DNA of 64,000 nt, taken from Rikenellaceae bacterium. Its GTDB lineage: Bacteria > Bacteroidota > Bacteroidia > Bacteroidales > Rikenellaceae. The notes under the pieces are model-generated. The model was not told where the DNA came from, did not search any database, and saw nothing but the letters and a program-made list of their open reading frames with translations. The stretch is taken from assembly GCA_017463585.1 (NCBI GenBank), contig JAFTOX010000007.1:35533-99532 (forward strand), read 5' to 3'. Shown one piece after another: positions 1 through 64,000 of the stretch (positions are counted from its first letter, which is position 1; the number at the start of each line of letters is the position of its first letter). The translations under genes and the position numbers were made by a program.

Positions 1-2376
1 GTGGTTACCCGTACCGCCACCGCCGCTACCAACTTCGATAGCCTCGCTGGGCAGAGTCTTGATCTCGGTGCTCTGGAACGTGCCGCTGAAACCGATCGAC
101 CAATGCCAATTCTCGGTCTGAACGGGGATCAGGTTCAACGAAACCTCGACACCCTTGTTCTCCATCGAGCCGATGTTCTGATATACGTAGTTCGAGAAGT
201 TGCCACCCAGAGGCACAGCAACGCGCGAAATCAGGTCGTCGGTCTGACGCAGGTAAGCATCAACAGTACCGTTGATACGGCCATTGATGAAACCGAAGTC
301 CAAGCCGACGTTATAGGTAGTGGTCTCCTCCCACTTCAACGACTCGTTGAATGCGTGAGGCTTCACGGGGAAGTAGAAACCGTCGCCCAGAGGATACTGG
401 TTGGTAGGCTCCTGCGAGATCTCCGAGTACTGCTGAGCAGCGTAGTTCTCGCCAAACTCCTGCTGACCGGTTACACCCCAGCCCAAACGCAGTTTCAGAG
501 CCGACAATGCGCGCGAGTCCTTCAAGAACTTCTCCTCGCCGATGTTCCAAGCGAAGGCTGCCGAGGGGAAGTAACCCCAACGGTTCTTGCCAACGAAGCG
601 CGACGAACCGTCGGCACGCATCGTAACGGTGAACAGATAGCGCGAAGCGATCGAGTAATTAACACGACCATAGAACGATACCAACGCATTGCGATACGAA
701 GGCGCGGTGTTCGAGATCAGCGTCGAGTTGCCATCGAGGTCGGTACGACCGTAGTTCCACGACTTGGTCTTCGAGTAGTTCATCGACCACGAGTAACCTG
801 CCATCACGTTGATATTGTGGATACCCACCTCCTTAGCGTAGTTGGCGTAGAACTCCAACAGCTGGTTGCGGTGCAGGTTCTCATACTTATCGAAACGACC
901 GAAGGTCTTGTATGCACCGTCCGAGTCGCGGTTAGCAAAGATCGAACCCGGCAGGTTGCCCTTGTCGCCCTTGGTCTTGGTGATATCCAGACCTAAGTTC
1001 AGATTGAGGCTCAGATCCTCGAAACCGTGGATCTTATAGTCGAGCTGCAAGTTACCCAATGCGCGGTACGAGTTGTTGCGATCGTACTTGTCGTAGAGGG
1101 TCGAGAAGGGGTTGATCGGAGCCAGATCGGTCGACCAATTCCAGAAACCGTTGTTCGTAGCGTAGTCGATTGCGCCGTCAGCGTTGTAGATGTAGGGGCT
1201 CTGAGTAGGATCGAACGATACGGCTGCACCTACGGCACCTGCATCGGCGTAGTTACTCTTGTTGTAGATACCCTTAGCGTTCAGGTTTACCGACAGATGA
1301 TCGGTGAAGAACTTGGGCGAGAGGTTTACGTCCAACGTAACACGCTGGTTGTCCGAGCCCTTCAACGTACCCTGATCGTAGGTATAACCTGCCGAGAAAC
1401 GGTAGGGAAGCTCGTCGCCATAACCGAATGCACCGGTTACCGATACGTTGTGGTCGGTAGCCATAGCCAGACGGAAGATCTCCTTCTGCCAATCGGTGTT
1501 AGCCGTGCCAAACAGATCGGCAGCCTTCTGACCACCTACCTGAACAGCATACTCTCTGAACTCGTCAGCCGACATCATATCGAGAGTCTTGTGGTTGTGC
1601 TTAACGCTTGCGCTACCGTTGTACGATACGCGGGGGCAACCATCTTGACCCTTCTTGGTGGTGATCAGAATGACACCATTCGATGCGCGCGAACCGTAGA
1701 TTGCGGTAGCCGAAGCGTCCTTCAATACGGTGAACGAAGCGATGTCGTTGGGATTGACCATCGACAGGCCGTTAGCCATACCCGGACCAGCCTCGTTTGC
1801 AACGGGCACACCATCGATAACGATCAACGGGTTGTTGTTAGCCGACAGCGAAGCGCCACCACGGATACGGATCTCAGCACCCTCACCCGGTGCACCGCTA
1901 CCCGACGTGATATTCACGCCCGGCACCTTACCACGCAACATCTCCTGCGGCGAGGTCAGCGCACCACGGTTGATCTCCTCGGCCTTCACAGCCACAACCG
2001 AACCGGTCATATCGTTCTTTTTAACAGCACCGTAACCGATCACGACGATCTCTTCGAGCGACATCAAGTCCTCTTCGAGAACCACGCGCGACAGCACGGT
2101 CGAGGTTGCAACCAACTCAACGGTCTTATAGCCGATATAGCTGACGCTGATGATCGACTTCGGATCGCTAACATTGAGCACATACTGACCATTGAGGTCG
2201 GTCGTAACTCCGTTGGTTGTACCCACTTCGGCAACGGCAGCACCCAGCACGGGATCACCGGCTGCGTCGACTACCACGCCCTTAATCTGCAATTTACCGC
2301 TCTGGGCAACTGCAAGAGTGGGGGTTGTGATGCTAAACAACATCAAACCCAAGCACATAGCGAGAATTTTTCTCAT
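1..2376 (-). CDS. susC: SusC/RagA TonB-dependent transporter, 5' part (runs off the left edge); starch/maltodextrin type likely
   Basis: Not in the ORF track (no stop in window); translated by hand from ATG at 2376: MRKILAMCLGLMLFSITT..., GVVVDAAGDPVLGAAV, VVIGYGAVKKNDMTGSV, NNNPLIVIDGVP, GMANGLSMVNPNDIASFTVLKDASATAIYGSRASNGVILITTKKG. The + strand ORFs here are antisense shadows. Confidence 0.95.
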   Translation of the reverse strand, partial: MRKILAMCLGLMLFSITTPTLAVAQSGKLQIKGVVVDAAGDPVLGAAVAEVGTTNGVTTDLNGQYVLNVSDPKSIISVSYIGYKTVELVATSTVLSRVVLEEDLMSLEEIVVIGYGAVKKNDMTGSVVAVKAEEINRGALTSPQEMLRGKVPGVNITSGSGAPGEGAEIRIRGGASLSANNNPLIVIDGVPVANEAGPGMANGLSMVNPNDIASFTVLKDASATAIYGSRASNGVILITTKKGQDGCPRVSYNGSASVKHNHKTLDMMSADEFREYAVQVGGQKAADLFGTANTDWQKEIFRLAMATDHNVSVTGAFGYGDELPYRFSAGYTYDQGTLKGSDNQRVTLDVNLSPKFFTDHLSVNLNAKGIYNKSNYADAGAVGAAVSFDPTQSPYIYNADGAIDYATNNGFWNWSTDLAPINPFSTLYDKYDRNNSYRALGNLQLDYKIHGFEDLSLNLNLGLDITKTKGDKGNLPGSIFANRDSDGAYKTFGRFDKYENLHRNQLLEFYANYAKEVGIHNINVMAGYSWSMNYSKTKSWNYGRTDLDGNSTLISNTAPSYRNALVSFYGRVNYSIASRYLFTVTMRADGSSRFVGKNRWGYFPSAAFAWNIGEEKFLKDSRALSALKLRLGWGVTGQQEFGENYAAQQYSEISQEPTNQYPLGDGFYFPVKPHAFNESLKWEETTTYNVGLDFGFINGRINGTVDAYLRQTDDLISRVAVPLGGNFSNYVYQNIGSMENKGVEVSLNLIPVQTENWHWSIGFSGTFQSTEIKTLPSEAIEVGSGGGGTGNH

Positions 2377-2458
2377 AAGAGCTTTTAGTTATTAGTTAAT
2401 ATTATAGGTAATTTGTCTTTACTCCTTATATATAATATAACGCACCTTCTTATGCAGA

Positions 2459-3784
2459 TTAGGCCTCAACCTCCTCGCGCTTCTCGCGAACGAAGGCTAC
2501 CGACACGGCTGCCAGCAACATAAATACGCCCGCCAAAGCCAACATACTCATCGGCGACGAACCGAACAGATGCTCGACGATCATACCGCCCGTCAAACCG
2601 ATAACGATCTGCGGAATGGTGATCGTAAAGTTGAAGATACCCATATATACACCCATACGACGTGCATCAACCGCGCGCGAAAGGATTGCATAAGGCATTG
2701 CCAGAATACCAGCCCAAGCCACGCCGATACCCACCATCGGGATCATCTGCGCATATTGGTCGGTAGTAACACACAGACCCAAGAAACCGAGCGCACCGCA
2801 CAGCAGGCACAGAGCATAGACCAGCTTATTGCCCCAACGAGCAGCGATCTTGTCGATGAACAGCGCAGCGATACAAGCCGGAATGGGATAGATACCGTTG
2901 AGCACGCCTACCCACGTCTGGGTCTGACCGGCCGAAAGCAGTTCGCCCGTCTCGTGGCTCACAACCACACCCGTAATTGCGGGTTTGAGGTAGGTCCACA
3001 TCAGGAACAGAGCTGCCCACGAGAAGAACTGCACCACGCCCAACTGCAACATCACCTTAGGCACGTTGCGCAGCAACTCAACGAACGACGGCTTATGCTC
3101 GTCTTCGGCCTCAACGGGCTGGTTGTTGTAGCGAGCAAACTCCTCGGGAGGATACTCCTTGGTGCGGAATACGGTTACCAGAACGGTTGCCAACAAGATT
3201 GCACCACCGATGTAGTACGACCAAGCGATGTGCTGGGGTACTTGACCGGGGATCACCTCGTCCGACACACCGCAGTGGGTCAGAATCAGCGGCAGCACAG
3301 CACCGACAACGGCACCCAAGTTGATCAGGAAGGTCTGCACGACATAGCCCTTGGTCTTCTGCGAGTCATCGAGCATATCGGCCACCAGCGCGCGGAAGGG
3401 CTGCATCGTTACGTTGAACGAGAGATCCATAAAGAGCAGGATCAATGCACCCATCAGCAGCGGAGCGAATGCCAACAGAATCGGAGCGTTGGGCATCAGT
3501 GCCAAAGCCACTGCCGAGATGATCGCACCACCCAGAATGAAGGGGATACGGCGACCCAAGCGGGTCCAAGTACCGTCCGAGAACAGACCCACGATCGGCT
3601 GAATTACCAGACCAGCAACGGGGGCTGCCAACCAGAAGTAGCTCAGGTGCGAAAGGTCGGCACCGAGCGACTCGAAGATTGATGAAGTGTTCGAGTTTTG
3701 GAGTGAATAGCCAATCTGAACTCCGAGGAATCCGAAGCTAAGGTTCCAAATCTGCCAGAACGAAAGTTTAGGTTTTTTCTGCAT
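2459..3784 (-). CDS. MFS sugar:H+ symporter, maltose/sucrose (SLC45/MalT-like) family
   Basis: KLSFWQIWNLSFGFLGVQIGYSLQ, QPIVGLFSDGTWTRLGRRIPF, QPFRALVADML, GVYMGIFNFTITIPQI; about 12 hydrophobic segments; directly upstream of susC. Confidence 0.88.
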   Translation of the reverse strand: MQKKPKLSFWQIWNLSFGFLGVQIGYSLQNSNTSSIFESLGADLSHLSYFWLAAPVAGLVIQPIVGLFSDGTWTRLGRRIPFILGGAIISAVALALMPNAPILLAFAPLLMGALILLFMDLSFNVTMQPFRALVADMLDDSQKTKGYVVQTFLINLGAVVGAVLPLILTHCGVSDEVIPGQVPQHIAWSYYIGGAILLATVLVTVFRTKEYPPEEFARYNNQPVEAEDEHKPSFVELLRNVPKVMLQLGVVQFFSWAALFLMWTYLKPAITGVVVSHETGELLSAGQTQTWVGVLNGIYPIPACIAALFIDKIAARWGNKLVYALCLLCGALGFLGLCVTTDQYAQMIPMVGIGVAWAGILAMPYAILSRAVDARRMGVYMGIFNFTITIPQIVIGLTGGMIVEHLFGSSPMSMLALAGVFMLLAAVSVAFVREKREEVEA

Positions 3785-3807
3785 AATAGTGTAAAAATTT
3801 AGCTATA

Positions 3808-3815
3808 CAAATTTA
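3808..3815 (-). promoter_or_regulatory. Bacteroidota sigma-A -7 element (TAAATTTG) for the MFS/susC transcript
   Basis: Matches TAnnTTTG on the minus strand, 24 nt upstream of the MFS ATG. Confidence 0.7.
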
Positions 3816-3845
3816 TAATAGCATTTCCAAACCACCAATCTCAGT

Positions 3846-3898
3846 CCGACGAACGGCAAAACAAAACCGACGAACGGTCGATTTGGACGGACGAGTGT
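3846..3898. promoter_or_regulatory. Direct repeats CCGACGAACGG with 21-bp period; putative LytTR operator
   Basis: Exact copies at 3846-3856 and 3867-3877, degenerate third copy at 3888-3898; lies between the MFS promoter and the LytS/LytTR genes. Confidence 0.65.
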
Positions 3899-4058
3899 TA
3901 CGATCTAAAAAAATAAAGCGCCGTTTTCGCAACAAGATTTGGAGATTCAACAAAAAAGCCCTACCTTTATTGTCAAGATTGGACTCGACCACGAGCATCG
4001 AAACCACCAGCGATTGATCGAACCGACCGACAAGAGAGCCGTTAATGCACAACCGAGT

Positions 4059-5432
4059 ATGAAGAGAATTTCGTTTTCGACACCCGCGACAATCCACCTG
4101 TTCGCCATAGCGCACGCCGCCATCGCCGTAATCAGCCGCTTGGTCGATTATATGGACGACGTGCCGCTGACCGTGCTCACAATCTTGATGATCGTGATCA
4201 TCGCAATCCGCCAACGAATGCAGACCGAGATTACAGCAATGCTGACACTCGTCGGTACGTTCTCGGGCTACCTGCTTGGCACCTACGGAGCTACGCTCGT
4301 GTCAAGCGTCGTATCGAACCCCACCGCCGCCTCGGCCATAACCACCGCCATCGTCACCGAATTGCTCGGTTGGTCGGTCTATGGCATCTCCTCACTCAAA
4401 AGCCTCCGCTCGATGCACGCCAATACGTGGAGCCCTTCGATCCCGCAGCTGGCTCTGGTCGCCGCCGCAATTCTGTTGCTGCGCGTTTCGTATTCGCTCA
4501 TCTTCAACTCGTCATACTTCTCGCAATCGAGTATCTACCCCGAGTTCAACCGTATGATGAGCAACACATTCGCAATGGTCGTGCTCGTCTGCGGCAACGT
4601 GATTCTGGTCGGGTTCGGACGACTGCCAAAACGTCTGCGTGATTTGCAAAATGCGCTGAACGTAATCCTCGTCACGCTCTTCTCGGTTGCCATCACCTTC
4701 ATCGTCTACTACGACCTGCCCAGCGGCGGCGAGAGTATCTTCGCAGGACTACCCTTCTTGCGTCAATATGCCGTTGTGTTGCTGGCCGATATGGTTGTGT
4801 TTGCGGTCTTTACGCTGATTGGCCACCTCTACACCTCGCAGGACGAGCTGCGTACCGAACGAGGCAAAAAGCACCTCGCGCAGTTCCAATACAACAAGCT
4901 CAAAATGCAGATCAACCCCCATTTTCTGTTCAATTCGCTCAATATTCTCGACTATCTGGTGCAGGAGGGACAGACCGAGCGCGCGAGCGCATTCATTCGT
5001 AAGCTGGCCGATTCGTATCGCTATATGCTCAAAACCGAGGACGAACCTCTCGTTACGTTGCAAGAGGAGATCGATTTCGCCCACAAATACTCCGAGCTAC
5101 TGCAAGAGCGTTTTGCGAGTGGCTTCACTGTTCACTATCAGATTGACGACCAACTACTTAGCCGTAGCATTGTGCCGTGTTGTCTGCAACTTCTCATCGA
5201 GAACGCCACCAAGCACAACATCGTCAGCCCCGAGCGTCCGCTGACCATCTTCGTCTGCGCCGAGGGCGACACGCTGACCGTGCGCAACAATATCCAACCG
5301 CGAATTACCGCCCAAGCCTCGACGGGCACGGGTCTGAAAAATATCCGACAACAATATCTCGACATTTGCAATCGTCCGATCTCGGTCGAAAAGACGCAAA
5401 GTGAATTTATCGTAAATATACCACTACTATGA
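4059..5432 (+). CDS. LytS-family sensor histidine kinase (His_kinase PF06580 type) with a multi-TM N-terminus
   Basis: LKMQINPHFLFNSLN, VPCCLQLLIENATKHN, STGTGLKNI; the ATG at 4059 (MKRISF) is preferred over the ORF-track TTG at 3939. Confidence 0.92.
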   Translation: MKRISFSTPATIHLFAIAHAAIAVISRLVDYMDDVPLTVLTILMIVIIAIRQRMQTEITAMLTLVGTFSGYLLGTYGATLVSSVVSNPTAASAITTAIVTELLGWSVYGISSLKSLRSMHANTWSPSIPQLALVAAAILLLRVSYSLIFNSSYFSQSSIYPEFNRMMSNTFAMVVLVCGNVILVGFGRLPKRLRDLQNALNVILVTLFSVAITFIVYYDLPSGGESIFAGLPFLRQYAVVLLADMVVFAVFTLIGHLYTSQDELRTERGKKHLAQFQYNKLKMQINPHFLFNSLNILDYLVQEGQTERASAFIRKLADSYRYMLKTEDEPLVTLQEEIDFAHKYSELLQERFASGFTVHYQIDDQLLSRSIVPCCLQLLIENATKHNIVSPERPLTIFVCAEGDTLTVRNNIQPRITAQASTGTGLKNIRQQYLDICNRPISVEKTQSEFIVNIPLL

Positions 5433-6211
5433 GAACCTATAATGTACTAATCATCGAGGACGAGATCCCCGCACAAGCCAACCTCCGCCGCGCCATCGAA
5501 CGACAGTTCGACGATCTGCGCGTGGTGGGTGTCGAGAGCTCGGTTTCGGGCGCTGTGGCGTGGCTCGGCGAGGAGCAGAACGTGGCCGATATAATCTTTA
5601 TGGACGTCGAACTTTCTGACGGTTCGTGTTTCGACATTTTCAAGCAGTGCCAAGTCAAGAGCAAGGTGATCATCACCACCGCTTTCGACAACTATGCCGT
5701 TCAGGCGTTCCGAGTGAATAGCATCGACTACCTGCTCAAACCGATTGACCCTGAGCTACTTCGTGCAGCTGTTGATCGCTGTCGCACCGCCTTGGAGGCT
5801 GCGGCGGGGAGCAGTGCACCGTTCAATTTCGAGGCTCTGCGCAACGCGCTCAACCCTGAGGCAAACTCGTACAAAAAGCGTTTTGTGGTCAAGTTTGGCG
5901 ACCGATTGTCGGTCATCGACACCTCGCAGATTGCCTATTTCTATGCCGAAGATAAGAGCAACTATCTGGTTACGACCGAGAACCGTTGCTACATTCTCGA
6001 TTCGTCGCTCGACACGGTGTCGGAGCAGGTTTCGCCCAACGATTTCTTCCGCATTTCGCGCAACTGCACGGTGGCAATTCGCTCGATTGCGGGCATTTCG
6101 AAGCACCCCTCAGGTCGCTTGAAGGTTCAACTCGAACCCCGCCCGAAGTTTGAGGTCTTTGTGAGTCGCTCGCGCACCGCCGACTTCCTGCAATGGCTCG
6201 AAGGCAAATAG
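5429..6211 (+). CDS. LytTR-family response regulator
   Basis: Receiver LIIEDE...DIIFMDVELSDGSCF...TTAFD...YLLKP; LytTR output FFRISRNCTV; 4-bp overlap with the kinase. Confidence 0.95.
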   Translation: MRTYNVLIIEDEIPAQANLRRAIERQFDDLRVVGVESSVSGAVAWLGEEQNVADIIFMDVELSDGSCFDIFKQCQVKSKVIITTAFDNYAVQAFRVNSIDYLLKPIDPELLRAAVDRCRTALEAAAGSSAPFNFEALRNALNPEANSYKKRFVVKFGDRLSVIDTSQIAYFYAEDKSNYLVTTENRCYILDSSLDTVSEQVSPNDFFRISRNCTVAIRSIAGISKHPSGRLKVQLEPRPKFEVFVSRSRTADFLQWLEGK

Positions 6212-6264
6212 CTCACTCACTTACGTTTTTGCAAAACTACAATCAACTATCCCAAACGAAAACA

Positions 6265-7431
6265 ATGCAGATTTTTAATTACATAATCCTGAGTGCGATA
6301 TTCTGTCTCACGCCCGCAGTTGTTCTGTGGCTCTGTCGTCGCATTCCGTTGCTCGGCAAGATTGGTCCGATTATGGTGCTCTACGCTATTGGTATGATCA
6401 TCGGCAACCTCCCATTCATTCCCGCCGAGATCAAACCGCTGCAAGATATGATCCCCAACGTGATGGTGCCGCTGGCAATCCCGATGATGTTGTTCGGTTG
6501 CACCTTCTCGCGCAACGAGATCCGTCTGCAAGTCAAGCTCTGCCTGAGTGGTTTTCTGTCGGTCTGTCTGGCGGTTGTGATTGGCTACCTCTTCTTCGGT
6601 CGCAATGTCGAGCAGGGAGCGCAGATTGGCGGTATTCTGTCGGGAATGTACACGGGCGGTATGGTCAATGCGGCGGCGTTGCAGGCAATCTTCCGCGTCA
6701 ATAGCGAGAACTACATCTTGATGAGTTCGTACGATATTATCATCTCGTTCCTCTACTTGGTATTTTTGTTGGGTGTGGGTATTCCGATGTTCCGTTATCT
6801 GTATGGTGAGCGCAAGCGCGAGATTCCGCAGAGCGAGCAGGAGGAGCTCGACCGCCAAGCAGAAAAGAGCAACGAAAACCCCTATCGCAAGCTGCTTACA
6901 CGCGAGGGCGTCAAGCAGTTAGGCAAGATTTTGGCTCTGACGCTGGCCATTGTGGCGGTGTCGGGCGGCGTGGGTCTGCTGATGAACGAGGGGTGGTTTA
7001 TGGTTGTGTTTATTCTGCTGATTACCACGCTGGGCGTCGTGGCGTCGTTCTTCCCTTCGGTGCGAAAGATGGATATGAGCTACGACATCGGAATGTATCT
7101 GATCTATATTTTCAGCATTACGATCGCCTCGATGGCCGATTTCTCGAATCTGCATCTGGCGGGCGGAGTTAATCTGCTGATTTTTGTGATTTTGGCGGTC
7201 TTCCTCTCGTTGGTTTTTCACGCTCTCATTTGCCGCTTGATGAAGGTCGATGCCGATTCGATGATAGTCTCGTCGGTGACATTTATCAACTCGCCTCCGT
7301 TTGTGCCTATGGCCTCGGCTGCGCTGCGCAACAAGCGTACGCTGGTCACGGGATTGAGCGCAGGTATCGTCGGCTACTCCCTCGGAAACCACTTCGGAGT
7401 GCTGATGGCAAAGTTGCTGTCGATGTTGTAA
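6265..7431 (+). CDS. DUF819-family multi-pass membrane protein
   Basis: About 11 TM segments; GMYTGGMVN and SPPFVP...AALRN...LVTGLSAGIVGYSLGNHFG motifs; start at ATG 6265. Confidence 0.75.
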   Translation: MQIFNYIILSAIFCLTPAVVLWLCRRIPLLGKIGPIMVLYAIGMIIGNLPFIPAEIKPLQDMIPNVMVPLAIPMMLFGCTFSRNEIRLQVKLCLSGFLSVCLAVVIGYLFFGRNVEQGAQIGGILSGMYTGGMVNAAALQAIFRVNSENYILMSSYDIIISFLYLVFLLGVGIPMFRYLYGERKREIPQSEQEELDRQAEKSNENPYRKLLTREGVKQLGKILALTLAIVAVSGGVGLLMNEGWFMVVFILLITTLGVVASFFPSVRKMDMSYDIGMYLIYIFSITIASMADFSNLHLAGGVNLLIFVILAVFLSLVFHALICRLMKVDADSMIVSSVTFINSPPFVPMASAALRNKRTLVTGLSAGIVGYSLGNHFGVLMAKLLSML

Positions 7432-7458
7432 AAGGAACGCATTTTCGCACTCAAACAA

Positions 7459-7487
7459 AAAGCCACGCCCATTCAGAGCGTGGCTTT
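7459..7487. terminator. Bidirectional intrinsic terminator
   Basis: AAAGCCACGC-loop-GCGTGGCTTT between convergent genes. Confidence 0.8.
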
Positions 7488-7518
7488 AATTTTGAATTTT
7501 GAACCTTGAATTTTGAAT
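7488..7518. repeat. Heptamer tandem repeat (AATTTTG)x4, one variant
   Basis: AATTTTG AATTTTG AACCTTG AATTTTG AAT. Confidence 0.85.
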
Positions 7519-7521
7519 CTA

Positions 7522-8928
7522 TTAGAACAGGTAGCCCGTATTGATATAGAACGCGCCCTTGCCGTCCTGCTTTGCGAGCTTGCCGACGGGTTTGCCGTAC
7601 TCCAAGCAGACGATAAAGTTCTGATTCATAATGAATCGGAAACCACCGCCCACGGTGATATGCGGACGATCGCGCTCGGTGCCCTTAGCCATATAGGCTG
7701 CGTACTCCTCACGAGCCTTTTCGTACTCGTTCGGGGTTGCGAACTCCTCCAACGTGCGACCGAACGACATATCGTAGCCCTTGGTTACCATCGTACCATC
7801 GCTAAATGCGTTCAAGCCGAAGGCGATATTCTGTTTCCAGAGGGTGAACGACACGAAACGCCAACGCAACTCGGCATTGTACGACGCCATATCAAGACCC
7901 TGCACACGGTTACGCATAATACCGCGCACGGTGCGGAAACCACCCATACCGTCACGGTCGTAGGTCGGGCCCACGGTGGTCAGATAGGGCAGAATGTAGT
8001 AGGGAGCCTTGCGACCGAAGGTACCCTCGTAGTTCAAACGGTAGGCGAAGGTCAGACGGTCATTCGACACGATGGGCACATAGTGGCGGAACGTAGCCGA
8101 GTACTTATAGTAGGGATTCGACGTACCTAACCACTTGGGTGCCAGCATCACGTGAGCCTCAGCCCACACACCGCGCGAGGGCGCACCCTCCTTATCGCGG
8201 GTATCGAACAACAGACCCACACGCACGGTGCTATTCAGACCGCCGTCAGCCTCCGAATCCTTGATAATACCCCACTCACGATACTGCTCAAAGAGCGTCG
8301 GCTCCGAGTCGGGGAACATCTTATTCTCGTCCTTATTCTTGTTGATCTTCGCACGGTTAATCGCACCCTGCTTGAAGTAGCTGAGGTGATAACCAGCCTC
8401 CCACGACAGTGGCGTGTTGCCGATCTTACCCACGAAGTCGGCCTTGAACAGAGCCGCCAAACGGTTGGTGCGGTACTTCGGGGTGTAGATGTACATATCG
8501 TCGTTCTTCTTGCCATCGAGCACCTTCTGGTAGTCGAAGTAGGATTGGTAGCCGTTGAAACCGTAGAAGTCCATCGCCTTGTCGTTGGTGATGGTCAGCG
8601 CGGTCGAGAAACGGACCCCGGGGATCCAAAAACGGTTGTCGTACGACACCACATAAAGTTGCGAGCCCTTGGTGAAGAACGAGGCCTCGAAATACCACTG
8701 CTGACGTGTATTGGGATAGGTCGAGCCATCGCCAAAGTCGTAGATATTGAGCAACGCGCCCAGCTGGAAACCCTTATCGGCGTCGAACGCCACGGCGGGC
8801 AGCGGACCAAAATTGTAACCCGTCTTGATGATCTCCTTCTTTGCGGGCACGGCTTCGCTCTCTTGCGCCGCAAGGGGCAGCGTGCAGACGAGTGCGAGCA
8901 ACAGAGTGATAATCTGCTTCATAGGCAT
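7522..8928 (-). CDS. Omp85/BamA-TamA-like outer-membrane beta-barrel without POTRA domains
   Basis: Signal peptide ending LA-QE; GYNFGPLPAVAFDADKGFQLG; loop-6-like TVRGIMRNR; C-terminal aromatic YINTGYLF. Confidence 0.75.
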   Translation of the reverse strand: MPMKQIITLLLALVCTLPLAAQESEAVPAKKEIIKTGYNFGPLPAVAFDADKGFQLGALLNIYDFGDGSTYPNTRQQWYFEASFFTKGSQLYVVSYDNRFWIPGVRFSTALTITNDKAMDFYGFNGYQSYFDYQKVLDGKKNDDMYIYTPKYRTNRLAALFKADFVGKIGNTPLSWEAGYHLSYFKQGAINRAKINKNKDENKMFPDSEPTLFEQYREWGIIKDSEADGGLNSTVRVGLLFDTRDKEGAPSRGVWAEAHVMLAPKWLGTSNPYYKYSATFRHYVPIVSNDRLTFAYRLNYEGTFGRKAPYYILPYLTTVGPTYDRDGMGGFRTVRGIMRNRVQGLDMASYNAELRWRFVSFTLWKQNIAFGLNAFSDGTMVTKGYDMSFGRTLEEFATPNEYEKAREEYAAYMAKGTERDRPHITVGGGFRFIMNQNFIVCLEYGKPVGKLAKQDGKGAFYINTGYLF

Positions 8929-8937
8929 AAATTGTAT

Positions 8938-10269
8938 TTATCGTGTGAAAATGATTTTACGGATTTCGCGGTACTTACGGCGCAGCTCGCCCGACAGCAG
9001 GAACTTGACGTCCGAGATACCCAAGCGGATCAATCGCCACATCTCGTGCGCCACGATCGGGGCGGGTATCAACGCCACGATAACCGCCAGCGCCCACTGC
9101 CACGGTAGCGTCACAAAGGCGATGATCGTGTAGATGATCATCAGCACGGGCCACATCAGCAGATTGACCAGATAGCGCACCGAGTTGCGGAACGCCATAT
9201 CCTTCATCTTGGTGAAGATCACGCCACACACCGCCTTGATCGGCAACGTAAGAATCGACACGGGCAGACAGTAAGGCAGCAAAACGACGAGTATCAGCAG
9301 TTTAAACACGCGCGACCAGAATGGATACTTGATCGCCACCGAGGCCAAGCTGATATGTTTCGAGCGACGAATCTGCGCCGCCTCACGTCCGAGTTGGAGC
9401 AGTCGTTCGACCTTTTCGGGCTCGCGTTCACTCATCTCGCGCACCGCCCAAACGGTCTTATTGTTGGCTTTGAAGTGGGTATCCAGCTCGTGCAGATGTG
9501 CATTTTCCGAGAGCCCTTTGACCGTGCGAGCCTGCTTCATCACCGACGCCGCACAGATCTCATACATCGCCTCATAGTTCTCATCGTCAGGGATATAGAA
9601 CATCGACGACTTCATACGCTCGGTCAGCATATCCTTCGCCAGACTGATCTGCACCTGCTGCGGATATTCGCTGTGCTCCTCCATAAAGTCGCGCACGTTG
9701 ATCGGGTCGCCCACCTGCACGCGTACCGTCGAGCGGAAACGGAAGAAGCTACCGTAACGCAATCCCACGGGCACAATCCACAACGGCATATCGGGCATCT
9801 GCTCCTGCGCCTGGAACGCAATGCGGAAGATACCCTTCGACAGCGGCAGCGACGAGAATTTGGCTTGGTGCGTGCCCTCGGGGAAGATACAGAAGGGCAC
9901 CTGATCACGCAGCACATCGACCGCCTTAGCGATTGTTTCGTCGTTCTTGCGCACCTCGTCGATGCCGTCACGCATACGCATAATGGGCATAATCTTCAAG
10001 AAGCGGAAAATCTTCGCCAGCGTCGGATTCTTGAAGATGTCGGCACGTGCCACAAAGACCTTCGCCTTGCGGTCCATAGCCAAAATCACCAGCGCGTCCA
10101 TCAGCGCATTGGTGTGGTTCGGAGCGTAGATTATCGCACCGTTCTGTGGTATCTTTTCGCGGTCGATATAGCGCACATTTCGATACGAAAGTTTAAGCGC
10201 AAAATCGACATAGTAGCGCAACAGATCGTAGCACCAATCGTAGTCTTGAATCTTTTTCTCCTCCTTCAT
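8938..10269 (-). CDS. Glycerolipid acyltransferase (PlsC/LPLAT superfamily) with C-terminal membrane anchor
   Basis: APNHTNALMD (HX4D), FVARADIF, IFPEGT, IVPVGLRY. Confidence 0.9.
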   Translation of the reverse strand: MKEEKKIQDYDWCYDLLRYYVDFALKLSYRNVRYIDREKIPQNGAIIYAPNHTNALMDALVILAMDRKAKVFVARADIFKNPTLAKIFRFLKIMPIMRMRDGIDEVRKNDETIAKAVDVLRDQVPFCIFPEGTHQAKFSSLPLSKGIFRIAFQAQEQMPDMPLWIVPVGLRYGSFFRFRSTVRVQVGDPINVRDFMEEHSEYPQQVQISLAKDMLTERMKSSMFYIPDDENYEAMYEICAASVMKQARTVKGLSENAHLHELDTHFKANNKTVWAVREMSEREPEKVERLLQLGREAAQIRRSKHISLASVAIKYPFWSRVFKLLILVVLLPYCLPVSILTLPIKAVCGVIFTKMKDMAFRNSVRYLVNLLMWPVLMIIYTIIAFVTLPWQWALAVIVALIPAPIVAHEMWRLIRLGISDVKFLLSGELRRKYREIRKIIFTR

Positions 10270-10293
10270 AATATTCTCTTACTCATTCGTTTT

Positions 10294-11247
10294 CTACTCT
10301 TCAACGGGCTTGCGACGGAACAGATATGCCACCGTCAGTCCCGAAATAATATGCCAGATACCCCACCACGCCGTGATGAACAACATACCGCCGTAGTGAC
10401 CGTGCCAAACCTCAGGCGGGAAAATGGCGGCATTAAACAGCAGAATCAGACCCAAACCCGAGTTTTGGATACCGATTTCGACCGTCAGCGAGCGGCGATC
10501 GCGCTCAGGCACCTTTGCCAGCTTACCGCCGAAGTAGCCCGTTGCCAACGCCGCAGCATTGTGGAGCATCACGATGAAAAATACGTAGATGATATTGTCC
10601 AAAAATATCTGGAAATTCTGCGAGAACGACACCACGACCATACCGATGAACAACAGAATCGAGAGCGTCTGAGCCGGTTTTGTGATCTTTTTGGTTGCGT
10701 TGGGGAAGTAGCGCGCGAAGAGCAGACCGAGCACGATGGGCACACCGAGCAGCAACAGAATCTGCTCCAACATCGGCAGGAACGGAATCACCAATCGCGG
10801 AATCTCGCTATTGATGCTGATGACCGAGCTATACAACGAGCCCCACAGGAAGAAGTTGATCGGGGTGATCAGCGGCGCAAAGGCGGTCGAGATTGCGGTC
10901 ATCGACACCGACAGCTCGATGTTGCCCTTCGACAGCGACGAGATGAAATTCGAGATGTTACCTCCCGGACACGAAGCCACGAGAATCATACCCAGCGCAA
11001 TCATCGGAGTGATCACGGGGCTGAGTGCCAACGCAATAGCGAAGGTCACGGCGGGCAGCCCCACCCACTGCAACAAGATACCCACGATCACCGAGCGGGG
11101 AGAGGTAAATACATCTTTGAACGTCTGGGTTTTGATTCCGAGCGCCACGCCGAACATCACAAATGCCAGAATGATATTGACAATCATCATTCCACCCTCG
11201 CCGAAATTGATCGACACACTGTTCAGCGACTCTAACTGTTCCTTCAT
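10294..11247 (-). CDS. Bile acid:sodium symporter (BASS/SBF) family transporter
   Basis: MFGVAL, LVASCPGGNISNF, SLTVEIGIQNSGLG. Confidence 0.92.
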   Translation of the reverse strand: MKEQLESLNSVSINFGEGGMMIVNIILAFVMFGVALGIKTQTFKDVFTSPRSVIVGILLQWVGLPAVTFAIALALSPVITPMIALGMILVASCPGGNISNFISSLSKGNIELSVSMTAISTAFAPLITPINFFLWGSLYSSVISINSEIPRLVIPFLPMLEQILLLLGVPIVLGLLFARYFPNATKKITKPAQTLSILLFIGMVVVSFSQNFQIFLDNIIYVFFIVMLHNAAALATGYFGGKLAKVPERDRRSLTVEIGIQNSGLGLILLFNAAIFPPEVWHGHYGGMLFITAWWGIWHIISGLTVAYLFRRKPVEE

Positions 11248-11680
11248 TTCGAATAATTTTCAAACGGTCGCCTTTCCGACCGCAAAAGTGAATAATCATC
11301 GTGGTGCGCAGATAGGCTCAACGCACCCTTTTCGTGTCCAATCCGAACACTGTTTTTGCCCTTTTATACCAATATAAAAGAACAATATTCCACAAAATTA
11401 TCATTTATTCGTTAGAAACTACTATAAATACCAATTTATATATATAAAATAAGTACAAACACTTACTGCCCGCACCACCCTTTCAACCAATTTTGTCCGT
11501 TCGTACCACTCCACTTGCTGAGTTGCAGCAATTTTTGCCCCGTGGGCGACCCCGTTTTCGTCGCCTTTCGCACCACTCCGCCACCCGACTGCACAAAAAA
11601 TCGGGCTTGCACCCTCCCCCGTTTCGAGTTCAGATACAAGCCCTTCGAGCGGCACCGCACACGCCGCACTCCCAAAAAAC

Positions 11681-11911
11681 TCACAACTCCACAATGTCGT
11701 ACCACCGCCGATCGACCTCCCGCCAGAACGCCCGCCCCTCGGGCGTAGCCTCCCACTCGAATGCCTGGCTCACAAAGTAGGCCTCCTCGCCCACCGACCA
11801 CAACTCCTCGTCGAGCGCCGTGCAGTCGTTGTAGAGGTAGAAGGCACGGTCGAATGCCACCTCGCAACCCTGCTCACGCAAGAAGGCCCGAAATTGTTGG
11901 TAGCGCGACAT
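11681..11911 (-). CDS. Small hypothetical protein (76 aa) with a C-terminal FxWxxTPEGxxFW motif
   Basis: ATG start, 43 bp downstream of the EVE-HD gene on the same strand; natural-looking composition; AFEWEATPEGRAFWREVDRRW. Confidence 0.7.
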   Translation of the reverse strand: MSRYQQFRAFLREQGCEVAFDRAFYLYNDCTALDEELWSVGEEAYFVSQAFEWEATPEGRAFWREVDRRWYDIVEL

Positions 11912-11954
11912 CGTTTGCCTTGATTTCCGTTTGTCCCTTTTTGATTGTTTACCC

Positions 11955-12929
11955 CTAATTTTCGAGCTGCGACAAGTAGCCCTCGATGAACGCCAACGCC
12001 CGGGTATGTTTCTCGACGTAACGCAGGTGGTTGCCCTCGCGTCCGCGTGCCAAGTTGTGACGTAAGTCGTTCATCTTGACGTTGATAGCCGTTTGATTTC
12101 CCGATCGGCAAATGCGCTCGATATACTCCTCGTAGGGCGTCTGCTTGTCGTGCGTCAGCAGTCGCAACGCCTCGATCACCTCCGCCGTAAAACCCTCAGC
12201 CTCGATGTCGTCGAAATCGTAGTCGGTATCCTCGACCACATCGTGCAGAAAACCGACAATGCGCTCAGCGTCGTTGCGCCCCATCATACCAACAGCCAGC
12301 GGGTGCAGAATGGTCGGATTGCCGTCCAGATCGTAGTCCGCAGCGTGTGCCTTCGACGCCAATTCGATCGCCTTGTCGATGTCCGAACGCAGGTCGTAAT
12401 CCTCGTTGCGCACCGCCCGAGGCAGGTAGAACGACTTGTTGCGACCGATGTAGTCGCGCCACATAAGCTCCAAGTGCTCAGCCGTTTGACGTTCGAGCAA
12501 CACGCCCGAATGACCGTGTACCCAATCCACGTCGGGCAGTTCCTCGGTCAGCTCCTCAATCGAGATAATATCGGCACGCTCGGGGTGGAACACAGCCTCA
12601 AACTCCATCTGCATATAGTAGACCTCACGCCCCTTGCCCGTCCAATCTTCACCCTTGAACGGCTCGGAGGTGAACCTACCTGCGGCAAACACACCCGTGT
12701 TCCCCTCCCCGACACGCACCATAAAAAATCGATCACCACGTCGCGCCTGCTGCCACTCGTGCACACTCCAATCGAAATCACAATCCCACAGCCCGCGAGC
12801 CCACGCGTCCATATCCTCGTCCAAACGTCCCATCGTGTAGGACGAAATCGCAGGATTCCACCTCAGCAAGAAGGTGTTATGAGCATAGTCGCAACGTCGA
12901 TTGATCGACAATTTAATCTCCATTTCCAT
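11955..12929 (-). CDS. Fusion of an EVE-like (PUA-superfamily) domain and a small HD phosphohydrolase (Mesh1/SAH-like)
   Basis: N-half LLRWNP...DWSV...RGDRFFMVRVG..GVFAAG..TSEPF...YMQMEF...HSGVLL; C-half AIELASKAH...HPLAV...LHDVVEDT...ALRLLTH...VKMNDLRHNL. Confidence 0.75.
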   Translation of the reverse strand: MEMEIKLSINRRCDYAHNTFLLRWNPAISSYTMGRLDEDMDAWARGLWDCDFDWSVHEWQQARRGDRFFMVRVGEGNTGVFAAGRFTSEPFKGEDWTGKGREVYYMQMEFEAVFHPERADIISIEELTEELPDVDWVHGHSGVLLERQTAEHLELMWRDYIGRNKSFYLPRAVRNEDYDLRSDIDKAIELASKAHAADYDLDGNPTILHPLAVGMMGRNDAERIVGFLHDVVEDTDYDFDDIEAEGFTAEVIEALRLLTHDKQTPYEEYIERICRSGNQTAINVKMNDLRHNLARGREGNHLRYVEKHTRALAFIEGYLSQLEN

Positions 12930-12972
12930 TGTTTTGTGTATTATTTTTCTCGTTTTTCACACTATTCGGGGA

Positions 12973-13009
12973 CAAAGGTATCGGCCGTTTTTGACAATTA
13001 GTGTCAAAA
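12973..13009 (-). promoter_or_regulatory. Promoter (-7 TACCTTTG, 12973-12980) with palindromic operator TTTTGACA-N5-TGTCAAAA (12989-13009)
   Basis: Perfect 8-bp inverted repeat with 5-bp spacer, 8 nt upstream of a consensus -7 box pointing at the EVE-HD gene. Confidence 0.8.
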
Positions 13010-13054
13010 TGCGTTTCTGCGCGAATAATTTTCGCCCGCCCAACTCCTGAGCGC

Positions 13055-13089
13055 AAAAAATCCCCGCAACCACTCTCTTGTTGCGGGGA
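13055..13089 (-). terminator. Intrinsic terminator of the WYL gene, overlapping a second promoter unit
   Basis: Minus strand TCCCCGCAAC-9nt-GTTGCGGGGA-TTTTTT. Confidence 0.8.
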
Positions 13090-13125
13090 CAAAATTACGG
13101 GTCGATTTTGACAATTACTGTCAAA
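13090..13125 (-). promoter_or_regulatory. Second promoter/operator unit (-7 TAATTTTG, 13090-13097; TTTGACA-N5-TGTCAAA within 13106-13125)
   Basis: Same palindrome core and same 8-nt gap to a TAnnTTTG box as the unit at 12973-13009. Confidence 0.72.
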
Positions 13126-13155
13126 CCTCGTCCAACTCTCAAATATTTTTATCGG

Positions 13156-14058
13156 TTAAAACTTCGCACGGATACGTTCAGCCGCGCCACGCACATACTC
13201 CTCGAATTCGGGCGTCAGAATGCGGATATCCTCCGCAAGTCCCAACACAAAACGACCCACTCCGACATAGTCGCACACCATCGTATCGAGCAGCCAATGC
13301 GCCTCGTCGATCTGCGTCAAATCGCGCACCGCCAGCGGATACTCCTCAACGAGCAGATTGTGCGCCATCACCCCCAATTCGAGCTGCACGCGCGACTGCT
13401 CAAAGCCCGAAATGCGGAAAATATCGATGTAACCCTCGTGGTGCAGCTCGCCAAATTGCCACCTCTCAGCCAGCACCTCGACCGAGCCGATTCGCGCCGT
13501 ATTGAAGAGCTTATTCAGTCCCGACTCAGGCTCGTAGCACCACACCTGCACGTAGTTGGTCGTGAAGCCGAACGGCTCAACCAACCGATCCCTCACCACG
13601 CCCGTATGCGACGAGGCATAACTCCTCAATATCACCTGTTTACGCTCGGTAATAGCCTCAACCAAATGGTTGACATTGATGGCATTTCGACCCTCGACAA
13701 CACACTCCGCCAGCGCCGTACAGTTGTAGACCGAGGTCAATTTTCGACGCAGATTTTGTTTGAGCAGATTGGTATTGTCGAGCCCTTCGATGAGCTGATT
13801 TACGATGTGCGCCTCCTCGTCGGTGAAGTGAATGAGCTGCGAAATCTCCTTGAAATAGCGACTCTCACGACCGAGCTTATAGACGCCGCCCGCCTTGCGC
13901 TGAACGACAAAACCGGCATTGCGAAAGGTCTCGATATAGCGGTAGATGGAGCGATAGGAGGTACCCAGGCGCTCGGCCATTTCGTCGATGGTGTAGTTGT
14001 TGTTTGCGGTCATCATCTTCATCAGTCGCAACACGCGCTCGATCTTCGGCTGGTCCAT
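13156..14058 (-). CDS. HTH-WYL-WCX transcriptional regulator
   Basis: N-terminal HTH (YTIDEMAERLGTSYRSIYRYIETFRNAGF), WYL core (YASSHTGVVRDRLVEPF...WCYE...KLFNTARI). Confidence 0.92.
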   Translation of the reverse strand: MDQPKIERVLRLMKMMTANNNYTIDEMAERLGTSYRSIYRYIETFRNAGFVVQRKAGGVYKLGRESRYFKEISQLIHFTDEEAHIVNQLIEGLDNTNLLKQNLRRKLTSVYNCTALAECVVEGRNAINVNHLVEAITERKQVILRSYASSHTGVVRDRLVEPFGFTTNYVQVWCYEPESGLNKLFNTARIGSVEVLAERWQFGELHHEGYIDIFRISGFEQSRVQLELGVMAHNLLVEEYPLAVRDLTQIDEAHWLLDTMVCDYVGVGRFVLGLAEDIRILTPEFEEYVRGAAERIRAKF

Positions 14059-14176
14059 AGCAGTGAGGTGTAAATGGGGTTAATCACCCACAAAGTTAAT
14101 GAAAATCTCCACCTCGCCACCCTTCTCAGCCGAAAAAACGCCCACGTTCGCCCGAAAAAATTTCACCCTTCTCGTT

Positions 14177-14196
14177 TTTGACATACGTTTGTCAAA
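14177..14196. promoter_or_regulatory. Third TTTGACA...TGTCAAA palindrome (6-bp spacer) in the WYL/CHASE2 divergent region
   Basis: TTTGACA-TACGTT-TGTCAAA. Confidence 0.5.
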
Positions 14197-14395
14197 CGTC
14201 GCAGTGCTTAAACGCAGCGCAGCGCCGACATTCCAAGACGATTTTGCGAGCAAGACCTTCGCGCTCATTTCCCCGATCCGCCCAAATACCGCACGAAAAC
14301 CGACAAACTTTTTGCAAAAAGTGCATAGAGTCAGACTTGTTTGTAAAAAAATCATTACCTTTGTTCTATAAAGTCACCATTTCTAAATCCTCGAT

Positions 14396-15616
14396 ATGAG
14401 TACTAAAAATAAAACCACTGAGAGTGGTTCCACTTTTTGGGCTGCATACAAGTCCGAATTCAAGGTGGCGGTTATTGTGACAATCATCACAACAATCTTC
14501 GCTTTGGCAGGTGGAAACTTTATTATGGGGTTGTTCTCTCCGATTTCGGGCAATAGCGACTTCCAATTTTCGGATCTCTATTGCAAGGTTGCAAACAAAT
14601 TGGAGGATAATCCCAACAGTCGCAACATCACCATCATTGCCACCGACTCGCTCATCGAGCGTGAGCACTTGGCCGAAGCGATTGATTTCATTGGTCAGTT
14701 TGGTCCGAAAGTTCTGGGTATCGACATTCATTTCGCACAACCGCAGGATAGCCTGAGCGACCTGATGTTGATCTCGGCACTGAGCAGCTGCAATTGCAAT
14801 CTGGTCTTCCCCAACCCGCTCTACCAAGACGAATTCGGACATATACAAGAGGATCAGAAAACTTTCCTTAGCCCATTCCTGTCGAACGCTTCGTACGGCG
14901 CTACAAACTATACGATCAACTCGAATTGGGGTCCTACGCGCAAATTCGAAACCTCGTTCGATGGTGAGTTCGAGGCATTTCCGTCGTTTGCGTCGGAGAT
15001 AGCACGCATAGTCAACGAGGATCAGCACTACGCCCTGCTGGCCCGCAACGTGAAGTATGAGCGCAAATGGGAGTATATCAACTACATCGTTTCGCAGGGT
15101 TTCGACACACGTGTACTGACATTGCAGGACATCAGCGACCCCGACAAATATGCCGACTATGAGCACCTGATCAAGAATCGCATTGTGTTGCTCGGCGACA
15201 TCTACAACCCCAACGATATGCACACCACGCCGTACGACAAAGCGGTGGCAGGTATCTACATACACGCGCACGCGCTGGATACGATTCTTCAAGGTGCATA
15301 CTACCAAGAGATTCCCAAAGCGCTGCTGTACGTCATTTCGATAATCTGCTGTCTGCTCTTCACCTCGTTCTCGCTCGCGTTGAAGGAGTCGCACAAAGAG
15401 GTAAGCGGTCTGGTAATCCGTATCACGCAGGCAGTTTTGATGCTTTTGATCTACTGGATCGGCTGCGAACTCTATCTGCAACAGATCTATTTCGACCCCG
15501 TCGTGCTGATCCTGATGATCGTTGCCATTCCGTTCACGACAGATATCTATCAAGGAGCAAAGGGTTTATATCACAACATAATCAGAGAATTAAAGAAAAG
15601 GTTAAAGGAGAATTAA
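14396..15616 (+). CDS. Stand-alone CHASE2-domain membrane protein (no cytoplasmic output domain)
   Basis: N-terminal TM; GPKVLGIDIHF; IKNRIVLLGD...DMHTTP...AGIYIHAHALDTIL; three C-terminal TMs and a short basic tail; TACCTTTG -7 box at 14356-14363. Confidence 0.85.
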   Translation: MSTKNKTTESGSTFWAAYKSEFKVAVIVTIITTIFALAGGNFIMGLFSPISGNSDFQFSDLYCKVANKLEDNPNSRNITIIATDSLIEREHLAEAIDFIGQFGPKVLGIDIHFAQPQDSLSDLMLISALSSCNCNLVFPNPLYQDEFGHIQEDQKTFLSPFLSNASYGATNYTINSNWGPTRKFETSFDGEFEAFPSFASEIARIVNEDQHYALLARNVKYERKWEYINYIVSQGFDTRVLTLQDISDPDKYADYEHLIKNRIVLLGDIYNPNDMHTTPYDKAVAGIYIHAHALDTILQGAYYQEIPKALLYVISIICCLLFTSFSLALKESHKEVSGLVIRITQAVLMLLIYWIGCELYLQQIYFDPVVLILMIVAIPFTTDIYQGAKGLYHNIIRELKKRLKEN

Positions 15617-15632
15617 AAAAACAAGTAATACT

Positions 15633-16463
15633 ATGAAAAGCTACATTACACTATTAATTACACTCTTGTTCTCGGCGAGCGTTTGCGCTCAATCGACAGG
15701 CGCAGCCTACAAGATCAAGAACATCTCGGGTGGCGCCACGCTGATGGTAGGCAAAACGGAGAAGCATTTGCAGATTGGCGACGTACTGCGTCTTTCGGAC
15801 CACATCAAGTTGCAGAGTGGCAGCAAGATCACCATTATGCAGATCGAACGACCGAACAAGGTTTTCAGCTATGCCGATAGCGACGTCAAATCGGTCTATC
15901 ACATCATTCTCGATTCGAGCGACAAGAGCAACAGCACCTTCCGCGAAATGTGCTCAACCGTAGTAAGCCACAACAAAAAGGAGACAAAGAGTATCATCTC
16001 TCGCCCGTTGCAGGTTGAGCGTGGTCAAGATGAGGTGAACAACGCCTACGATGCGCTGGTCTATTCGGCAATTAAAAAGTCGATTAAGGATCTGCTGAGC
16101 AACTCGCTCTCGAAGGATCGTGCCGATGTCGAGATCTCGCGCACGGCGGTGGTTGACGACGAGTTCTCGTTCATTCTCCGCAAGAAGAGCGCAACGGCAC
16201 AGTATATCAACATTCTCTATGTCGATACTCAGGGCAACTACGACTTTTGCTTCGATGACAATATTCTGATCGACGGCAAACTGAAAAAGGATTGCGATAT
16301 GCAATTCAAATTCGACGCGTCGAGCAGCAGTCTTACCTTTATGGTTATCGCCACCTCGCAGAACTTTGACGTCGAGAACGTCCGAAAGTCGATTAGCGCC
16401 GAGGAGGCTGCATCATTCATAATCATTGATCAAGAGAACATTATCGTCACACTCGAAAGATAG
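15633..16463 (+). CDS. Secreted hypothetical protein (N-terminal beta-rich domain, C-terminal Ig-like/DUF4384-like domain)
   Basis: Signal peptide MKSYITLLITLLFSASVCA-Q; lies between the CHASE2 and CHAT genes with 16- and 7-bp gaps; domain calls tentative. Confidence 0.6.
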   Translation: MKSYITLLITLLFSASVCAQSTGAAYKIKNISGGATLMVGKTEKHLQIGDVLRLSDHIKLQSGSKITIMQIERPNKVFSYADSDVKSVYHIILDSSDKSNSTFREMCSTVVSHNKKETKSIISRPLQVERGQDEVNNAYDALVYSAIKKSIKDLLSNSLSKDRADVEISRTAVVDDEFSFILRKKSATAQYINILYVDTQGNYDFCFDDNILIDGKLKKDCDMQFKFDASSSSLTFMVIATSQNFDVENVRKSISAEEAASFIIIDQENIIVTLER

Positions 16464-16470
16464 CATTCGT

Positions 16471-19050
16471 ATGAAACGTGTTGTTAGGGCTATTCTCATT
16501 TCGGTTTTGATCTTTGGACAGTGCGAGTTGGGCTTTGCGCAGGAGATGTCGATCAAAGATCAGATTAGCATTCACGCTTTCCAATATAACCAGGCAATCA
16601 TAGCCCATAACTACTCTAAGGCCATCGAGCACCAATTTGCAATCGCAATGCTCCACGCTCAGGACTATGGCGAGGACCATATTAAATATGCGATCGAGTT
16701 GGGCAAACTCGCTCGACTCTATTCCCATATCGGCGATATCGAACAAGCTCGCGAATACAATCGTCAAGCGATCGGCATAATGGAGGCAGGCGGTCATCAG
16801 AAGGAGAAGAATTATATCACGATGATCGAGGATATGGCGAGCTGGTGCATTCAGGTTGGCGATAACGCTGGCGCTGAGCACTATACGCTCGTGGCCGAGA
16901 AACTCGAAAAGGAGTCAGGTGTGGCTGAAAAGAGCCCGGTACGTCTGTTCAATCAGGGCAGATTGCTTTTGAACAACAAGGATTACAAAGGAGCTCTGGC
17001 GAAATTCGAAGAGGCAAAAAAACACTCCACTCCCGGCTCGACGCAATATGCCACGATCATCGGCACAATCGGCGACGTTTATGGCGCTATGGGCGATTCG
17101 GACACTGCCCTCCAACACTACACCGAGGCTACCGATATGTTGTTCGAGCAGGAGGATCCCAGCCTTCTCGAATATAAGAACTATGCGACGCTGCTGCATA
17201 ATATCGGCGTTGAGTACCTCAATATGAGCCAATACCAATTGGCATACGAGTGCTTCCTCCGCACAAAGAATGTGCAGCAGGAGTTTATGGGCAACGAGCA
17301 CCCCGACTATACCCGATCGCTGCACGGTCTTATACAGGTGGCTCGTCCGCTTGGCGTAAATTACACAGACTATGCATTCGAGCTCTACAATAATTGTAAG
17401 AACGAAATCCGCAAGAACTTCCGCTTCCTGACCGAGAAGGCACGCGAGCAGAATATCCACAACATCTACGACGACTACTTCAATACGCTTTACGCGGCAG
17501 CTCTGTACAAGACAAGAGTGCATATGCCCGATATGGCGAAGCTGTTGTACAACACCGCTCTATTGTCGAAGGGTCTGTTGCTGAGTACCTCAATCGAGTT
17601 CAAGCAGATGATCGAGGAGACCGAGGACCCGCTGATGTTGGAGAAGTACAACGATCTGCGTAGCGTTCAACGACAGATCGATGCCGAAAAACAGAAACCT
17701 ATTAGCGAGCGTAGCCAACACCTCGCCTACCTCGAACAGCAGGCTCAACAGCTTGAAACCGAATTGATGCGCGACGTCAAGGCCATCGGCGACTACACCA
17801 GCAACCTCGACCTCACGTGGGAGGATATCGCTCAGTCGCCATATTTAGGTGCAAACGACGTAGCAGTCGAATTTGTAAATACCAGCAACGGCGCTCGCGA
17901 CTATGCAATTGCCGTTCTGCGAAAAGGCTGGCCCGCACCCAAAGTCTTTCCTATCGGCCGCGAACTCGATCTGATCTCGATGATCGGCTCGTCAGAGAAC
18001 CCCACAGGAGATTTAGACGTGGTTCAGAATGGAATCTACAACGACAACCGCCTCTACGAGAAGATTTGGGAGCCTATCAAAGATTATATCCACGAAGGCG
18101 ACCGAATCTATTTTGCACCTTCGGGTCTGCTGCACTCGGTGGCATTGGAGTACCTGCCCGTCAACAAGAAGGGCACGGTGCGTATGTGCGACATCTACCA
18201 GATGTTCCGTTGTTCGTCAACCCGCCGTATTGCATTTGACACCTTCCAGTCGGGCGTACCCGTTGCACACCTCTATGGCGACATCAACTACCAATTGAAC
18301 GAGATGGATATGCAGTTCCATCAGGACAATATCACCCGTGCAAATCAACTTCGTGGCAACGATGCCTCTACCGAAGCCTCTACGACCAGAGGTCTGAGAA
18401 GTATCAGCCGCCCGTCGAATACCTATTGGTCACACCTCGAAGGTAGCCGCAAGGAGATTGAGGAGATTGAACCACTGCTTAAATCAGCTCGCTCTATTAA
18501 TCTTTCGGTGGTAACTCACACCAAGTCGGCAGCAGTTGAAGGTAGCATTAAGGCACTTTCGGGCAAGCGTAGCAAGATTATTCACATCGCAACGCACGGC
18601 TACTATAACAACCAATCCGACGCCAATAACAAGGAGCACTCAAATTCGCTCACGCGTTCGGCACTGATCTTTGCAGGCGCAAGCAACGACAAACTCTATG
18701 AGGGTATGGACGATGGATATTTGACAGCCGAGGAGATCTCGTTGCTCGACCTGCGTGGCACCGACCTCGTCGTACTGTCGGCGTGCCAGTCGGGACAGGG
18801 TAAGGCTATTGGTGCCGAGGGTCTTGATGGCTTGCAGCGTGCATTCAAAAAGGCAGGTGTCAAGACGCTGATTGTGAGCCTTTGGGACGTTAATGATACT
18901 GTAACACAGAAGATTATGGTTTCGTTCTACAAGTATTATTCCGAGGGTTATAATTGGCGCAAATCGTTTGAGCTCGCCCTGGACGACATTCGCCGCAACC
19001 GCGAATATAAGGCTCCGAAATATTGGGCACCCTTCGTAATGATCGACTAA
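16471..19050 (+). CDS. Secreted TPR + CHAT (caspase-like, clan CD) protease
   Basis: Start MKRVVRAILISVLIFGQCELGFA-QE (signal peptide); TPR helices; catalytic IIHIATHG and LVVLSACQSG; GLQRAFKKAGVKTLIVSLWDVND; PKYWAPFVMID. Confidence 0.92.
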   Translation: MKRVVRAILISVLIFGQCELGFAQEMSIKDQISIHAFQYNQAIIAHNYSKAIEHQFAIAMLHAQDYGEDHIKYAIELGKLARLYSHIGDIEQAREYNRQAIGIMEAGGHQKEKNYITMIEDMASWCIQVGDNAGAEHYTLVAEKLEKESGVAEKSPVRLFNQGRLLLNNKDYKGALAKFEEAKKHSTPGSTQYATIIGTIGDVYGAMGDSDTALQHYTEATDMLFEQEDPSLLEYKNYATLLHNIGVEYLNMSQYQLAYECFLRTKNVQQEFMGNEHPDYTRSLHGLIQVARPLGVNYTDYAFELYNNCKNEIRKNFRFLTEKAREQNIHNIYDDYFNTLYAAALYKTRVHMPDMAKLLYNTALLSKGLLLSTSIEFKQMIEETEDPLMLEKYNDLRSVQRQIDAEKQKPISERSQHLAYLEQQAQQLETELMRDVKAIGDYTSNLDLTWEDIAQSPYLGANDVAVEFVNTSNGARDYAIAVLRKGWPAPKVFPIGRELDLISMIGSSENPTGDLDVVQNGIYNDNRLYEKIWEPIKDYIHEGDRIYFAPSGLLHSVALEYLPVNKKGTVRMCDIYQMFRCSSTRRIAFDTFQSGVPVAHLYGDINYQLNEMDMQFHQDNITRANQLRGNDASTEASTTRGLRSISRPSNTYWSHLEGSRKEIEEIEPLLKSARSINLSVVTHTKSAAVEGSIKALSGKRSKIIHIATHGYYNNQSDANNKEHSNSLTRSALIFAGASNDKLYEGMDDGYLTAEEISLLDLRGTDLVVLSACQSGQGKAIGAEGLDGLQRAFKKAGVKTLIVSLWDVNDTVTQKIMVSFYKYYSEGYNWRKSFELALDDIRRNREYKAPKYWAPFVMID

Positions 19051-19076
19051 CGCAATCGCAACACATCACAAAAAAG

Positions 19077-19105
19077 AAGCGGCTACGAATTGTTCGTAGC
19101 CGCTT
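19077..19105. terminator. Bidirectional terminator hairpin (near-identical copy at 44264-44291)
   Basis: AAGCGGCTACGAA-TTG-TTCGTAGCCGCTT flanked by A and T runs. Confidence 0.8.
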
Positions 19106-19140
19106 TTGGTTTGGGTGGGAATGCGCCTTTCACTACTCGT

Positions 19141-20205
19141 CTACTCCCAACCTGTCAGCGCCGCAAATTGCTCGATCACAATCTTGGCCATCTTCTCCTG
19201 ACCGTAGCGATTGGGGTGTCCCGACGCACCAAGATCGGTCGTATCGTTATAGACATCTTTCGAGATATCGGCCATCGCCGTATTCGGAATCGTCGCAACC
19301 ATCTCCTTCACGCACTCAACCGCAAAGGGCGAATGTACCACGCACAGCACGGGTAGCTCCGCACCCCAAGCCTCGCGCAGACGCTCGATCAGCGCTCGGT
19401 AGCCCGCAACATACTGCTCCTCGGTGGGTCGGGGCATCGTGCTGAAATCGTTAGTACCCAGCGTGATAACTATTGCGTCGGGGCGATAGGGACTCTTCTC
19501 GAAATCCCAATCACAGGAAAAATCCTCGTCGTAGAGGCGGAATGCACGCGCGCTCATCGTGAGGTCGTGATCCGACACCTGCAACGAATCGCCATAGTTG
19601 CGCACCAGACCGCGTCCCGAGTGCGAGATCAATGTATAATCGGCGTCGAAACGCTCGGCCGTCAGTGCTGCGTATGTATAGCGGCAGTTCTCGGTTTCGG
19701 GCAGGAAGGGATCGGTACCCGAATTGCTCTCGGTGCCATAGCCGCAAGTGAGCGAATCGCCATAGAACTCGATGTGGCGGGCGCGTTTCAACTCGTCGGT
19801 CGAGAGCAGACGTCCGTCGGTCGTAATCGTATGCAGCGTAATGCGTCCCTGCTCGGCCTCGGTCGCCTTCTGGATACGCACCACGTGCTCGCCCTTAGCC
19901 TCGGGGTTATCAAAAAGCACAAGCGTCGTGTGCTCGCCCTCGGAGGTCAGTTTGGGTTGTTCCTCGCCATCGATCCACACATTGAGGTAGTTACGTTTCG
20001 TGTCGCTCAGCTCGATAGCCAAGTACGAACCACGAAAACGGATATCGACATAGACACCGCTCCAATCGAACGAGATCGAGCCATCGTCGTGCGTCAGGGT
20101 ACGTCCCACCACGCGGGCGGGCGAATCAGCCACAGAGGTGGTCTTCTGCCCACCGCAGCTGCCAAGCAGCGAACACATCAAAGTCAAAATCAGCAGTCGT
20201 TTCAT
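19141..20205 (-). CDS. SGNH/GDSL esterase lipoprotein, CE2-like (probable O-acetylesterase)
   Basis: Lipobox LLGSC; IEFYGDSLTCGYG; ITLGTNDF; GHPN. Confidence 0.88.
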   Translation of the reverse strand: MKRLLILTLMCSLLGSCGGQKTTSVADSPARVVGRTLTHDDGSISFDWSGVYVDIRFRGSYLAIELSDTKRNYLNVWIDGEEQPKLTSEGEHTTLVLFDNPEAKGEHVVRIQKATEAEQGRITLHTITTDGRLLSTDELKRARHIEFYGDSLTCGYGTESNSGTDPFLPETENCRYTYAALTAERFDADYTLISHSGRGLVRNYGDSLQVSDHDLTMSARAFRLYDEDFSCDWDFEKSPYRPDAIVITLGTNDFSTMPRPTEEQYVAGYRALIERLREAWGAELPVLCVVHSPFAVECVKEMVATIPNTAMADISKDVYNDTTDLGASGHPNRYGQEKMAKIVIEQFAALTGWE

Positions 20206-22022
20206 TAGATAAACTCTCCATTAATAGTTACACCCTTAGCAAACGGGTTCAGCACCTTATCGATCACCACAGCACACTCCAAACGGGTTGCATCGCGCTG
20301 AGGATCAAAGTTTTCCAAACCCCACTCAGTCCACTGCTCAGCCGTTACCGAGCCGTGGTCAATGATATCCTGCACCGTTACATTGCGCTGCTCGGCAATG
20401 TGCGGAATCTCGGCATCGAACGAGTGCAGACCGCGCGAAAGCTCGTCCATCGAGATCGCTTCGTTAATACGGAACCAGCTCTGGTTCTCCCAGCCGACGG
20501 TCATACCCACACCCTCGATAATACCCGTAACGCCCACACGCTGGATAGCTCCAAAGTGGGGATCGGTCGCAGGCAGATCGAGGAACGGCAACAGATAGCC
20601 ACCACCAGCCAGCACCTCGCGCTGCACCTCACGCACCGACACCTCGCGCGGCTCGATGCCCTGCTTCACTGCCAGCGCAGCCACGATACCCGCAGCCTCA
20701 CCAATCTGCATCACAACAGGTTGCAAACGAGTCGAGCCATTGACGATGTTGCTCACCGAGATCGACTTCTCGGCTACGATCAGCCCATCGACCTCCTTAG
20801 GCAGCAGCACGCCCATCGGCAGACCATACGACGGAATCGAATGGAAATAGAGATTGGGCAGTGCCTCCCAACCCGTATATCGCGTATGGTGCTGATCGAC
20901 CGGATAGTCGCCCACAGCGATAGCCGTACGGTAGAGCGTAAAGTCGTAAGGATCAGTGATATGATTCAACTTGAAACGCACCTCGCCCACCGTACGACGC
21001 GACTCGCGGTGGTAGGGCATCAGGGGCATCAGGTCCTCGGTCGGGAACTCGTCATCGGCCAGATAGAGCGTATTCAGACCCAGATCGTGCTGAATGAAAT
21101 AGAGGAAATTGCGCGTATGAGCCTTTGCCTTTGCCACCGCCTCGGCACGCTCCTCGTCGTTCATTTCGATCATATTGACGTAATAGTCGTTACCCTCAAT
21201 GGGCCAATTAATCATAATTTTACCATTGGGCAGGCGACCGTAAGTCATCATCATCTGCTTCGACCATAGGCGGTTAGCCTCCTTCGGGGTGCGGCAGATC
21301 TCGTTCTCGCAAGCGCACGCAAACAGCGTCGAGTCGTAGTCGGCAGGACGCTCGATGGTCATATCGCGACCATAATCCTTCAAGATCATCACCATCGTCA
21401 GATCCTGAATAATGCCGTTCGCCTCCTCGGGCGCGATATCCTCGCCCGTTACGTGGCGGCTCTCCATACCGATATCGTACTTCACGCCCAACTGCGCTGC
21501 CACATCACCCAACTCGGTGCCGTCGATAAGCACCTTGCACTCAACCGTTTGGCGACCCTCAGCGCCTTCGAGCGTCAGCGTCCAGCCCTCGTCGGTACGC
21601 TCGATCGAGGTTGCTCGCGTTTCGAACTTAACGGTCAGCGCCTCCTCGTTGTCGGCCATTGCGCGGAAAATTCGCGCACCGACACTCGGCTCAAACAGCA
21701 GATTGCTCACCCAACCCGTTTTGAGCGACTGAGCACCGCCATAGTGCGCTTCGAGCGAGTCGCGCAACTCGCCCCACATACCGCCACGCAGACGATAGTT
21801 ACCATCTGTTGCGCTCACACCTGCCGAGGTGAGCATACCGCCCAGCCACGGACCCTGCTCGACGATGAGCGTCTGTGCGCCCAAACGTGCCGCACGGATA
21901 CCTGCCGTAGTGCCACTCACGCCACCGCCAATGACCACTACGTCATACGTTTCGCCGCCACAAGCGGTCAAGAACGCCGCAACCACAATGGCTACGGCGT
22001 AGTTCAAAATACGTTTCATCAC
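20205..22022 (-). CDS. FAD-dependent oxidoreductase lipoprotein (PF12831-like)
   Basis: Lipobox FLTAC; DVVVIGGGVSGTTAGIRAARLG; LGGMLTSAGV; IDGTELGD; STRLQPVVMQIGEAAG. Confidence 0.88.
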   Translation of the reverse strand: MMKRILNYAVAIVVAAFLTACGGETYDVVVIGGGVSGTTAGIRAARLGAQTLIVEQGPWLGGMLTSAGVSATDGNYRLRGGMWGELRDSLEAHYGGAQSLKTGWVSNLLFEPSVGARIFRAMADNEEALTVKFETRATSIERTDEGWTLTLEGAEGRQTVECKVLIDGTELGDVAAQLGVKYDIGMESRHVTGEDIAPEEANGIIQDLTMVMILKDYGRDMTIERPADYDSTLFACACENEICRTPKEANRLWSKQMMMTYGRLPNGKIMINWPIEGNDYYVNMIEMNDEERAEAVAKAKAHTRNFLYFIQHDLGLNTLYLADDEFPTEDLMPLMPYHRESRRTVGEVRFKLNHITDPYDFTLYRTAIAVGDYPVDQHHTRYTGWEALPNLYFHSIPSYGLPMGVLLPKEVDGLIVAEKSISVSNIVNGSTRLQPVVMQIGEAAGIVAALAVKQGIEPREVSVREVQREVLAGGGYLLPFLDLPATDPHFGAIQRVGVTGIIEGVGMTVGWENQSWFRINEAISMDELSRGLHSFDAEIPHIAEQRNVTVQDIIDHGSVTAEQWTEWGLENFDPQRDATRLECAVVIDKVLNPFAKGVTINGEFI

Positions 22023-22026
22023 GTCT

Positions 22027-23454
22027 TTATTTCAAGGTTATAGTTTGCGTATAGACTCTTCCAAAACGATCCGTAGCCGTTACCTCTGCCACTCGCGCAC
22101 CTGCGGGAATTGCCACTCGATAGAAGTGATCTGCGGGCGTGGGATAGACATAGGGGTGATCCAGCTTCTCGCGGTCGGCATACATCACCTGCGCTGCGGG
22201 GTCATAGGCCGTGAAGCTCTCCATCTTCTGCGCCTTGCCGCCATCGAATCGTGCCTCGATCGACCACTTCTCATCGGCTGCCCAAACATTTGCCACCAAT
22301 TGACCCGCAAATTGCGGATACTGCTCACCAAAGTAGATGGTCATCTGGTGCTCGGGCGCATAGTCGGTCGACTTGTAGTACCAATTCACCTTGTCGCCAT
22401 CGACCTCAAAGACACCATAACCGCGCGGCGTACCGTCGGTGCAGAGCTGACCCTGCCACCACGCACCACTCAGCGCGGGGATCACGTGCTCGTACAGGCG
22501 ATCGGTAATCTGCTGATTGTAGGTGGTATGGGTATGTCCCGACAGAATATGCGCATTGTACGGAGCCAGCATACGGTGCAACTGCGGAGCATTGGTCATC
22601 ACGTTTGCAATCGTGCTATAACTGAACTGCTTACGATCCTTCTCCTCGCAGGTCGAGGGGATATGCAGAATCACAAATACGGTCGCGCCTTCATCGACAT
22701 AGCTGAGGTCCTTTTCGAGCCAAGCGAACTGACGCTCATCGAGATAGCCGATATAGAAGTAATCACGACCGATATAGAAATTGTCGTTCAGCACCACATA
22801 GTGCGCCTTACCCACATTGAACGAGTAGCACACCGGACCGAAGGTCTGCTCCCAAAGGCGGGTCGAGGTCTCGTGCGAACGGCTATACAGCGTCATATCG
22901 TGGTTGCCGGGGGTACTGAAAAAGTCCAGACCCGACGTTGCAGCCACCTCATTATAAGTGGGATAGAACGTATGATCGTACGAAATCACATCGCCACAGC
23001 AGATGCCGTGGAACGGAATATCGTAGCCCTCGACCGTGCGTCGAATGTCGGCCATACCCTCGCGGAGTGCAGGGAACTCCTTTTTATGCCAGATCTGCGG
23101 ATCGGCAATCACCACAAAACCGTGGTGCGTGTCGTCCTGCGCCTTGCGCATAAGCGTAAAGTCGTAGCTCCTCTTGTCCTCCTCCTTCTGCTGCCAGAAC
23201 TGCGGGACACTCTGCTTCGACGGCACGCTATAACCCGACGGAACGGTGATGTAAATCAGCCCGTTATCGTCTGCCGACACAAGCTCAAAACGACCCTTCG
23301 CGTCGGTCTGCGTAAAGTTCTCGCCATCGGTTACGACCACCGCTGCAACTCCCTCGCCATCGCACTTGACCGTACCTTTGAGGGTCTTGACACCCGTAGC
23401 CCACGCCATTGCGCACCACACGAGTGCGACCGAAAGCAACAATATACGTTTCAT
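22027..23454 (-). CDS. Calcineurin-like metallophosphoesterase (CPTP-like, with N- and C-terminal accessory domains)
   Basis: IADPQ, CGDVI, PGNHD, FVILHIP, LSGHTH, CTDGTPRGY. Confidence 0.9.
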   Translation of the reverse strand: MKRILLLSVALVWCAMAWATGVKTLKGTVKCDGEGVAAVVVTDGENFTQTDAKGRFELVSADDNGLIYITVPSGYSVPSKQSVPQFWQQKEEDKRSYDFTLMRKAQDDTHHGFVVIADPQIWHKKEFPALREGMADIRRTVEGYDIPFHGICCGDVISYDHTFYPTYNEVAATSGLDFFSTPGNHDMTLYSRSHETSTRLWEQTFGPVCYSFNVGKAHYVVLNDNFYIGRDYFYIGYLDERQFAWLEKDLSYVDEGATVFVILHIPSTCEEKDRKQFSYSTIANVMTNAPQLHRMLAPYNAHILSGHTHTTYNQQITDRLYEHVIPALSGAWWQGQLCTDGTPRGYGVFEVDGDKVNWYYKSTDYAPEHQMTIYFGEQYPQFAGQLVANVWAADEKWSIEARFDGGKAQKMESFTAYDPAAQVMYADREKLDHPYVYPTPADHFYRVAIPAGARVAEVTATDRFGRVYTQTITLK

Positions 23455-23464
23455 CGTCCCCCTC

Positions 23465-24646
23465 CTATTTCTCCATCTTCTGTTTCAACTCTTTGAGCAG
23501 GCACTCGCATTTGTACAGACCGCGAGGTACGTGGAAACAACCCTTCCATTTACCACCTTTGAGCGTCAGCAGCACCTCGCCACGACGATTCAGGTAGCCG
23601 AACCACTCGGGGTGCTCCTCATCGCGGAAGTGCGACCAAGTGTAGTCGTGCAACTTCTCGAACCAAGCCTTGCAACGCTCATCGCCCGTCAGCAGGTAGC
23701 CCTCCAACATTGCGATTGTCGATTCGATATGCACCCACCACAACTTCTGATCCCATTCGAGCTGCTGCGGAGGACAACCCTTGCGATCCATAAAGTAGAA
23801 GATACCGCCGTGCTCCTTATCCCAACCGAAATCGAGCGTGTTCAGACCGATCTCGACTGCCTTGCGAATCAGTTCCTCGTCGCCACGACGACGCGCCAGA
23901 TCCATCACAAACCACATCGTTTCGAGCGTATGACCGGGGTTGATCAGTCGGCCGTCGAACGTATCGCTCAGCGTACCGTCGGCATTCATATGCTCAACAA
24001 CCAGACCCAACTCAGGACGATAGAAGTCGTTCATCACATCGCCCAACGCCTTCTCGATCGACTCCTCAACCAACTGAGGCTCAATCAGGTGCTCGATTTC
24101 GAGCAGCAGATTGCAAAGGATCATCGACGGTGCCAACGCACGCATATCGCGCGAGCCTGCGTGAGCCTTGTTCCAACGAGCCTTGGGGTTATCCCAACGC
24201 TCCATAATGTGCTGGAACGTGCGACGTGTAGCCTCGGCATAGCGCCCCTCGCCCGTAGCTTTGTGCAGCTGCGCAAAGGCCATCGCTGCAAACGTGTACG
24301 AGAAGATGTTGTAGGGATCAACCAGCGGCTTACCGTCGCGCGTCAATGCAAAATACCAATTGTAATCGCCATCGTGGCCATAGCGGAGCATAAACTCAGC
24401 ACCCTGACGGGCGCACTCCAACCACTCGGGACGCACACCCTCCTTGTTGCACATCATCGAGAAGAGCCAAACCTCACGACCCTGCAACCACATAAATTTA
24501 TCGGTGTCGAAGACCGATCCGTCGCGGTCGAGGCAGGTGAAGTAGCCACCAAACTCCTTATCCTGCGAATGCTCCAACCAGAACGGCAACACGCGATTGT
24601 GCAGCTCGTCGTGGTATTGCTGGATCAAGGCATCTATGTTTTTCAT
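23465..24646 (-). CDS. N-acylglucosamine 2-epimerase (AGE family; GlcNAc/ManNAc)
   Basis: GGYFTCLDRDG...TDKFMWLQGR; NPGHTLE; KLWWVHIE; GGKWKGCFHVPR. Confidence 0.93.
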   Translation of the reverse strand: MKNIDALIQQYHDELHNRVLPFWLEHSQDKEFGGYFTCLDRDGSVFDTDKFMWLQGREVWLFSMMCNKEGVRPEWLECARQGAEFMLRYGHDGDYNWYFALTRDGKPLVDPYNIFSYTFAAMAFAQLHKATGEGRYAEATRRTFQHIMERWDNPKARWNKAHAGSRDMRALAPSMILCNLLLEIEHLIEPQLVEESIEKALGDVMNDFYRPELGLVVEHMNADGTLSDTFDGRLINPGHTLETMWFVMDLARRRGDEELIRKAVEIGLNTLDFGWDKEHGGIFYFMDRKGCPPQQLEWDQKLWWVHIESTIAMLEGYLLTGDERCKAWFEKLHDYTWSHFRDEEHPEWFGYLNRRGEVLLTLKGGKWKGCFHVPRGLYKCECLLKELKQKMEK

Positions 24647-24714
24647 CTTTATATCGTATTTTCTTTAATGTTAGTTATCAATTCGTTATGTTACGTTGTG
24701 TTGTGTCGTTCGCC

Positions 24715-25650
24715 CTACTTCTTATCTAAGAAATATTCGCAATAGCGGTCGAACAGATGGTGCGCCGAGGTGTAGCTCGACTGAGGCGAGAGGAAATGCG
24801 AAAACTCGAAGGTGATCGCCTTATCGTAACCCGCACGTGCCGCAGCTTCGAGCTTCATTCGCAGCTTCTCGAACTTGATGGGCAGGAATTTGATCGGCAT
24901 ATCGCGGTCGAAGGTCTCGGCATTGGTCCAGCACTCCAAACCGTAGCGATCGGCCAGACGCTTGTTCACCTCGAAGAAGGCGTCCAGCTCATCGTAGTCG
25001 ATATGTCCATCTTGGAATGCCACAGCATCAACCGCACCCTGAATACCCGCAAAGATCTCGTCCCACTCACGCTCGTGGTCGGCCACCGACACGGCGTCCT
25101 CCTTCGACAGCGTCGACGATGCCGCCATAACCGCCTTCTTGCCGTCGATCCACGGCGAGATCAGCGTCGGCATACCGCCCGAAACCGCCTTACAATGCTC
25201 GCCCTGCTCGCGGAAAGCCTCGATCACACCCTTCGTGCGACGCGAAATCTCACCACTCAGGTACCAGCCGCCAAACGACTTATGGTGCTGACCGTAGTTC
25301 TCCCACACTTCGTCGATGACGTAACGGTTGTACTCGGTCTCCTTCGACATATCGCCCGTATCCCAATAGTGACCCGAGTCGTACAGACCGAAGTAGAACT
25401 TCATTCCGTGCTTGTCGGCCAAGCGCAGGAAGAGATCCAACAGGTCAGTCGAGGGCTTATAGCAACCCTTGCCAATCAGATATTTCGAGGGGTAGGTAAT
25501 GAACTTGCGATACCCCGAGCGAATCATAATCACCGTATCAATGCCGATCGAGCGCATATGCTGAAAATCGGCGTCCCACTCCTTCTCGCCCCAATTCTGG
25601 TGCGGAATGTCGTGGCTGATCTCATCGAGAAATGTTCCAGTAATTTTCAT
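24715..25650 (-). CDS. DUF4434-domain protein (putative TIM-barrel glycoside hydrolase-like)
   Basis: GTFLDEISHDIPHQNWG, FGGWYLSGE, VAFQDG, ITFEFSHF. Confidence 0.8.
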   Translation of the reverse strand: MKITGTFLDEISHDIPHQNWGEKEWDADFQHMRSIGIDTVIMIRSGYRKFITYPSKYLIGKGCYKPSTDLLDLFLRLADKHGMKFYFGLYDSGHYWDTGDMSKETEYNRYVIDEVWENYGQHHKSFGGWYLSGEISRRTKGVIEAFREQGEHCKAVSGGMPTLISPWIDGKKAVMAASSTLSKEDAVSVADHEREWDEIFAGIQGAVDAVAFQDGHIDYDELDAFFEVNKRLADRYGLECWTNAETFDRDMPIKFLPIKFEKLRMKLEAAARAGYDKAITFEFSHFLSPQSSYTSAHHLFDRYCEYFLDKK

Positions 25651-25669
25651 TGTTTATATCTTAATTTTA

Positions 25670-27073
25670 TCAAGATTTCCAAAAGTAGTTTTTGCGTGTG
25701 AAGGGGTAGGTCACCGCGATGACCAGCAGCGCAAAGAGCACTCCGCGACCAAACGACCACCACGGACCCATATTGGCTACCCTATCAATCACAACCGACA
25801 ACGACGTGAGTGTCAGAATCGGCGTGAGCAGATAGCCCGAAGCGGTATAGGCGAACATCGGGTTTGCTCCGCACGCCTCCAAAGCACGCAAGCGAACACC
25901 GAAACGGATCTCCAACGCCAGCGCTGCCGTCAGCACGAACGAGGCCAATCCGCCCGTCACAAAGAAGTAGCTCACCGTTGCGTGGTCCTTCTTGATACCG
26001 CCCTCCATCGGCTCGGCCACAAGACCAATGATGAACAGCACCACACCCAACGCAAAGAGCGCTTTCAGTAGCGGTTGTTCCGTCGTGCGGAGATTCGCAA
26101 GCACCACGCCCACAACGGCGCAGAGTGCCAACGTAACGGCCACCGTCGTTGCCACCTCACGCACAAACAGACCCCACATCGTCACCACAATGATAGCCAC
26201 GAGCAACACCACCAGCGTTGCCGTCAGCCACCCCGAACGACGATCCGAGGCACGTTCGCTCGTCACGCCCGTTTTGAGCGCACGATAGATCACATCGCCC
26301 GCCATTGTACCCGAAAGCACAAGGCAAAGATACTTCAAAAATTCGAAACGGAACAACCATACGGCAGGAGTTTGTTGCCACAACCATTGGCACCACGATC
26401 CATCGACCGACGAAGCCATTTTAAGCAGCGCCACACCACCGATAATCGCCACACGCACCAGAGTCGAGTTGCGCGTCGCCCACCACAGCAACGTTCCGAA
26501 CAGCGCCATCGACGCCAAGATCAGAATGATCACATCGCTCCGATACAACGACACCTCGACCCCGAACAGTGGTTTGTAGAGCATTGTCACGCCGACGAGC
26601 AGAGCAAATCCGCACCAATTAAGGATCGCATTTTTACGTCGGTCGAGATTCGGCACACGAACAAACATCGCAAAGAACAACGCCCAAACGCCCAGCGTCA
26701 CCAGCGAGGCCACCCACGGCTGGGTCGCCGAGAGCACTCCCATTCGGGTGTTACCCAGCACGATAGCGAACGACGCCAGCCACACAAAACGGTGCAGAGC
26801 GCTCACCGTAACCTCACGCACACCCTCGCCCTTCTGCTCGCGGCGGCGCAGAGCCAGCGGCATCGACGCACCCATCGAGAACAAGAAGAACGGGAAGACC
26901 AAATCGACCCACGTGATTCCCGCCACATCGGGATTGAAAACAAATGTCGGAGGCGGCACCTGCGCGTGGAACATAAAGGCAGGCAGCTCCGTATTCCAAA
27001 ACATCTGCCCCGAGGCGACCATTCCGATAATCGCCAGCGCACGCAGAAGATCAATTGCCGCTACACGTTTCAT
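25670..27073 (-). CDS. DUF5009 / heparan-alpha-glucosaminide N-acetyltransferase-like membrane protein
   Basis: RVAAIDLLRALAI, HAQVPPP...GITWVDLVFPFFLF, IKKDHATVSYFF. Confidence 0.82.
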   Translation of the reverse strand: MKRVAAIDLLRALAIIGMVASGQMFWNTELPAFMFHAQVPPPTFVFNPDVAGITWVDLVFPFFLFSMGASMPLALRRREQKGEGVREVTVSALHRFVWLASFAIVLGNTRMGVLSATQPWVASLVTLGVWALFFAMFVRVPNLDRRKNAILNWCGFALLVGVTMLYKPLFGVEVSLYRSDVIILILASMALFGTLLWWATRNSTLVRVAIIGGVALLKMASSVDGSWCQWLWQQTPAVWLFRFEFLKYLCLVLSGTMAGDVIYRALKTGVTSERASDRRSGWLTATLVVLLVAIIVVTMWGLFVREVATTVAVTLALCAVVGVVLANLRTTEQPLLKALFALGVVLFIIGLVAEPMEGGIKKDHATVSYFFVTGGLASFVLTAALALEIRFGVRLRALEACGANPMFAYTASGYLLTPILTLTSLSVVIDRVANMGPWWSFGRGVLFALLVIAVTYPFTRKNYFWKS

Positions 27074-27084
27074 CTGTTACTCGG

Positions 27085-27747
27085 TTATTTACGCAAATAT
27101 TTCATCTTTTTGAGGTGATCGACCCAAATCACATAGGCCTCGGCGTGGAGATGGATTCCATCTTTGGTCAGTTCCTCACGCAGTTCGCCCTTCTCGTTGT
27201 GAAGCAACGACGCCAGATCGACCCACGTTGCCAACCCCTCGTCGCACATCGCTTTCAGTCGTTCATTGAGGGCGTGCGTCTGTGCCTGCTTGCCCTTTGC
27301 ATAGGGATATGCCAGCACATCATTGTTGGGCGTGATGACACTTTGCAGATAGACCTCGCACGTGGGCACCGCCTCACGCACCATCTCCAACATCTTGCGG
27401 ATATTGGCTGCAACCTCCTCGACGGGGCGGTTGCCCGAAAGGTCATTGACACCCGCCATCAAGAATATCTTGCGGGGCGCACTCTCCAAAATCTCGGGCA
27501 GACGAGCCAGCATTCCGCGAGTATTGTCACCACCGATACCGCGATTGACGATCCCCTTCTCTTTCGAGAGGAAGCTCCACCAACCCTGCTCGGTGATACT
27601 ATCACCTAACCACACGATTGCGCCCGTCGGCATACCCGCCTTGCGGTGGGCAGCCAGACGGCAATCGTAGTAGTCGCCAAAACCCGATTGTGCCATCGTC
27701 GGGCACACGGCAACGAGCGCGAAGAGCGCAATGAGCCATCTTCTCAT
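27085..27747 (-). CDS. GDSL/SGNH acylhydrolase (probable O-acetylesterase)
   Basis: LGDSITE, NRGIGGD, AGVND, DGIH; signal peptide. Confidence 0.9.
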   Translation of the reverse strand: MRRWLIALFALVAVCPTMAQSGFGDYYDCRLAAHRKAGMPTGAIVWLGDSITEQGWWSFLSKEKGIVNRGIGGDNTRGMLARLPEILESAPRKIFLMAGVNDLSGNRPVEEVAANIRKMLEMVREAVPTCEVYLQSVITPNNDVLAYPYAKGKQAQTHALNERLKAMCDEGLATWVDLASLLHNEKGELREELTKDGIHLHAEAYVIWVDHLKKMKYLRK

Positions 27748-27767
27748 CGGATCTCGAACATTAGAAA

Positions 27768-29438
27768 TTACAAGCTCTCCTTCACCTGATCGATACCAGC
27801 CTTAGCGTACTGCCAAGTGCCGGCCTTCTTCAAGTGGATCATATCGAAGAGGAAGTAACCGTTGCAAGCGTCGTAGCAAGCCTTCACCGAGTTGGTGATT
27901 GCCTCATACTCCTGTGCGTCGGTGTACTTATCATCGTAGTCCCAGTTACCAACGTCGGGACCACCGCAAACCAGCGGACACGCACCTGCGGTGTACTGCA
28001 TAGCCAGCTGGCAGAAGCCCTGCATCGTCCACTCCGACGAGCCATAGACGTTGCCCGGCGATGCGTACGCACCGATCAACATATGATCCATCACATCGGC
28101 ATAACCGAAGTTCTTATACTCCTTGGTTGCCCAGCGCGGGAACGATGCCGAGGTATCGTAGTTGGGGCTTGCCCAATTGACACCTACATCGTAGTAAGTG
28201 CTGTACCAACCACCTACATAGACACCAAACTTAACTGCGCCATTCACACCGTGAACAGCCTCCTCGGCCTTGGTCATAAAGTCGTGGATAGCCTTTGCAC
28301 GGAACTCCAACCACTTCTTCAAGTGCTTGTGCTGGTAGGGCATATCGGCGTTGATCGTACCCGTGAAACCTGCGGGCAGAACGTCCTTATTGAAATCGAC
28401 CTCCTCGCCAACATACTCCTCGAAGGCGTCCAACGTCGACTCCGAGCAGTCGCTCAACATCGAGTCAAAACGACCACGGTCCAAGATGATACCGTCCAGA
28501 TCCTTGTATGCAGCCAAATCCTTCAACAGCGAGATGATATATGCCTGAACATCAGCGTTATGAGGATTGAAGAAGAATGTTGTCTCGTCCGAATCGAGCG
28601 TATTTACAAAACCAGCCTTGGTATTGAGAACGGTTGCCCACTCCTTCTTCGAAGCGTCGCGCAGCAGCACGCCCTGCTCACCCAGATTCGACTTGTTACC
28701 GCCAACCATCGTGTTGAAACCTGCGTGGATACGCAGACCCAACTCGTGACCAATCTCGATGAATGCACCGAGGTAGTCCCAATCGGCCGTGCGCTCATAC
28801 TTTGCATAACCGTTCGAGCCCCAAGCACCGAGCCAAGCTACCTGCTGGCACTTGTCGGTCAAGAACAGAACGTCGCCATTGGTCGGACGAACATCGACAA
28901 CAACGTCCGTGAAGCCCGTCTCCTTAGCCAGCGTCAGATCGCGGCGAATGTTCTCCTTGCTATTGGCGAAATCGGGGAAGTTCGCTGCTGCATCAACCCA
29001 AATGTACATCGGGTTGGTCTCGGGATCGCTGGGAGCTACGGGAGCTGCCGTTGTCACCATCTTGATAGCGCTCACAGCCACGCGGTCGCCCTTGCGAACA
29101 GCCGCATAGACATTGTACGAGGTCTCATCGAACAGACCCTCAGCGCGATACTTCTCGCTCTTTGCAGCGTCAACTGCCGTACCGCGAGCGATTACCTCAC
29201 CTGCGGTGAGCTGCTTATCGTCCTCGTCGGTCTCGATGCAGTAGAACGAGCACACCTCAGCATTCGTAGGAGTGATCGTGAACTCCAAAGCGTTGTGTTC
29301 AGCTGCTACGGGTTCGATCTTCACCGCAGGCATTGGCTCAACGTCGGGGCGTGCGGGATAATCGTACACCAAATCCTTATCTTCGGTACAAGCAGCCAGT
29401 GCGGCTACCAGACCAATACATAACAGAAATTTTTTCAT
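27768..29438 (-). CDS. Lipoprotein with an FN3-like domain and a GHL10 (glycosyl hydrolase-like 10) domain
   Basis: Lipobox LAAC; MYIWVDAAANF, VVVDVRP, LDGIILDRGRFD, YYDVGVNWAS, LFDMIHL; paralogous to 36094-37440. Confidence 0.78.
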   Translation of the reverse strand: MKKFLLCIGLVAALAACTEDKDLVYDYPARPDVEPMPAVKIEPVAAEHNALEFTITPTNAEVCSFYCIETDEDDKQLTAGEVIARGTAVDAAKSEKYRAEGLFDETSYNVYAAVRKGDRVAVSAIKMVTTAAPVAPSDPETNPMYIWVDAAANFPDFANSKENIRRDLTLAKETGFTDVVVDVRPTNGDVLFLTDKCQQVAWLGAWGSNGYAKYERTADWDYLGAFIEIGHELGLRIHAGFNTMVGGNKSNLGEQGVLLRDASKKEWATVLNTKAGFVNTLDSDETTFFFNPHNADVQAYIISLLKDLAAYKDLDGIILDRGRFDSMLSDCSESTLDAFEEYVGEEVDFNKDVLPAGFTGTINADMPYQHKHLKKWLEFRAKAIHDFMTKAEEAVHGVNGAVKFGVYVGGWYSTYYDVGVNWASPNYDTSASFPRWATKEYKNFGYADVMDHMLIGAYASPGNVYGSSEWTMQGFCQLAMQYTAGACPLVCGGPDVGNWDYDDKYTDAQEYEAITNSVKACYDACNGYFLFDMIHLKKAGTWQYAKAGIDQVKESL

Positions 29439-29468
29439 TGTTTCTCTACATTTTGCGTTTAATTTGCA

Positions 29469-29496
29469 CCCATAGCCCCGATCAAAGGGCTATGGG
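29469..29496. other. Intra-operon stem-loop after the susC-susD-SGBP block
   Basis: CCCATAGCCC-8nt-GGGCTATGGG; no U-tract on the coding (minus) strand. Confidence 0.6.
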
Positions 29497-29507
29497 TTTT
29501 GGCTGGT

Positions 29508-31229
29508 TTACTGGGCGATACAGTCGAACTGTACACAACCCACATAACCGTTGCAGAACATAAAGTATGCATACATAAAGTAACCGTCCTTAGTTACGTG
29601 CAGCTTCACGTCCTGAATAGCATTGCCATTCGTGCCGTCGTTAGCGCGACCACCGTAGATACCGTAGCCACCCTCACCACGATCCAAATCGTAAACTACG
29701 CAGTCGGGATCGAGCGAAGCGTCCAACTCCAACGAGCCTGAGAAGGTCTGAGGATACTTAGCCTCCATAACCCACATACCGCCGGCTACACCCCACGTGA
29801 AGAAGGTCTCCATCGTAGCAGCAACGTAATTCAGACCGTTGAACGAAACAGCGTCAATAGCCTTCATACCCTCGTTACCGGTCAGCGTACCCTGAACATA
29901 GTTCAATGCGGTGTTGGTTGCGCCATCGACCCAAGTCAGCTTGTTCATCGAGTAACCCACTGCCAGGAAGTCCGAATTAGCCTCGGTACCCATACGGATT
30001 GCGTCACCGTTGGTCCAACCGCCTACGCCCGAGATCTGGCACCAGTAAGGCTGCATCGAAACCGTCTGACCACCCTTAACGGTCCAAGTCAGCGTCGAGG
30101 TCGAGCCTGTCGAGGTCCAACCGCAGTATGCAGCCTGTACCGTTGCGTCGCCATAGACGTCACCCCATACCGAGATGTGGTCGCCATAGACGTCGGTGGT
30201 TGCGTACTCGATAAACAGCTCGGGAGTCGAGTTGATATCGCGCATACGCCATACGCGGAATACACCACCATCATCGGGAACGCGGTTATTGATTACGATA
30301 TGACCCTTGTGGTCCGAAGTCATATAGTAGCTCGACGTTGCACCCTTGATCGAGCCAAGATCCATAGTACCAATGGTGGTACCCTTCTTGGCATCGAGCA
30401 CGATAGGATCCTCGCCACGAGTATTCAGAACAACGTAATCGTCCGTAACGGCGATACCCGTCGTCATATCGAGTTTAGCTACGCCCGCAGCCGACAGCTT
30501 GGTCGTCCAGAGCAACTTGCCGCTCTCGGGACGGATACCCTCCTCGACACGTGCAGGCTCGGTCTGCTGCAAGGTCCACTCACGATGCGTTACACCGTCC
30601 TGAGCGATCACCGTAAACTTCTTAGGCTCATCGGGCGAGCACCAGAACGCCGTAGTAGCGGGATCGGGAACGATCTTTGCGTGGGGCGAAACCACAACCT
30701 CAGCAAAGACATTCTTCAACTGCTCGAAGTAGATGAGCGAAGCGGTTGCGCTCGACTTGTCGATCACAGCCGTCAGACCCAGCGACGGAATTGCGAAGCT
30801 CTCGATATCGCACGCCGAGCTCTTAGCCAGCGCAGCCTTGATCGTCCACTCGCTCTGCTCCTTCTTCTGGTCGGTCAGCGTTACCTTATAGGTCTGCGTG
30901 AGGTCGATAGTTGTGAGTTTAGGCTCCAACGTCGCATTGTCGTCGAGGTTGAACTGCACCCAAACCTTCTTATAATCTTCCAACTTCTGAACGTTGTCCG
31001 ACTCAACGGGCAGCGTATAGGGAACTTGGATAGTAATCACTCGCTTCTCGTAATCGATCTTACTCGTGAAGCCCGTAGCATCAGCCGTATGATAGCCGTC
31101 CCAAGTGGGATAGACCGTCAGATTGTTGATACCCTTGTTGGCCTCAGCCGGCACGAGAACTTCCGGCTCTTGACACGCCGCGAACGAAAGCACGACGGCC
31201 AATAATGTCCAAAATATACTCTTTTTCAT
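29508..31229 (-). CDS. DUF5018-like surface lipoprotein (putative surface glycan-binding protein: Ig-like domains + beta-propeller)
   Basis: Lipobox FAAC; immediately downstream of susD; C-terminal YMYAYFMFCNGYVGCVQFDC. Confidence 0.75.
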   Translation of the reverse strand: MKKSIFWTLLAVVLSFAACQEPEVLVPAEANKGINNLTVYPTWDGYHTADATGFTSKIDYEKRVITIQVPYTLPVESDNVQKLEDYKKVWVQFNLDDNATLEPKLTTIDLTQTYKVTLTDQKKEQSEWTIKAALAKSSACDIESFAIPSLGLTAVIDKSSATASLIYFEQLKNVFAEVVVSPHAKIVPDPATTAFWCSPDEPKKFTVIAQDGVTHREWTLQQTEPARVEEGIRPESGKLLWTTKLSAAGVAKLDMTTGIAVTDDYVVLNTRGEDPIVLDAKKGTTIGTMDLGSIKGATSSYYMTSDHKGHIVINNRVPDDGGVFRVWRMRDINSTPELFIEYATTDVYGDHISVWGDVYGDATVQAAYCGWTSTGSTSTLTWTVKGGQTVSMQPYWCQISGVGGWTNGDAIRMGTEANSDFLAVGYSMNKLTWVDGATNTALNYVQGTLTGNEGMKAIDAVSFNGLNYVAATMETFFTWGVAGGMWVMEAKYPQTFSGSLELDASLDPDCVVYDLDRGEGGYGIYGGRANDGTNGNAIQDVKLHVTKDGYFMYAYFMFCNGYVGCVQFDCIAQ

Positions 31230-31241
31230 AGTCGTCGCTTA

Positions 31242-32885
31242 TTAGAAATTCCACTCGGGGAACTGTTGAATTGCCTTGTTGTTACGCAGCTCAGCATCGG
31301 GAATCGGCAGACGATACATACGATTGAGGAACTTACGATCCTGACCGTCGGCATCGACATACTGATAACGGTAGCCCGAACCCTCCTTGGTGATCTTCAT
31401 ACCGTGTACGCGGTAGCCCGTGTAAGCCTTCTCCGAGAGCTTCCAGCGGCGCATATCCCACCACAGATGACCCTCGTAAGCCAACTCGATCTTACGCTCG
31501 TGAACGAGTGCCTCGAAAACGGCATCACCCGTCAGCGACAGATCGGTAGGCAGACCAACGCGATCACGTACCTGAGCAATGTAGCCCATTGCAGCAGCGT
31601 CGTTACCCAACTTATACTCAGCCTCGGCCAAGTTCAGCAGCACCTCAGCCAGACGGATCTCAACCCAAGTCGAGGTCGAAGCCACGTTGGTCAGGTCGTT
31701 GTTTGCCTCCTGACGGAACTTACGCATATAGTAACCCGTTACGGTCTTGCCGTAGGGATAAGGCTCAACGCCATAATCAACGTAGGTACCGTACTGACCA
31801 TCAACGCAGCACTCCAACTCAATGCCCTTCCACATTGCGCCGTTGTAGAGAATCGTAGCGGCGAAACGGGGTTCGAGCTGCTCGTAGGGAGGATATTCGT
31901 TCGTACCCTCAACCGAGTGCCACTTGGTCCAATCGACCTTCGAGCCGTCCTTAGCCTCGTAGCTCTCGACCATCTCCTGAGTAGGACCAGCACCGCCGGC
32001 GGTGGTGTACTCGTGATACATACACATATAGCGATCCCAATAGTGGTTAGGACCTGTTACGAGGTAGTTGAACTCCAAGATCGACTCCTTGTTGCCACCA
32101 GCAGTTGCAGCCTCGTAGGTGGGAGCAAGCTGATAACCCAACTCCAAAACCTTCTCACCTGCTGCCTTAGCGTCGTCCCAACGCTCAGCGTAGAGCATTG
32201 CACGCGACAGAAGTGCGTATGCTGCACCCTTCGTTACGCGACCCGTGTTCTGAGCATTCCACTCTTCGGGCAGATTCTCGGCTGCATACATCAACTCGTC
32301 GTAGATAAACTGCCAAGTATCTTTTGCAGGGGTCAGCGGAGTATCCTTAACGGTCTCGGCCAAAGTCTTGAAGATGATGACCTCGCCACCGTGGCGCTTA
32401 GCCAGCTGGAAGTAGAGGAATGCGCGGAAGAAACGTGCCTGAGCCTCATAGAGGGTATTGACCTCGTCCGAGTAGGTCGAGTAGTTCTCCATTGCTGCCA
32501 AGAACTCATTGACGCGACGAATGCGGGTATAGGTGTTGGTCCAGCAATCGAGCATACTACCGTTGCTCGACATCGTTTCGGGAGTAAATACATAGTGGTT
32601 CGAATCACCTGCGCGGTTACCCAGAATCGGGCTACCATACTTGAACGTTTCGGTCAGACCCTCGGTCAGGTTGCCCTGGAACTGCTGATCACCAAACTGT
32701 CCATAGATTGCGATATATTCGTAGAAATTATTGACATACAAATCGGTTGCTGCCTGCGACTCCCACGCTGCCTTATCCGACACACGATCGGGAGGGGTGA
32801 GCTCCAACCAGTCGTTACAACTCATCAATCCGAGAGCTGCGAACGATACGAGCAGACTAAAAATTCTCTTTTTCATAGTTTTCAT
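31242..32885 (-). CDS. susD: SusD/RagB lipoprotein
   Basis: Lipobox LMSC; EAQARFFRAFLYFQL; GRVTKGAAYALLSRAMLY; RLAEVLLNLAEA; ERKIELAYEGHLWWDMRRW. Confidence 0.96.
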   Translation of the reverse strand: MKTMKKRIFSLLVSFAALGLMSCNDWLELTPPDRVSDKAAWESQAATDLYVNNFYEYIAIYGQFGDQQFQGNLTEGLTETFKYGSPILGNRAGDSNHYVFTPETMSSNGSMLDCWTNTYTRIRRVNEFLAAMENYSTYSDEVNTLYEAQARFFRAFLYFQLAKRHGGEVIIFKTLAETVKDTPLTPAKDTWQFIYDELMYAAENLPEEWNAQNTGRVTKGAAYALLSRAMLYAERWDDAKAAGEKVLELGYQLAPTYEAATAGGNKESILEFNYLVTGPNHYWDRYMCMYHEYTTAGGAGPTQEMVESYEAKDGSKVDWTKWHSVEGTNEYPPYEQLEPRFAATILYNGAMWKGIELECCVDGQYGTYVDYGVEPYPYGKTVTGYYMRKFRQEANNDLTNVASTSTWVEIRLAEVLLNLAEAEYKLGNDAAAMGYIAQVRDRVGLPTDLSLTGDAVFEALVHERKIELAYEGHLWWDMRRWKLSEKAYTGYRVHGMKITKEGSGYRYQYVDADGQDRKFLNRMYRLPIPDAELRNNKAIQQFPEWNF

Positions 32886-32895
32886 AGTTTTCGGA

Positions 32896-35800
32896 TTAGA
32901 GTGTAATGTTCAAACCAACCGACATCACGCGCTGCTGCGGGTAGTAACCGTTGTTAACACTCGGCAGCTCGGGGTCGATGTTATACTTAGTCAAGTGGCT
33001 CAGAGTAAGGAGGTTCGAACCCTCAACATAGATACGCAAGTTCTTGATACCGATCTTGTTCATCCACTTCGAGGGGAACGTGTAACCCAACTGAGCGGTC
33101 TTCAAGCGCAGGTAGTCACCCGGACGATACCAATGGGTCGACGAGTGAGCATTGTGCGAACTCGAAGCCAACGACAGACGCGGGAAGTATGCGTCGGGGT
33201 TCTCGGGAGTCCACGAGTTGAGTACCAAGTAGAGAGGCGTATTACCATCGTGGTAGAAGGGCTTGGTCATCGACGTATTGTCCATAATACCACCATCATA
33301 AACACCCGTCAGTGCGATGGTCGAACCGATTGCGCCCTGTAACAAGAAGTTCAGATCAAGACCCTTCCAAGCCAAGTTGAACGCCAAACCTCCCGTAAAT
33401 TTGGGATAGACACTCGTACCTACATAACCACGGTCCTGCTCATACGAGATCTTACCATCACCATTGCGGTCAATGTACTTGATATCACCCACGCGAACGG
33501 GCTTACCAACCATCGTAGGCGAGTTCTCAACATCTGCCTGATCCTTATACAGACCGTCAGCAATGAAACCGATCACCGAACCAACCTCCTTACCGGTCAG
33601 CTTCTGGTAGTCGGGAGCGTTAGCTGCATCGCCTGCATAGAGCAACCAACGACGCTTAGCGTACGAACCCATCAACTTGATACCGTACGAGAAGTCGCCA
33701 CTGCGGCTGCGATAGTTGTGCGACAAGGTCAGATCGAAACCGCGAACGTCCTGCTTGTTCTTGTTCTCCCAAGCGGGGAAGTAATCACCAACCGAGGGAG
33801 GATACGAACCCGATGCGCTCGACAACATATCATATTTATAGGTGTAGAATACGTCAGCCTCAACACCGAGCAGACCACCCCAGAACGTTGCATCGACACC
33901 GATGTTGTAGTTCAAGTTCTTCTCCCACGAGATGTTGGGGTTAGCCACCGACGAGGTGTAGATGCTCTGCTGACCCTGACCGCCGATTACCACCGAGTTA
34001 CCGTCCGAAATATCCATCGAGCTCAGATACTGGAATGCGCTGACTGCCGAAGTACCGGTCAGACCGACACCGGCACGCAATTTCAGGTTATCAACCCAAT
34101 CAGCACCAAACCAACGCTCCTCCGAGATACGCCAACCTGCCGACGCTGCGGGGAAGAAGCCCCAGCGCGAGCCGTTCATACCCGAGAACAGATAGGTACC
34201 GTCGTAACGACCCGAAAGCTCCAAGTAGAAACGATCGGCGTAGTCGTAGTTGATACGAGCCACGAAACCAACCTGACGCGAGTGCGAGCTCATACCACCA
34301 ACGGCGCGCTTGTCGCTCGACTGGTCACCGAAGTTCAACTCAGGCAGATTCTCGAACAACAGATCGTAGGTACGACCGTAGTGGTTGTTGCTGCGGTGGT
34401 CGCGGGTCTCCATCAGCACCAGAGCTGCGATACGGTGATCCTGGCAGAAGGTCTTGTCGTACGACAACGAGCTCTGAGTGATACCGTAGTAGGTGTAGTA
34501 CGAAGCCTCCTGCAACGAGTTCTCCGAGCCCAGACCCGAATAGGTTTGGCTCACCGAGTAGTTGATCTTGTTGATGTAGCCATTCTCATCATACGAGAAG
34601 CTACCCAACGCCATCTCGTACGGAGTCGAGAACGACTTGGTGTGCTGGAAGGTCATATCGTACGAAGCGAAGAACTTAGCCGACAGGCCCTTAACCCAAG
34701 GCACGTCCCAACGCAACGAGATATTGGGCTGAATGAATGTAGCGCGGCTCTTATACTTACCCGACTCCAAATATGCAGCTACGGGGTTAACCGTTGCCGA
34801 AGCGGTTGCGGTTGCGGTGTGATACTCAACGCCGTCGATCATAACCTTCTCGGGCACGTAGGGGTGAACACGCATAGCCTGCTGCGCTACGTTGTTCCAA
34901 GCCGAAGGATCAGCCGAGTAGGTCGGCTGGTCGTGATCCTGAATACGACCTGCAACACCCACGTCGAGGGTCAAGCTCTTGGCGATCTTAGCCGAGAGGT
35001 TCACACGTGCGTTATAGCGACGGAAGTTGAAGTTCTCAACGTTACCCTTCTGGTCGAACAGACCCACCGAAGTAAAGTAGTTGATACGGTCGTTACCACC
35101 ATTAGCCGATACCGTGTGCGACATATTCGAACCTACGCCGAACACCTTGTCGTACCAATTGGTGTTGCCCCAACCGTCCTCGCCTGCCAACATCTTCTGC
35201 ACGATATCGGCGGTGAAGATAGGCTGCTGACCGTCGAGCTCCAACGCCTTGTTGTACCAATAGGCGTAAGCGGGACCGTCCAACAGCTCCAACGGGTTGG
35301 CATTCGAGCTGATACCATACGAGCCCTTGTACGAGATGGTCGACTCGCCATTCTTACCACGCTTGGTGGTTACGATGATGACCGTATTACCGTCCAGACC
35401 ATAAACCGCAGCTGCCGAAGCATCTTTCAGAATCGAGATCGACTCGATATCCTCGGGGTTGATCTGGTTGATGTCACGGGGCACACCGTCGACGATGTAG
35501 AGCGCCGACTGACCACGCACCATAATCGACGAAGCGTCAGCACCGGGCTGACCCGACGACTGCACTGCGGTTACACCCGACACACGACCTGCCAACATAT
35601 TGGTTACGTCGCCCATAGGTGCTTTTTCGAGCTCTTTACCCGAGATCTGCGAGATTGAGGCAGTTACCGATGCCTTCTTCTGCACGCCGTAGCCGACAAC
35701 CACAACGTCTTCGATCATCTCAGCGTCATTTTTGAGCTCCACCACCAAATTCGACACGCCCGTTACGGGAACATTAACAGTCTGCATTCCGATATACGAA

Positions 35801-36057
35801 ATCTGCAATACCGCTCCCTTTTTGACGTTTTGAAGTGTAAACAGACCGTTGATGTCGGTTGAGGTAGCGTTCTGCGTACCTGCCTCAACAACCGTAGCGC
35901 CGGCAAGAGGGGCGCCCTTTTCATCAACGACAGTTCCCTTGATAGCGTTTTGCGCCCAAGCCATACTCGGACACAAAACAACGAAGAGCAGACAGAGGAC
36001 CGACAGCACGTGGCTCATCAGACCCCCACCCCTTCTTGTTTGGGATAAATGTTTCAT
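32896..36057 (-). CDS. susC: SusC/RagA TonB-dependent transporter
   Basis: VVVGYGVQKK, INPEDIESISILKDASAAAVYG, IIVTTKRG, YLRLKTAQLGY, YPQQRVMSVGLNITL; start could be the second Met at 36018. Confidence 0.96.
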   Translation of the reverse strand: MKHLSQTRRGGGLMSHVLSVLCLLFVVLCPSMAWAQNAIKGTVVDEKGAPLAGATVVEAGTQNATSTDINGLFTLQNVKKGAVLQISYIGMQTVNVPVTGVSNLVVELKNDAEMIEDVVVVGYGVQKKASVTASISQISGKELEKAPMGDVTNMLAGRVSGVTAVQSSGQPGADASSIMVRGQSALYIVDGVPRDINQINPEDIESISILKDASAAAVYGLDGNTVIIVTTKRGKNGESTISYKGSYGISSNANPLELLDGPAYAYWYNKALELDGQQPIFTADIVQKMLAGEDGWGNTNWYDKVFGVGSNMSHTVSANGGNDRINYFTSVGLFDQKGNVENFNFRRYNARVNLSAKIAKSLTLDVGVAGRIQDHDQPTYSADPSAWNNVAQQAMRVHPYVPEKVMIDGVEYHTATATASATVNPVAAYLESGKYKSRATFIQPNISLRWDVPWVKGLSAKFFASYDMTFQHTKSFSTPYEMALGSFSYDENGYINKINYSVSQTYSGLGSENSLQEASYYTYYGITQSSLSYDKTFCQDHRIAALVLMETRDHRSNNHYGRTYDLLFENLPELNFGDQSSDKRAVGGMSSHSRQVGFVARINYDYADRFYLELSGRYDGTYLFSGMNGSRWGFFPAASAGWRISEERWFGADWVDNLKLRAGVGLTGTSAVSAFQYLSSMDISDGNSVVIGGQGQQSIYTSSVANPNISWEKNLNYNIGVDATFWGGLLGVEADVFYTYKYDMLSSASGSYPPSVGDYFPAWENKNKQDVRGFDLTLSHNYRSRSGDFSYGIKLMGSYAKRRWLLYAGDAANAPDYQKLTGKEVGSVIGFIADGLYKDQADVENSPTMVGKPVRVGDIKYIDRNGDGKISYEQDRGYVGTSVYPKFTGGLAFNLAWKGLDLNFLLQGAIGSTIALTGVYDGGIMDNTSMTKPFYHDGNTPLYLVLNSWTPENPDAYFPRLSLASSSHNAHSSTHWYRPGDYLRLKTAQLGYTFPSKWMNKIGIKNLRIYVEGSNLLTLSHLTKYNIDPELPSVNNGYYPQQRVMSVGLNITL

Positions 36058-36093
36058 AAATTATTGATTTTTAAGTTTGTAATTTCCTCTTCG

Positions 36094-37440
36094 TTACTCC
36101 TCGACGACCTTCATATTCTCTTCGAGCAGATCCCACCAATCACGATTGACGATGTGAACCAGATCGAAGATCATCAGACCGCCCTCACAGCTCTTCATCA
36201 CCTGACGAACTGCCTTAGCAAACTGCTCAGCGTCCTGCTTATACTGATCAACATAGAGCGAACCTGCCACGGGAACAACGCCACAAGTGATCGCCTGAGC
36301 CAGCTCTGCGCCACCCTCAACCGAGTAGCAGTAGGTCAGATCGTTGGGATCCATACCCGACTCGCCACGCTCACCGATTATGCGACCCTGCGCTGCATCG
36401 ACCTCGTCTTTGGTTACGAGTGTATAGTAAAGACCCGTCATATAGATATCGAGCAGGTCGGCATAACCCGTCTTATAGTAGTTCTCCGAAGCCCAATCGG
36501 GATAGCGCTCCGAGGGGTCGTACTGCGTACTTGCCCAATTCACGCCCAGCTGGTAGTAAGTAGGATACCAAGCGCCCGTGTAGTCGCCAATCAAAATATC
36601 GGGATTCACAGCGTGGATCGCCTCGTGAGCCTCCTCAACAAACGACTTGATGACCGTTGCACGCCACTCGACCCACTCCTTGAAGTACTTCGAATGCTTC
36701 ATATTGCCGTCCTCCCAATAGATGATATCTTCGGGATACTTTTCGAGTTTCAAACCGCTCCACTCCTCGAACTGCTGACGCGAAAGCTCCGAGAAGTCCG
36801 AAGTGATGTTGTCGTAACGCAGACGGTCGAAGATGATACCATCGACATCGGGATAGCGTTCCGTGAACTCGACCAAGATATTCTTCTGGTACTCACGCAC
36901 CTCGGGATTCGAGGGGTTGAGCATACCGTTGTAGTTGGTCTTGATCTCGCTGATGGGCACCAACGAGCCGTCGGGACGATAGACAATCGACTGCCATTCG
37001 GGGTGCTCGTTGAAAATGATACCACGATTGAAGAAGATATGACCACCGGCAAAGATGTTGAGCGAGCCGTGAACGCGCATACCGCGCTTGTGGCCCTCGT
37101 CGATGAAGTGGCGCATCATATCGTACTCGCGCGGACGTACCGTACCCTCGAACTCACCCATATAGGGTGCATACTTACTGTCGTAGAGCGTCTCGCCCAT
37201 AATCGACTTAACATCGACTACGATGTCGGTAATGCCGATCGAGTGCATCTTCTCGGTGTAGTAAGCGATCGAGTCGAGCGTGCTCATACGCTCGAAGTTA
37301 GCCTCGCAATCGACCCACATATAGATCGGTTTCTGCTTAGCGGTCTGCTCAGCAGCGGGAGCGCAGCTGCCCATCGAGAAGAGCACAGCCACCACCGCCA
37401 TCAACTGTATAAAGATATTGTTCTTCATTATTGTTTGCAA
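36094..37440 (-). CDS. GHL10 (DUF4985-associated) glycoside hydrolase-like lipoprotein
   Basis: Lipobox MGSC; IYMWVDCEANF, VDGIIFDRLRYD, YYQLGVNWAS, IFDLVHI. Confidence 0.8.
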   Translation of the reverse strand: MQTIMKNNIFIQLMAVVAVLFSMGSCAPAAEQTAKQKPIYMWVDCEANFERMSTLDSIAYYTEKMHSIGITDIVVDVKSIMGETLYDSKYAPYMGEFEGTVRPREYDMMRHFIDEGHKRGMRVHGSLNIFAGGHIFFNRGIIFNEHPEWQSIVYRPDGSLVPISEIKTNYNGMLNPSNPEVREYQKNILVEFTERYPDVDGIIFDRLRYDNITSDFSELSRQQFEEWSGLKLEKYPEDIIYWEDGNMKHSKYFKEWVEWRATVIKSFVEEAHEAIHAVNPDILIGDYTGAWYPTYYQLGVNWASTQYDPSERYPDWASENYYKTGYADLLDIYMTGLYYTLVTKDEVDAAQGRIIGERGESGMDPNDLTYCYSVEGGAELAQAITCGVVPVAGSLYVDQYKQDAEQFAKAVRQVMKSCEGGLMIFDLVHIVNRDWWDLLEENMKVVEE

Positions 37441-37478
37441 TGCTTAGTTTCGTGTATACCTATATTTATATTATGTGG

Positions 37479-38756
37479 TTATTCGACCTCCGAAAGCACA
37501 ACTACGGTCGGCACTGCACGCTGGCTGCCGTCGCTCGGAGCGTTGCAAACCTGACCGTCGAAGCCAACGATAGCCGACGAACCACCACCATCGAGGTTGA
37601 TCGCGTAGTCCATACCTGCCTCCACGAACATATCAGCCAACTCGCTCAGAGTCATACCGTTCGAGCCATTCTGACCACGACCGTCGCAAACCACCAGCAT
37701 CACCTTGCCGTCCTTCGTACCGCCGATTGCCGTGCGGGGCTGACGCGAAGTACCTGCCGTACCTCCCGTGTGCATAATCTCGCGGTAGTAGTAATCCATC
37801 GCTACGTTCTTGCGCTTGTAGACCAACATCGGGCCACCGCCGATAGCCTGCTGAGCCTCCCAAAGGCTTGCACCTGTGGTCGATGCAGTCGGGGGTGCGG
37901 GCATATAGGTCTCGGTCAGCTCGTTGTTGTCGAGCGGCGAGAGGAACGAGTAGGGCTTCTTGTCGATGCAGTAGACCCAAGTAGCCTCGAACGAGCCATC
38001 AGCCATCTGACCGAACGCTGCACGCACGGGATAAGCCACGATCTGCTCGCCATTGACGGTCGGATAAGCCAACTCGGTTGCGATCGACTTCACCTCGCCA
38101 TCGCTAATGCAGAGGCTGAGCGAAGCGCCGTCCCAGAAGTAACCACCATTCGACACTGCGTAGGGAGTACCCTTGCCCAGAGCACCAAATGCCTCGAAAG
38201 CCGAGGTCGGAGTCTTGGCGGGGTCGAGGTGCGTCGGAGCAAAGCGGAGTTTCGGGTTAGCTTTGAGGTCTGCCACTGCGACGTAACCCTTCGCTACGCC
38301 ACCGTCCTCGAAGTTACGAGTGAAGGCCTCGAACTTCATCTTCTTGGGATAGTTCGATTCGGGGGCGTCGCTTGCGGTGATTACCGTTACGGGCACGCAC
38401 ACCGAGCCGTGCAGTTCGTCCTTCGCTGCGGCGATGAAGGTGTAAGCCGTTGCGGGATTCAGACCCTCGATCTTCACCTCGGCAACCTCCTCGGTGATGG
38501 GCGTACCCTCGGCAAATACCTGCTCGATTGTTTTGGTCAAAGTTTCGCCTTCGGTGTAGATATAAGCGCACTCGTCGGCGTAATACGTGTTGAAACGTAC
38601 AGTGATGAAGTCAGTACCCTTCTCGACCGGCGTAATGGTCACGGTCGGAGTTGTTTCGGGTGTCGGGAAGATATACTGCGGAGTGCTTCCCTTTTCGCAA
38701 CTGATACAGAGGCTGATAGCAGCCATCAACATCATCAAAACGGATAGTTTTTTCAT
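37479..38756 (-). CDS. Phosphodiester glycosidase (NAGPA-like) lipoprotein with N-terminal FN3-like domain
   Basis: NGGYF, AIGGGPML, QPRTAIG, VCDGRG, INLDGGGSS, QRAVPTVVV. Confidence 0.9.
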   Translation of the reverse strand: MKKLSVLMMLMAAISLCISCEKGSTPQYIFPTPETTPTVTITPVEKGTDFITVRFNTYYADECAYIYTEGETLTKTIEQVFAEGTPITEEVAEVKIEGLNPATAYTFIAAAKDELHGSVCVPVTVITASDAPESNYPKKMKFEAFTRNFEDGGVAKGYVAVADLKANPKLRFAPTHLDPAKTPTSAFEAFGALGKGTPYAVSNGGYFWDGASLSLCISDGEVKSIATELAYPTVNGEQIVAYPVRAAFGQMADGSFEATWVYCIDKKPYSFLSPLDNNELTETYMPAPPTASTTGASLWEAQQAIGGGPMLVYKRKNVAMDYYYREIMHTGGTAGTSRQPRTAIGGTKDGKVMLVVCDGRGQNGSNGMTLSELADMFVEAGMDYAINLDGGGSSAIVGFDGQVCNAPSDGSQRAVPTVVVLSEVE

Positions 38757-39004
38757 TTTATCGTGTTATTATAGTTATATTCTTGCGCTAAATTAAATAA
38801 AATTATTCATACTGCAAAGTTTTTAAATAAATTTTAAGAAGATAAAAATCACCGAAAAGCATATCAAGCTATTGTAGCTCAGCGAGTTAAGTGATTTTTG
38901 ACCTGATTTTTTGAAATAAAATATTTTTACGAACTACTTTTCTACCTCCCCGCGTTGTCGTTTTTACCCCCAAAATGGACGAAAAACCGCGCCGAGAACA
39001 ACAC

Positions 39005-39033
39005 AAAAAAAGCCGCCCACGTGGGACGGCTTT
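39005..39033 (-). terminator. Probable terminator after the AmpG-like MFS gene
   Basis: Imperfect AAAGCCG...CGGCTTT hairpin with an A-run on + (U-run on -). Confidence 0.55.
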
Positions 39034-39061
39034 CTCGGTTTAACATATGATTTTTAGCCCG

Positions 39062-40339
39062 TTACTTATCCTCCTGCGGATCTGGATAGGTGAAGGGCAG
39101 GAACCACGTCAGCACGAACGCGGGGATTGCGCTCACCAGCGCCCACAAGAAGAACTTCTCGTAGCCGATTGCGTCGCTGATCACACCCGAAATCATACCC
39201 GGCAACATCACGCCAAGGTTAGCCAGCGCCGAGCCGAAAGCGTAGTGAGCCATCTGATGTTTGCCCGGTGCAACCTGCTGCATAATGAACAGCGTAAGTC
39301 CCACAAAACCAAATCCGTAGCTAAAATACTCGAACACGATTGCGCCACAAACCAGCAGTGCGCTATCGGGCTGATACAGAGCCAGCAGAGCATAGACCAC
39401 GAACGGAATATTGAAGATACAGCAGAGCGGGAAAATCGCCTTTTTCAGACCTCGCCACGAGATGAAATAGCCGCCCAAAATCGAGCCGATGATGAACGCC
39501 ACAACGCCAAACGTACCGTAGTAAAGTCCAATTTCGTCCTTGGTCAAGCCCAAGCCCTGCACCGCCGTATCGGCCTTCAAGAAGAGGGGTACAATCTTGA
39601 TTACCAGACCCTCAGTGAAACGGTAGAAGACGATCCACGCGATGTAGATCCAGATGTATTTCTTCTGGAAGAACTGAGCGATTACACCCCACGTTTCGCG
39701 CATCGTTTCGCCGAACGAGCTGTGCTTGGTTGCCTCAGCGCCACCCGTAGGCAGAATGCGCCAATGGTAAAGACCTAACACAATGAGCAGCAGACCACAA
39801 AGCAACATAATAATCACCCACGCATAGAGCACGCCGAGGCTATCTTCGAGCACGCCTGCGAGGTAGACCAGACCACCCATTGCGGTCACCTTAGCCAAGT
39901 TGTAGAATGCACCCTGCCAGCCCACAAACTGAGCCTGCTGGGTCTTGTCCAGCTCGGTGATATAGACGCCATCGAGGGCGATATCGTGCGTCGCGCCACT
40001 GAACGCCAGCACCGTCATAATCGCCACAACATAGGGGAAGAAGTTGGGCAGCGGCAGAGCCATCGCAATGAGTGCCAGCGAGATACCCGATACCAGCTGA
40101 GTGGTCACAACAAAGAATTTCTTGGTGCGATACATCTCCATCAGAGGGCTCCAAAACGGTTTGAGCGACCACGGGAGAATCAGCAACGAGGTCCAAAAGG
40201 CTACCTGAGCGTCCGAAATGCCGAAGTCGTTGAACATCAGCGGCGCAACCAGATTGATCAAGATCAGTGGCAGACCCATCGCAAAGTAGGCCGACGGAAC
40301 CCACCACAGAGGTGATTTTTTGATTTGAGTTTGTTCCAT
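39062..40339 (-). CDS. AmpG-like MFS transporter
   Basis: WVPSAYFAMGLP, LPWSLKPFWSP, SGATHDIALDG, GMISGVISDAIGY. Confidence 0.88.
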   Translation of the reverse strand: MEQTQIKKSPLWWVPSAYFAMGLPLILINLVAPLMFNDFGISDAQVAFWTSLLILPWSLKPFWSPLMEMYRTKKFFVVTTQLVSGISLALIAMALPLPNFFPYVVAIMTVLAFSGATHDIALDGVYITELDKTQQAQFVGWQGAFYNLAKVTAMGGLVYLAGVLEDSLGVLYAWVIIMLLCGLLLIVLGLYHWRILPTGGAEATKHSSFGETMRETWGVIAQFFQKKYIWIYIAWIVFYRFTEGLVIKIVPLFLKADTAVQGLGLTKDEIGLYYGTFGVVAFIIGSILGGYFISWRGLKKAIFPLCCIFNIPFVVYALLALYQPDSALLVCGAIVFEYFSYGFGFVGLTLFIMQQVAPGKHQMAHYAFGSALANLGVMLPGMISGVISDAIGYEKFFLWALVSAIPAFVLTWFLPFTYPDPQEDK

Positions 40340-40442
40340 TTTTGTATTGTTTTTTGAATTTAATTCCTATCGTTTTTCGACCGAATTTTTCGCAAAATTC
40401 AGAGCATTTTTAAGGCTTTTTCGGGTACTTTTTCGGGCAAAA

Positions 40443-41660
40443 TTAGAGTCCCAACATCTTGTTTCGGGTGATGGCGCAAATGCCCACCAAACCTGCCGTT
40501 TCGCCCAGTTTCGACACCTTGATCGCTGTATCCTTCGACACGAAATTCAGCGCATATTTATTGATCGCACTCTTGATCGGCAGCAGCAGGTAATCCTTTG
40601 CCTCACAGAGTGTTCCGCCCAACACAACCATCTCAGGATTGAACATATTGATCAGTCCCGCAATGGCTCGTCCGAGCGACGATCCGATCTGCTCCATCAC
40701 CTCGATTGCCAGCATATCCTCCTTGGCCAAAACGTCCAAAATATCGTCCAACGTTATCTGCTTTCCGCTCTCGAATTGTTTGGACAACATCGAGATATTT
40801 CCCTGCTTCAATTTCTCGATAAATTGACGATGTGCAGCCCATCCCGACACCTCGGTTTCGAGGCAGCCGCGCTTGCCGCACGAACAGATGATTTCGTTAT
40901 CGAAAAATGGGAAGTGACCATACTCGCCCGAGAAGCCCGACTTACCGTAGTGGAGCTGCCCGCCGATGATCATTCCGATACCGAATCCCCAACTCAAATT
41001 GAGGAAAATCATATTCTGTTCGCCATTGCCAATGCCGTAGACATACTCGCCGTAAGTCATTGCACGCGAATCGTTTTCGATGTAAACACGGCACCCCAAT
41101 CGCTCTTCGAGCACCGTCGTCAGCGGCTTTTCGTCGAAGAAGAAATATGAGTACGAATAGCCCGTTTCGGGATTGACACGACCCGACAAATTGATACCGA
41201 TCGCCAGCAATTTTTCACGACGAATGCGCGACGTGGCGATGAATTGCGAGATCAGATTGCACAGTTCGTCGAACGACTGACGGGTGTTCACGATATGAAA
41301 ATCGTACTGACGCGAGATGACCATATCTCCACGAAAGTTAATGATACCCAATACGATAACATCGCGCTTGATATCGACACCCATAAAATAACCCGCCGAG
41401 GGATTGACGCCATAGATACTCGGACGGCGACCACCCGTAGCGCCCTGCTTGCCGAGGTTGATGACCAGATCTTCGTCAATCAGTTCGCCCACGATTTTGG
41501 TGAGTGTCGGCACGCTCAGCCCAAGGTCGCGACTCAAATCGGCAATACTCTCGCCGCCATTAAACATATAACGGCGCAAGATTTCGCGTTTGAGCTGCGC
41601 CGATTTTTTCCCGCTGGTCAGGGCTTCCATTGAGATCTGCTTTACCATATCCGTTTGCAT
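40443..41660 (-). CDS. ROK-family transcriptional repressor (NagC/XylR/NanR-like)
   Basis: N-terminal HTH (SIADLSRDLGLSVPTLTKIV), GGRRP, YIENDSRA, GFSGEYGH, CSCGKRGCLE; the TAACTTTG -7 box at 41714-41721 puts the start at 41660 or 41648, not 41726. Confidence 0.93.
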   Translation of the reverse strand: MQTDMVKQISMEALTSGKKSAQLKREILRRYMFNGGESIADLSRDLGLSVPTLTKIVGELIDEDLVINLGKQGATGGRRPSIYGVNPSAGYFMGVDIKRDVIVLGIINFRGDMVISRQYDFHIVNTRQSFDELCNLISQFIATSRIRREKLLAIGINLSGRVNPETGYSYSYFFFDEKPLTTVLEERLGCRVYIENDSRAMTYGEYVYGIGNGEQNMIFLNLSWGFGIGMIIGGQLHYGKSGFSGEYGHFPFFDNEIICSCGKRGCLETEVSGWAAHRQFIEKLKQGNISMLSKQFESGKQITLDDILDVLAKEDMLAIEVMEQIGSSLGRAIAGLINMFNPEMVVLGGTLCEAKDYLLLPIKSAINKYALNFVSKDTAIKVSKLGETAGLVGICAITRNKMLGL

Positions 41661-41978
41661 TGAAATCGAACAAAGAGATCCACAACGTGTCGGTTTACTC
41701 TCCGCTCTTGACGCAAAGTTAATCAAAAATCGTAGAAATCACAAAATTCGACCCCATTTCACAACCCCAAAGTGGGTTTTCGGTAAACATTCTAAACTTT
41801 TTTAGCAAGATTCTGCATTTGGGCAAAATATTTTCATTGAAATTTTGCAAATCCGATATAATTTTTATTATCTTTGCTCACGTAAAGTATTATGTCCGCA
41901 CGAGTCCTGCTCGGCGTGGCTGATACCTATATTATATTTAATGCGAAAATACCTAAACAATTATTAAACTTTCACACT

Positions 41979-44153
41979 ATGAAAAAATTATTCTTAATGA
42001 TTGCTGGCGTTAGCCTGCTGTTCACTGCGTGTGAGTTCGATCCTTCGGACCTCAACAACCGAATCGACGACCTCGAAAACCGCGTGAAAGAGCTCGAAGA
42101 GACTGTCGCCACTCTCAACCAAGACATCGCTGGTGCGCAGACCCTGGTCAACGCATTGCAGAACAATGTCTACGTATCGAAGATCGTCAAGGGCGAGACC
42201 GGTTACGAGGTTTACTTCACCAACGGCGAGAAGATCGAAATCGCTGACGGTAAGGCCGGTGAGGCTGGTAAGGACGGTGTAACCGTAACCGTTATGCTCG
42301 ACGAAGAGGACGGCCAGTACTACTGGGCTATCACTCAGGACGGCGTGAGCACCTTTATCGAGGTTGACGGCAAGCGTCTGCCCGTGAAGGGTGAGAAGGG
42401 TAACACCCCGCTGATGCGCGTTGTAATGGAAGGCGAGACCGGTTACTGGGAGGTTAGCTACGACAACGGTGAGAATTGGGAGCGCGTTCTGCTGCCCGAC
42501 GGTACCCCCGTTACCACTTCGGGTGGCGCTGGTGGTCTGTTCAAAGACGCTTACGTTGACGAGGACACCAACACCGCTGTATTCGTATTCCTCAATGGCG
42601 AGAAGATCGAGATCGAGCTGCGTAGCGACCTCTATATCAACTTCAAGGGCGAGGCTGTTGAGTCGGCAGACTTCCGCTACGGCGAGACTCTGACCTTCGA
42701 GATGGAGGCTGTCGGCGTGAAGAAGGCTATCGTTACTACCCCCGACGAGTGGAAGGCTTCGTTCGATAAGGAGACCGCAGTTTGGTCGATCACCGCTCCT
42801 TCGATCGAGCACGCTATGTGCGCTGATCTCGAAGGCGAGGTTGCTCTGATCTACTTCGGCGAGGAGAACCAGAGCTCGGTTATCACGATGAACGTTTCGA
42901 TCGGCGAGTACGTAAGCATCGAGGAGGCTGATATGGTTATCGAGGCTGTTGCTGAGGAGGCTACCTACGAGGTTCCCTACGCTGCTGACGGCACTGTAAC
43001 CGTTATGCCCGTTGACGCTTGGATCTCGGGTACCGTTGCTGACGGTATCGCTTCGATCAAGGTTGCCGCAAACTCTGGCGCAGAGCGTACAGGTACCATC
43101 AAGCTCGTAGCTAAGAGCAACGAGGTTGTGATCACCGTAAATCAGGAGAATGGCGTTGAGTTGCAGCCCTACGGCTACCGCCCTGGCTCGGAGACCGTTC
43201 AGTTCGCTAAGCCTCTGTCGGAGATTACCGGCTTGACCGCTGCTCCTTCTGACCACGTTACTATCGCAGCAACTCAGGACTATGTAATCGTTAACCAGCC
43301 CAGTGTTGCTCCCATTGTACTCGACGCACTGACTGGCGAGTATGTAGGCACGCTGAACGTTGGCGACCTGACCGTTAGCGCAATAACTGCTGACGACGCT
43401 AACAACATCGTCCTCAGCACCTACGGCGAGGGTGGCTTGCGTGTTGCACGTATGAAGAATATCACCGATACTCCCGAGGTATTCATCACTCACGCAACGA
43501 CTGAGTACGGTAAGACCTTCTCGGTTGTTGGTAATGTTTATGACGATGCTATTGTAACTATGATGTACGCTCCTTGGTCGAGCGGTACTACCGGTCACTT
43601 CCGTTTCTTTGTAACCGACGGCGTTGCAGACGTTAGTGCTCCTTGGTCGAACATCAGCGCAGGCGATGTTACCGCTAAGATCGACAACAACGACGGTGAC
43701 GTTATCTTCCGCGACGTTGACGCTAACGGTCCCTACTTTATGGCAGGTTACTCGGGCGACGTATTCGTATGGGCAGAAGGTGGCGTAGCTAAGGACGCTC
43801 AGACCGCAATCGCTAACCCCGGCGACAGCTGGATGGTTGGTACCGTATGCTTGGACGTTGAGAAGTTCAACGGTGCATACTACCTGATGGGCGCTGCCGA
43901 TACCTATTTCACCTATGGTTACTCGAATGTTGCAATCATCGACGCTACCACTCCTGAGACCTTCGCACAGGGTGCTCAGTTCTACACTACCAGCGATTGG
44001 GGCTGGTCGAGTATGAACGCTGGTGGTGGTAACACCGACTGCGCAATGCAGGTATCGAAGGACGGTGTTTATATGTACGTATACGCTATCTACGCAGGCG
44101 GCTCGCTCGGTTGCGTACGCATTGACTGTCTGTTGAACGCTCCCGCAGAGTAA
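41979..44153 (+). CDS. Surface lipoprotein: PL29-N/DUF4988-like stalk + BACON-like domain + C-terminal domain homologous to the PUL DUF5018-like protein
   Basis: Lipobox FTAC; coiled coil LNNRIDDLENRVKELEE; DGKAGEAGKDG; canonical promoter TTTG(41844)-N21-TATCTTTG(41869); C-terminal MYVYAIYAGGSLGCVRIDC. Confidence 0.78.
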   Translation: MKKLFLMIAGVSLLFTACEFDPSDLNNRIDDLENRVKELEETVATLNQDIAGAQTLVNALQNNVYVSKIVKGETGYEVYFTNGEKIEIADGKAGEAGKDGVTVTVMLDEEDGQYYWAITQDGVSTFIEVDGKRLPVKGEKGNTPLMRVVMEGETGYWEVSYDNGENWERVLLPDGTPVTTSGGAGGLFKDAYVDEDTNTAVFVFLNGEKIEIELRSDLYINFKGEAVESADFRYGETLTFEMEAVGVKKAIVTTPDEWKASFDKETAVWSITAPSIEHAMCADLEGEVALIYFGEENQSSVITMNVSIGEYVSIEEADMVIEAVAEEATYEVPYAADGTVTVMPVDAWISGTVADGIASIKVAANSGAERTGTIKLVAKSNEVVITVNQENGVELQPYGYRPGSETVQFAKPLSEITGLTAAPSDHVTIAATQDYVIVNQPSVAPIVLDALTGEYVGTLNVGDLTVSAITADDANNIVLSTYGEGGLRVARMKNITDTPEVFITHATTEYGKTFSVVGNVYDDAIVTMMYAPWSSGTTGHFRFFVTDGVADVSAPWSNISAGDVTAKIDNNDGDVIFRDVDANGPYFMAGYSGDVFVWAEGGVAKDAQTAIANPGDSWMVGTVCLDVEKFNGAYYLMGAADTYFTYGYSNVAIIDATTPETFAQGAQFYTTSDWGWSSMNAGGGNTDCAMQVSKDGVYMYVYAIYAGGSLGCVRIDCLLNAPAE

Positions 44154-44176
44154 TTCAATCGACACTCCAATAAGGC

Positions 44177-44205
44177 AAAAGCCACCTCGCTCTGAGGTGG
44201 CTTTT
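44177..44205 (+). terminator. Intrinsic terminator
   Basis: AAAAGCCACCTC-GCTCT-GAGGTGGCTTTT. Confidence 0.85.
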
Positions 44206-44348
44206 GTTGTTGAGCGGGAGGGCGACGGACAACGGGTCTAATTGTCCGACAACCAAACAAAGAAAGCGGCTACGAGAGTTCGTAACCGCTTCCCTTTTGC
44301 AACGCGCAAAGGTCTAATTCATACTCCATTAAACCTCGCACCAAAATG

Positions 44349-44422
44349 TGGACCCAGAGGGGCATGATCCCACGACCTTCGGATTATGAGTCCGCTGCTC
44401 TAACCGACTGAGCTATGGGTCC
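44349..44422 (-). tRNA. tRNA with CAU anticodon, probably tRNA-Ile2 (lysidine-modified); CCA not encoded
   Basis: GGACCCA TA GCTC AGTCGGTTA GAGC A GCGGA CTCATAA TCCGA AGGTC GTGGG ATCATGC CCCTC TGGGTCC A. C4-G69/C5-G68 pairs are TilS-type determinants; G1-C72 excludes the initiator tRNA. Confidence 0.88.
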
Positions 44423-44632
44423 ATTTCGCTATTTGCGTTTGCAAAAATACGCTAATTTACCATAACTTGCAAAATTAATCCCCGATTTATTTTCGTTTAA
44501 CGTTTTATTTTGTTAATTTCGCAAATGAGATTGAGATGGTAGGCAGACACTGCAAGTTCGCAAGCAAAAGCTCAAACCTCTAAAACTCACCGCTTTAACT
44601 TTGCAAATAACTAAAAAACAAGAAACGTAACT

Positions 44633-45109
44633 ATGAAGAAATTTCTGCTTTTGATCGCTGCCGTAATGGTGACCTCGGTGGCTTCGGCACAGTATTATGA
44701 TTGGGCTATCGGTGTTCGCGGTGGCTGGGACGCAACCTCGTTGTCGGTTAAGCGTGTGTTCAACAATGGCAACGCTGCTGAGGCGTTGGTGGGTTGGAGC
44801 TACTCAAAGCACGGTAGCGGTTTCAACTTCACGGGTCTGTATGAGTGGAACGTGCCCATCATCGGCAACGGTTTCAACCTCTACTATGGTGCGGGTGCGC
44901 ACGTGGGCGGTTGGACCTACAAGGCGGGTCACGACGAAGGCAAGAAGAGCGGTTTCAACCTCGGTTTGGACGCAATCGTAGGCTTGGAATACTCGTTGAA
45001 GGTGGCTCCGTTGGCATTCTCGATCGACTGGAAACCCCGCCTGGACTTCCTGCCCTCGACCGAATTTGTTGCAACCAGCTTGGCTTTGGGTGTTAAATTT
45101 ACATTCTAA
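44633..45109 (+). CDS. Small outer-membrane beta-barrel protein
   Basis: Signal peptide ending ASA-QY; alternating aromatic strands; C-terminal LGVKFTF. Confidence 0.82.
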   Translation: MKKFLLLIAAVMVTSVASAQYYDWAIGVRGGWDATSLSVKRVFNNGNAAEALVGWSYSKHGSGFNFTGLYEWNVPIIGNGFNLYYGAGAHVGGWTYKAGHDEGKKSGFNLGLDAIVGLEYSLKVAPLAFSIDWKPRLDFLPSTEFVATSLALGVKFTF

Positions 45110-45120
45110 AATAGTTAACT

Positions 45121-45444
45121 ATGGAAGAGAAGAAGATGAACCTCGAAGAGAAGATCGAGAATCTGGGCGACAAGGTTGAAGTTGCTTACGAGAAGATCGA
45201 AGATAAGGTGCAGGCGACCTACTACAAGGTTGAAGGCGCAGTTGTAGATGCATACAAAAACATTGAGAGCAACGTCGTTGAGACCTACGAGAAGATCGAG
45301 GATAAGGCTGAGGCTTTGCTTGATAAGTTCGAAGATAAGGCTGAGGATTGGAAAGAGAAGGCCGAGGACTTGAAGGATCAACTCGAAGATAAAGTCGAGG
45401 AGTTGAAGGATAAGTTGGAGGACAAATTCAAGAAGGAGGAGTAG
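45121..45444 (+). CDS. Small acidic protein made of 11-residue amphipathic repeats
   Basis: AYEKIEDKVQA / TYYKVEGAVVD / AYKNIESNVVE / TYEKIEDKAEA; strong host codon bias. Confidence 0.8.
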   Translation: MEEKKMNLEEKIENLGDKVEVAYEKIEDKVQATYYKVEGAVVDAYKNIESNVVETYEKIEDKAEALLDKFEDKAEDWKEKAEDLKDQLEDKVEELKDKLEDKFKKEE

Positions 45445-45537
45445 CTTCGGCGACCCCACTCAGACTTGACACTAAGTGCGCTAATGGCTGAAAATGAGCC
45501 AAAAGTTGCGAAAAAAGTGAAAAAAGAGGCGTAAAAG

Positions 45538-45568
45538 TTTGCGCCTCATTTTTTTTGTCGTATCTTTG
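45538..45568 (+). promoter_or_regulatory. Canonical Bacteroidota promoter for rpmE2
   Basis: TTTG(45538-45541)-N19-TATCTTTG(45561-45568). Confidence 0.8.
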
Positions 45569-45607
45569 CCCCACTTTATTACGTAATAAACTAACAAAAA
45601 GACGAAA

Positions 45608-45880
45608 ATGAAAAAAGGTATTCACCCTGAAAATTATCGTTTAGTGGCGTTCAAGGATATGTCGAACGACCACGTGTTTTTGTGCAGGTCCGCCGTTTCG
45701 ACAAAGGAGACCATCGAAGTGAACGGCGAAACCTATCCCGTGTATAAGATGGAAATCTCGAACACTTCACACCCGTTCTACACCGGTAAGATGAAGTTGG
45801 TAGACACCGCTGGTCGCGTCGATAAGTTTATGAGCCGCTACGCAAAGCACTACGATAAGAGAAACGCAGCTAAGAAGTAA
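45608..45880 (+). CDS. rpmE2: 50S ribosomal protein L31 type B (zinc-independent)
   Basis: MKKGIHPENYRLVAFKDMS, EISNTSHPFYTGK, DTAGRVDKF; no Zn-binding CxxC pairs. Confidence 0.97.
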   Translation: MKKGIHPENYRLVAFKDMSNDHVFLCRSAVSTKETIEVNGETYPVYKMEISNTSHPFYTGKMKLVDTAGRVDKFMSRYAKHYDKRNAAKK

Positions 45881-45908
45881 TCTTCACCCAGCGTTTACAA
45901 GAATCCCT

Positions 45909-45972
45909 AAAAGCCCTGCAACCCTATGGTCGCGGGGCTTTTACTTTGTGGGCAGGAGGTCGCAGGGCTTTT
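45909..45972 (+). terminator. rpmE2 terminator with one 5' arm and two alternative 3' arms
   Basis: 5' arm AAAAGCCCTGCAACC (45909-45923); 3' arms GGTCGCGGGGCTTTT (45928-45942) and GGTCGCAGGGCTTTT (45958-45972). Confidence 0.7.
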
Positions 45973-46012
45973 ATTTTTTTTGCGTGGGGCAGGGTGAAGG
46001 AAAGCAGGAATA

Positions 46013-46047
46013 AAAATGGTATCCACCTGATGGGCGGATACCATTTT
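46013..46047 (-). terminator. nhaA terminator
   Basis: AAAATGGTATCC-11nt-GGATACCATTTT. Confidence 0.75.
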
Positions 46048-46069
46048 AGTTTTGGGATCGGAGTGACGA

Positions 46070-47428
46070 CTAATGGTGGTCGTCGGGTTGGGGAGCCTCG
46101 GCGGGCAGATATTTGTTGAGCAGCAGGTAGCCAATTCCCGCCGCCAGCACCGTACCGCACAGAATGCCGAGCTTCGCTTTGTCGAGCAGCGCTGCACCCT
46201 CAGCACCCAGAGGCGAATATGAGAGATCGGCGATGAACATCGACACCGTGAAACCGATACCGCAGAGCATACAAACGCTTGCAAATGAGCGCCAATCGGC
46301 ACCCGAGGGTAGCGTTGCGACCTTCAACTTGATGAAGAGCCACGAGAACGACAGCACGCCCACGAACTTACCCACAACAAGACCCACGATCACCGCCAAG
46401 CTGACACCCGAAACCACATCGGCAAGCGCAAAACCGCTCACATCGACACCCGCATTGGCGAAGGCAAAGAGCGGAATGATGATGTAGTTAATGAACTCAT
46501 TGAGGTCATCTTCGAGTTTTTGCAGCGGGCTGATCAGGTGGTCCGAGGCCGACTCGATACTCTTCAACAGCTGACGCTGGTCGCCGTTGAGCACCACCGT
46601 ATGCTTCTTGTCGGTCACCTCGATAATCGGGAACTCGCCGATATTTCGGCGGATTCGCTCGATGTAGTAACCCGTGCCGTGGCTCAGACTCGCAGGAATG
46701 CAGAAGGCAGCGATAACGCCCGCAATGGTTGCGTGGATTCCCGAGTTAAGCATTGAGTACCAAAGGATTATACCCCAAACGAGATAGAACACCTTCGAGC
46801 GGACGTGGAAGTAGTTGCCGGCGATCATCGCCACCACGCACGCTGCCGAAATTGCCAAGAAGAACGTGTCGATCGTCGAGGTGTAGAACAGCGCGATTAC
46901 CACGATGCCACCCAAGTCATCGGCTACGGCAAGCGTTGCCAAAAATATCTTCAAGCCGAGCGGCACGCGCTTACCGAACACTGCCAGCACGCCCAGCGAG
47001 AATGCGATATCGGTCGCCATCGGGATTGCGCAACCGCGCAACATATCGGCATCGGCGGGGCAGAACAGGCGGAAAAGGATCACGGGCACAAGCATACCGC
47101 CACACGCACCGATGATCGGCAGGATCGCCTTACGCCACGACGAGAGCTCGCCCGCCATAATTTCGCGTTTGATCTCCAAGCCCACCGAGAGGAAGAAGAT
47201 CGCCATCAGGAAATCGTTGATCAGCTGAGCGAAGGTGAACGGGTGACCATGGTGGCTGAAAAAGTTGAAGTCGCCAAACGACAGCGACACCTCGTGTTGC
47301 CACAGTCCGAAGTACCACTCTTTGAGGGGCGAGTTGGCGCATATCAGAGCCAGCAGAGTTGCAAAAATAAGCCAAGTACTTGTCGAAACGTAACGTTTGA
47401 CAAGACTAAGCATTGTGTAGTTTCTCAT
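46070..47428 (-). CDS. nhaA: Na+/H+ antiporter NhaA
   Basis: INDFLMAIFFLSVGLEIKRE, AIPMATDIAF, TLAVADDLG, LCGIGFTVSMFIADL. Confidence 0.96.
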   Translation of the reverse strand: MRNYTMLSLVKRYVSTSTWLIFATLLALICANSPLKEWYFGLWQHEVSLSFGDFNFFSHHGHPFTFAQLINDFLMAIFFLSVGLEIKREIMAGELSSWRKAILPIIGACGGMLVPVILFRLFCPADADMLRGCAIPMATDIAFSLGVLAVFGKRVPLGLKIFLATLAVADDLGGIVVIALFYTSTIDTFFLAISAACVVAMIAGNYFHVRSKVFYLVWGIILWYSMLNSGIHATIAGVIAAFCIPASLSHGTGYYIERIRRNIGEFPIIEVTDKKHTVVLNGDQRQLLKSIESASDHLISPLQKLEDDLNEFINYIIIPLFAFANAGVDVSGFALADVVSGVSLAVIVGLVVGKFVGVLSFSWLFIKLKVATLPSGADWRSFASVCMLCGIGFTVSMFIADLSYSPLGAEGAALLDKAKLGILCGTVLAAGIGYLLLNKYLPAEAPQPDDHH

Positions 47429-47663
47429 TTCAATAATATTTCTAACCTAATCTAATCGAATACTGACGCCCGCGTGGGCGTTTTCGCGGCGCAAATGTAC
47501 GACTTTTTTGGCGAGAATGTACTCCAAATTTCAAAAAAATCGCCCTCAGAATGCGCTCAGAGGGCATTTCCGGCCTAAAATTCGCCGAAAATAGAACCAT
47601 ATTTCGACAAAGATTATTACCTTTGTATTGATCAATTCGCCACACATAAAAAACGACATAAAG

Positions 47664-48533
47664 ATGAAACGACTGACACTGCTCTTCGCCACCCTACTGC
47701 TGACGTTGAGCGCCACGGCCGACAACGGCACAGGCACAATGACCGAGCATACACTCACGCACAAGGGCGTTGAATATACTTATAATATATATCTGCCGAA
47801 CGACCTGCCCGCCGACGCTCCGCTGGTGATCTTCTTCCACGGCTACGGCTCGACCAACATTCACAAGCGTGACCTCGGCCTCAACGCCGCAGCCGACAAG
47901 CACGGTTTTGCGGTCTGCTACCCGCAGGGACCCACCGACAATCGTGGACATTCGTGCTGGGCTGTGGGTTACTCGTTCCACACCGACGCGGGTTGGGAGC
48001 GCGACGACATCGGCTTCACCAAGCGTCTGGTGCGACACCTGCAACGTGAGTACGGACTCTCGCGTCACAACGTCTTCGCAACGGGTCATTCGAACGGCGG
48101 CGAGATGAGCTATCTGCTTGCGTACGAGGCGCCTGAGGTTTTTGCGGCGGTTGCTCCGATTTCGGGTCTCACGATGGAGTGGATGTATCGCCAGCTGACG
48201 CCCAAGTGCGCCGTTCCGCTGTTGGAGATTCACGGCACGGCCGACACGGTTTCGAAGTGGGAGGGCGATCCCGACAACAACGACGGCTGGGGCGAGTACA
48301 TCGCCGTGCCGCGCGCCGTTGCTCTGTGGGCGGCGGTGAATCGTTGCACACACGAGCTGACCGAGGAGCTGCCCACCGTGCGCAATCGTGTGATTGCACA
48401 TCGCTACGTCGAGGGAACAAACGGCAACGAGGTGTGGCTCTATGAGATTGTCGGCGGCTCGCACGCGTGGCCCGATGGCGACTTGAACACCGCCGAGGAG
48501 ATTTGGAAATTTTTCAGTAAGTATCTGAAATAG
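47664..48533 (+). CDS. Secreted alpha/beta-hydrolase, PHB-depolymerase/LpqC-like esterase
   Basis: IFFHGYG, YPQG, TGHSNGG nucleophile elbow, IHGTAD, GGSHAWP; the TACCTTTG box at 47618-47625 supports the ATG at 47664. Confidence 0.85.
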   Translation: MKRLTLLFATLLLTLSATADNGTGTMTEHTLTHKGVEYTYNIYLPNDLPADAPLVIFFHGYGSTNIHKRDLGLNAAADKHGFAVCYPQGPTDNRGHSCWAVGYSFHTDAGWERDDIGFTKRLVRHLQREYGLSRHNVFATGHSNGGEMSYLLAYEAPEVFAAVAPISGLTMEWMYRQLTPKCAVPLLEIHGTADTVSKWEGDPDNNDGWGEYIAVPRAVALWAAVNRCTHELTEELPTVRNRVIAHRYVEGTNGNEVWLYEIVGGSHAWPDGDLNTAEEIWKFFSKYLK

Positions 48534-48660
48534 AACGCACTATCGAATATAAAAATATCGCAGCCGAGGTTCGCCCTCGCTGCGATATCTGTTTTTGTAT
48601 GTGGTAGCCTGTCGCCGTTCGGTCGGTTGTCGCTCGGTCGGCTTTCGAGCTTTCGCTCGG

Positions 48661-49257
48661 CTACCCTTCGAAGTCGCTACCCATAAACCATCGAGGCAGA
48701 TTGCAACCCACATAGTTTCCCACAATCGCCCACAACCAAGCCCACAACATCACCACCTCAAACTTGCCAAGTAGCAGAGCAGCAGCATAATAGAACGCGT
48801 CGGCAACGCAGTGAGGCAGTCCGCACATAATGAACACGGGCACGCCAAACAGCAGCGGCCAATAGTGTCCACGGCGTGCGCCATAGACCGCCAGGGTCAT
48901 AATCATACCCGTGCCCACCGAGGTAACGAGCAGTGCGTCCCAGCTTGCTGACACACGTGCTGCAAGGATCGTCTGCAAGTTCGACATCACCGCCTCGTTG
49001 GCGCAGTAGCGGGCGATGCACGCCGCCAGCAGGCAACCTACGGCATTGGCTGCCAGCATAATAAGCAGTCGCGGTGTCTGCTTGTAGGGCAGGTATCCCG
49101 CCTTACCCGTATAGAGTTGTGCGCCGCACATCACCACGCACAACAATCCGAATGCGAACAACACCGCACCCGCCAATCCGCCCACACGCAGATAGACCAA
49201 GCCCGCAATGCCAATCAGCAGACCGGCGAAAACGCCCATCGAAAGAAATTTCCTCAT
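48661..49257 (-). CDS. Formate/nitrite transporter (FNT) family protein
   Basis: GAVLFAFGL, AQLYTGKAG, FIMCGLPHCVAD, IVGNYVG. Confidence 0.82.
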   Translation of the reverse strand: MRKFLSMGVFAGLLIGIAGLVYLRVGGLAGAVLFAFGLLCVVMCGAQLYTGKAGYLPYKQTPRLLIMLAANAVGCLLAACIARYCANEAVMSNLQTILAARVSASWDALLVTSVGTGMIMTLAVYGARRGHYWPLLFGVPVFIMCGLPHCVADAFYYAAALLLGKFEVVMLWAWLWAIVGNYVGCNLPRWFMGSDFEG

Positions 49258-49496
49258 ATCTCAAAGTTCAAAAAAGTGTGGTCGTGTTCGTTTATTCGGG
49301 CAACACCTCAGGGCACACCTCGGGGCACATTTCGAATCCCACCTCGGCTCGCGCCCATATGACACGACTTACAAAGATACGAAAATTTTTCCGATAGCCC
49401 CATATTCGTCCGAAAATCGACCTCAACCACCACCGTCCCCGCACGGTTCACGATTTTTTTGCTATCTTTGTGACCTACGAACTATTTATTACGATT

Positions 49497-50075
49497 ATGT
49501 TCTGGCTCGAAATTGCCGGCGTTGCCGTCGGACTGATCTACCTCTGGTTGGAGTACCGCGCCTCGGTGTGGCTCTGGCTGGCAAATATCATTATGCCTGC
49601 AATCTACATCTTCGTCTATGCCGATGCGGGTTTCTATGCCGATATGGGCATCAACGTCTACTACCTCGTGGCAAGCCTCTACGGTTGGGCGGTGTGGCTG
49701 CGCCGTGGCGACGACGGACGCGAGCTGCCAATCACTCATACTCCACGACAAATGATCGCTCCGCTGGTTGGTGTGGCAGCTGTAGCTATGGGCGTAATTG
49801 CCTTTATATTAATCAAATACACCGATAGCACCGTACCCTATGGCGATAGTTTCACTACGGCGCTGAGTATCGTTGCGCTCTATATGCTGGCGCAAAAACA
49901 GGTCGAGCAGTGGCTGGTTTGGTTGGTTGTCGATGTGGTTTGTTGCGCGCTCTATCTCTATAAGGGGCTCTACCCGACCGCCGCGCTCTACGGTCTATAC
50001 ACCGTGCTGGCGTGGGTCGGTTATCGCCGTTGGCTCAAAATGATCGACGAAAATGCAACATCACGCACTGCCTAA
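49497..50075 (+). CDS. pnuC: PnuC-family vitamin transporter (thiamine-specific PnuT likely from context)
   Basis: YGDSFTTALSIVALYMLAQKQVEQWLVWLVVD; the TATCTTTG box at 49463-49470 argues for ATG 49497. Confidence 0.9.
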   Translation: MFWLEIAGVAVGLIYLWLEYRASVWLWLANIIMPAIYIFVYADAGFYADMGINVYYLVASLYGWAVWLRRGDDGRELPITHTPRQMIAPLVGVAAVAMGVIAFILIKYTDSTVPYGDSFTTALSIVALYMLAQKQVEQWLVWLVVDVVCCALYLYKGLYPTAALYGLYTVLAWVGYRRWLKMIDENATSRTA

Positions 50076-50697
50076 ATCGACCGACCGACCCGATGTGGTG
50101 ATCTTGGCCGCAGGAGATTTTCCGCACGGTCAAGTGGCTCACGCTCTGCTGGTTGGAGCGCGCGAGGTGATCTGCTGCGACGGTGCTGCCGAGGAGTTTT
50201 GCGCAACAGGAGCCGAGCCCGTAGCCGTTGTGGGCGACTTCGATTCGCTCTCGGAGGAGCTGCGCACACGCCTTGCCGACAGACTCCACCACCGCCCCGA
50301 TCAAGACGTCAATGATCTGTGGAAAGCCCTCACATTAGCAATCGAGCGCGGGGCACGTCGAGTTACGGTTTTGGGGGCATTCGGACGACGCGAGGACCAC
50401 TCGATCGGCAACCTGATGCTCTGTGCCGCACGAATGAATGAGGTTGAGATTCAGATGGTTGGCGACCGAGGAGTATTTTCATTTATCGACAGAGATAGTA
50501 CGTTCGAGAGTTTTGCCGGAGAGCAGGTTTCGCTCTTCACGCTCTCGCCCACGACCGAGATTTCGACCATCGGACTGCGCTACGAGCCGCCCCAAAATCG
50601 CCTCAGCGCGATGTGGCAAGGGGTGTCGAACGAGTCGCTCGGTGCCGAATTTACGATCCGCACCAACGCCCCCACGATCGTCTATCGACTATTCTAA
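50053..50697 (+). CDS. thiN: Thiamine pyrophosphokinase
   Basis: CCDGAA, VVGDFDS, DQDVNDLWKA, LGAFGRREDHSIGN, GVSNE; overlaps pnuC. Confidence 0.92.
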   Translation: MQHHALPKSTDRPDVVILAAGDFPHGQVAHALLVGAREVICCDGAAEEFCATGAEPVAVVGDFDSLSEELRTRLADRLHHRPDQDVNDLWKALTLAIERGARRVTVLGAFGRREDHSIGNLMLCAARMNEVEIQMVGDRGVFSFIDRDSTFESFAGEQVSLFTLSPTTEISTIGLRYEPPQNRLSAMWQGVSNESLGAEFTIRTNAPTIVYRLF

Positions 50698-50780
50698 GCG
50701 AACAATTCCACACAAATAAAAGAGCCCGCCCCGACAAGGAGCAGGCTCTCTGTTTTTCAAGCGGTTAGCTCTCCGCCCAA

Positions 50781-52160
50781 TTACTCTTGCAGGTTCTCGT
50801 TCGAGAGCTTTACACCCTCAAATTCGCCCGTCAGCGTGCGCAGGAAGGCTACGATTGCAGCGTTCTCATCTTCGGTCAGCTCGACACCCGACTGGTAGAT
50901 CGCCATATCGGCAACCGCCTCCGAGAGCGTTGCGCGCGTTCCGTCGTGGTAGTAGGGCCACGTCAGCTCGACATTGCGCAGACCCGGTACCTTGAAGCGA
51001 TGACGATCGCGATCCTCCATCGTCTGCTTGTAGCGACCGTTATCCTCCTCAGTCAAAGGCAGACCGCGCTCAGCAAAGTAGTGACGACGCAAGCCCATCA
51101 ACTCGTACGACTCACCTCCCAGGTTGGCACCCACGTGGCACGTTGCACAATCGTACTTCTTGAAGAGTTCGTAACCGCGCAGCTCCTCCTCGGTCAGCGC
51201 TGCGTCGTCGCCCTTCAACCACTTGTCGAAGGCCGAGTTGGGCGTAACCAGCGTGCGCTCGAACTCCTCGATTGCGTTGGTGATGTTGGTCTGGTTCAGA
51301 CCATCGGGATAGACAGCCTCGAATGCCGCAGCAAAGGCGCGATCCTTTTCGAGCTTAGCCACGATCTCGTCGAACGATGTCGATGCCATCTCAACGGGGT
51401 TCAGCGGCGGACCGGCAGCCTGCTCAGCCAGCGTACCCGCACGACCGTCCCAGAACTGGACGAAGTTATAAACGGCGTTGTAGGTAGTCGGCGCATTGAC
51501 GCCACCCTTCTGACCCTCAACACCTTCCGAGTACTGCTTGTTATCGACACCTGCCGTCGACAGACCGTGGCACGAAGCGCACGAAACGGTATTATCGACC
51601 GACAAACGCGCATCGTGATAGAGCGCATAACCGAGCAACGCCTTGCGAGCGTCGATATCCGTCGGCTCGGCAATCGGGCGCACGGGCTCACCTGCGCGCT
51701 CACCCTCCACGCCATCAGCGTAGTACTCGGCGCGGTACTTGCGTGCCCACTCGACGATGATGTCGCGCTTGGCGTCGGTCATCTGGCTACCCCAATGCAC
51801 GAGGTAGTATTTCGGCTCGGGCATACGCTTGTCGAGAGCCACCTTCTCGACCTTCGCCACATCGACCGGACGAGGCAGCTGACCTGCCACAAGTGCCTCA
51901 TAGAGAGGCTCTATGTCGAATGCACGGAAGCCCGAATCGATATCCTGACGCACGATCTTGCCCGCAATCGGGAAATCGGCATAGAAAGGATACTCGGCGT
52001 CCTGCGTGTGGCAATCCAAGCAGCCACCCTTAACCAGAATTGCAGCCACACGTGCCTCGGGCGTATATTCAGCCGAGGGAGGGCGATTCGAAATGCGATA
52101 GACGGCCACGAGAACCACGGCCAGCACCAGCGCAAGAATTAGTAGTTTGCTCTTTTTCAT
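50781..52160 (-). CDS. ccp: Three-heme cytochrome c peroxidase (N-terminal heme-binding domain + CCP/MauG; YhjA-type)
   Basis: CLDCH, CASCH, CATCH; NAPTTYNA..NFVQFWDGRA; FKVPGLRNV..TWPYYHDG. Confidence 0.9.
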   Translation of the reverse strand: MKKSKLLILALVLAVVLVAVYRISNRPPSAEYTPEARVAAILVKGGCLDCHTQDAEYPFYADFPIAGKIVRQDIDSGFRAFDIEPLYEALVAGQLPRPVDVAKVEKVALDKRMPEPKYYLVHWGSQMTDAKRDIIVEWARKYRAEYYADGVEGERAGEPVRPIAEPTDIDARKALLGYALYHDARLSVDNTVSCASCHGLSTAGVDNKQYSEGVEGQKGGVNAPTTYNAVYNFVQFWDGRAGTLAEQAAGPPLNPVEMASTSFDEIVAKLEKDRAFAAAFEAVYPDGLNQTNITNAIEEFERTLVTPNSAFDKWLKGDDAALTEEELRGYELFKKYDCATCHVGANLGGESYELMGLRRHYFAERGLPLTEEDNGRYKQTMEDRDRHRFKVPGLRNVELTWPYYHDGTRATLSEAVADMAIYQSGVELTEDENAAIVAFLRTLTGEFEGVKLSNENLQE

Positions 52161-52179
52161 AGGCTCTGATTTTTATAGG

Positions 52180-52947
52180 TTAATTTTGATTATACGTATG
52201 TACACTTTGCTCGGCCGAGGGCAAGTAATTGACTCCGTACCAGCACATTTGCAGTGCCAAGAACGCTACCACAACCACCGCCACGAACCCTCGTCCGCGC
52301 CCCCGCATATGGATCGCCAGCAGATACAACGCCCACGTTGCCGCCGCCCACGCCTCCTTTGCGTCCCAACTCCAATAGGCTCCCCACGCCTGCTTTGCCC
52401 ACAGCGCACCCGTGAGCATTCCGATCGTGAAGAAGGCCACACCGCCATACATCAGGCGGTCGATGGCTTGGGTCAGGTCGCGGTCCTTGCGGAACAGCCC
52501 ATAGATCGCCATCAGCGTCGCACACCCCAACAGCGCGTACGAGAACATATAGACCGCCACGTGGGGTACGAACCACCCACTTTGCAGTGCGGGCATCAGC
52601 GTCTGGTCGTGAATCTCGGGACGAGCGATATTGATGATAATAAACACCGACGCAAGCAGCGTCGAGAATGACAAGATCCAACGATAGCGCCACCTCCAAT
52701 ATGTGAATGCACCCGCCACTAACAGGCACAACGAGTACCACAATCGCGTTTCGCCCATTGTGCGCAGAGGCGGACGGCCAAGCGTCGTCCAAAACAGTGC
52801 CACAAATGTCGCCAGCGCCAACACGCCCAACACAGCGCACGCCAACGCCACACGACGTTTGTCGCCCCACGCCGCAACAGCTGCAACCACCGAGAGCACC
52901 ATTGCCGCCACGGCAAACCACGCAAACAGATTCCACCCGACGATCAT
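52180..52947 (-). CDS. ccsA: Cytochrome c biogenesis protein CcsA (system II)
   Basis: RPPLRTMGETRLWY, PALQSGWFVPHV, WWD motif GALWAKQAWGAYWSWDAKE; start overlaps the upstream stop (ATGA). Confidence 0.92.
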   Translation of the reverse strand: MIVGWNLFAWFAVAAMVLSVVAAVAAWGDKRRVALACAVLGVLALATFVALFWTTLGRPPLRTMGETRLWYSLCLLVAGAFTYWRWRYRWILSFSTLLASVFIIINIARPEIHDQTLMPALQSGWFVPHVAVYMFSYALLGCATLMAIYGLFRKDRDLTQAIDRLMYGGVAFFTIGMLTGALWAKQAWGAYWSWDAKEAWAAATWALYLLAIHMRGRGRGFVAVVVVAFLALQMCWYGVNYLPSAEQSVHTYNQN

Positions 52948-53792
52948 CGCGCACCCTCCTTTCTCGGTCCTCGCGCGAACATCAGCACCGCGCCCGCAAT
53001 TAGCATCACAATACCCACCACCGACAGCCATCGCCACGGCTCACGCACCACCTCAACCACGCAATATCGCGCCCGATCGGGGCTCTCCGTATCATAACTG
53101 ACAAGGTATATCATCTCGCTCCACGTACGATGATGAGGGTGATTGACCCGCAGCGTCGCCGACTCGCCATCGACCGCCACCACAGCCTCGAACATCGAAG
53201 GCTGACCTTCGGCATAGTAATCTATCTTGAAATCAACGAGTTGCAATTCACAATCGAGCGTTGTCGTTCGCCCCGACATATCGTATGCCTCGCGCGTTGG
53301 CACCTCGCGTGTAACCATCGCACGCACCTGTTCGCGGTCGGGCGCGCCCCAAAATCCCGCAACCAACGCCAGCCACAGACCCGCGTGATTGACCACAAAA
53401 CGCCACCTCACACCCGTCGCATTGCGCCACCCGCGTAGCGTTACGAGCGTCAGGTGAGACAGCACAAACAGCACCGCAACCACCGTTGGCCAAGCCGTCG
53501 AGGCCGGTTCGCGTTGCAGTCCGAGCACAATGCCCACCGCCGCCATCAGCACCAGCGAGATGACCGTAGCCGCCTGCGAAAGAAGCACTTGCGCCACCTT
53601 CGAGCGATCGCGGCGACGATACAACTCGACGAGCAGCACCAGCCACAACGTCATCAAAATCACATTCAACGGGAAACGCACGATCGAGAGCGGGAAAGCC
53701 CCGACGATCGCTTGCACGATTGCGCCCACACCCAACGTGGCACTCACTGCGAGCACCAACCAGAGAGTTCGTTTTGGGGCAAGATTCGACAT
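52944..53792 (-). CDS. Cytochrome c biogenesis protein ResB/Ccs1-like (system II)
   Basis: Multiple TMs; FVVNHAGLW; RVNHP; YLVSYD; REPWRW; co-transcribed with ccsA. Confidence 0.8.
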   Translation of the reverse strand: MSNLAPKRTLWLVLAVSATLGVGAIVQAIVGAFPLSIVRFPLNVILMTLWLVLLVELYRRRDRSKVAQVLLSQAATVISLVLMAAVGIVLGLQREPASTAWPTVVAVLFVLSHLTLVTLRGWRNATGVRWRFVVNHAGLWLALVAGFWGAPDREQVRAMVTREVPTREAYDMSGRTTTLDCELQLVDFKIDYYAEGQPSMFEAVVAVDGESATLRVNHPHHRTWSEMIYLVSYDTESPDRARYCVVEVVREPWRWLSVVGIVMLIAGAVLMFARGPRKEGAR

Positions 53793-53938
53793 AACGCAAT
53801 CACTTTGGGGATAAAGTTAGCACTTTTTCGTGAAATAGTTGCACTTTTTCGCCCAAAAACCGCGCTCACAGCAAAAAAAATTTCGCCCACCGACCTCAGC
53901 CGACGGGCGAAACCACATACATATATTTATATATACTC

Positions 53939-56587
53939 TTATTTACGTACAAACAGCTTGACAATTTCGCTCACCACAAATACCGCCAGCGACAGACCGC
54001 CAACCCACAGCCACTGAGTACCCGTGAGCGACACGACGTGGAAGATCGTCTGCAACGCAGGGATCAGCATCACACCGAGCATCAGCACCACAACCAGCAG
54101 GATCGCGCCCCACAGCAGTCCATTCGAAAAGAGCGTTGCGAAGGCATTTTCGTTACCCGAACGGATACTGAAAATCAGCGTCATCTGCGAGAATGCCAGC
54201 ACCGCGAAGGTCATCGTGCGAGCCACGTCAATCGACTCGCGCAGACCGATATGGTAGGCCGTGAGCACCAAAGCTGTAATCAGCACGCTCTGCAACACGA
54301 TACGAATCACAAATCCGCGCGTCAGGATACCCTGATCGGGGTCGATCGGCTTGCGGCGCATAATTCCGCGCGCTGCGGGATCGACACTCAGAGCCAGCGC
54401 AGGCAGCGAGTCGGTTACAAGATTGATCCAAAGGATATGGATCGGCAGCAACGGCGTTACCATATTGCAAATCACCGCCGTAAACAGCACCAAAATCTCA
54501 CCCAGATTGGTCGATAACATAAACTGAATCGACTTCATCAGGTTGTCGTAGATTCGGCGTCCCTCCGACACCGAGCTGACGATTGTCGCAAAATTATCGT
54601 CCGTCAGAATCACATCGGCCGCCTCCTTCGATACGTCCGTACCGGTGATTCCCATCGCCACACCGATATCGGCCAACTTCAACGCCGGAGCGTCGTTCAC
54701 ACCGTCGCCCGTCATTGCCACCACATTGCGACGCTCCTGGAACGCCTTGACAATGCGCACCTTATGCTCGGGAGCCACACGCGCAAAGACAGCCGCGTGC
54801 TCGGCCGTAGCGCGCAGTTCGTCGTCCGACATCGCCTGCACCTCGACGCCCGTATGGACCGTATTGCCCTCCTCCATAATGCCGAGCGAACGCGCGATAG
54901 CCGTTGCCGTAATCTTGTGGTCGCCCGTGATCATCACAGGTCGAATACCCGCCGCACGGCACTCAGCCACAGCCGCTTTGACCTCCTCACGTGGCGGATC
55001 GATCATACCCACCATACCCACGAAGGTCAGCCCGCACTCAACGCTTGCAGGCTCAACCACAGCGGGCAGTTCGTCGATATATTTATACGCCATCGCCAGC
55101 ACACGCAACGCGCGACCACCCATATCGAGATAGGCCGCGTTCAGTCGCTCACGATCCTCATCGGTCAGCGCACGCTCCTGGCCACGCACGTGAATCTGCT
55201 CGCAGCAGGCCAACATCTCGTCCATCGCGCCCTTCACGGCCACCAGCAATCGTCCCGACGAGGGGTCGCGGTGAATGGTTGTCATCAGTTTGCGCTCCGA
55301 ATCGAACGGGATCTCAGCCTCACGCGGAGCCTCCGTGTCGAGCACATCTTTATGGAATCCCCACTTCAAGCCCAAGTCGAGCAGAGCCGTCTCGGTCGGG
55401 TCGCCAAGTGTCTGCACTCGACCACCTTCACGGCTCAGTTTACCGTCATTGGCGAGGTTGGCAATGCGCACCAGCAGACGCTCGGCATCGGTATCGACCA
55501 CATCGTCAGCCACCAGCACATTGTCGGTATAGATATGCGTTACGGTCATTCGGTTTTGGGTCAGCGTACCCGTCTTGTCCGAGCAGATTACGGTCGTACT
55601 ACCGAGCGTCTCGACCGAGGGCAGATTGCGGATAATCGCATTCTTCTTAGCCAGACGCTGCACGCCGATTGCCAACACGATGGTCGAAACTGCGGGCAGA
55701 CCTTCGGGAATCGCCGCCGCAGCCAAACTCACCGCCGTCATAAACATCGTCATCAGGTCGTTGCCATACAACACACCCACCACAAATATCAGCACGCAGA
55801 TAGCCAACGCTGCCACAGCCAGATACTTACCCAACTGATCCAAACGCTGTTGCATCGGGGTTTTGGTTTCGGGCACGGACTGGATCATCGAGGCAATCTT
55901 GCCCACCTCCGAGCGCTCGCCCACAGCCGTAACCACACCGCGACCACGACCATAGGTAACCGAACACGACGCAAAAGCCATATTGGTTCGGTCGCCAATC
56001 GGAGCCTCGCCCTCGATTGTCGCAGTCTGCTTCTCGACGGGCAGCGACTCGCCCGTGAGGGCCGCCTCCTGAATCTTCAAATTGACCGACTCGGTGAGTC
56101 GCATATCGGCAGGCACGCTATCGCCCGTCTCGATCTCGACCACGTCGCCCACGACCAACTCGCGCGACTCGATCACCTGCACCTCGCCTCCGCGTACCAC
56201 CTTGCAGTGCGGTGCCGCCATCTTTTCCAGCGCATCGAGCGACTTCTCGGCCTTCGCCTCCTGCGCCACGCCGATGATGGCGTTGAGCACCACGATGACC
56301 ATAATGATAATGGCGTCGGTGAAGCCCTCGCCTTCGAGCACTCCCACCACGCCCGATATGACCGCCGCCGCTATGAGCACCAGAATCATAAAGCTCTTGA
56401 ACTGCGTGAGGAACTTGACTAAGAGCGAAGTATGTTTTGTTTTTCGGAATTCGTTGTAGCCGTCGCGCGCCAAGCGTTCAGCCGCCTCCGAGGCCGACAG
56501 ACCACGCGCTGCATCGGTCGAAAGTTGCTCGGTGAGCTCATCAACCGAGAGGTTATAGACATTTTCGAGTTTCATATCTGTTTGCAT
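53939..56587 (-). CDS. P-type ATPase, P2A (Ca2+-transporting/PMCA-SERCA-like)
   Basis: TGES, IPEGL, CSDKTGTLT, DPPR, TGD, MTGDGVNDAPAL, WINLVTDSLPALAL. Confidence 0.95.
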   Translation of the reverse strand: MQTDMKLENVYNLSVDELTEQLSTDAARGLSASEAAERLARDGYNEFRKTKHTSLLVKFLTQFKSFMILVLIAAAVISGVVGVLEGEGFTDAIIIMVIVVLNAIIGVAQEAKAEKSLDALEKMAAPHCKVVRGGEVQVIESRELVVGDVVEIETGDSVPADMRLTESVNLKIQEAALTGESLPVEKQTATIEGEAPIGDRTNMAFASCSVTYGRGRGVVTAVGERSEVGKIASMIQSVPETKTPMQQRLDQLGKYLAVAALAICVLIFVVGVLYGNDLMTMFMTAVSLAAAAIPEGLPAVSTIVLAIGVQRLAKKNAIIRNLPSVETLGSTTVICSDKTGTLTQNRMTVTHIYTDNVLVADDVVDTDAERLLVRIANLANDGKLSREGGRVQTLGDPTETALLDLGLKWGFHKDVLDTEAPREAEIPFDSERKLMTTIHRDPSSGRLLVAVKGAMDEMLACCEQIHVRGQERALTDEDRERLNAAYLDMGGRALRVLAMAYKYIDELPAVVEPASVECGLTFVGMVGMIDPPREEVKAAVAECRAAGIRPVMITGDHKITATAIARSLGIMEEGNTVHTGVEVQAMSDDELRATAEHAAVFARVAPEHKVRIVKAFQERRNVVAMTGDGVNDAPALKLADIGVAMGITGTDVSKEAADVILTDDNFATIVSSVSEGRRIYDNLMKSIQFMLSTNLGEILVLFTAVICNMVTPLLPIHILWINLVTDSLPALALSVDPAARGIMRRKPIDPDQGILTRGFVIRIVLQSVLITALVLTAYHIGLRESIDVARTMTFAVLAFSQMTLIFSIRSGNENAFATLFSNGLLWGAILLVVVLMLGVMLIPALQTIFHVVSLTGTQWLWVGGLSLAVFVVSEIVKLFVRK

Positions 56588-56754
56588 TTCTAATGTTTCA
56601 CACCTACAAAATTAACAATCCTGCGCCAATTTCCAACACCCTGCGCGCGACGAAAATTCCCCCATTGGTCGAGAGTGTGGTCAAAAGCGTTGAAAATCCC
56701 GAAAAATTTGCTAAATTTGTCAAAAATAAACAATCTTAAAACTCCAATACCACT

Positions 56755-58680
56755 ATGAAGAGAGTACTTTCGCTCGTTGTTTGCGCCCTCGCTGCGCTGG
56801 CGGCTCACGGTCACAACATCTATACCATCTACCCCACCCCGCAGAATCAATACGCCTTCGAAGGCAAGTCATCGTTCACGCCCGAAGTGAATGTCGTTGT
56901 CGAAAAGGAGATCGACCAAACAACCATCAACCGTGCCGTGCAAGTGCTTAACGATCACGGATTTAAGGCGACCATATCGAACGTCATCGCCAAGAATGGC
57001 TCGAACCTTCTGCTCGGTGTTGCAGGCTCGAAGGGTACGGTCGACCGCCACGTTTCGTCGATGAGCCTCGACCGCTCGCTCTTTGCGCTCGACGGAAAGT
57101 ATGACCGCCACCTGCTGACCCTCACGGGCAACAAGCGTGGCGAGGCTCAGGTGGTCATCTTGGGCGAGCATACCGACGCCGTTTTCTATGGTCTGGCGTC
57201 GCTCGAACAGATGTTGGATCAGGGCACGAGCGATATGCAGTGCGTGCTGATCGAGGACTATGCCGACATCAAATATCGTGGCGTGATCGAGGGTTACTAC
57301 GGCGTGCCCTACTCGGCCGAAGTTACGAAGGATCTGTTCCGCTTTATGGCTCGTTTCAAGATGAATACATATATGTATGGTGCCAAATCGGACGAGTACC
57401 ACTCGCGTTATTGGAGTGAGCCATACCCCACCGAAATCACTGAACAACAGCGTCGTATCGGTTTCCTTACACAGGATATGATGCGCGACATCACCAACGT
57501 TGCACACGCCACCAAGGTCAATTTCATCTGGGCAATCCACCCGGGTCGCGCCTTCGCAAAGGCCGACAACGAGGAGGTGCTCGGCAAGATTATGACCAAA
57601 TTCGAGAGTATGTACTCGCTCGGCGTTCGCCAATTTGGCGTCTTTGTCGATGACGTCGGCGTGCCGACCGAGGTCGAGGAGATGGAGATCTGCGCCCGCA
57701 ATATCGACGAGCTGCAAAAGCGTATCGACGCTCGCTGGAACGCTCCGAATACCCCCATTGCCGAGCAGGTCAAGCCTCTGCACTACGTTCCTCAGCTCTA
57801 CTGCTACTCGTGGGGTACTCCGCAGACAGTCAAGAACTTCTTCGGTTCGCTCTCGAAGACCGACCCCAAGATCAACATCTACATCACGGGTCGCAACGTT
57901 TGGTCGGTGCCGAGCAACAAGGATATCGCCCACGTCAAGCAATATCTGGATCGTGACGTGAGCTGGTGGTGGAACTATGCGTGCAACGACGCCGACTTCA
58001 CCAAACTCTTCATTATGGATATGTACACCAACTTCCGCGACGAGTCGCACATCGACAATCTGGCGCGTTTGGAGAGCACGCTCAACGGAACAAATACACT
58101 GATTATCAACCCTATGCAGCAGGGCGCAGCGTCGAAGATTCCGCTGTTCAGCGTTGCCGATTATGCGTGGAATACCGACGCCTTCAACAACGACAAGAGC
58201 TGGGAGGCTTCGCTGCCCGCCGTTGTTGGCGAGGAGCGCGCCGTGGCTCTGCGCAAGGCTGCCCCCTACCTGCGCTACTTCGATTCGGACGGTCTGACCT
58301 ACCTCTTCGAGCGCTACAAACTCTCGATCCGTCGCGGCAAACCCGACCATCAGGCTCTGCTCGAAGAGTTGCGTGCAATTCACGCGGCCTGCGTCGAACT
58401 GAAAAAGATGAAGGACTCGACCGACGAGAGCGACCGCCTATTCTATGGCGACGTGCGTCCGTGGCTGCTCAAATTGGAGGCGATGACGGGCGAGGCAATC
58501 GCTCTGTTCGAGGGCAAAACTCCGCCCACGGTGGACTACGAAAATAACCCCGACTTCCAATTCGAGATCCTGAACGGAATGGGCAACCACATCTCACTCA
58601 AAGTGATGACCGCCGAGCCTTCGGCCGAGTGCCTGCCCGAAATGATCAAGTGGTTGCGCGAGCAGGACGAAATTTTGTAA
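56755..58680 (+). CDS. GH84 beta-N-acetylglucosaminidase (with N-terminal GH20b-like domain)
   Basis: YRGVIEGYYGVPY, YMYGAKSD, FIWAIHPG, FGVFVDDV (catalytic DD), WWNYACND, INPMQQ. Confidence 0.9.
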   Translation: MKRVLSLVVCALAALAAHGHNIYTIYPTPQNQYAFEGKSSFTPEVNVVVEKEIDQTTINRAVQVLNDHGFKATISNVIAKNGSNLLLGVAGSKGTVDRHVSSMSLDRSLFALDGKYDRHLLTLTGNKRGEAQVVILGEHTDAVFYGLASLEQMLDQGTSDMQCVLIEDYADIKYRGVIEGYYGVPYSAEVTKDLFRFMARFKMNTYMYGAKSDEYHSRYWSEPYPTEITEQQRRIGFLTQDMMRDITNVAHATKVNFIWAIHPGRAFAKADNEEVLGKIMTKFESMYSLGVRQFGVFVDDVGVPTEVEEMEICARNIDELQKRIDARWNAPNTPIAEQVKPLHYVPQLYCYSWGTPQTVKNFFGSLSKTDPKINIYITGRNVWSVPSNKDIAHVKQYLDRDVSWWWNYACNDADFTKLFIMDMYTNFRDESHIDNLARLESTLNGTNTLIINPMQQGAASKIPLFSVADYAWNTDAFNNDKSWEASLPAVVGEERAVALRKAAPYLRYFDSDGLTYLFERYKLSIRRGKPDHQALLEELRAIHAACVELKKMKDSTDESDRLFYGDVRPWLLKLEAMTGEAIALFEGKTPPTVDYENNPDFQFEILNGMGNHISLKVMTAEPSAECLPEMIKWLREQDEIL

Positions 58681-58706
58681 TTGGCTGACAATTAAACGAC
58701 TATACT

Positions 58707-59417
58707 ATGAAAAGATTTTTGCTTGCGGCCATTGCGCTCGTAGCGTCGGTCGCACTCTATGCACAGCAGCCTACGCCCTTCAACGGGCAGATCGTTGCGC
58801 CCAACGGCAAGGGTTTGAAGGCTCAGCTCACGATCAAGGGCACGGATCTGGCGGCAAACGCCGATAAACGAGGTCACTTCGGATTCAGCACGCTCAATGC
58901 CGACGACGTTTTGGAGATCAAATGCAACAAGCAGGTGCGCGAAGTGAAGGTCGAGGGTCGACAGTCGTTGCGCATCGTTTGGAGCGACGACGCGATCGAG
59001 GTGAGCGAGGACGCACAACTTGTCAGCGAGGGCGAGGAGTGGGTCAAACGTCGTGAGTATCTGAACGATATGTCGAAAATTATGGGCGCCGACTTGCGTC
59101 GTAGCGGAGCGCATTCGTTGATTAGTGCGCTGCGTGCCCGCGTGCCGAGTATCGAGATCGACTCACAGGGTCGTGTGATTATCCACCGCGGCTCGGTGCA
59201 GAAGTCGAGCGGCGGCATTGGCGACCGTGCGCCGATCAACTTCAATGCGCTGATTGTGGTTGATGGTCAGGAGGTTCAGTCGCTGAATGATGTGAGTCTG
59301 TTCGATGTTGGAATGATCAAGATTTTGGACGAGGCACCGTTGTACGGATTCCGTGGCGTGAATGGTGTTGTGGAGATCACCTCGGAGGGCGCACTCAAAC
59401 GCCAACAACAGGATTAA
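58707..59417 (+). CDS. Secreted protein with an N-terminal beta-sandwich and a TonB-receptor-like plug domain, no barrel
   Basis: Signal peptide ending YA-QQ; ALIVVDG...SLFDV..IKILD.APLYGFRGVNGVVEITS, then stop. Confidence 0.72.
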   Translation: MKRFLLAAIALVASVALYAQQPTPFNGQIVAPNGKGLKAQLTIKGTDLAANADKRGHFGFSTLNADDVLEIKCNKQVREVKVEGRQSLRIVWSDDAIEVSEDAQLVSEGEEWVKRREYLNDMSKIMGADLRRSGAHSLISALRARVPSIEIDSQGRVIIHRGSVQKSSGGIGDRAPINFNALIVVDGQEVQSLNDVSLFDVGMIKILDEAPLYGFRGVNGVVEITSEGALKRQQQD

Positions 59418-59437
59418 CCCCACCCACCGACCAAAGC

Positions 59438-59468
59438 AAAACCGCACCCCCGTCGAGGGTGCGGTTTT
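59438..59468. terminator. Bidirectional terminator
   Basis: AAAACCGCACCC-7nt-GGGTGCGGTTTT. Confidence 0.85.
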
Positions 59469-59483
59469 TTTATTTGGGACGAG

Positions 59484-60011
59484 CTATTTTGTCATCTCGG
59501 CGATTGTCGAGAGGAGCGCGTCGAGCTCGGCGGACGTAGGCTCGGCAGAGATCGAAATCACACGTCCATCGGTGTCAATCAGATAGTTACGTGGGACGTA
59601 GCGGGTGGCATAGAGCGCATAAATCTCGCCCGTGGGATCGCAACCCATATCGAACGTATAGCCGTTTTCACGTCGGAACTGCTCGACGGTCGATCGGTTT
59701 TCGTTGCGGGCAATGGGCAGGAAATGGAACTTCGAACGGTCGAAGGCTGTGATTCGGCTCTTGATATGCTCAAATTGGGCGTGGCAGTCGGGACAAGCGG
59801 ACGAGAAGAAGGTGAGGAGGACGATTTTCCCGCGCAGATCGTCGAGCGAGGTTGTCGGTCCGTCGAGCGTTTCGACGACAAACGCAGGCGCGAGGTCGCC
59901 GACGCGCACACGTGTAGTCTGCTCATAGGTTGGATCTTGGCTTTCGATACAACTTGCGAACGACATTGCAGTCAACGTGCAGACCAGCATATGTATTAAA
60001 CGGTGTTTCAT
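59484..60011 (-). CDS. TlpA/ResA-like thioredoxin-fold lipoprotein
   Basis: Lipobox FASC; GDLAPAF; CPDC; YVPRNYLID. Confidence 0.85.
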   Translation of the reverse strand: MKHRLIHMLVCTLTAMSFASCIESQDPTYEQTTRVRVGDLAPAFVVETLDGPTTSLDDLRGKIVLLTFFSSACPDCHAQFEHIKSRITAFDRSKFHFLPIARNENRSTVEQFRRENGYTFDMGCDPTGEIYALYATRYVPRNYLIDTDGRVISISAEPTSAELDALLSTIAEMTK

Positions 60012-60096
60012 TGTCAGTTTATTCAAAAAGCAGCAAGCCCTTTTCTCGACTTGCTGCTTCCCCTCATCAACCCTTTCTATACTAAATATTTATATA

Positions 60097-63063
60097 CTAA
60101 TTAACAACGACGCAACGCATATAAGCCATATCACTGTCGGTATGAGTAGTAGAATTCTCAACTGAATTGGCTCCATAGGTATCAAAACCCATAGTAAAAT
60201 AGTTAAAATCGTGCGCATAGTCATAGTCACCGACGCCTGTTTCATTATCTGACTTAGACGTCTGATGTACACGCGTTCTATACCAATAAATCACACCCTT
60301 ACGCAACCACAAATCGTAGAATACGGGCAACTGCGAAGCAGTAGTAATACCTTTTCCTTTGCCGTCCCAACCCGTGGACGTATCGGGGAAATAAGAACTT
60401 CGCTGACCATACTGCAATACGCCATACTTAATATTGGCAGGATTCAAACCCCAAGAGTATGCATATAGGTCAGCAGCCTTACGGTGACCAAAGCCCGTGG
60501 CCGATAGCGGGAAGAAGGTATGGTTACCGCCTTGCGAATCGTCCCAAATAAATACACCTTGCATACCCTTAGTCTGACCCTCTTCCATATACATATAAGC
60601 ATCTACCCCGCTGGGATCATATTTTGCGACAGTTCGGTCGATGGTTTCGGTACACTCATCGCCATACATTACACCATAGTAACGGCGCAATTGCTCCAAT
60701 GCTAACCATTGAGTTTTAGTAGGAGGAACACCGCCCTCGGCGTTCATCAGATTAAAGCCACCCGTAGGATCCCAAACCGCAGTACGCCACGTGTAATCAT
60801 CGTGCTGCACGGGCGATCCCGTCGAGGTATCAATAACCTTATACTTGAAATTCTGATAGGTGCTTGCGTTATCCGTTTCGACTTTCCAACCCCAAGTGAT
60901 GTTATTGATTGGCAGGTAAGCCAAATTAGAACAACCAAACTTAAACATTCCACCCTCCAATAACGGATTATTTACAAGTTTGCCATTGTACTCAACATTA
61001 CGGGTGTGCCACGTTGTGCCAGCAAGATTGACGTTACCCAAGCCTTGGCTAACAAAGATATAATGTACACAATTAAAATTGTGATACAACACTTTAATCA
61101 CGCCACATCGATAAGCATTTTTGTCAATAGTGCTACCCGGGCGATAATCGAAACAAATTTCAGAACCCGTACCACCCGTAATCTTGGCATTGCCCCACGA
61201 GGTCGAGTTCTTGGTCTTGATCTGCACCCAATCTGCACCCTCAATCACCTCAGCACTCCAAGGTCCGTCAGACGTAGTCGGGAAGAACTCCTTTGCCAAA
61301 TAGCCCGTAGCGTCGGTATCTTCACCGTCCATCTCCATTAGTTTCACCTCGAATGGCGTCTGCTTGTCGCCCGAACGCCAAATACCAGCAGGATTCACAG
61401 CACGTCGCACCTGAATAACCTTTGTGTCAATTGTTCGCTTAACGCCATCGACCGTCGCCGTAACACGCACAGTTGCAATACGTTGGTGACCCGTAAAGGG
61501 GTTATGACCCGTAAACGATGTTTGGAGTGTCAGCGGGCGAGTCCACACTCGCACCTTATAATTCCAACCATTGGCTGTTTCGGTTTTCGTTGTTGGAGCA
61601 GTTACCTTTTGCTCTGACGAATTCGCCCACGCCTTGCGGGTATCTGCCGAGATTGTTACAACTTTTCGCTGCAAGAACGAAAGGAATCCATTGTAATCTT
61701 CGGTCTGGTATGCCGAATATTTATGTTCGGGATAGCCCCACGGATTGTCAATAATTTCAGCACTAAAATTCGTAACATTCTGACCCTGAATCACAATCGG
61801 AATATCCAAATACTCATTATAACCATACGAGATATAAAGAGGGCTCGGAACCGTCAATTCGGGGCTCTCGGGCTCGTACTCGATATGCCAGTCGGGGTCG
61901 TTGGCGTTGTTCTTGAACTTCAACGTCAACTTATAGTGGTTGTTACGCTCGGCATTGAAGTCCGTCGTAATATCCTTACCCAACATAAAGCGATAGATAA
62001 TCGGACCCTGCGACGCCGCCTCGGCAGTCTTATTCACGTAGTAGCCCTTGACCTCTATATACGAGCCATAGGGCTTGTCATCCTTCGAGTCGTAGTTCTT
62101 ATATTGGTGCTTGTTGGGGTTCGTGCCCTGCATATTCTCGAAGAAATAGAGCGCATTCGCAGTCTCGGAGTGTACCTCCTCATTATCCACCGCCGTAGTG
62201 CCGTTCGGGTACAAAATACCCGTCGGGATACCCTTCGTAACTCGCAGACCCTCAGTCTGTGTCGTCGATCCCTTCGCGCGGTGGTAGATCACCTCGCCAT
62301 CAGCAATCAGCTCATCTTTTGCGTCGGGAGTATTGTCCGCACCAAGCAAGCAGTTGGTCGGGATATCCTTGATCTGGACCGTATGGATATAGATGTAGAT
62401 ATTCTCGTAGAGATTCGTACCGTCGAACGCAACCGTGACCTTCGACGCTGCACGGCGCACCCACGCATAGAGCGACATCTTAGCCTTGTTGATCGTCAGC
62501 AGAGGAACCTCAGCATCGTCTCGCAACTTATCGACCGTCGGGACTTCGGCTGTGGTCGTGAAGTAACCGAACATCGCATTGTTCTTAGCCACGTCGCTCG
62601 CATTCCACGTCAGCGAGATATTGCGCAGATCGTCCTCGCTCTGCACCTGAGCCTCGTCGGGCGTGTAGTTTGCAACGACATAGAAACGGTACTTGCCGAA
62701 TGGAATCGGATCGTTCATCGTGAAGGTCGCACGGCAGGTGCTGCTCTCGGCGAAATACTCAGGATCGGTGTTGGGATTTGTCGGCGACGTGGGCTCATCG
62801 GTCTTGAAGGTCGAAATCGGATAGAGTCCAAACAACGTGCCATCTTCCTTATACACAACCACGTGGAGCGACTTGATCTGCTTGATCGCATTGCCCGCCG
62901 TACGGGTCAGCTGCGACGCCATCGGGCGGAACTCAACGCCGAGTGTCAGCCTGCTTGCGCCCTCACCAATCACCTCATCAATCTCATCGGGACCGTCGAT
63001 ACAAGCCGTCAGCCCCAAAGCCAAAACCACGAAGGTAAATATGTGAAATAATGCACGTTTCAT
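60097..63063 (-). CDS. Type V pilus tip/ancillary lipoprotein (DUF4906/Mfa-like) with a variable C-terminal domain
   Basis: Lipobox LTAC; processing-site-like LTR-TAG; RRAASKVTVAFDG; YFFENMQG; GSYIEVKGYY; YRFMLG; RNNHYKLTL; DPDWHIEY. Confidence 0.82.
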   Translation of the reverse strand: MKRALFHIFTFVVLALGLTACIDGPDEIDEVIGEGASRLTLGVEFRPMASQLTRTAGNAIKQIKSLHVVVYKEDGTLFGLYPISTFKTDEPTSPTNPNTDPEYFAESSTCRATFTMNDPIPFGKYRFYVVANYTPDEAQVQSEDDLRNISLTWNASDVAKNNAMFGYFTTTAEVPTVDKLRDDAEVPLLTINKAKMSLYAWVRRAASKVTVAFDGTNLYENIYIYIHTVQIKDIPTNCLLGADNTPDAKDELIADGEVIYHRAKGSTTQTEGLRVTKGIPTGILYPNGTTAVDNEEVHSETANALYFFENMQGTNPNKHQYKNYDSKDDKPYGSYIEVKGYYVNKTAEAASQGPIIYRFMLGKDITTDFNAERNNHYKLTLKFKNNANDPDWHIEYEPESPELTVPSPLYISYGYNEYLDIPIVIQGQNVTNFSAEIIDNPWGYPEHKYSAYQTEDYNGFLSFLQRKVVTISADTRKAWANSSEQKVTAPTTKTETANGWNYKVRVWTRPLTLQTSFTGHNPFTGHQRIATVRVTATVDGVKRTIDTKVIQVRRAVNPAGIWRSGDKQTPFEVKLMEMDGEDTDATGYLAKEFFPTTSDGPWSAEVIEGADWVQIKTKNSTSWGNAKITGGTGSEICFDYRPGSTIDKNAYRCGVIKVLYHNFNCVHYIFVSQGLGNVNLAGTTWHTRNVEYNGKLVNNPLLEGGMFKFGCSNLAYLPINNITWGWKVETDNASTYQNFKYKVIDTSTGSPVQHDDYTWRTAVWDPTGGFNLMNAEGGVPPTKTQWLALEQLRRYYGVMYGDECTETIDRTVAKYDPSGVDAYMYMEEGQTKGMQGVFIWDDSQGGNHTFFPLSATGFGHRKAADLYAYSWGLNPANIKYGVLQYGQRSSYFPDTSTGWDGKGKGITTASQLPVFYDLWLRKGVIYWYRTRVHQTSKSDNETGVGDYDYAHDFNYFTMGFDTYGANSVENSTTHTDSDMAYMRCVVVN

Positions 63064-63091
63064 TATCGTTGTCGTTCGTTTTCTATTCGTT

Positions 63092-64000
63092 CTATTGACC
63101 GAACTCGGGGTACAACCAATACTCGCCATAGGGATAAACTCGCACCACGCAATTCAAATCGGTCAGTTCGTCGTTGAGCGTTACATCGACCACCACGTGA
63201 GTATTTCGCGGCAGAGCGGTCAGGTTGTTGAAGTAGCCATTCTCGTAGGTCTCATCGCCCACGGTCAGCGAGATCTTATAGTTGCGACCCACCGTAGAGG
63301 GGTCATCGTTGTAGTTGCTTTCGAGCAGATAGATCGGATCGAGCTCCACCTTGCCATTGCTGGTCGCACTCTTCGCCGGCACCGTTTTGTCCGCAAACGT
63401 AGCCTTGAAATTGTAGTGCTCGTTGTTACCGATCATCGGCACGTTGTAGCTCTTGATATATGTAATGGTCGTTCCGTCCTCCTCGCTCAGCTCACCATAG
63501 ACCACCTCATTGGGCAGCAGATACTCACGACGTGCCAACTTCGAGATGGTCAGCTGTTTGAGCGCCAGAGGCTCGTTACTCGTGTTGATTATACGGAACG
63601 TGAATTTGACCGCCGCACGCACAATAATCAGCTCGACGTTTGTGTCCTGTTTCTCAAGCACATCGACGCTGTGGCACTCGCTCATAAACAGCGGCAGCGC
63701 CATCTGTGTCAGTGCATCATTGACCTCGATCAGCGAGGTCTCGTCGGTCTCGATATCCTTTCCCGTTATGTCATTGGTCGGGAATTGTTCACCGACCTTG
63801 ATTGCTGCAAAGTCGTAATTTGCGACCTTGCGACCTGAATTGAACTTGGTATTTTCGTTCGCAAACAGATATACTTTTTTGGTTTCGCCTCCGACCACCT
63901 CGAACTGCGCCGTTGCGAAGTAGGTTGTAGGCACTTGGTGGAAATCGTAGTAACGATTGTGCTCGACCGTACCATCAGGACGGACGATGATGATACGCAG
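63092..64000 (-). CDS. Type V pilin (FimA/Mfa-like), 3' part; starts beyond the right edge
   Basis: Frame open from 64000: LRIIIVRPDG..., KKVYLFANE, LPLFMS, IVRAAVKFTF, ALPRNTHVVV, VYPYGEYWLYPEFGQ. Confidence 0.8.
   Translation of the reverse strand: MRIIIVRPDGTVEHNRYYDFHQVPTTYFATAQFEVVGGETKKVYLFANENTKFNSGRKVANYDFAAIKVGEQFPTNDITGKDIETDETSLIEVNDALTQMALPLFMSECHSVDVLEKQDTNVELIIVRAAVKFTFRIINTSNEPLALKQLTISKLARREYLLPNEVVYGELSEEDGTTITYIKSYNVPMIGNNEHYNFKATFADKTVPAKSATSNGKVELDPIYLLESNYNDDPSTVGRNYKISLTVGDETYENGYFNNLTALPRNTHVVVDVTLNDELTDLNCVVRVYPYGEYWLYPEFGQ

Follow-up and report, generated by a model that had tools for sequence, protein, structure and literature searches.

A gene joining an EVE-like domain to an Aph-lineage HD hydrolase in a Rikenellaceae cassette with a WYL-type regulator and a conserved palindrome

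A gene of a Rikenellaceae bacterium (assembly GCA_017463585.1, contig JAFTOX010000007.1) joins a divergent EVE-like domain, at the N-terminus of its product, to a HD hydrolase of the Aph1 lineage, at the C-terminus. This pairing of an EVE-type reader with an Aph-type hydrolase has no earlier description. The gene belongs to a recurring set, composed of a WYL regulator, an optional HIRAN gene, the fusion itself and a 76-aa acidic protein. Its product is most likely a 3'-pyrophosphohydrolase guided by nucleic acid, with (p)ppApp-like nucleotides or pyrophosphorylated RNA ends as its substrate. The features of the locus are reported in Table 1, numbered along the window, i.e. the whole stretch of 64,000 nt which was analyzed (positions 35,533-99,532 of the forward strand of the contig). 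The carrier is described as a gut Alistipes-like bacterium.

Table 1. Features of the fusion locus, in window coordinates
Feature	Position	Strand	Remarks
76-aa acidic protein, pI 4.3	11681..11911	-	conserved downstream partner of the fusion gene
Fusion gene P0001	11955..12929	-	ATG start, 324 aa; EVE-like N-domain, linker and Aph-lineage HD hydrolase
C-domain (residues 183-324)	11958..12383	-	RelA/SpoT-type HD 3'-pyrophosphohydrolase (predicted), Aph1 lineage, 'KH' sub-clade
Motif VKMNDLRHN (residues 284-292)	12054..12080	-	within the C-domain
Motif LHDVVEDT (residues 228-235)	12225..12248	-	within the C-domain
Motif HAADYDLDGNPTILHP (residues 195-210)	12300..12347	-	within the C-domain
Inter-domain linker (residues ~166-182)	12384..12434	-	pLDDT 70-80; mean identity 69%
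N-domain (residues ~16-165)	12435..12884	-	divergent EVE/PUA-like barrel (by modelled fold)
Candidate -7 box TACCTTTG	12973..12980	-	10 nt past operator 2; ATG 43 nt further downstream
Putative operator palindrome 2, TTGACA-N5-TGTCAA	12991..13007	.	in front of the fusion gene promoter
Terminator-like hairpin TCCCCGCAAC-N9-GTTGCGGGGA, then TTTTTT	13055..13089	-	after the regulator gene; conserved in alignment
TAATTTTG	13090..13097		after operator palindrome 1
Putative operator palindrome 1, TTGACA-N5-TGTCAA	13108..13124	.	just downstream of the regulator stop codon
HTH-WYL-type transcriptional regulator, 300 aa	13156..14058	-	Pfam HTH_11 above cut-off, WYL sub-threshold
Third palindrome, TTGACA-N6-TGTCAA	14178..14195	.	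upstream of the regulator gene

The fusion ORF is a real gene. Homologs of its product number 890, and the 120 closest are full-length proteins, 72-98% identical to the query; mean identity is 75% over the N-domain and 80% over the C-domain, so that the two halves are similarly conserved. An earlier note, prepared from the DNA sequence alone, had reported this ORF and quoted three motifs from it, all of which are present. The full-length AlphaFold (AF2) model has a pLDDT of 86, and the two-domain layout, as a modelled structure, is confirmed by the AlphaFold models together with fold searches. The fusion is an accessory gene, and its neighbours vary among the homologs.

The N-domain has no family match in Pfam, NCBIfam or PADLOC. 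The Pfam EVE model (PF01878, gathering score 23 bits) gives no match in the query at E <= 1, and nothing significant was returned by a sequence-profile search against the PDB. Modelled on its own, the domain reaches a pLDDT of 88.7 and a pTM of 0.84, and the top Foldseek matches of this model in the PDB, as far as they can be placed, all fall in the EVE/YTH/ASCH class (E 7e-4 to 3e-2, TM 0.4-0.6; for the best of them, E ~1e-3 and TM 0.5-0.6). They include 2EVE, 2AR1, 2GBS, THYN1, YTH, ASCH and VcaM4I, at identities of 8-16% and rmsd of 4.4-5 A; among the viral matches, an EVE protein ranks second. By its modelled fold the domain is a divergent PUA-like barrel of the EVE/YTH/ASCH type, in agreement with the EVE-like character ascribed to this half beforehand. 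A Tis1-like or other immunity fold was considered and ruled out, since the placeable matches are of the EVE/YTH/ASCH class.

A remote homology with true EVE proteins is weakly suggested by hhalign, where the comparison with a profile of 30 such proteins gave a probability of 73%, a P of 3e-5 and a score of 37.0, over the N-terminal 70 columns only. The controls scored well below this, 22.0 being the best of 40 column shuffles and 12.6 the value for the reversed profile. In the alignment WNP of the N-domain is paired with SEP, GDRFFMV with GDxVxFYHS, and GIVxxG with aiVG of EVE. The conserved columns of the family are W24-N25-P26, W54-S55, G65-D66, G79, G84, W96, W136, S141-G142 and W157; its motif set reads RWNPxISS, WSV, EDWSG and DW..GHSG. 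The conserved Trp, Asn, Asp and Ser positions are common to relatives fused to HNH nucleases, which points to a retained ligand pocket. The acidity of the N-domain was considered as an argument against nucleic-acid binding, and dropped because true EVE proteins are equally acidic.

As a mobile module, the N-domain recurs in 1,379 representative relatives. HNH-nuclease proteins of about 270 aa, from other Bacteroidota, share it with profile E-values of 1e-18 to 1e-32 (loci L010-L014, L023, L025 and L026); their Pfam HNH matches are above cut-off, while Pfam EVE reaches 19.6 and 13.4 bits, below the gathering score. From their sequence, these relatives look like modification-dependent nucleases. 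Given this homology, the earlier note described the evolution fairly when it proposed that a phosphohydrolase had taken the place of a nuclease. Other partners of the N-domain are canonical Aph domains (P0126, P0141, P0177 and others) as well as the HD variant described below as 'KH' (P0159, P0248), and the N-domain is borne by a Podoviridae protein annotated as RelA/SpoT family; in the genome with locus L020, a probable ASCH domain (a sub-threshold Pfam match) is fused to an Aph domain. This recurrence of the domain pair was counted in favour of a functional coupling. When the other partner regions were compared with Pfam, PHROGs, NCBIfam and PADLOC, nearly all were unannotated, save for HD_4, BspA-type LRR and HNH; the unannotated and BspA-type LRR partners are no obvious fit with the role of a nucleic-acid reader. 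The possibility that partner regions are diverged copies of the N-domain was rejected, the best match having an E of 0.29. A search of the viral contigs of IMG/VR with the patterns of the family found no fusion. The HD half is widespread in phages, and in cultured phages it is the only half found.

Among solved structures, the C-domain is closest to Aph1, both by sequence (7SMG, E 6e-16, 61.7 bits) and by fold, 7SMG being the top Foldseek match (E 1.5e-9, TM 0.87, rmsd 2.3 A, 30% identity). The alignment covers 142 of 142 columns, i.e. the compact Aph size, and the domain also matches phrog_990 with an E of 2e-33. Structures of Mesh1/SAH enzymes are significant but weaker matches (20-24 bits, TM about 0.5-0.6; Mesh1 E 2e-3). 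Of the earlier description as a Mesh1/SAH-like HD hydrolase with an altered pocket, the HD hydrolase stands and the Mesh1-like assignment does not. The catalytic residues, H195, H209, H229-D230, E233-D234, K285, D288 and N292, are all kept in the query, as had been noticed; E233 is invariant in an alignment of 11 sequences (A1), and the others are retained in 118-120 of the 120 close relatives, one of which is truncated. To judge from these residues, the C-domain is a catalytically intact RelA/SpoT-type HD hydrolase.

Four of the six Aph signature residues are matched. D24 of Aph1 corresponds to D200, invariant in the 120 close homologs; R96 to R272 (Arg in 96 of the 120), R119 to R297 (R/K in 116) and K133 to K307 (K/R in all). 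The remaining two are replaced in every one of the 120 relatives, D116 by Ala (A294) and Y134 by His (H308), and the loop between these positions is 4 residues shorter than in Aph1. Where (p)ppGpp hydrolases read R-K/R-S, the C-domain reads D-L-D. Mutational work on Aph1 assigned its specificity for ppApp over ppGpp to D24 and R119, with D24R as part of the change which allows ppGpp to be accepted (PMC10083569). Motif HAADYDLDGNPTILHP, which had been singled out as an altered substrate motif, does differ from that of Mesh1/SpoT, but it is not novel: since Aph1 D24 corresponds to D200, it is normal for the lineage of the (p)ppApp hydrolase Aph1. The true departures, A294, H308 and the 4-residue deletion, lie in a C-terminal motif which the earlier note had not flagged.

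These departures are shared by a large clade of small HD proteins, most of them stand-alone and hundreds in number, here called the 'KH' sub-clade; among the matches listed for the wider stand-alone clade, His occupies the Y134 position in 120 of 120. The fusion event is therefore not the origin of the KH pocket. In Aph1, D116, Y134 and the adjoining loop are near the substrate site (PMC10083569), and the two replacements, together with the shorter loop, mean that (p)ppApp specificity cannot simply be assumed for the C-domain. All 12 assayed Aph homologs, drawn from different clusters, hydrolyzed ppApp (PMC10083569); the text of that paper, to which the comparison was confined, gives no sign of the KH sub-clade among the assayed enzymes. 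The automatic name given by JGI to relatives is '(p)ppGpp synthase/HD superfamily hydrolase'. One stand-alone KH gene shares its operon with two genes of GmrSD type and one for an ADP-ribosylglycohydrolase, adjoining a DEAD/PLD/DUF3427 gene. A 145-aa gene beside a stand-alone HD gene (L068) was compared with the N-domain as a possible split-off copy, and rejected.

Homologs of the 76-aa protein (54-62% identity) begin 5-7 nt past the stop codon of the fusion in L061/62, L065/66 and L067. The family is small, with 21 clusters, and its weak PHROG matches are of unknown function. In sister lineages, a stand-alone HIRAN gene is a recurrent upstream neighbour of the fusion. In 8 different neighbourhoods examined, no (p)ppApp synthetase, toxSAS or other toxin partner was found beside the fusion, and the only RelA_SpoT-synthetase matches of the genome are long RSH proteins. 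One fusion homolog is located 1.7 kb away from a MuF_C/LPD3 protein. None of the PADLOC models matches the fusion.

The regulator matches the PADLOC WYL model over residues 5-283 (E 9e-17); no significant sequence match was found with solved WYL regulators. Copies which are 79-83% identical adjoin fusion homologs of only 73-75% identity. The palindrome is conserved upstream of the fusion or of the HIRAN gene in all lineages examined. In its perfect form, TTGACA-N5-TGTCAA, it occurs in the genome only at the fusion locus, and no wider regulon was found there. The third palindrome, with a spacer of 6 nt, is a possible autoregulation site. Box TACCTTTG fits TAnnTTTG, the consensus of the Bacteroidota -7 promoter box, and TAnnTTTG is invariant in an alignment of four lineages. 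The hairpin after the regulator gene is absent from a simple terminator scan, probably because its loop is 9 nt long. A reading of the palindrome as a Bacteroidota SOS box was rejected by comparison with the published GGA-N5-TCC and CTAA-N5-TTAG. WYL regulators which sense ssDNA, arising from DNA damage or phage attack, are reported in three papers (PMC11662680, PMC9186387, PMC11804915).

Overall, the explanation which fits best, and which is put forward tentatively, is that of an Aph-lineage hydrolase localised or gated by nucleic acid, in an inducible counter-toxin role. The product would be a cytoplasmic two-domain enzyme, in which ppApp, pppApp and similar adenosine-type substrates are most likely stripped of their 3'-pyrophosphate by the C-domain. 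The most likely ligand of the N-domain is nucleic acid, or else a base that is modified or flipped, and its binding would localise or gate the HD hydrolase. The gene would be transcribed from a promoter overlapped by the conserved palindromic operator, to which the neighbouring WYL-type regulator probably binds, and be co-expressed with the small acidic protein and, in sister lineages, also with the stand-alone HIRAN protein. Its role would be an inducible detoxification, directed against toxins which pyrophosphorylate adenosine at the 3' position (Tas1/Apk-type, toxSAS-type). Why a small-molecule hydrolase should need a nucleic-acid reader is not obvious, and this counts against the proposal, as do the two replaced signature residues with the shorter loop, the remoteness of the EVE assignment, the misfit of many other N-domain partners, the failure to find a (p)ppApp synthetase or toxSAS in the neighbourhoods examined, and the restriction of the genome's synthetase matches to long RSH proteins.

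Alternatively, the substrate may be RNA itself: with the EVE-like domain docked on a tRNA or some other RNA, the HD domain would strip the 3'-pyrophosphate added to the CCA end by toxSAS of the FaRel2/CapRel/PhRel type, restoring aminoacylation, with (p)ppApp as a side substrate at most. MESH1 and ATfaRel do reverse the pyrophosphorylation of the tRNA CCA end (bioRxiv 10.1101/2021.04.30.441581), the substrate being chemically an adenosine 3'-diphosphate, as in ppApp. Aph-type HD domains are repeatedly found with PUA-like partners, of two or three families (the N-domain, the probable ASCH and the HNH-type relatives), and D116A, Y134H and the short loop, close to the substrate site (PMC10083569), could give a polymer room. 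The gene recurrently found upstream of the fusion is also suggestive in this respect. HIRAN binds nucleic-acid 3' ends; the ligands described for it, however, are DNA ends and not tRNA. The KH pocket is found as well in the hundreds of stand-alone proteins devoid of a reader, the N-domain has canonical Aph domains among its partners too, and no toxSAS was seen in the neighbourhoods examined; RNA-end repair is considered unlikely. An equally low probability is assigned to the wider form of this idea, in which the WYL-HIRAN-fusion-small-protein cassette would be an inducible 'end-repair/anti-toxin' module, whose EVE-like reader brings the HD domain to 3'-pyrophosphorylated or otherwise 3'-modified RNA or DNA ends that toxSAS-like or phage enzymes have produced.

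The N-domain might, on the other hand, have no guiding function at all. The protein would then simply be a (p)ppApp hydrolase for orphan immunity or house-keeping, whose HD domain alone works against incoming (p)ppApp-synthetase toxins (of the T6SS Tas1 type or the phage MuF-Apk2 type), and the N-domain would serve oligomerisation or stability only, or be a second, unrelated immunity module. Aph1 itself confers immunity enzymatically, and a neighbouring toxin is missing for most Aph homologs (PMC10083569); the accessory nature and variable surroundings of the fusion, the homolog close to a MuF_C/LPD3 protein, and the many unrelated unannotated modules joined to the N-domain, as is often seen with immunity domains, are in line with this. 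Yet the conservation of the N-domain matches that of the catalytic domain, the Trp/Asn/Asp/Ser set of its HNH-nuclease relatives is kept, it folds like a nucleic-acid reader, with Tis1-like and immunity folds absent from the matches, and the gene has a putative operator and a regulator of its own, which speaks for inducible use and not for constitutive immunity; this reading is ranked lower, as quite unlikely. Below it comes a defence or counter-defence effector, following the logic of type IV restriction, where modified phage DNA or RNA, once recognised by the EVE-like domain, would activate the HD domain to break down a nucleotide signal or pool; infection would be aborted in this way, or an alarmone-based abortive response cancelled. 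The HNH-fused relatives, the stand-alone KH member in an operon with GmrSD-type genes and an ADP-ribosylglycohydrolase, the WYL regulator, as found in several defence systems, and the occurrence of the HD half in phages, with at least one phage protein (annotated RelA/SpoT) bearing the N-domain, would agree with it. The fusion matches no PADLOC model, however, no partner synthetase was found in the neighbourhoods examined, and an RSH-type HD domain, which takes pyrophosphate off one class of nucleotides, is not an obvious killing effector; the effector role is accordingly held to be improbable. Least of all is a generic Mesh1/SAH-like enzyme to be expected, either a (p)ppGpp hydrolase or a NADPH phosphatase. 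Such an enzyme would share the HD fold and the catalytic motifs, Mesh1/SAH structures are significant matches, and the JGI name of the relatives points the same way; but Aph1 is far better in both bits and TM, the domain has the compact Aph size, Asp is kept where (p)ppGpp hydrolases carry Arg, and long bifunctional RSH proteins are already encoded in the genome. This possibility is very remote.

The use of (p)ppApp and of tRNA pyrophosphorylation as weapons, in the conflicts of bacteria and phages, was recognised recently, and every enzyme known to reverse them has a single domain. Reader domains are here found repeatedly joined to Aph-type hydrolases, canonical as well as variant, with EVE-like and probably also ASCH domains, in bacteria and in a phage, which suggests that hydrolases of this type are sometimes targeted or gated by nucleic acids. 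Such gating, if real, would bear on the role of the Aph enzymes which have no toxin gene nearby. If instead ends are repaired, RSH hydrolases would be bona fide RNA-repair enzymes with dedicated targeting domains, and the cassette would be of a type not yet described. Newly delimited are an EVE-like domain family of about 1,400 representative members, for which Pfam lacks a model, the 'KH' sub-clade, a large group of Aph-like hydrolases whose pocket is changed, and a compact cassette with a clean operator, predicted to be under WYL control.

In comparison with known systems, the control region resembles those of WYL-regulated modules of the CapW/BrxR/DriD type, with an adjacent HTH-WYL gene and palindromic putative operators at the promoter. 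The wHTH-WYL-WCX repressors of defence systems and damage responses, CapW, DriD and PafBC (PMC11662680, PMC9186387, PMC11804915), are likewise HTH-WYL proteins of about 300 aa, with palindromes before their own and the regulated genes; the cargo differs, since it belongs neither to the repair genes nor to any defence system described so far. ATfaRel and MESH1 (bioRxiv 10.1101/2021.04.30.441581) have the HD superfamily fold of the C-domain and the adenosine 3'-pyrophosphate removal chemistry predicted for it, but they are single-domain proteins without a reader, further from the C-domain in sequence than Aph1, and the Arg-Lys of the Mesh1/SAH base-binding motif (h.xQ.RK.G.PY..HP) is not present in the fusion. 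Aph1 (adenosine 3'-pyrophosphohydrolase 1) of Bacteroides caccae (7SMG; Ahmad et al. 2023, PMC10083569) shares with the C-domain the compact HD fold, devoid of the extra helices of (p)ppGpp hydrolases, the catalytic residues and the correspondences D24/D200, R96/R272, R119/R297 and K133/K307. It consists of one domain only (about 145 aa) and is reported to be tetrameric, and its gene adjoins that of a MuF toxin (PMC10083569), whereas the fusion has 180 additional N-terminal residues, made up of the EVE-like domain and linker, and no adjacent toxin gene. It also reads D-L-D against D-K-A at Aph1 positions 24-26, besides having Ala for D116, His for Y134 and the loop shortened by 4 residues.

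The N-domain is of the same fold class as EVE (PF01878; PSPTO5229, 2EVE; human THYN1, 5J3E), YTH and ASCH domains, and is similarly acidic to EVE proteins; it differs from the EVE family in lacking a Pfam EVE match and in having a motif set of its own. A census of EVE contexts (PMC7641849) makes no mention of HD domain, phosphohydrolase, ppGpp, SpoT or alarmone. A parallel in layout is VcaM4I (EVE-HNH, 6YEX; PMC7897488), itself among the fold matches of the fusion and of its N-domain: in both proteins a PUA-like reader is N-terminal and the catalytic domain C-terminal. In the fusion, a predicted HD pyrophosphohydrolase takes the place of the HNH nuclease, so that this protein would be unable to cut DNA.

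The open reading frame at 11955-12929 of the window (minus strand, ATG start) encodes a protein of 324 residues, composed of an EVE-like N-terminal domain (about 16-165), a linker and a C-terminal HD hydrolase domain (183-324). Both the ORF and the three motifs quoted for it in the earlier note were recovered, the latter at residues 195-210, 228-235 and 284-292. A word-indexed search yielded 890 homologs of the fusion, the best 120 of which are full-length, 72-98% identical to the query and named Alistipes sp. where the source gives a name. Mean identity of the homologs to the query is 75% in the N-terminal and 80% in the C-terminal half, i.e. the two are about equally conserved, and the alignments indicate a real gene under constraint. 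The gene is accessory; among 151 sampled genomes of the same family it was found only in the window's own, and of 301 genomes across the phylum, 6 contain the N-terminal domain.

In Pfam, the C-terminal domain gave only a sub-threshold match to HD_4, and in NCBIfam a partial one to spoT_relA. Its best sequence match among solved structures is 7SMG, '(p)ppApp hydrolase' (E 6e-16, 61.7 bits), followed by Rel enzymes (about 1e-8) and Mesh1 (2e-3). The full-length AlphaFold model (pLDDT 86) fits 7SMG along the whole 142 residues (TM 0.87, rmsd 2.3 A, 30% identity), with a TM of about 0.6 for Mesh1; Aph1 being closer by both measures, the Mesh1/SAH-like label formerly given to the domain is not supported. 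7SMG is Aph1 of Bacteroides caccae, founder of a hydrolase family specific for (p)ppApp, with 12 of 12 assayed homologs hydrolysing ppApp; the family signature consists of six residues (D24, R96, D116, R119, K133 and Y134), and mutants of Aph1 identified D24 and R119 as setting specificity (PMC10083569).

Aph1 positions were mapped onto the fusion through HMMER alignments and through 120 family members aligned with MAFFT. Every catalytic residue is retained, in agreement with the earlier reading of the metal/catalytic motifs, and the RSH-type HD active site of the Aph lineage is intact. D24 (D200 in the fusion) is invariant, R96, R119 and K133 are retained or conservatively substituted, and in every member aligned D116 is replaced by Ala (A294) and Y134 by His (H308), the loop between the two being 4 residues shorter than in Aph1. 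The substrate motif previously regarded as altered, HAADYDLDG..., is a normal Aph-type motif, because Aph1 reads HSGQIDKAG at the same place; judged from the alignment, the genuine departure is the C-terminal motif, HNLARGR...KH in the fusion versus DNMDITR...KY in Aph1.

A search with the C-terminal domain alone retrieved 832 proteins, most of them stand-alone, 140-205 aa long and 54-66% identical. The variant with His at the Y134 position ('KH') was found in 120 of 120 proteins listed among these matches, and the 4-residue deletion in all those inspected residue by residue; since mostly stand-alone relatives carry the deviation too, it was not created by the fusion. The same bacterial family also has Aph proteins of the canonical kind, bearing the complete signature (loci L016-L019 and L022). 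Because these and the stand-alone 'KH' proteins both exist, the domain is assigned, by sequence, to a separate clade that is sister to Aph1 and so far uncharacterised. The stand-alone canonical proteins at L016, L018 and L019 share a conserved C-terminal extension of about 60 aa (YSVYACRQEYPNAY.PWTE.ED.EL...), without family assignment. The C-terminal domain matches PHROG 990, with 105 cultured phage genomes matched, and all PHROG matches of the fusion fall within its C-terminal half. RelA_SpoT matches in the window's genome were long RSH proteins only; two long-RSH gene copies in genome G000 (contigs C8:1578-1919 and C27:1585-1926), having identical scores and near-identical offsets, are probably an assembly duplication.

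No model in Pfam, NCBIfam or PADLOC matched the N-terminal domain. When 1.8 billion representatives were searched exhaustively with HMMER, 1,379 relatives were identified (E <= 1e-3). Of the top 150, 33 consist of the domain alone, while 61 carry it at the N terminus, 49 at the C terminus and 7 internally. For the domain modelled alone (pLDDT 88.7, pTM 0.84), every one of the best placeable PDB fold matches is a PUA-like barrel of the EVE/YTH/ASCH class; they include 2EVE, 2AR1, 2GBS, THYN1 bound to 5mC DNA, Mmi1, YTHDC/DF, ZmASCH and VcaM4I, at moderate similarity (E 7e-4 to 3e-2, TM 0.4-0.6, 8-16% identity). The alignment of its profile by hhalign with 30 bona fide PF01878 proteins, which covers the N-terminal half, gave a probability of 73%; it scored 37.0, against 22.0 for the highest of 40 column shuffles and 12.6 for the reversed profile. 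The domain is acidic, as are true EVE proteins. The EVE-like description refers to the predicted barrel fold and not to membership of Pfam EVE: the domain is read as a new, divergent EVE-like family.

Partner families of the domain include Aph-type HD, BspA-type leucine-rich repeats, a Cys-rich module and several unrecognised by any library. Its profile also detects proteins of about 260-275 aa from other Bacteroidota (E 1e-18 to 1e-32), and one of 423 aa, which carries an N-terminal extension. In these relatives (loci L010-L014, L023, L025 and L026), the domain, here with a sub-threshold Pfam EVE match, is followed by a clear HNH nuclease (Pfam HNH above cut-off, motif FIHVHHL...CPNCH..IH), weakly similar to EcoKMcrA and to the PADLOC type IV enzyme model. 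Both these relatives and the hhalign result support the EVE-like fold. Across the aligned members (HD-fused, stand-alone and HNH-fused), sixteen positions, five of them Trp, reach 85% conservation or more, and the barrel of the fusion retains this aromatic-rich set in common with the nuclease-fused relatives. The latter probably represent modification-dependent restriction enzymes that have yet to be characterised, their reader not being modelled by Pfam. In P0125, P0174 and 12 other proteins the domain is joined to a short Cys-rich module with the CxxC...CxxC spacing of HNH, lacking the catalytic histidines, which looks like a degenerate HNH. In four further proteins its partner is a long region of BspA-type leucine-rich repeats, which is unexpected for a reader of nucleic acids (P0128, P0133 and P0232 by Pfam LRR_5; P0140 by clustering only).

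PUA-like readers have been joined to Aph-type domains repeatedly and independently. The N-terminal domain is fused to canonical Aph domains in P0126, P0141, P0145, P0177 (E 8e-34 against 7SMG), P0250 and P0259, and to the 'KH' variant in the query family, P0159 and P0248. In P0134 and P0147, possible pseudo-enzymes, the Aph-like domain lacks the HD motif (LCLYYLV in place of LLHDVVED). The 250-aa protein of locus L020, from a further genome of this bacterial family (G412:C3:36389-36877 region), combines a sub-threshold Pfam ASCH match (E 1.6e-3) with a canonical Aph domain bearing the full signature, and would be an independent fusion of this kind. Among viral structures, the N-terminal domain is matched best by a Podoviridae protein of 308 aa, annotated as RelA/SpoT family (E 5e-16, TM 0.81, 36% identity).

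The wider surroundings of the fusion differ between copies, and a core module, with conserved operator-promoter and partner genes, recurs. The regulator upstream is an HTH-WYL protein of 300 aa (PADLOC WYL, E 9e-17); WYL regulators 79-83% identical adjoin fusion homologs only 73-75% identical. In three lineages the gene immediately upstream of the fusion encodes a stand-alone HIRAN protein; in one, an ADP-ribosylglycohydrolase gene comes before it. Homologs of the 76-aa acidic ORF, partly missed by gene callers, begin 5-7 nt past the fusion stop codon in three further lineages. In every lineage examined, the palindrome TTGACA-N5-TG(T/A)CAA, followed about 10 nt on by a TAnnTTTG box, is found upstream of the fusion or of HIRAN, also where the upstream neighbour is a MarR, TonB-dependent receptor or ADP-ribosylglycohydrolase gene. 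The box fits the consensus of the Bacteroidota -7 promoter element. The perfect palindrome is confined to this locus in the 2.1-Mb genome, about 0.4 chance occurrences being expected genome-wide.

Palindromic sites at the module
Feature	Position in window	Location
Operator palindrome	12991-13007	
Operator palindrome	13108-13124	
N6 palindrome variant	14178-14195	Upstream of WYL regulator gene; between divergent WYL and CHASE2 genes

As a Bacteroidota SOS box, the operator matches none of the published boxes. An imperfect palindrome, TTGACAACTTCTGACAA, found with similar flanks at C1:15878 and C17:3603 of G000, is probably a repeated element unrelated to it.

A CHASE2 - secreted protein - TPR-CHAT cassette (window 14396-19050) directly adjoins the module. 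At loci L068-L070, around protein P0361, two GmrSD-type (GmrSD_N) genes, a stand-alone 'KH' HD hydrolase gene with overlapping start, a 145-aa gene and an ADP-ribosylglycohydrolase gene form an operon adjoining a DEAD/PLD/DUF3427 gene. This is read as a candidate defence island, with two 'modification-reversing' enzymes travelling together; the ADP-ribosylglycohydrolase partner occurs at locus L004 as well. At L061/L062, HIRAN and the fusion are separated by an inserted 225-aa gene (3318-3995) whose product has a vWA-like MIDAS motif (DKSGSM); Phage_CRI and DUF5053 genes close by suggest a mobile-element setting. At L065, a 737-aa MuF_C/LPD3 phage-type protein (4902-7115, minus strand), in which Pfam recognised no toxin domain, is encoded 1.7 kb downstream of a fusion homolog. 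Around the copies examined, neither a (p)ppApp synthetase nor a toxSAS gene was seen.

The HD enzyme may strip a 3'-pyrophosphate off an adenosine-type substrate, (p)ppApp being the leading candidate. As the main alternative, it may act on tRNA whose CCA end has been 3'-pyrophosphorylated, a modification that some small alarmone hydrolases can repair (bioRxiv 10.1101/2021.04.30.441581). This reading gains appeal from the changed pocket, from the reader domain and from HIRAN as a neighbour, but the argument is weakened by proteins that have this pocket and lack a reader. The reader would bind nucleic acid or a base, and thereby localise or gate the enzyme. According to three reports, WYL regulators sense single-stranded DNA during responses to damage and in defence (PMC11662680, PMC9186387, PMC11804915); here the WYL protein would keep the operon repressed until a nucleic-acid signal arrives. 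The observation of the earlier note stands, and its interpretation is supported in part. The EVE-Aph pairing is mentioned neither in the EVE census (PMC7641849) nor in the Aph paper (PMC10083569), and the fusion protein is a new architecture variant built from known parts, an Aph-lineage hydrolase, an EVE-like reader and WYL control.

Follow-up and report, generated by a model that had tools for sequence, protein, structure and literature searches.

A gut Rikenellaceae cassette combining a CHASE2 membrane protein, a secreted partner and a secreted TPR-CHAT protease, with a probable switch function outside the cytoplasm

Bacterial caspase-fold proteases are currently viewed as cytoplasmic immune or cell-death enzymes. 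What, then, might such a protease do when it is exported and encoded beside a CHASE2 membrane protein? CHASE2 is among the commonest bacterial extracytoplasmic sensor domains, and we know of no ligand and no solved structure for it. The question is raised by three co-directional genes of a gut Rikenellaceae bacterium, located within the 64,000-nucleotide stretch of DNA that we analyzed (the window), which encode a CHASE2 membrane protein, a secreted partner belonging to an unnamed family (here X), and a secreted TPR-CHAT protease. This cassette is real, conserved, and uncharacterized; it is built from known domains, and we found no published description of a CHASE2-X-CHAT arrangement in the literature. 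It is probably a protein-cutting switch that operates outside the cytoplasm. With its caspase-fold protease, its CHASE2 domain, and a dedicated secreted partner whose exposed Arg is conserved all in one compartment, the cassette provides a direct and simple experimental route to what CHASE2 senses, and it could reveal whether caspase-type switches operate in the bacterial periplasm. The output-less form is the minimal version of the system.

Operon layout and predicted location of the products

The genes encoding the CHASE2 protein (406 aa, positions 14396-15616), X (276 aa, 15633-16463), and the protease (859 aa, 16471-19050) all lie on the plus strand and are separated by gaps of 16 nt (15617-15632) and 7 nt (16464-16470), so the open reading frame coordinates bear out the tight three-gene operon described in the initial annotation of this DNA. 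The protease length is counted from the ATG at 16471, whereas the open reading frame list begins at an upstream TTG (16426). The -7 box reported ahead of the operon is also present (TACCTTTG, 14356-14363, plus strand, 32 nt upstream of the CHASE2 ATG), in a form that follows TAnnTTTG, the -7 consensus of Bacteroides promoters. The terminator said to follow the operon stood only in part. A GC-rich hairpin with a 13-bp stem does occur at 19077-19105, between the convergent protease and CE2-esterase genes, where it is likely a shared terminator. However, it has a clean T-run only on the minus strand, where it serves the convergent CE2 esterase gene, while the plus-strand tail is only TTTGGTTTGG, which makes termination of the CHASE2-X-CHAT operon by this hairpin plausible but not strong. 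The genes adjoining the operon, as identified with Pfam, NCBIfam, and PADLOC, encode an HTH-WYL regulator, an EVE-HD protein, and the CE2 esterase.

The CHASE2 domain of the first product was recognized by Pfam PF05226 (E 1.1e-20, 74.7 bits compared to a cut-off of 26.3), with the match covering residues 54-322 and profile positions 17-254 of 257. Hydrophobic peaks at residues 26-44, 309-327, 339-361, and 364-384 agree with helices 14-50, 308-332, 337-361, and 369-405 in the AlphaFold model (pLDDT 77), and both analyses place one TM helix before the extracytoplasmic domain and three after it. The protein is therefore predicted to run from TM1 through the periplasmic CHASE2 domain (about residues 54-305) into three further TM helices and to finish in a basic cytoplasmic tail of 22 aa. 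Since both termini are rich in Lys and Arg, the CHASE2 domain should face the periplasm, and because the protein stops 22 residues past TM4, it has no output domain: the cytoplasmic domain that follows the third C-terminal TM helix in cyclase, kinase, and GGDEF receptors is absent. Standalone CHASE2 homologs are 366-428 aa long, whereas cyclase-fused forms, found in other classes of this phylum, reach ~730 aa. The cassette protein shares residues D60, D110, R182, G267, D274, G286, and A291 with CHASE2-cyclases. A degenerate caspase-like or other known fold was sought by comparing the CHASE2 protein with the PDB using Foldseek, which returned nothing below E 0.2, and the idea was dropped as lacking evidence.

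Both X and the protease are predicted to be exported. The X N-terminus reads MKSYITLLITLLFSASVCA followed by Q20, in which an n-region and an h-region lead up to an Ala-Gln junction, and is predicted to be a Sec/SPI signal peptide of residues 1-19 that is cut at VCA/Q20 (15633-15689, plus strand). The same junction is found in the closest X homolog (46% identity), and the X family keeps an N-terminal hydrophobic signal, usually with Gln after the predicted cut. The protease N-terminus, which reads MKRVVRAILISVLIFGQCELGFA followed by Q24, has the same three elements, and its predicted signal peptide spans residues 1-23 with a cut at GFA/Q24 (16471-16539, plus strand). Both junctions fit the Bacteroidetes Q-rule for signal-peptide cleavage (PMC5837995). 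CHAT proteins from related loci (L015, L023, L024, and L026) also have signal peptides with Gln at +1, and the N-terminal export signal was conserved in all homologous X and CHAT proteins examined. Thus, the Sec signal peptides ending in Ala-Gln that the initial annotation described for X and the protease hold as predictions, and signal peptides and topology predict that all three products sit or act outside the cytoplasm.

X had no match in Pfam, NCBIfam, or PADLOC. In its AlphaFold model (pLDDT 74), the signal peptide is followed by an N-terminal beta domain (residues 26-80), a helix (88-117), a disordered linker (119-135), a second helix (135-155), and an Ig-like sandwich (166-241). No PDB entry matched this fold at E<1e-3, with only generic Ig/FN3-like sandwiches being retrieved. 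Across the family, the N-terminal beta domain is constant and the C-terminus is variable.

The predicted disordered linker contains Arg130 (codon 16020-16022, plus strand; Q-V-E-R-G in X and G-x-V-x-R as the family motif), which is modeled with a pLDDT below 50. Arg130 is nearly invariant, being conserved at a level of at least 90% in a 23-sequence alignment and present in 22 of 24 X sequences. A near-invariant Arg in such a linker fits the earlier proposal that the protease cleaves its partner, and the model makes Arg130 a plausible candidate cleavage site. Craspases cleave after Met or Leu, and the cleavage specificity of CHAT proteases cannot be predicted. Cleavage after basic residues is known from orthocaspases (PMC6426788), and the CHAT-type enzyme separase cuts after Arg within an unstructured motif (PMC11506125). 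Arg130 is equally conserved in the X proteins of loci that have no protease within 8 kb (L094, L105, L108, L109, and L111), so it may be a binding or structural residue.

The CHAT domain occupies protease residues 526-858 (18046-19044, plus strand; PF12770, E 5.3e-45, 154.5 bits, profile positions 5-287 of 289) and extends to the C-terminus, indicating that there is no T9SS sorting domain. It is preceded by a TPR array at about residues 55-265 (16633-17265, plus strand), which was recognized by Pfam TPR_12 (E 5.6e-19), TPR_1, TPR_2, and TPR_8 and which starts about 30 residues past the 23-aa signal peptide, with no further N-terminal domain. A PDB sequence search with the protease retrieved kinesin-light-chain TPRs only and neither DdvA nor Csx29. 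Motif reading and alignment located the catalytic residues at His709 (HIATH709G, codon 18595-18597) and Cys772 (LSAC772QS, codon 18784-18786), both on the plus strand and both invariant in five triad CHAT sequences. The His-Gly and Ser-Ala-Cys motifs are intact, as had been reported, and the His709/Cys772 dyad is intact as read from the sequence.

Conservation, distribution and acquisition

Homologs of X were recovered using an exhaustive representative search; word-indexed searches with X, CHASE2, or an X profile found almost nothing, and a related-locus search among genome contigs with the protease as the query returned no relatives. The distant X homologs (19-46% identity) all directly adjoin an output-less CHASE2 gene. 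Eight lineages, including the window, have X homologs, and six of these also have a signal-peptide CHAT gene. The order is CHASE2-X-CHAT in the window, L015, and L023 and CHAT-CHASE2-X in L026-29 and L025, while in L024, X-CHAT follows a cut upstream gene whose end resembles a CHASE2 C-terminus. The triad contig L015 holds a protease ortholog with 56% identity, and the triad is kept despite identities of 19-27%. The initial annotation had made its proposal depend on conservation of the triad, and this conservation was found in distant homologs.

Among 20 surveyed Bacteroidia genomes that have a standalone CHASE2 gene, X adjoins CHASE2 in 15, and nine encode an exported caspase-fold protease within 8 kb (CHAT in five and signal-peptide Peptidase_C14 in four), with no nearby caspase-fold gene at the other 11 loci. 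X is almost always encoded beside output-less CHASE2 genes. Since CHAT and Peptidase_C14 are both found near CHASE2-X, two different caspase-fold families have been recruited to the same pair, and we argue that caspase-fold genes are probably enriched beside it. The three-gene unit as originally described therefore needs qualification: the CHASE2-X pair is the invariant core, while the protease is frequent but not obligatory and is sometimes a Peptidase_C14 protein. DUF4384 was found in the neighboring C14 proteins and not in X. In L049, a protein with an X-like N-domain is encoded directly upstream of a CHASE2-adenylate cyclase gene, suggesting that the constant part of X is tied to CHASE2 in general.

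The cassette is horizontally acquired. Neither 24 species of the same genus nor 7 close relatives have it, its GC content is 49.4% compared to about 55%, and it begins at a synteny break, with synteny to close relatives resuming right of the hairpin at 19142. No convincing flanking direct repeats or tRNA were found as marks of an integrated element.

A proposed extracytoplasmic switch and its alternatives

Our best explanation, which we advance tentatively, is an acquired, wholly extracytoplasmic module in which the exported protease cuts X and so alters the state of CHASE2-X. X would dock onto the periplasmic CHASE2 domain via its constant N-terminal beta domain, and the protease would be activated only when a protein cue binds to its TPR array. 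Once activated, the protease would cut X in the exposed linker after Arg130, and this cut would switch the state of the CHASE2-X complex. Possible read-outs would be an altered four-helix membrane module or the release of the variable C-terminal domain of X. The cleavage mechanism put forward in the initial annotation is a plausible hypothesis, but its idea that the CHASE2 protein receives the product leaves the output unexplained, because this protein has no cytoplasmic output and no obvious way to transmit anything. Given a CHASE2 protein that lacks an enzymatic output, any read-out would have to occur in the envelope or membrane.

The locus could also hold two independent units side by side, a possible but rather doubtful reading in which CHASE2-X is a self-contained envelope module and the TPR-CHAT protein is a general exported protease acting on other periplasmic or foreign proteins (in processing, turnover, or competition), with only loose linkage between them. 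Consistent with such independence, the pair occurs without a nearby caspase-fold gene in 11 of the 20 genomes, Arg130 is kept at loci that lack a nearby protease, and secreted TPR-CHAT proteins with signal peptides are also encoded in Bacteroidales genomes that lack CHASE2, with many paralogous matches in one of them (13 in G039). However, the CHAT gene adjoins the pair in six of eight own-clade lineages, in two gene orders and with frames that often overlap or nearly abut, and the presence of two unrelated caspase-fold families, CHAT and C14, beside the same pair is hard to ascribe to chance.

We consider it unlikely that the cassette is an envelope anti-phage or anti-competitor immune system in which the TPRs detect a foreign periplasmic protein, the protease activates X/CHASE2, and the four-helix module permeabilizes or depolarizes the inner membrane in an abortive-infection-like manner. 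None of the three proteins matched a defense-system model in PADLOC-DB 2.0: the CHASE2 protein and X had no match, and the two weak matches of the CHAT protein (E 1.7e-4 and 2e-3) covered 50-150 residues outside the CHAT domain. The danger sensing suggested by the initial annotation found no support. No toxin-like or pore-forming fold was recognized in X or CHASE2, charged residues in the TM segments, considered as a hint of a pore, vary across 25 standalone CHASE2 sequences, and in other Bacteroidia the pair is surrounded by ordinary genes of housekeeping appearance. What speaks for an immune role is the accessory distribution of the cassette, its low GC content and position at a synteny break, its HTH-WYL (PADLOC WYL match, 8.7e-17) and EVE-HD neighbors, the location of related cassettes beside YopX/resolvase or VapE-like genes, and the precedent of DdvA, a periplasmic TPR-CHAT protein that controls phage defense (PMC11506125).

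A bolder reading, improbable in our estimation, is that X is a proteolytically gated CHASE2 ligand. The protease (TPR-CHAT or Peptidase_C14) would be triggered when the TPRs capture an envelope protein that is foreign or damaged and would cut after Arg130, and processed X would flip CHASE2, leading to cAMP in cyclase-fused relatives and to membrane permeabilization or dormancy via the four-helix module in output-less forms. If true, this would amount to a complete receptor-adaptor-caspase immune-type cascade outside the cytoplasm and would give the CHASE2 domain its first defined ligand.

It is very unlikely that the cassette is the remnant of a larger TpsA/TpsB (two-partner secretion), DUF928, CHAT, and CHASE2 cluster of other phyla, in which the protease processed a surface fiber whose genes were lost, because, although one X family member gave a very weak, sub-threshold DUF928 match (E 0.083) and a CHASE2 and DUF928 neighborhood occurs in Nostoc (PMC5587647), no Pfam-annotated TpsA/TpsB-type gene was present among the called genes of related loci or scanned neighbors. 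A DUF928 search of 33 genomes, including the cassette's own, gave no match, yet none was found in the control genomes either, so this search informs neither way.

Relation to characterized systems

The initial annotation took the best-characterized TPR-CHAT proteases to be cytoplasmic, which overlooks DdvA, a published periplasmic TPR-CHAT anti-sigma factor that is proposed to cut a flexible linker (PMC11506125). DdvA and the protease described here are alike in being periplasmic TPR-CHAT proteins with a canonical His-Cys dyad, and in both the TPRs are proposed to sense a protein cue and the protease to cut an unstructured linker. In contrast, DdvA is TM-anchored, binds an ECF sigma factor through a cytoplasmic zinc anti-sigma domain, and lacks a three-helix active-site motif, whereas our protease should be soluble after signal-peptide cleavage, has neither an N-terminal zinc anti-sigma domain nor a TM helix before TPR-CHAT, and has CHASE2 and X, not a sigma factor, as its partners. 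Craspase (gRAMP-Csx29 cleaving Csx30) and SAVED-CHAT likewise combine a TPR-CHAT or CHAT gene with a neighboring gene for a presumed protein substrate and are ligand-activated. However, they are cytoplasmic and respond to CRISPR RNA or cyclic oligonucleotides, while the protease here has a signal peptide. It thereby differs from Csx29-type proteins, which are cytoplasmic and associated with type III-E gRAMP and Csx30/31; no cas or CD-NTase genes adjoin the operon, and the three proteins had no CRISPR-associated PADLOC match.

The Burkholderia 'BiofilmReg' operon also encodes a CHASE2 membrane protein, in this case a histidine kinase, together with a small secreted partner, which is FecR-like (PMC5192318). 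That partner is a Pfam FecR protein, whereas X showed no FecR similarity (PF04773 gave no match at E<=10 in 9 family members or at E<=0.1 in 9 more, and the X N-domain aligned to 23 Bacteroidales FecR domains with an hhalign probability of 4.9%), and our CHASE2 protein lacks a kinase domain. For the only CHASE2 receptors studied, the adenylate cyclases CyaD1/CyaD2/CyaK with NsrA in Sinorhizobium meliloti, the signal is proteinaceous and an accessory envelope protein is needed (PMC13001267). These receptors share a bona fide CHASE2 domain and the same universally conserved residues with the cassette protein but signal through a cytoplasmic cyclase and have a beta-barrel partner in the outer membrane, whereas the cassette has no output and has X and the protease as partners.

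Caspase-fold proteases linked to CHASE2 are known from fusion proteins, namely the Trichodesmium metacaspase-CHASE2 (PMC3501461) and EACC2-caspase-CHASE2 (PMC8195603) proteins, which also have one TM helix before the CHASE2 domain and three after it. In these fusions, the caspase precedes TM1 and should therefore be cytoplasmic, with the membrane between it and CHASE2, whereas the cassette encodes a separate exported protease on the CHASE2 side, together with X as a third protein.

Layout and predicted export of the cassette

The window genome is an Alistipes-like Rikenellaceae, and the genes flanking the operon encode proteins that share 98% and 95% identity with their counterparts in a Rikenellaceae MAG from goat rectum. 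Three co-directional open reading frames make up the operon: a CHASE2 gene (14396-15616; Pfam CHASE2, 74.7 bits, residues 54-322), the gene for the partner X (15633-16463; no Pfam match) and a TPR-CHAT gene (16471-19050; Pfam TPR repeats at residues ~55-265 and CHAT at 526-858, 154.5 bits). The intergenic gaps are 16 nt between CHASE2 and X and 7 nt between X and TPR-CHAT. A TAnnTTTG-type box (TACCTTTG, 14356-14363) lies 32 nt 5' of the CHASE2 ATG, and a hairpin with a 13-bp stem (19077-19105) separates the TPR-CHAT gene from a convergent CE2-esterase gene. NCBIfam and PADLOC scans of the three proteins gave nothing further, and a full-text literature search found no published description of a CHASE2-partner-CHAT cassette. 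Published arrangements include fusions of CHASE2 to a caspase that lies on the cytoplasmic side (PMC3501461, PMC8195603), an operon of FecR with a CHASE2-kinase (PMC5192318) and a CHASE2 and DUF928 neighbourhood in Nostoc (PMC5587647).

The CHASE2 protein runs from a basic N-terminus through one transmembrane (TM) helix, the CHASE2 domain and three TM helices to a 22-residue basic tail, an order that, together with the basic ends, puts the CHASE2 domain on the periplasmic side and leaves no cytoplasmic output domain. Residues D60, D110, R182, G267, D274, G286 and A291, which are also invariant in cyclase-fused forms, are retained in the standalone proteins, so the domain is a genuine CHASE2 domain. 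Its AlphaFold model (pLDDT 77, shallow alignment) had no fold match in the PDB. Charged residues in the TM segments were not conserved among 25 standalone CHASE2 sequences, and a pore reading of CHASE2 therefore gains no support.

Both X and TPR-CHAT begin with an n-h-c signal peptide, with predicted cuts between VCA and Q20 and between GFA and Q24; under the Bacteroidetes Q-rule, signal peptidase I substrates carry Gln at +1 (PMC5837995). A comparable hydrophobic N-terminal signal opens every homologous X, and signal peptides are present in all full-length CHAT and C14 partners examined, with Gln at +1 in the CHAT partners. Since X and TPR-CHAT both lack a good lipobox and a C-terminal T9SS domain, they are predicted, from sequence reading and conservation, to be soluble periplasmic proteins; the Pfam CHAT domain extends to the final residue of the protease. 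The periplasm would then be the common compartment of the CHASE2 domain, X and TPR-CHAT. The catalytic dyad of the protease is intact (HIATH709G, LSAC772QS) and invariant across five triad-encoded CHAT proteins.

Conservation and distribution of the three genes

Word-indexed searches recovered almost no relatives of X or the CHASE2 protein. One CHASE2 with 67% identity (428 aa) was found on the metagenome contigs of locus L015, in the same gene order as in the window, with an X of 281 aa (46% identity) and a TPR-CHAT of 860 aa (56% identity). An exhaustive HMMER search with X matched only ten proteins, seven of which are distant full-length relatives (265-285 aa, 19-25% identity) from seven contig groups, counted as lineages. 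For every distant X that could be placed, the gene directly upstream is an output-less CHASE2, and the two genes often overlap; the sole relative left unplaced sits on a 962-bp contig (L022) showing no gene context. At L023, a signal-peptide TPR-CHAT follows CHASE2-X, and at L024 one follows X, where the upstream gene is truncated by the contig end, lacks a Pfam call and is read as CHASE2 from its C-terminal sequence. TPR-CHAT precedes CHASE2-X at L026-29 and at L025, where the CHAT was recognised by the HIGTHG...YWAGFIMLN end of a truncated upstream ORF. The L019 contig stops before the CHAT position could be seen, and L030 has a 505-aa secreted protein in place of CHAT. Conservation of the triad, on which the initial annotation had staked its proposal, thus held up: all three genes are kept in six of eight lineages (window and L015 counted), in two gene orders. 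The L030 locus (4230-11017) carries, in order, the 505-aa protein, which has no Pfam match, CHASE2, an X without the conserved Arg, and CarbopepD_reg/Sel1 and SH3_3 proteins.

An HMM built from seven standalone CHASE2 proteins found matches in 37 of 401 Bacteroidia genomes, in 20 of 200 genera, mostly as open frames of ~370-450 aa; within the window's own order, only the window genome matched. In 20 matched genomes, we scanned ORFs within ~8 kb on each side of CHASE2 with locally built HMMs. In 15 of these, CHASE2 has an adjacent X-family gene, nine have a caspase-fold protease within 8 kb (five TPR-CHAT, four signal-peptide Peptidase_C14 with DUF4384 or TPR repeats), and no other neighbour recurred across the 20 loci. 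These counts identify CHASE2-X as the obligate unit, and an exported caspase-fold protease of the CHAT or C14 family is its frequent third component, with enrichment judged by the general rarity of caspase-fold genes. One locus (L108, 9344-11202) has a single CHASE2 gene followed by two X-family paralogues in tandem. Three standalone CHASE2 matches (G610:C46, G699:C16 and G099:C15) contain an in-frame stop (TAA, TGA, TAG) and are possibly decaying; at L100, the locus of G699 with the stop-containing CHASE2, and at L103 in a congener, the adjacent X gene is absent or a 179-aa fragment.

Other classes of the phylum carry CHASE2 as a fusion with an adenylate/guanylate cyclase (~730 aa). Ahead of one of these fusion genes lies the gene for a 224-aa protein that has C-terminal TPRs and matches the X model (E 2.5e-11); we read the match as falling in the N-terminal part that X proteins share. 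CHASE2 is absent from Bacteroidales genomes rich in signal-peptide TPR-CHAT paralogues, so exported TPR-CHATs are not confined to the CHASE2-X-CHAT module. The Bacteroidales genome G039 (several contigs, among them L005 and L013) has 13 TPR-CHAT matches on at least nine contigs and no CHASE2 gene; the sole full-length copy read, on L013, has a signal peptide.

Partner X and its candidate cleavage site

In the AlphaFold model of X (pLDDT 74, from a shallow nine-sequence alignment), the signal peptide is followed by a small beta domain (26-80), then by a long first helix (88-117) and a second one (135-155) on either side of a disordered segment (119-135), and by an Ig-like sandwich (166-241); Foldseek found nothing significant in the PDB. 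A FecR assignment was rejected, with no Pfam match at E<=10 and an hhalign probability of 5% against 23 Bacteroidales FecR domains. The 23-24 family members have the N-terminal domain and first helix in common. Their C-terminal part is divergent, being the Ig-like sandwich in the window clade and aligning differently in other orders, where some members give weak sub-threshold fn3 and TPR matches. Only the Gly33 and Arg130 columns are nearly invariant, and Arg130 falls within a G-x-V-x-R motif in the disordered linker of the model.

Our tentative reading, which we hold at somewhat below even confidence, is that the constant N-terminal domain of X would dock onto CHASE2, that TPR-CHAT would be inactive until a protein binds its TPRs, and that the activated protease would cut X after Arg130, altering the CHASE2-X complex. 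Several precedents fit this reading: orthocaspases cleave after basic residues (PMC6426788), separase cleaves after Arg in an unstructured motif, and DdvA is a periplasmic TPR-CHAT for which flexible-linker cleavage has been proposed (both PMC11506125). In the only CHASE2 receptors that have been studied, the signal sensed is a protein (PMC13001267), which also fits. Against the reading, Arg130 is equally conserved at loci without a nearby protease, over half of the surveyed pairs lack a protease nearby, and an output-less CHASE2 offers no evident read-out. The main alternative, in which the CHASE2-X pair and the protease serve separate functions, seems to us somewhat less likely than this reading. 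Arg130 is missing from two X proteins, that of the L030-type locus without CHAT and its relative on the 962-bp contig; these two sequences give only a hint that its loss may track the absence of CHAT.

Accessory status and flanking genes

The cassette is accessory. Its CHASE2 and X genes are absent from all 24 same-genus species, and CHASE2 is absent from all seven close relatives, including one with 93.6% nucleotide identity in the flank. Close relatives (86-94% nucleotide identity) are syntenic with the window from position ~30.2 kb down to exactly 19142, where the esterase gene ends immediately to the right of the hairpin and the synteny stops; to the left of 19142 in the 64-kb window, nothing matched the relatives' continuation. 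GC content is 49.4% in the operon compared to ~55% on the right flank, and neither att-like repeats nor a tRNA were found at the cassette borders. An immune or abortive-infection role would be consistent with this accessory nature, although we consider it improbable.

Upstream of the operon lie a divergent HTH-WYL regulator and EVE-HD protein. The minus strand of 11681-14058 encodes the regulator (PADLOC WYL, E 8.7e-17), a 324-aa protein with a RelA/SpoT-type HD region (TIGR00691, 5e-10, residues 187-259) and a 76-aa ORF, and tblastn detected none of these genes in two same-genus relatives, on the contigs carrying the conserved right flank. A TTTGACA-N5/6-TGTCAAA palindrome occurs three times. 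Two copies fall within 42-nt direct repeats (12967-13008 and 13084-13125) that lie upstream of the EVE-HD operon at a spacing of 117 nt, and the third (14177-14196) is intergenic, between the CHASE2 operon and the divergent HTH-WYL gene and ~160 nt before the CHASE2 -7 box. The palindromes are possibly WYL operators, which could couple the two units. Among the related loci, cassettes adjoin mobile-element-type genes at L023 (155-6767; YopX, resolvase and M48 peptidase) and at L025 (3204-4352; a VapE-like primase-type gene).

Follow-up and report, generated by a model that had tools for sequence, protein, structure and literature searches.

Gene content and organization of the locus

The window (the whole 64-kb stretch of DNA analyzed here) comes from a ruminant-gut Alistipes and contains a nutrient-harvesting cluster of ~25 kb, with enzyme families that are almost all uncharacterized. 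Pfam and NCBIfam scans placed all ten genes named in the preliminary description (NAGPA, metallophosphoesterase, two GHL10, DUF4434, two SGNH esterases, epimerase, AmpG-like permease, and ROK) on the minus strand in the region 19141-41660. That inventory was correct in what it named but incomplete, since it omitted the SusC/SusD/DUF5018 core, DUF5009, the PF12831 lipoprotein, and a divergent gene at 41892-44153. The ROK gene is indeed present, but it had been started at an internal ATG at 41660, whereas it runs to 41726. The features are as follows.

19077..19105, minus strand: terminator-like hairpin (13-bp stem, then a run of T) just past the CE2 stop codon, closing the long NAGPA-to-CE2 transcription unit
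19141..20205, minus: CE2-family SGNH esterase, lipoprotein (LGSC), predicted O-deacetylase (CE2_N 84.6 bits, and GDSL)
20205..22022, minus: PF12831 FAD-dependent-oxidoreductase-like lipoprotein (FAD_oxidored, 319 bits)
22027..23454, minus: periplasmic metallophosphoesterase (MetallophosN/Metallophos/MetallophosC in the Pfam scan)
23465..24646, minus: cytoplasmic N-acylglucosamine 2-epimerase, ManNAc <-> GlcNAc (PF07221, 260 bits)
24715..25650, minus: DUF4434 TIM-barrel enzyme, leaderless and predicted to be cytoplasmic (76-80% identity with PDB 4H41, BT_0435)
25670..27073, minus: DUF5009/HGSNAT-like transmembrane acetyltransferase (PF16401, 206.6 bits)
27085..27747, minus: small periplasmic SGNH esterase with a signal peptide (Lipase_GDSL_2, 93 bits)
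27768..29438, minus: GHL10a, a GHL10+DUF4985 lipoprotein with an N-terminal beta-sandwich module (Pfam scan)
29508..31229, minus: DUF5018 lipoprotein of the surface glycan-binding type (PF16410, 282 bits)
31242..32885, minus: SusD-like protein (SusD_RagB, 187 bits)
32896..36057, minus: SusC-like TonB-dependent transporter (CarboxypepD_reg and Plug domains)
36094..37440, minus: GHL10b, a GHL10+DUF4985 lipoprotein (GHL10 74 bits, DUF4985 130 bits)
37479..38756, minus: NAGPA-family phosphodiester glycosidase lipoprotein with an N-terminal beta-sandwich module (PF09992, 108 bits; cut-off 25)
39006..39036, minus: terminator-like hairpin past the MFS gene, which sets the enzyme operon apart from the ROK-MFS unit
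39062..40339, minus: AmpG-like MFS permease, predicted di-/oligosaccharide importer (MFS_1)
40443..41726, minus: NanR-like ROK-family regulator with a winged helix-turn-helix (ROK 194 bits, and HTH_24)
41892..44153, plus: divergent DUF4988/BACON/DUF5018 surface protein (domain scan)

The stretch from NAGPA to CE2 is predicted to form one long operon, because its intergenic gaps do not exceed 70 bp and because terminator-like hairpins occur only past the MFS and CE2 genes. The divergent DUF4988/BACON/DUF5018 gene belongs to the locus by synteny, as its counterpart likewise adjoins ROK in a relative (L085), and the locus thus reaches to 44153, where the flanking genes are unrelated to it. ROK genes lie at the flanks of homologous loci in 26 out of 80 relatives. 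The preliminary description had seen neither a sialidase, a sulfatase nor a plant-glycan hydrolase, which agrees with the scans of the locus: sialidases, sulfatases, and classical GH families are all absent.

Among the modifying enzymes, the CE2-family protein carries a GDSLT motif and is matched by PDB CE2 enzymes (E 7e-31), while the NAGPA-like protein has RTAIG and DGGGS motifs that align with vertebrate NAGPA structures (PMC13474241). No close solved structure was found for the metallophosphoesterase. The predicted reaction of the DUF5009 protein is the extracytoplasmic N-acetylation of GlcN residues; one published classification puts DUF5009 within the HGSNAT clade (PMC12423673). The PF12831 lipoprotein has an intact GxGxxG motif and a Sec-type lipoprotein signal, and its AlphaFold model (pLDDT 84) matches nothing beyond generic flavoprotein folds (TM < 0.33). 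The epimerase has no signal peptide and exceeds the cut-off of the NF052547 equivalog (654 bits versus 600).

GHL10 proteins, permease, and DUF4434

GHL10a and GHL10b share 29% identity and contain the motifs DRGRFD and DRLRYD, respectively. In GHL10a, the lipobox Cys is followed by acidic residues (CTEDKD). GHL10a is predicted to be a surface endo-acting enzyme and GHL10b a periplasmic depolymerase. In 45 out of 47 PUL-type GHL10 genes, the Asp-Asp-Tyr site of Cwp19 and the housekeeping GHL10 is replaced by D-R-x-R-Y/F-D (PMC5765458), and the function of Cwp19, which had been invoked for this locus, can therefore not be transferred to them. A separate canonical GHL10 (230 bits) is encoded elsewhere in the genome.

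The premise that the permease imports muropeptides is similarly weakened. It scores 142 bits against the TIGR00901 AmpG family, below the cut-off of 350, and a second AmpG-like copy (G000 C3:64719-66047, 34% identical) lies ~7 kb from a MurK-like kinase and MurQ.

DUF4434 and the epimerase are paired in 50 out of 80 loci. A twin-arginine (RR, Tat) export signal precedes DUF4434 in 65 of the 81 related loci, and in 58 of these 65 a monosaccharide porter (Sugar_tr) adjoins it. In the present gene, stop codons are found directly 5' of the ATG, and all ten loci of this Alistipes clade (10/10) have a leaderless DUF4434 and no Sugar_tr. Within the clade, the flank concerned was read for two PULs, those of this window and of L085, and both contain an AmpG-like MFS permease; the sequenced flank of L085 does not reach DUF4434. 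The export state of DUF4434 thus co-varies with the type of transporter.

Related loci and gene fusions

Every related locus that was examined again has NAGPA, GHL10/DUF4985, MetallophosN/C, DUF5009, CE2, and DUF5018 around SusC/D, which bears out the earlier remark on comparable gene sets in other Bacteroidales. Because these families recur jointly in independent loci and also as gene fusions, their association is far beyond chance. In three fusions, GHL10 is joined with an esterase or phosphoesterase: GHL10/DUF4985 with CE2 (L086), GHL10/DUF4985 with MetallophosN/C (L087 7420-10095, in a B. thetaiotaomicron-like genome), and a SASA esterase with GHL10/DUF4985. Esterase, phosphoesterase, and GHL10 activities are linked in this way, and point to one shared substrate. 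The recurring accessory enzymes of related loci (GH20, GH89, and a NagB+PIG-L fusion) are all HexNAc-directed, and in a B. thetaiotaomicron-like sister PUL they are joined by a DUF4855+GDPD glycerophosphodiesterase, GH89, and GH3.

Homologous loci are found in human and mouse gut Bacteroides as well as in soil, sediment, and digester Bacteroidota, including the non-host lineages Puia, Prolixibacteraceae, Proteiniphilum, and Microbacter. Even inside the genus, the locus is an accessory one with a patchy distribution. DUF4985 occurs in 4 out of 251 sampled genomes of the order and 7 out of 121 of the family, a rarity that would be unexpected if the substrate were ubiquitous and is counted against an origin of the substrate in microbial envelopes. 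The locus is indeed a PUL without an assigned substrate, as had been proposed, but it belongs to a known orphan family that includes B. thetaiotaomicron and is not a new discovery; the novelty is smaller than the preliminary description implied. The inducers of the homologous B. thetaiotaomicron operons are listed as unknown, and a 2026 preprint on mucin O-glycans makes no mention of their SusC/D genes.

Candidate substrates and proposed processing

We propose that this ROK (NanR-like)-controlled SusC/D PUL of a patchy orphan family targets a HexNAc-rich, O-acylated, and partly N-deacetylated glycan with phosphate groups or phosphodiester-linked alpha-GlcNAc, most plausibly from microbial envelopes, a reading to which we give about an even chance. 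The assignment is inferred from the enzyme set. Most plausibly, teichoic-acid-type or secondary wall polymers with their ManNAc-GlcNAc-1-P linkage unit serve as sources, possibly with modified peptidoglycan alongside. The original logic of a HexNAc glycan with O-acyl and phosphate groups is upheld by the GHL10 fusions (CE2, SASA, metallophosphoesterase), by GDPD, GH89, and GH3 in the sister PUL, by the lack of sialidase and NanA, and by the non-host relatives. In the 96.7%-complete genome, neither a BNR_2 (GH33-type) sialidase nor a NanA lyase was detected, and B. thetaiotaomicron has two copies of the same epimerase yet no sialic acid metabolism; the epimerase thus cannot serve sialic acid use here. 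MurQ is above its cut-off and adjoins a BadF-type kinase, and the genome can therefore catabolize MurNAc and GlcNAc products.

An unlikely alternative is that the locus is a bacterial counterpart of the lysosomal enzyme set and targets host glycans, either N-glycans with ‘covered’ mannose-6-phosphate (GlcNAc-1-P-6-Man) and O-acetylated caps, or alpha-GlcNAc/GlcN glycans, for example gastric-type mucin or chains of the heparan type. The locus family does mirror lysosomal host-glycan breakdown (NAGPA, HGSNAT, NAGLU (GH89), SASA, and GH20), a likeness counted against the envelope reading, as is the position of the B. thetaiotaomicron operon BT0453-0449, which abuts a sialidase/GH20/GH2 complex-N-glycan cluster, with BT0451-0461 treated as a single N-glycan PUL (PMC7531118). 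Also in favor of host glycans, the regulon predicted for NanR relates to sialic acid and GlcNAc (PMC3878776). Keratan sulfate and colonic mucin glycans lead to activation of BT0438 (GH89), which is reported to cleave heparosan oligosaccharides (PMC8225759), but the enzyme does not act on gastric mucin alpha-GlcNAc. Scans of the locus found no GH18/GH85, GH92, GH2, GH29, GH33, sulfatase, lyase, or GH88, and the unknown inducers of the B. thetaiotaomicron operons also speak against host glycans. An envelope HexNAc phosphoglycan is preferred because the genome lacks a sialidase and because relatives live in non-host habitats.

Lysozyme-resistant peptidoglycan backbone is an improbable main substrate. 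GHL10 would then act like a muramidase or lytic transglycosylase after 6-O-deacetylation, re-N-acetylation, and removal of phosphodiester-attached polymers, and GlcNAc-MurNAc-type disaccharides would enter via the AmpG-like permease. Canonical GHL10 proteins are peptidoglycan-active (Cwp19, PMC6016235; DigH on denuded glycans, PMC12288456), the three known modifications pair one-to-one with the esterase, acetyltransferase, and NAGPA/phosphatase activities, muropeptides are the only known cargo of the AmpG family (NCBIfam name), and MurQ and a kinase are present. However, the canonical site is replaced in the PUL-type GHL10 genes, the genome keeps separate canonical GHL10 and AmpG-like genes, and the conserved ManNAc epimerase is left unexplained. 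No amidase or peptidase for stem peptides was found in the locus. This absence, the lost Asp-Asp-Tyr site, and the lack of a GlpQ-type diesterase in the 64-kb window are also counted against the envelope reading.

Ciliates and fungi abound in ruminant guts, and GlcNAc-1-P linkages are known in some protist glycoproteins. A target from the diet or from eukaryotic microbes (a chitin/chitosan-like or galactosaminogalactan-like glycan, or a phosphoglycan of gut fungi or protozoa) would fit the source organism, and chitosan-like stretches would suit re-N-acetylation. We nevertheless consider it quite unlikely, as GH18, GH19, GH46, and GH75 are absent from the locus, human and mouse gut Bacteroides and non-gut Bacteroidota carry homologous loci too, and there is no obvious source of ManNAc.

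Recycling or remodelling of the cell's own envelope or capsule is very unlikely: the global regulator BT4338 induces the B. thetaiotaomicron homologues under carbon limitation and the operons are expressed in vivo, but a SusC/D importer with surface-binding lipoproteins is how an uptake system is built, the locus is accessory, and housekeeping recycling has a separate cluster of its own. The in vivo expression seen by Martens in 2008 was reportedly recorded in mono-associated mice, with no other live bacteria, and is also counted against the envelope reading.

For a microbial-envelope substrate, a route can be proposed with localizations taken from signal peptides and putative activities throughout. 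The polymer would be fragmented and captured at the surface by GHL10a together with both DUF5018-type binders, and then imported by SusC/D. Once in the periplasm, it would lose its acyl groups to the CE2 and SGNH esterases, the NAGPA-like enzyme would release alpha-GlcNAc from phosphodiesters, and the metallophosphoesterase would then remove the exposed phosphate. DUF5009 would re-N-acetylate GlcN residues with cytoplasmic acetyl-CoA as donor, and GHL10b would depolymerize the product further. A di- or oligosaccharide may enter through the AmpG-like permease, after which, in the cytoplasm, the leaderless DUF4434 enzyme would free a monosaccharide and the epimerase would convert ManNAc to GlcNAc for catabolism. 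A HexNAc derivative would lift ROK control.

New in this analysis is the contrast between most relatives, in which DUF4434 carries a Tat signal and is usually accompanied by a porter, and the present locus with its leaderless DUF4434 and AmpG-like permease. The substrate idea is directly testable in B. thetaiotaomicron.

Gene content and relatives of the locus

The host of the locus is a small-genome Alistipes of ruminant guts (2.1 Mb, 96.7% complete). An ORF listing combined with Pfam and NCBIfam scans revealed an unbroken block of minus-strand genes running from 41726 to 19141, flanked by one divergent gene.

Features of the locus, in order of transcription
Gene 1, 40443-41726, minus strand: ROK regulator with a winged helix-turn-helix
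Gene 2, minus strand: AmpG-like MFS permease
Gene 3, minus strand: NAGPA-family lipoprotein
Gene 4, 36094-37440, minus strand: GHL10b, a GHL10+DUF4985 lipoprotein
Gene 5, 32896-36057, minus strand: SusC
Gene 6, 31242-32885, minus strand: SusD
Gene 7, minus strand: DUF5018 protein
Gene 8, 27768-29438, minus strand: GHL10a, a GHL10+DUF4985 lipoprotein
Gene 9, minus strand: small SGNH esterase
Gene 10, minus strand: DUF5009 protein
Gene 11, 24715-25650, minus strand: DUF4434 protein
Gene 12, minus strand: N-acylglucosamine 2-epimerase
Gene 13, minus strand: MetallophosN/C phosphoesterase
Gene 14, 20205-22022, minus strand: PF12831 (FAD_oxidored) lipoprotein
Gene 15, minus strand: CE2 esterase
41892-44153, divergent: DUF4988/BACON/DUF5018 gene

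The scans recovered every gene named in the preliminary description at its expected place and added two enzymes that it had missed, DUF5009 and the PF12831 flavoprotein-like lipoprotein. With susC and susD adjacent, co-oriented with glycan-active enzymes and linked to a ROK regulator, the locus has the organization of a Sus-like PUL of the Bacteroidota. The divergent gene is part of the locus, and its counterpart in L085, a contig from a related Alistipes, takes the same position beside ROK. Genes beyond 44153 and to the left of 19141 are unrelated, with a Na+/H+ antiporter at one end and CHASE2/CHAT genes at the other. From NAGPA to CE2, intergenic gaps measure at most 70 bp, and within the block the only terminator-like hairpins follow the MFS gene (39036-39006) and CE2 (19105-19077). 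This spacing indicates two units, ROK-MFS and a 13-gene enzyme/transport operon of 19.6 kb.

The closest known system is the PUL8/PUL9 region of B. thetaiotaomicron VPI-5482 (BT0433-BT0454, with operons BT0439-0443 and BT0453-0449). Both regions share, in a similar order, an AGE epimerase (BT0437/BT0453), DUF4434 (BT_0435), SusC/D and DUF5018, along with two GHL10/DUF4985 genes, MetallophosN/C, DUF5009, CE2 and a ROK regulator. At least eight families of the PUL8/PUL9 type (AGE, DUF4434, DUF5018, GHL10/DUF4985 twice, MetallophosN/C, DUF5009 and CE2) are thus found around SusC/D. A B. thetaiotaomicron-like genome contains two homologous PULs whose proteins are 29-63% identical to those of the window, which confirms the earlier remark that similar gene sets occur in other Bacteroidales. 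Locus tags were assigned by comparison with PMC10434189, and one of the two PULs is BT0437-BT0453. Its first part encodes AGE, GH89, SusC/D, a BT3987-N/F5-8 protein, DUF4855+GDPD, GH3 and CE2; its second part encodes DUF5009, SASA+GHL10, a phosphoesterase, GHL10, DUF5018, SusD/C and AGE. Since this PUL matches BT0437-BT0453 and the window DUF4434 is 76-80% identical to BT_0435 (PDB 4H41), the locus family is a known orphan, of which the window contains a new, rearranged member. GH89, GH3, DUF4855+GDPD and the SASA fusion are additional in B. thetaiotaomicron, whereas NAGPA inside the operon, the PF12831 lipoprotein and an additional SGNH esterase are additions of the window. The ROK gene BT0433 has been predicted as ‘NanR’ for sialic acid and GlcNAc utilization (PMC3878776). 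We also observed that contigs C6 (L087/L088) and C11 (L089/L090) of the B. thetaiotaomicron-like assembly both break within near-identical epimerase genes, consistent with the reported BT0437/BT0453 inversion shufflon (bioRxiv 10.1101/2025.06.24.661248).

The gene set of the window is more than a chance assembly. On independent contigs, neighborhoods of NAGPA homologues repeatedly contain GHL10/DUF4985 (usually two or three copies), MetallophosN/C, DUF5009, CE2, DUF5018 and a BACON protein around SusC/D, often together with GH20 or GH89. When the window proteins were compared by tblastn with 80 loci centered on DUF4434, the epimerase was recovered in 50 loci, SusC in 37, PF12831 in 29, ROK in 26, GHL10 in 16-19, DUF5009 in 14 and the phosphoesterase in 12. 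In even samples of genomes, DUF4985 turned up in 7 of 301 at the level of the phylum, 4 of 251 at that of the order and 7 of 121 at that of the family, and positive genomes always carry two to five copies, mostly clustered. This rarity indicates that the locus is accessory rather than universal and that the family is patchy. In one related locus (L091), a fusion of NagB (glucosamine-6-P deaminase) with a PIG-L deacetylase lies directly 3' of NAGPA-GHL10 (12437-14383), tying the locus family to GlcNAc catabolism.

Predicted enzymes of the operon

Both GHL10 proteins of the PUL exceed the PF02638 cut-off (45.2 and 74.4 bits against 27.9), and the canonical housekeeping GHL10 of the same genome scores far higher (230 bits). 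Canonical GHL10 proteins are enzymes of peptidoglycan glycan strands, such as Cwp19, or DigH acting on denuded glycans (PMC12288456), and the active site of Cwp19 contains a conserved Asp195-Asp196-Tyr197 (PMC5765458). Cwp19 of C. difficile (PDB 5OQ2), the sole solved structure that GHL10b retrieved in a sequence search, and DigH of E. coli have the TIM-barrel GHL10 Pfam domain in common with the window proteins, but the PUL-type proteins also carry a C-terminal DUF4985. Neither of them shows the Asp-Asp-Tyr site of Cwp19 and DigH; both have D-R-x-R-Y/F-D at the aligned position, as do 45 of 47 related genes, and the housekeeping protein has MDDYFYP. The preliminary description had taken Cwp19 as the precedent for these proteins, a premise weakened by the replaced site and by scores of only 45 and 74 bits. 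The pair of arginines in the putative catalytic site may point to an anionic substrate. GHL10/DUF4985 is fused to CE2 in the related locus L086, and to MetallophosN/C and a SASA esterase, in separate proteins, in the B. thetaiotaomicron-like genome. These three single-polypeptide fusions make it very likely that the GHL10/DUF4985 enzymes act on a substrate that is O-acylated as well as phosphorylated.

The NAGPA-like protein passed the family tests (PF09992, 108.2 bits; cut-off 25), and NAGPA structures can be aligned with two of its segments, ‘PRTAIGG’ and ‘...AINLDGGGSS...’, the latter holding the invariant DGGGS loop (PMC13474241). The window protein shares with vertebrate NAGPA (the ‘uncovering enzyme’; PDB 6PKU/6PKY, human cryo-EM) the PF09992 catalytic core, the DGGGS loop and, ahead of it, the RTAIG segment, but overall identity falls in the class below 20% and phmmer aligns only the C-terminal ~75 residues. 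Unlike vertebrate NAGPA, the window lipoprotein has an added beta-sandwich at its N-terminus and lacks the EGF stalk. An N-terminal module of ~100 residues is common to this protein (38350-38650) and GHL10a (29020-29330; 27% identity, pairwise E 3e-4), and is absent from most NAGPA homologues, which are 340-350 aa long. A second NAGPA-family gene of the genome (contig C20, 52653-53759) encodes 368 aa with 40% identity and is located outside any PUL, among housekeeping-looking neighbors.

The epimerase falls within the AGE equivalog NF052547 (654.4 bits, cut-off 600). Judged by its sequence, the CE2 esterase is a bona fide CE2 relative (CE2_N, 84.6 bits) with a ‘YGDSLT’ motif and matches to 2WAO/2WAA/2W9X (E 1e-27 to 1e-31), scoring below the AxeC2 equivalog cut-off (155 against 500). 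AmpG (TIGR00901) is the best-scoring family for the permease, in line with the preliminary description, but at 142.3 bits the curated NCBIfam cut-off of 350 is missed. A second AmpG-like permease, 34% identical to the window copy, is encoded on another contig ~7 kb from a MurK-like kinase and MurQ. Besides the permease and MurQ (323 bits, cut-off 302), this cluster (contig C3, 63222-74599) comprises an M23 peptidase, a BadF-type kinase, a GT2-like gene and a 945-aa protein resembling an amidase, all four annotated by eye, and it looks like a housekeeping cluster for MurNAc salvage.

DUF5009 (206.6 bits, cut-off 25) is an HGSNAT-like polytopic membrane protein of the TmAT superfamily, and a 2025 structural survey placed it within the clade of the HGSNAT acetyl-CoA:glucosaminide N-acetyltransferase (PMC12423673). 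The locus family resembles the lysosomal heparan sulfate step of human HGSNAT and NAGLU in its predicted logic, in which a free amino sugar is acetylated so that a glycosidase can act, and in the GH89 genes that, as with NAGLU, accompany it in B. thetaiotaomicron and other Bacteroidales. Unlike that step, the window has no GH89, sulfatases or uronate-processing enzymes. The PF12831 lipoprotein has an intact GxGxxG dinucleotide-binding motif yet a Sec-type lipoprotein signal; its close orthologues are Sec lipoproteins as well, and a Tat signal was found only in a distant Tannerella homologue. Deriving its function from structure failed, as the model (pLDDT 84) matches generic flavoproteins only, with TM below 0.33. 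A literature search returned nothing functional on DUF4434, DUF4985, DUF5009 or PF12831.

DUF4434 and its lineage-specific rewiring

The window DUF4434 protein belongs to PF14488 (283 bits) and shares 78-81% identity with homologues from the entire phylum (more than 593 matches). Three Cys and several His and Asp residues are invariant in DUF4434 across the compared loci (L011-L080 and L086), a pattern that may reflect a site for a cofactor or a metal. The B. thetaiotaomicron and Tannerella proteins start with a twin-arginine signal (NRRDFLK and NRREFLK, respectively). Among 81 loci with close DUF4434 homologues, 65 encode such an RRxFLK-type signal, and at 58 of these 65 the gene for a Sugar_tr-type monosaccharide porter comes next, no more than 300 bp away. 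The window clade is organized differently: in all ten loci DUF4434 is devoid of an N-terminal extension and the porter is absent, and in nine (the exception being L002) DUF5009 is immediately upstream. The window DUF4434 has no twin-arginine signal; it starts with MKITGTF, stop codons directly precede the ATG, and the DUF5009 gene ends 19 bp upstream. An AmpG-like MFS gene is located beside ROK in both clade PULs with a sequenced regulator-side flank, i.e., the window and L085, where DUF4434 lies beyond the sequenced flank. Locus L086 encodes Tat-DUF4434 and the porter, with no AmpG-like gene in the stretch examined. DUF4434 is thus Tat-exported with a Sugar_tr porter in B. thetaiotaomicron but leaderless with an AmpG-like MFS in the window. 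TatC is present in the window genome. TatA/TatC genes directly adjoin homologous PULs in three contexts, all from Rikenellaceae (L081/L082, 6965-7966; L091, 6785-7808; L093, 4429-5473), consistent with Tat-dependent PUL components.

The simplest reading is a two-part scheme. In most Bacteroidota, a periplasmic DUF4434 would yield a monosaccharide that is imported by the porter and taken over by the epimerase, whereas in the window clade a di- or oligosaccharide precursor would be imported instead and cleaved in the cytoplasm. This rewiring together with the transporter supports a role for DUF4434 as a terminal exo-acting enzyme upstream of the epimerase, with a putative chemistry. After 4H41 itself, the best Foldseek neighbor of DUF4434 is Cwp19 (E 1e-8, TM 0.62), with clan GH-A glycosidases coming next, and phmmer returns 4H41 alone; a GH156-type sialidase or an aldolase was rejected on these grounds. 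The best 50 Foldseek neighbors include no sialidase or NanA/DHDPS-type aldolase, with a homocitrate synthase at rank 41 and a carboxyltransferase at rank 47. The idea that DUF4434 and the PUL GHL10 proteins are paralogues recognizable by sequence was rejected as well (profile-profile probability 2.7%, not significant); the likeness holds at the fold level only.

Candidate substrates and significance

The equivalog-level ManNAc/GlcNAc epimerase and the recurrent GH20, GH89 and NagB+PIG-L genes argue for a non-sialic HexNAc glycan. The sialic acid clusters of B. fragilis and Tannerella (nanLET/nanOU) combine a lyase and an AGE epimerase with an MFS transporter and a ROK-type regulator. The window has the AGE-family ManNAc epimerase, MFS transporter and ROK regulator in common with them, and the DUF4434-transporter-AGE layout mirrors their lyase-transporter-epimerase order. 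Unlike in these clusters, however, neither a sialidase nor an N-acetylneuraminate lyase was detected in the window genome: the BNR_2 profile had no match in this 96.7%-complete genome, and the NanA profile TIGR00683, which matched 13 of 14 control genomes, gave zero candidates, not even a DapA-like one (either a filter miss or a genome without a DHDPS-family gene), so that the lyase result carries less weight than a negative with a score would. DUF4434 also differs from the nan lyase in that its nearest structural neighbors are glycosidase-type TIM barrels. B. thetaiotaomicron has two copies of the epimerase without using sialic acid.

A microbial-envelope HexNAc phosphoglycan is a plausible substrate class, which we propose with moderate confidence. 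Teichoic acids and related wall polymers contain alpha- and beta-GlcNAc, phosphodiesters, ester-linked substituents and a ManNAc-beta-1,4-GlcNAc-alpha-1-P linkage unit, while peptidoglycan can be modified by 6-O-acetyl groups, de-N-acetylated GlcN and phosphodiester-attached polymers. By analogy, the predicted enzyme set would map one to one onto these features. A microbial origin is further favored by related loci in Puia, Prolixibacteraceae, Proteiniphilum and Microbacter, and by the GDPD glycerophosphodiesterase in the sister PUL of B. thetaiotaomicron. The absence from the locus of classical host- or plant-glycan GH families, sulfatases and lyases (Pfam) points the same way and agrees with the preliminary description, which had recognized no sialidase, sulfatase or plant-glycan hydrolase. 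Against a microbial-envelope substrate stand the rarity of the locus, the altered GHL10 site and the lack of an amidase or peptidase. A literature search found no Bacteroides teichoic acid PUL. The earlier interpretation is coherent but only partly supported, two of its premises (Cwp19 and AmpG) being weaker than stated.

We consider host glycans an improbable substrate, even though one B. thetaiotaomicron operon adjoins a complex-N-glycan cluster and several proteins resemble lysosomal enzymes, both of which count against a microbial-envelope polymer. A 2026 study of mucin O-glycans does not mention the SusC/D of the B. thetaiotaomicron homologues; it recorded only the neighboring GH89 BT0438, which was inactive on gastric mucin. 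The peptidoglycan backbone proper, on which canonical GHL10 enzymes act, is equally improbable with D-R-x-R-Y/F-D at the GHL10 site, and the other alternatives are less probable still.

A wider reading of the microbial-envelope proposal is more tentative, and we regard it as rather doubtful when taken as one joint claim: the locus family might be the first dedicated system of the Bacteroidota for eating decorated Gram-positive walls, by means of four new enzyme activities. The NAGPA-type enzyme would uncouple polymers bound via GlcNAc-1-P, a bacterial HGSNAT would re-acetylate GlcN from outside the membrane, the arginine-rich (D-R-x-R-Y/F-D) GHL10 subfamily would cleave an anionic (phospho- or carboxy-) HexNAc polymer, and a DUF4434 glycosidase would free ManNAc from the ManNAc-GlcNAc linkage disaccharide. 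If true, this would explain two B. thetaiotaomicron PULs whose in vivo inducer has been unknown since 2008.

PULs represent the food choice of gut Bacteroidota, and most well-studied PULs target plant or host glycans. The locus described here is built from families with putative functions only (DUF4434, DUF4985-type GHL10, DUF5009, bacterial NAGPA and PF12831). Should its substrate prove to be a polymer of microbial walls, a dedicated PUL for cross-feeding on bacterial necromass would be on record, several new families of carbohydrate-active enzymes would be defined, and lysosomal NAGPA and HGSNAT would gain a bacterial model.
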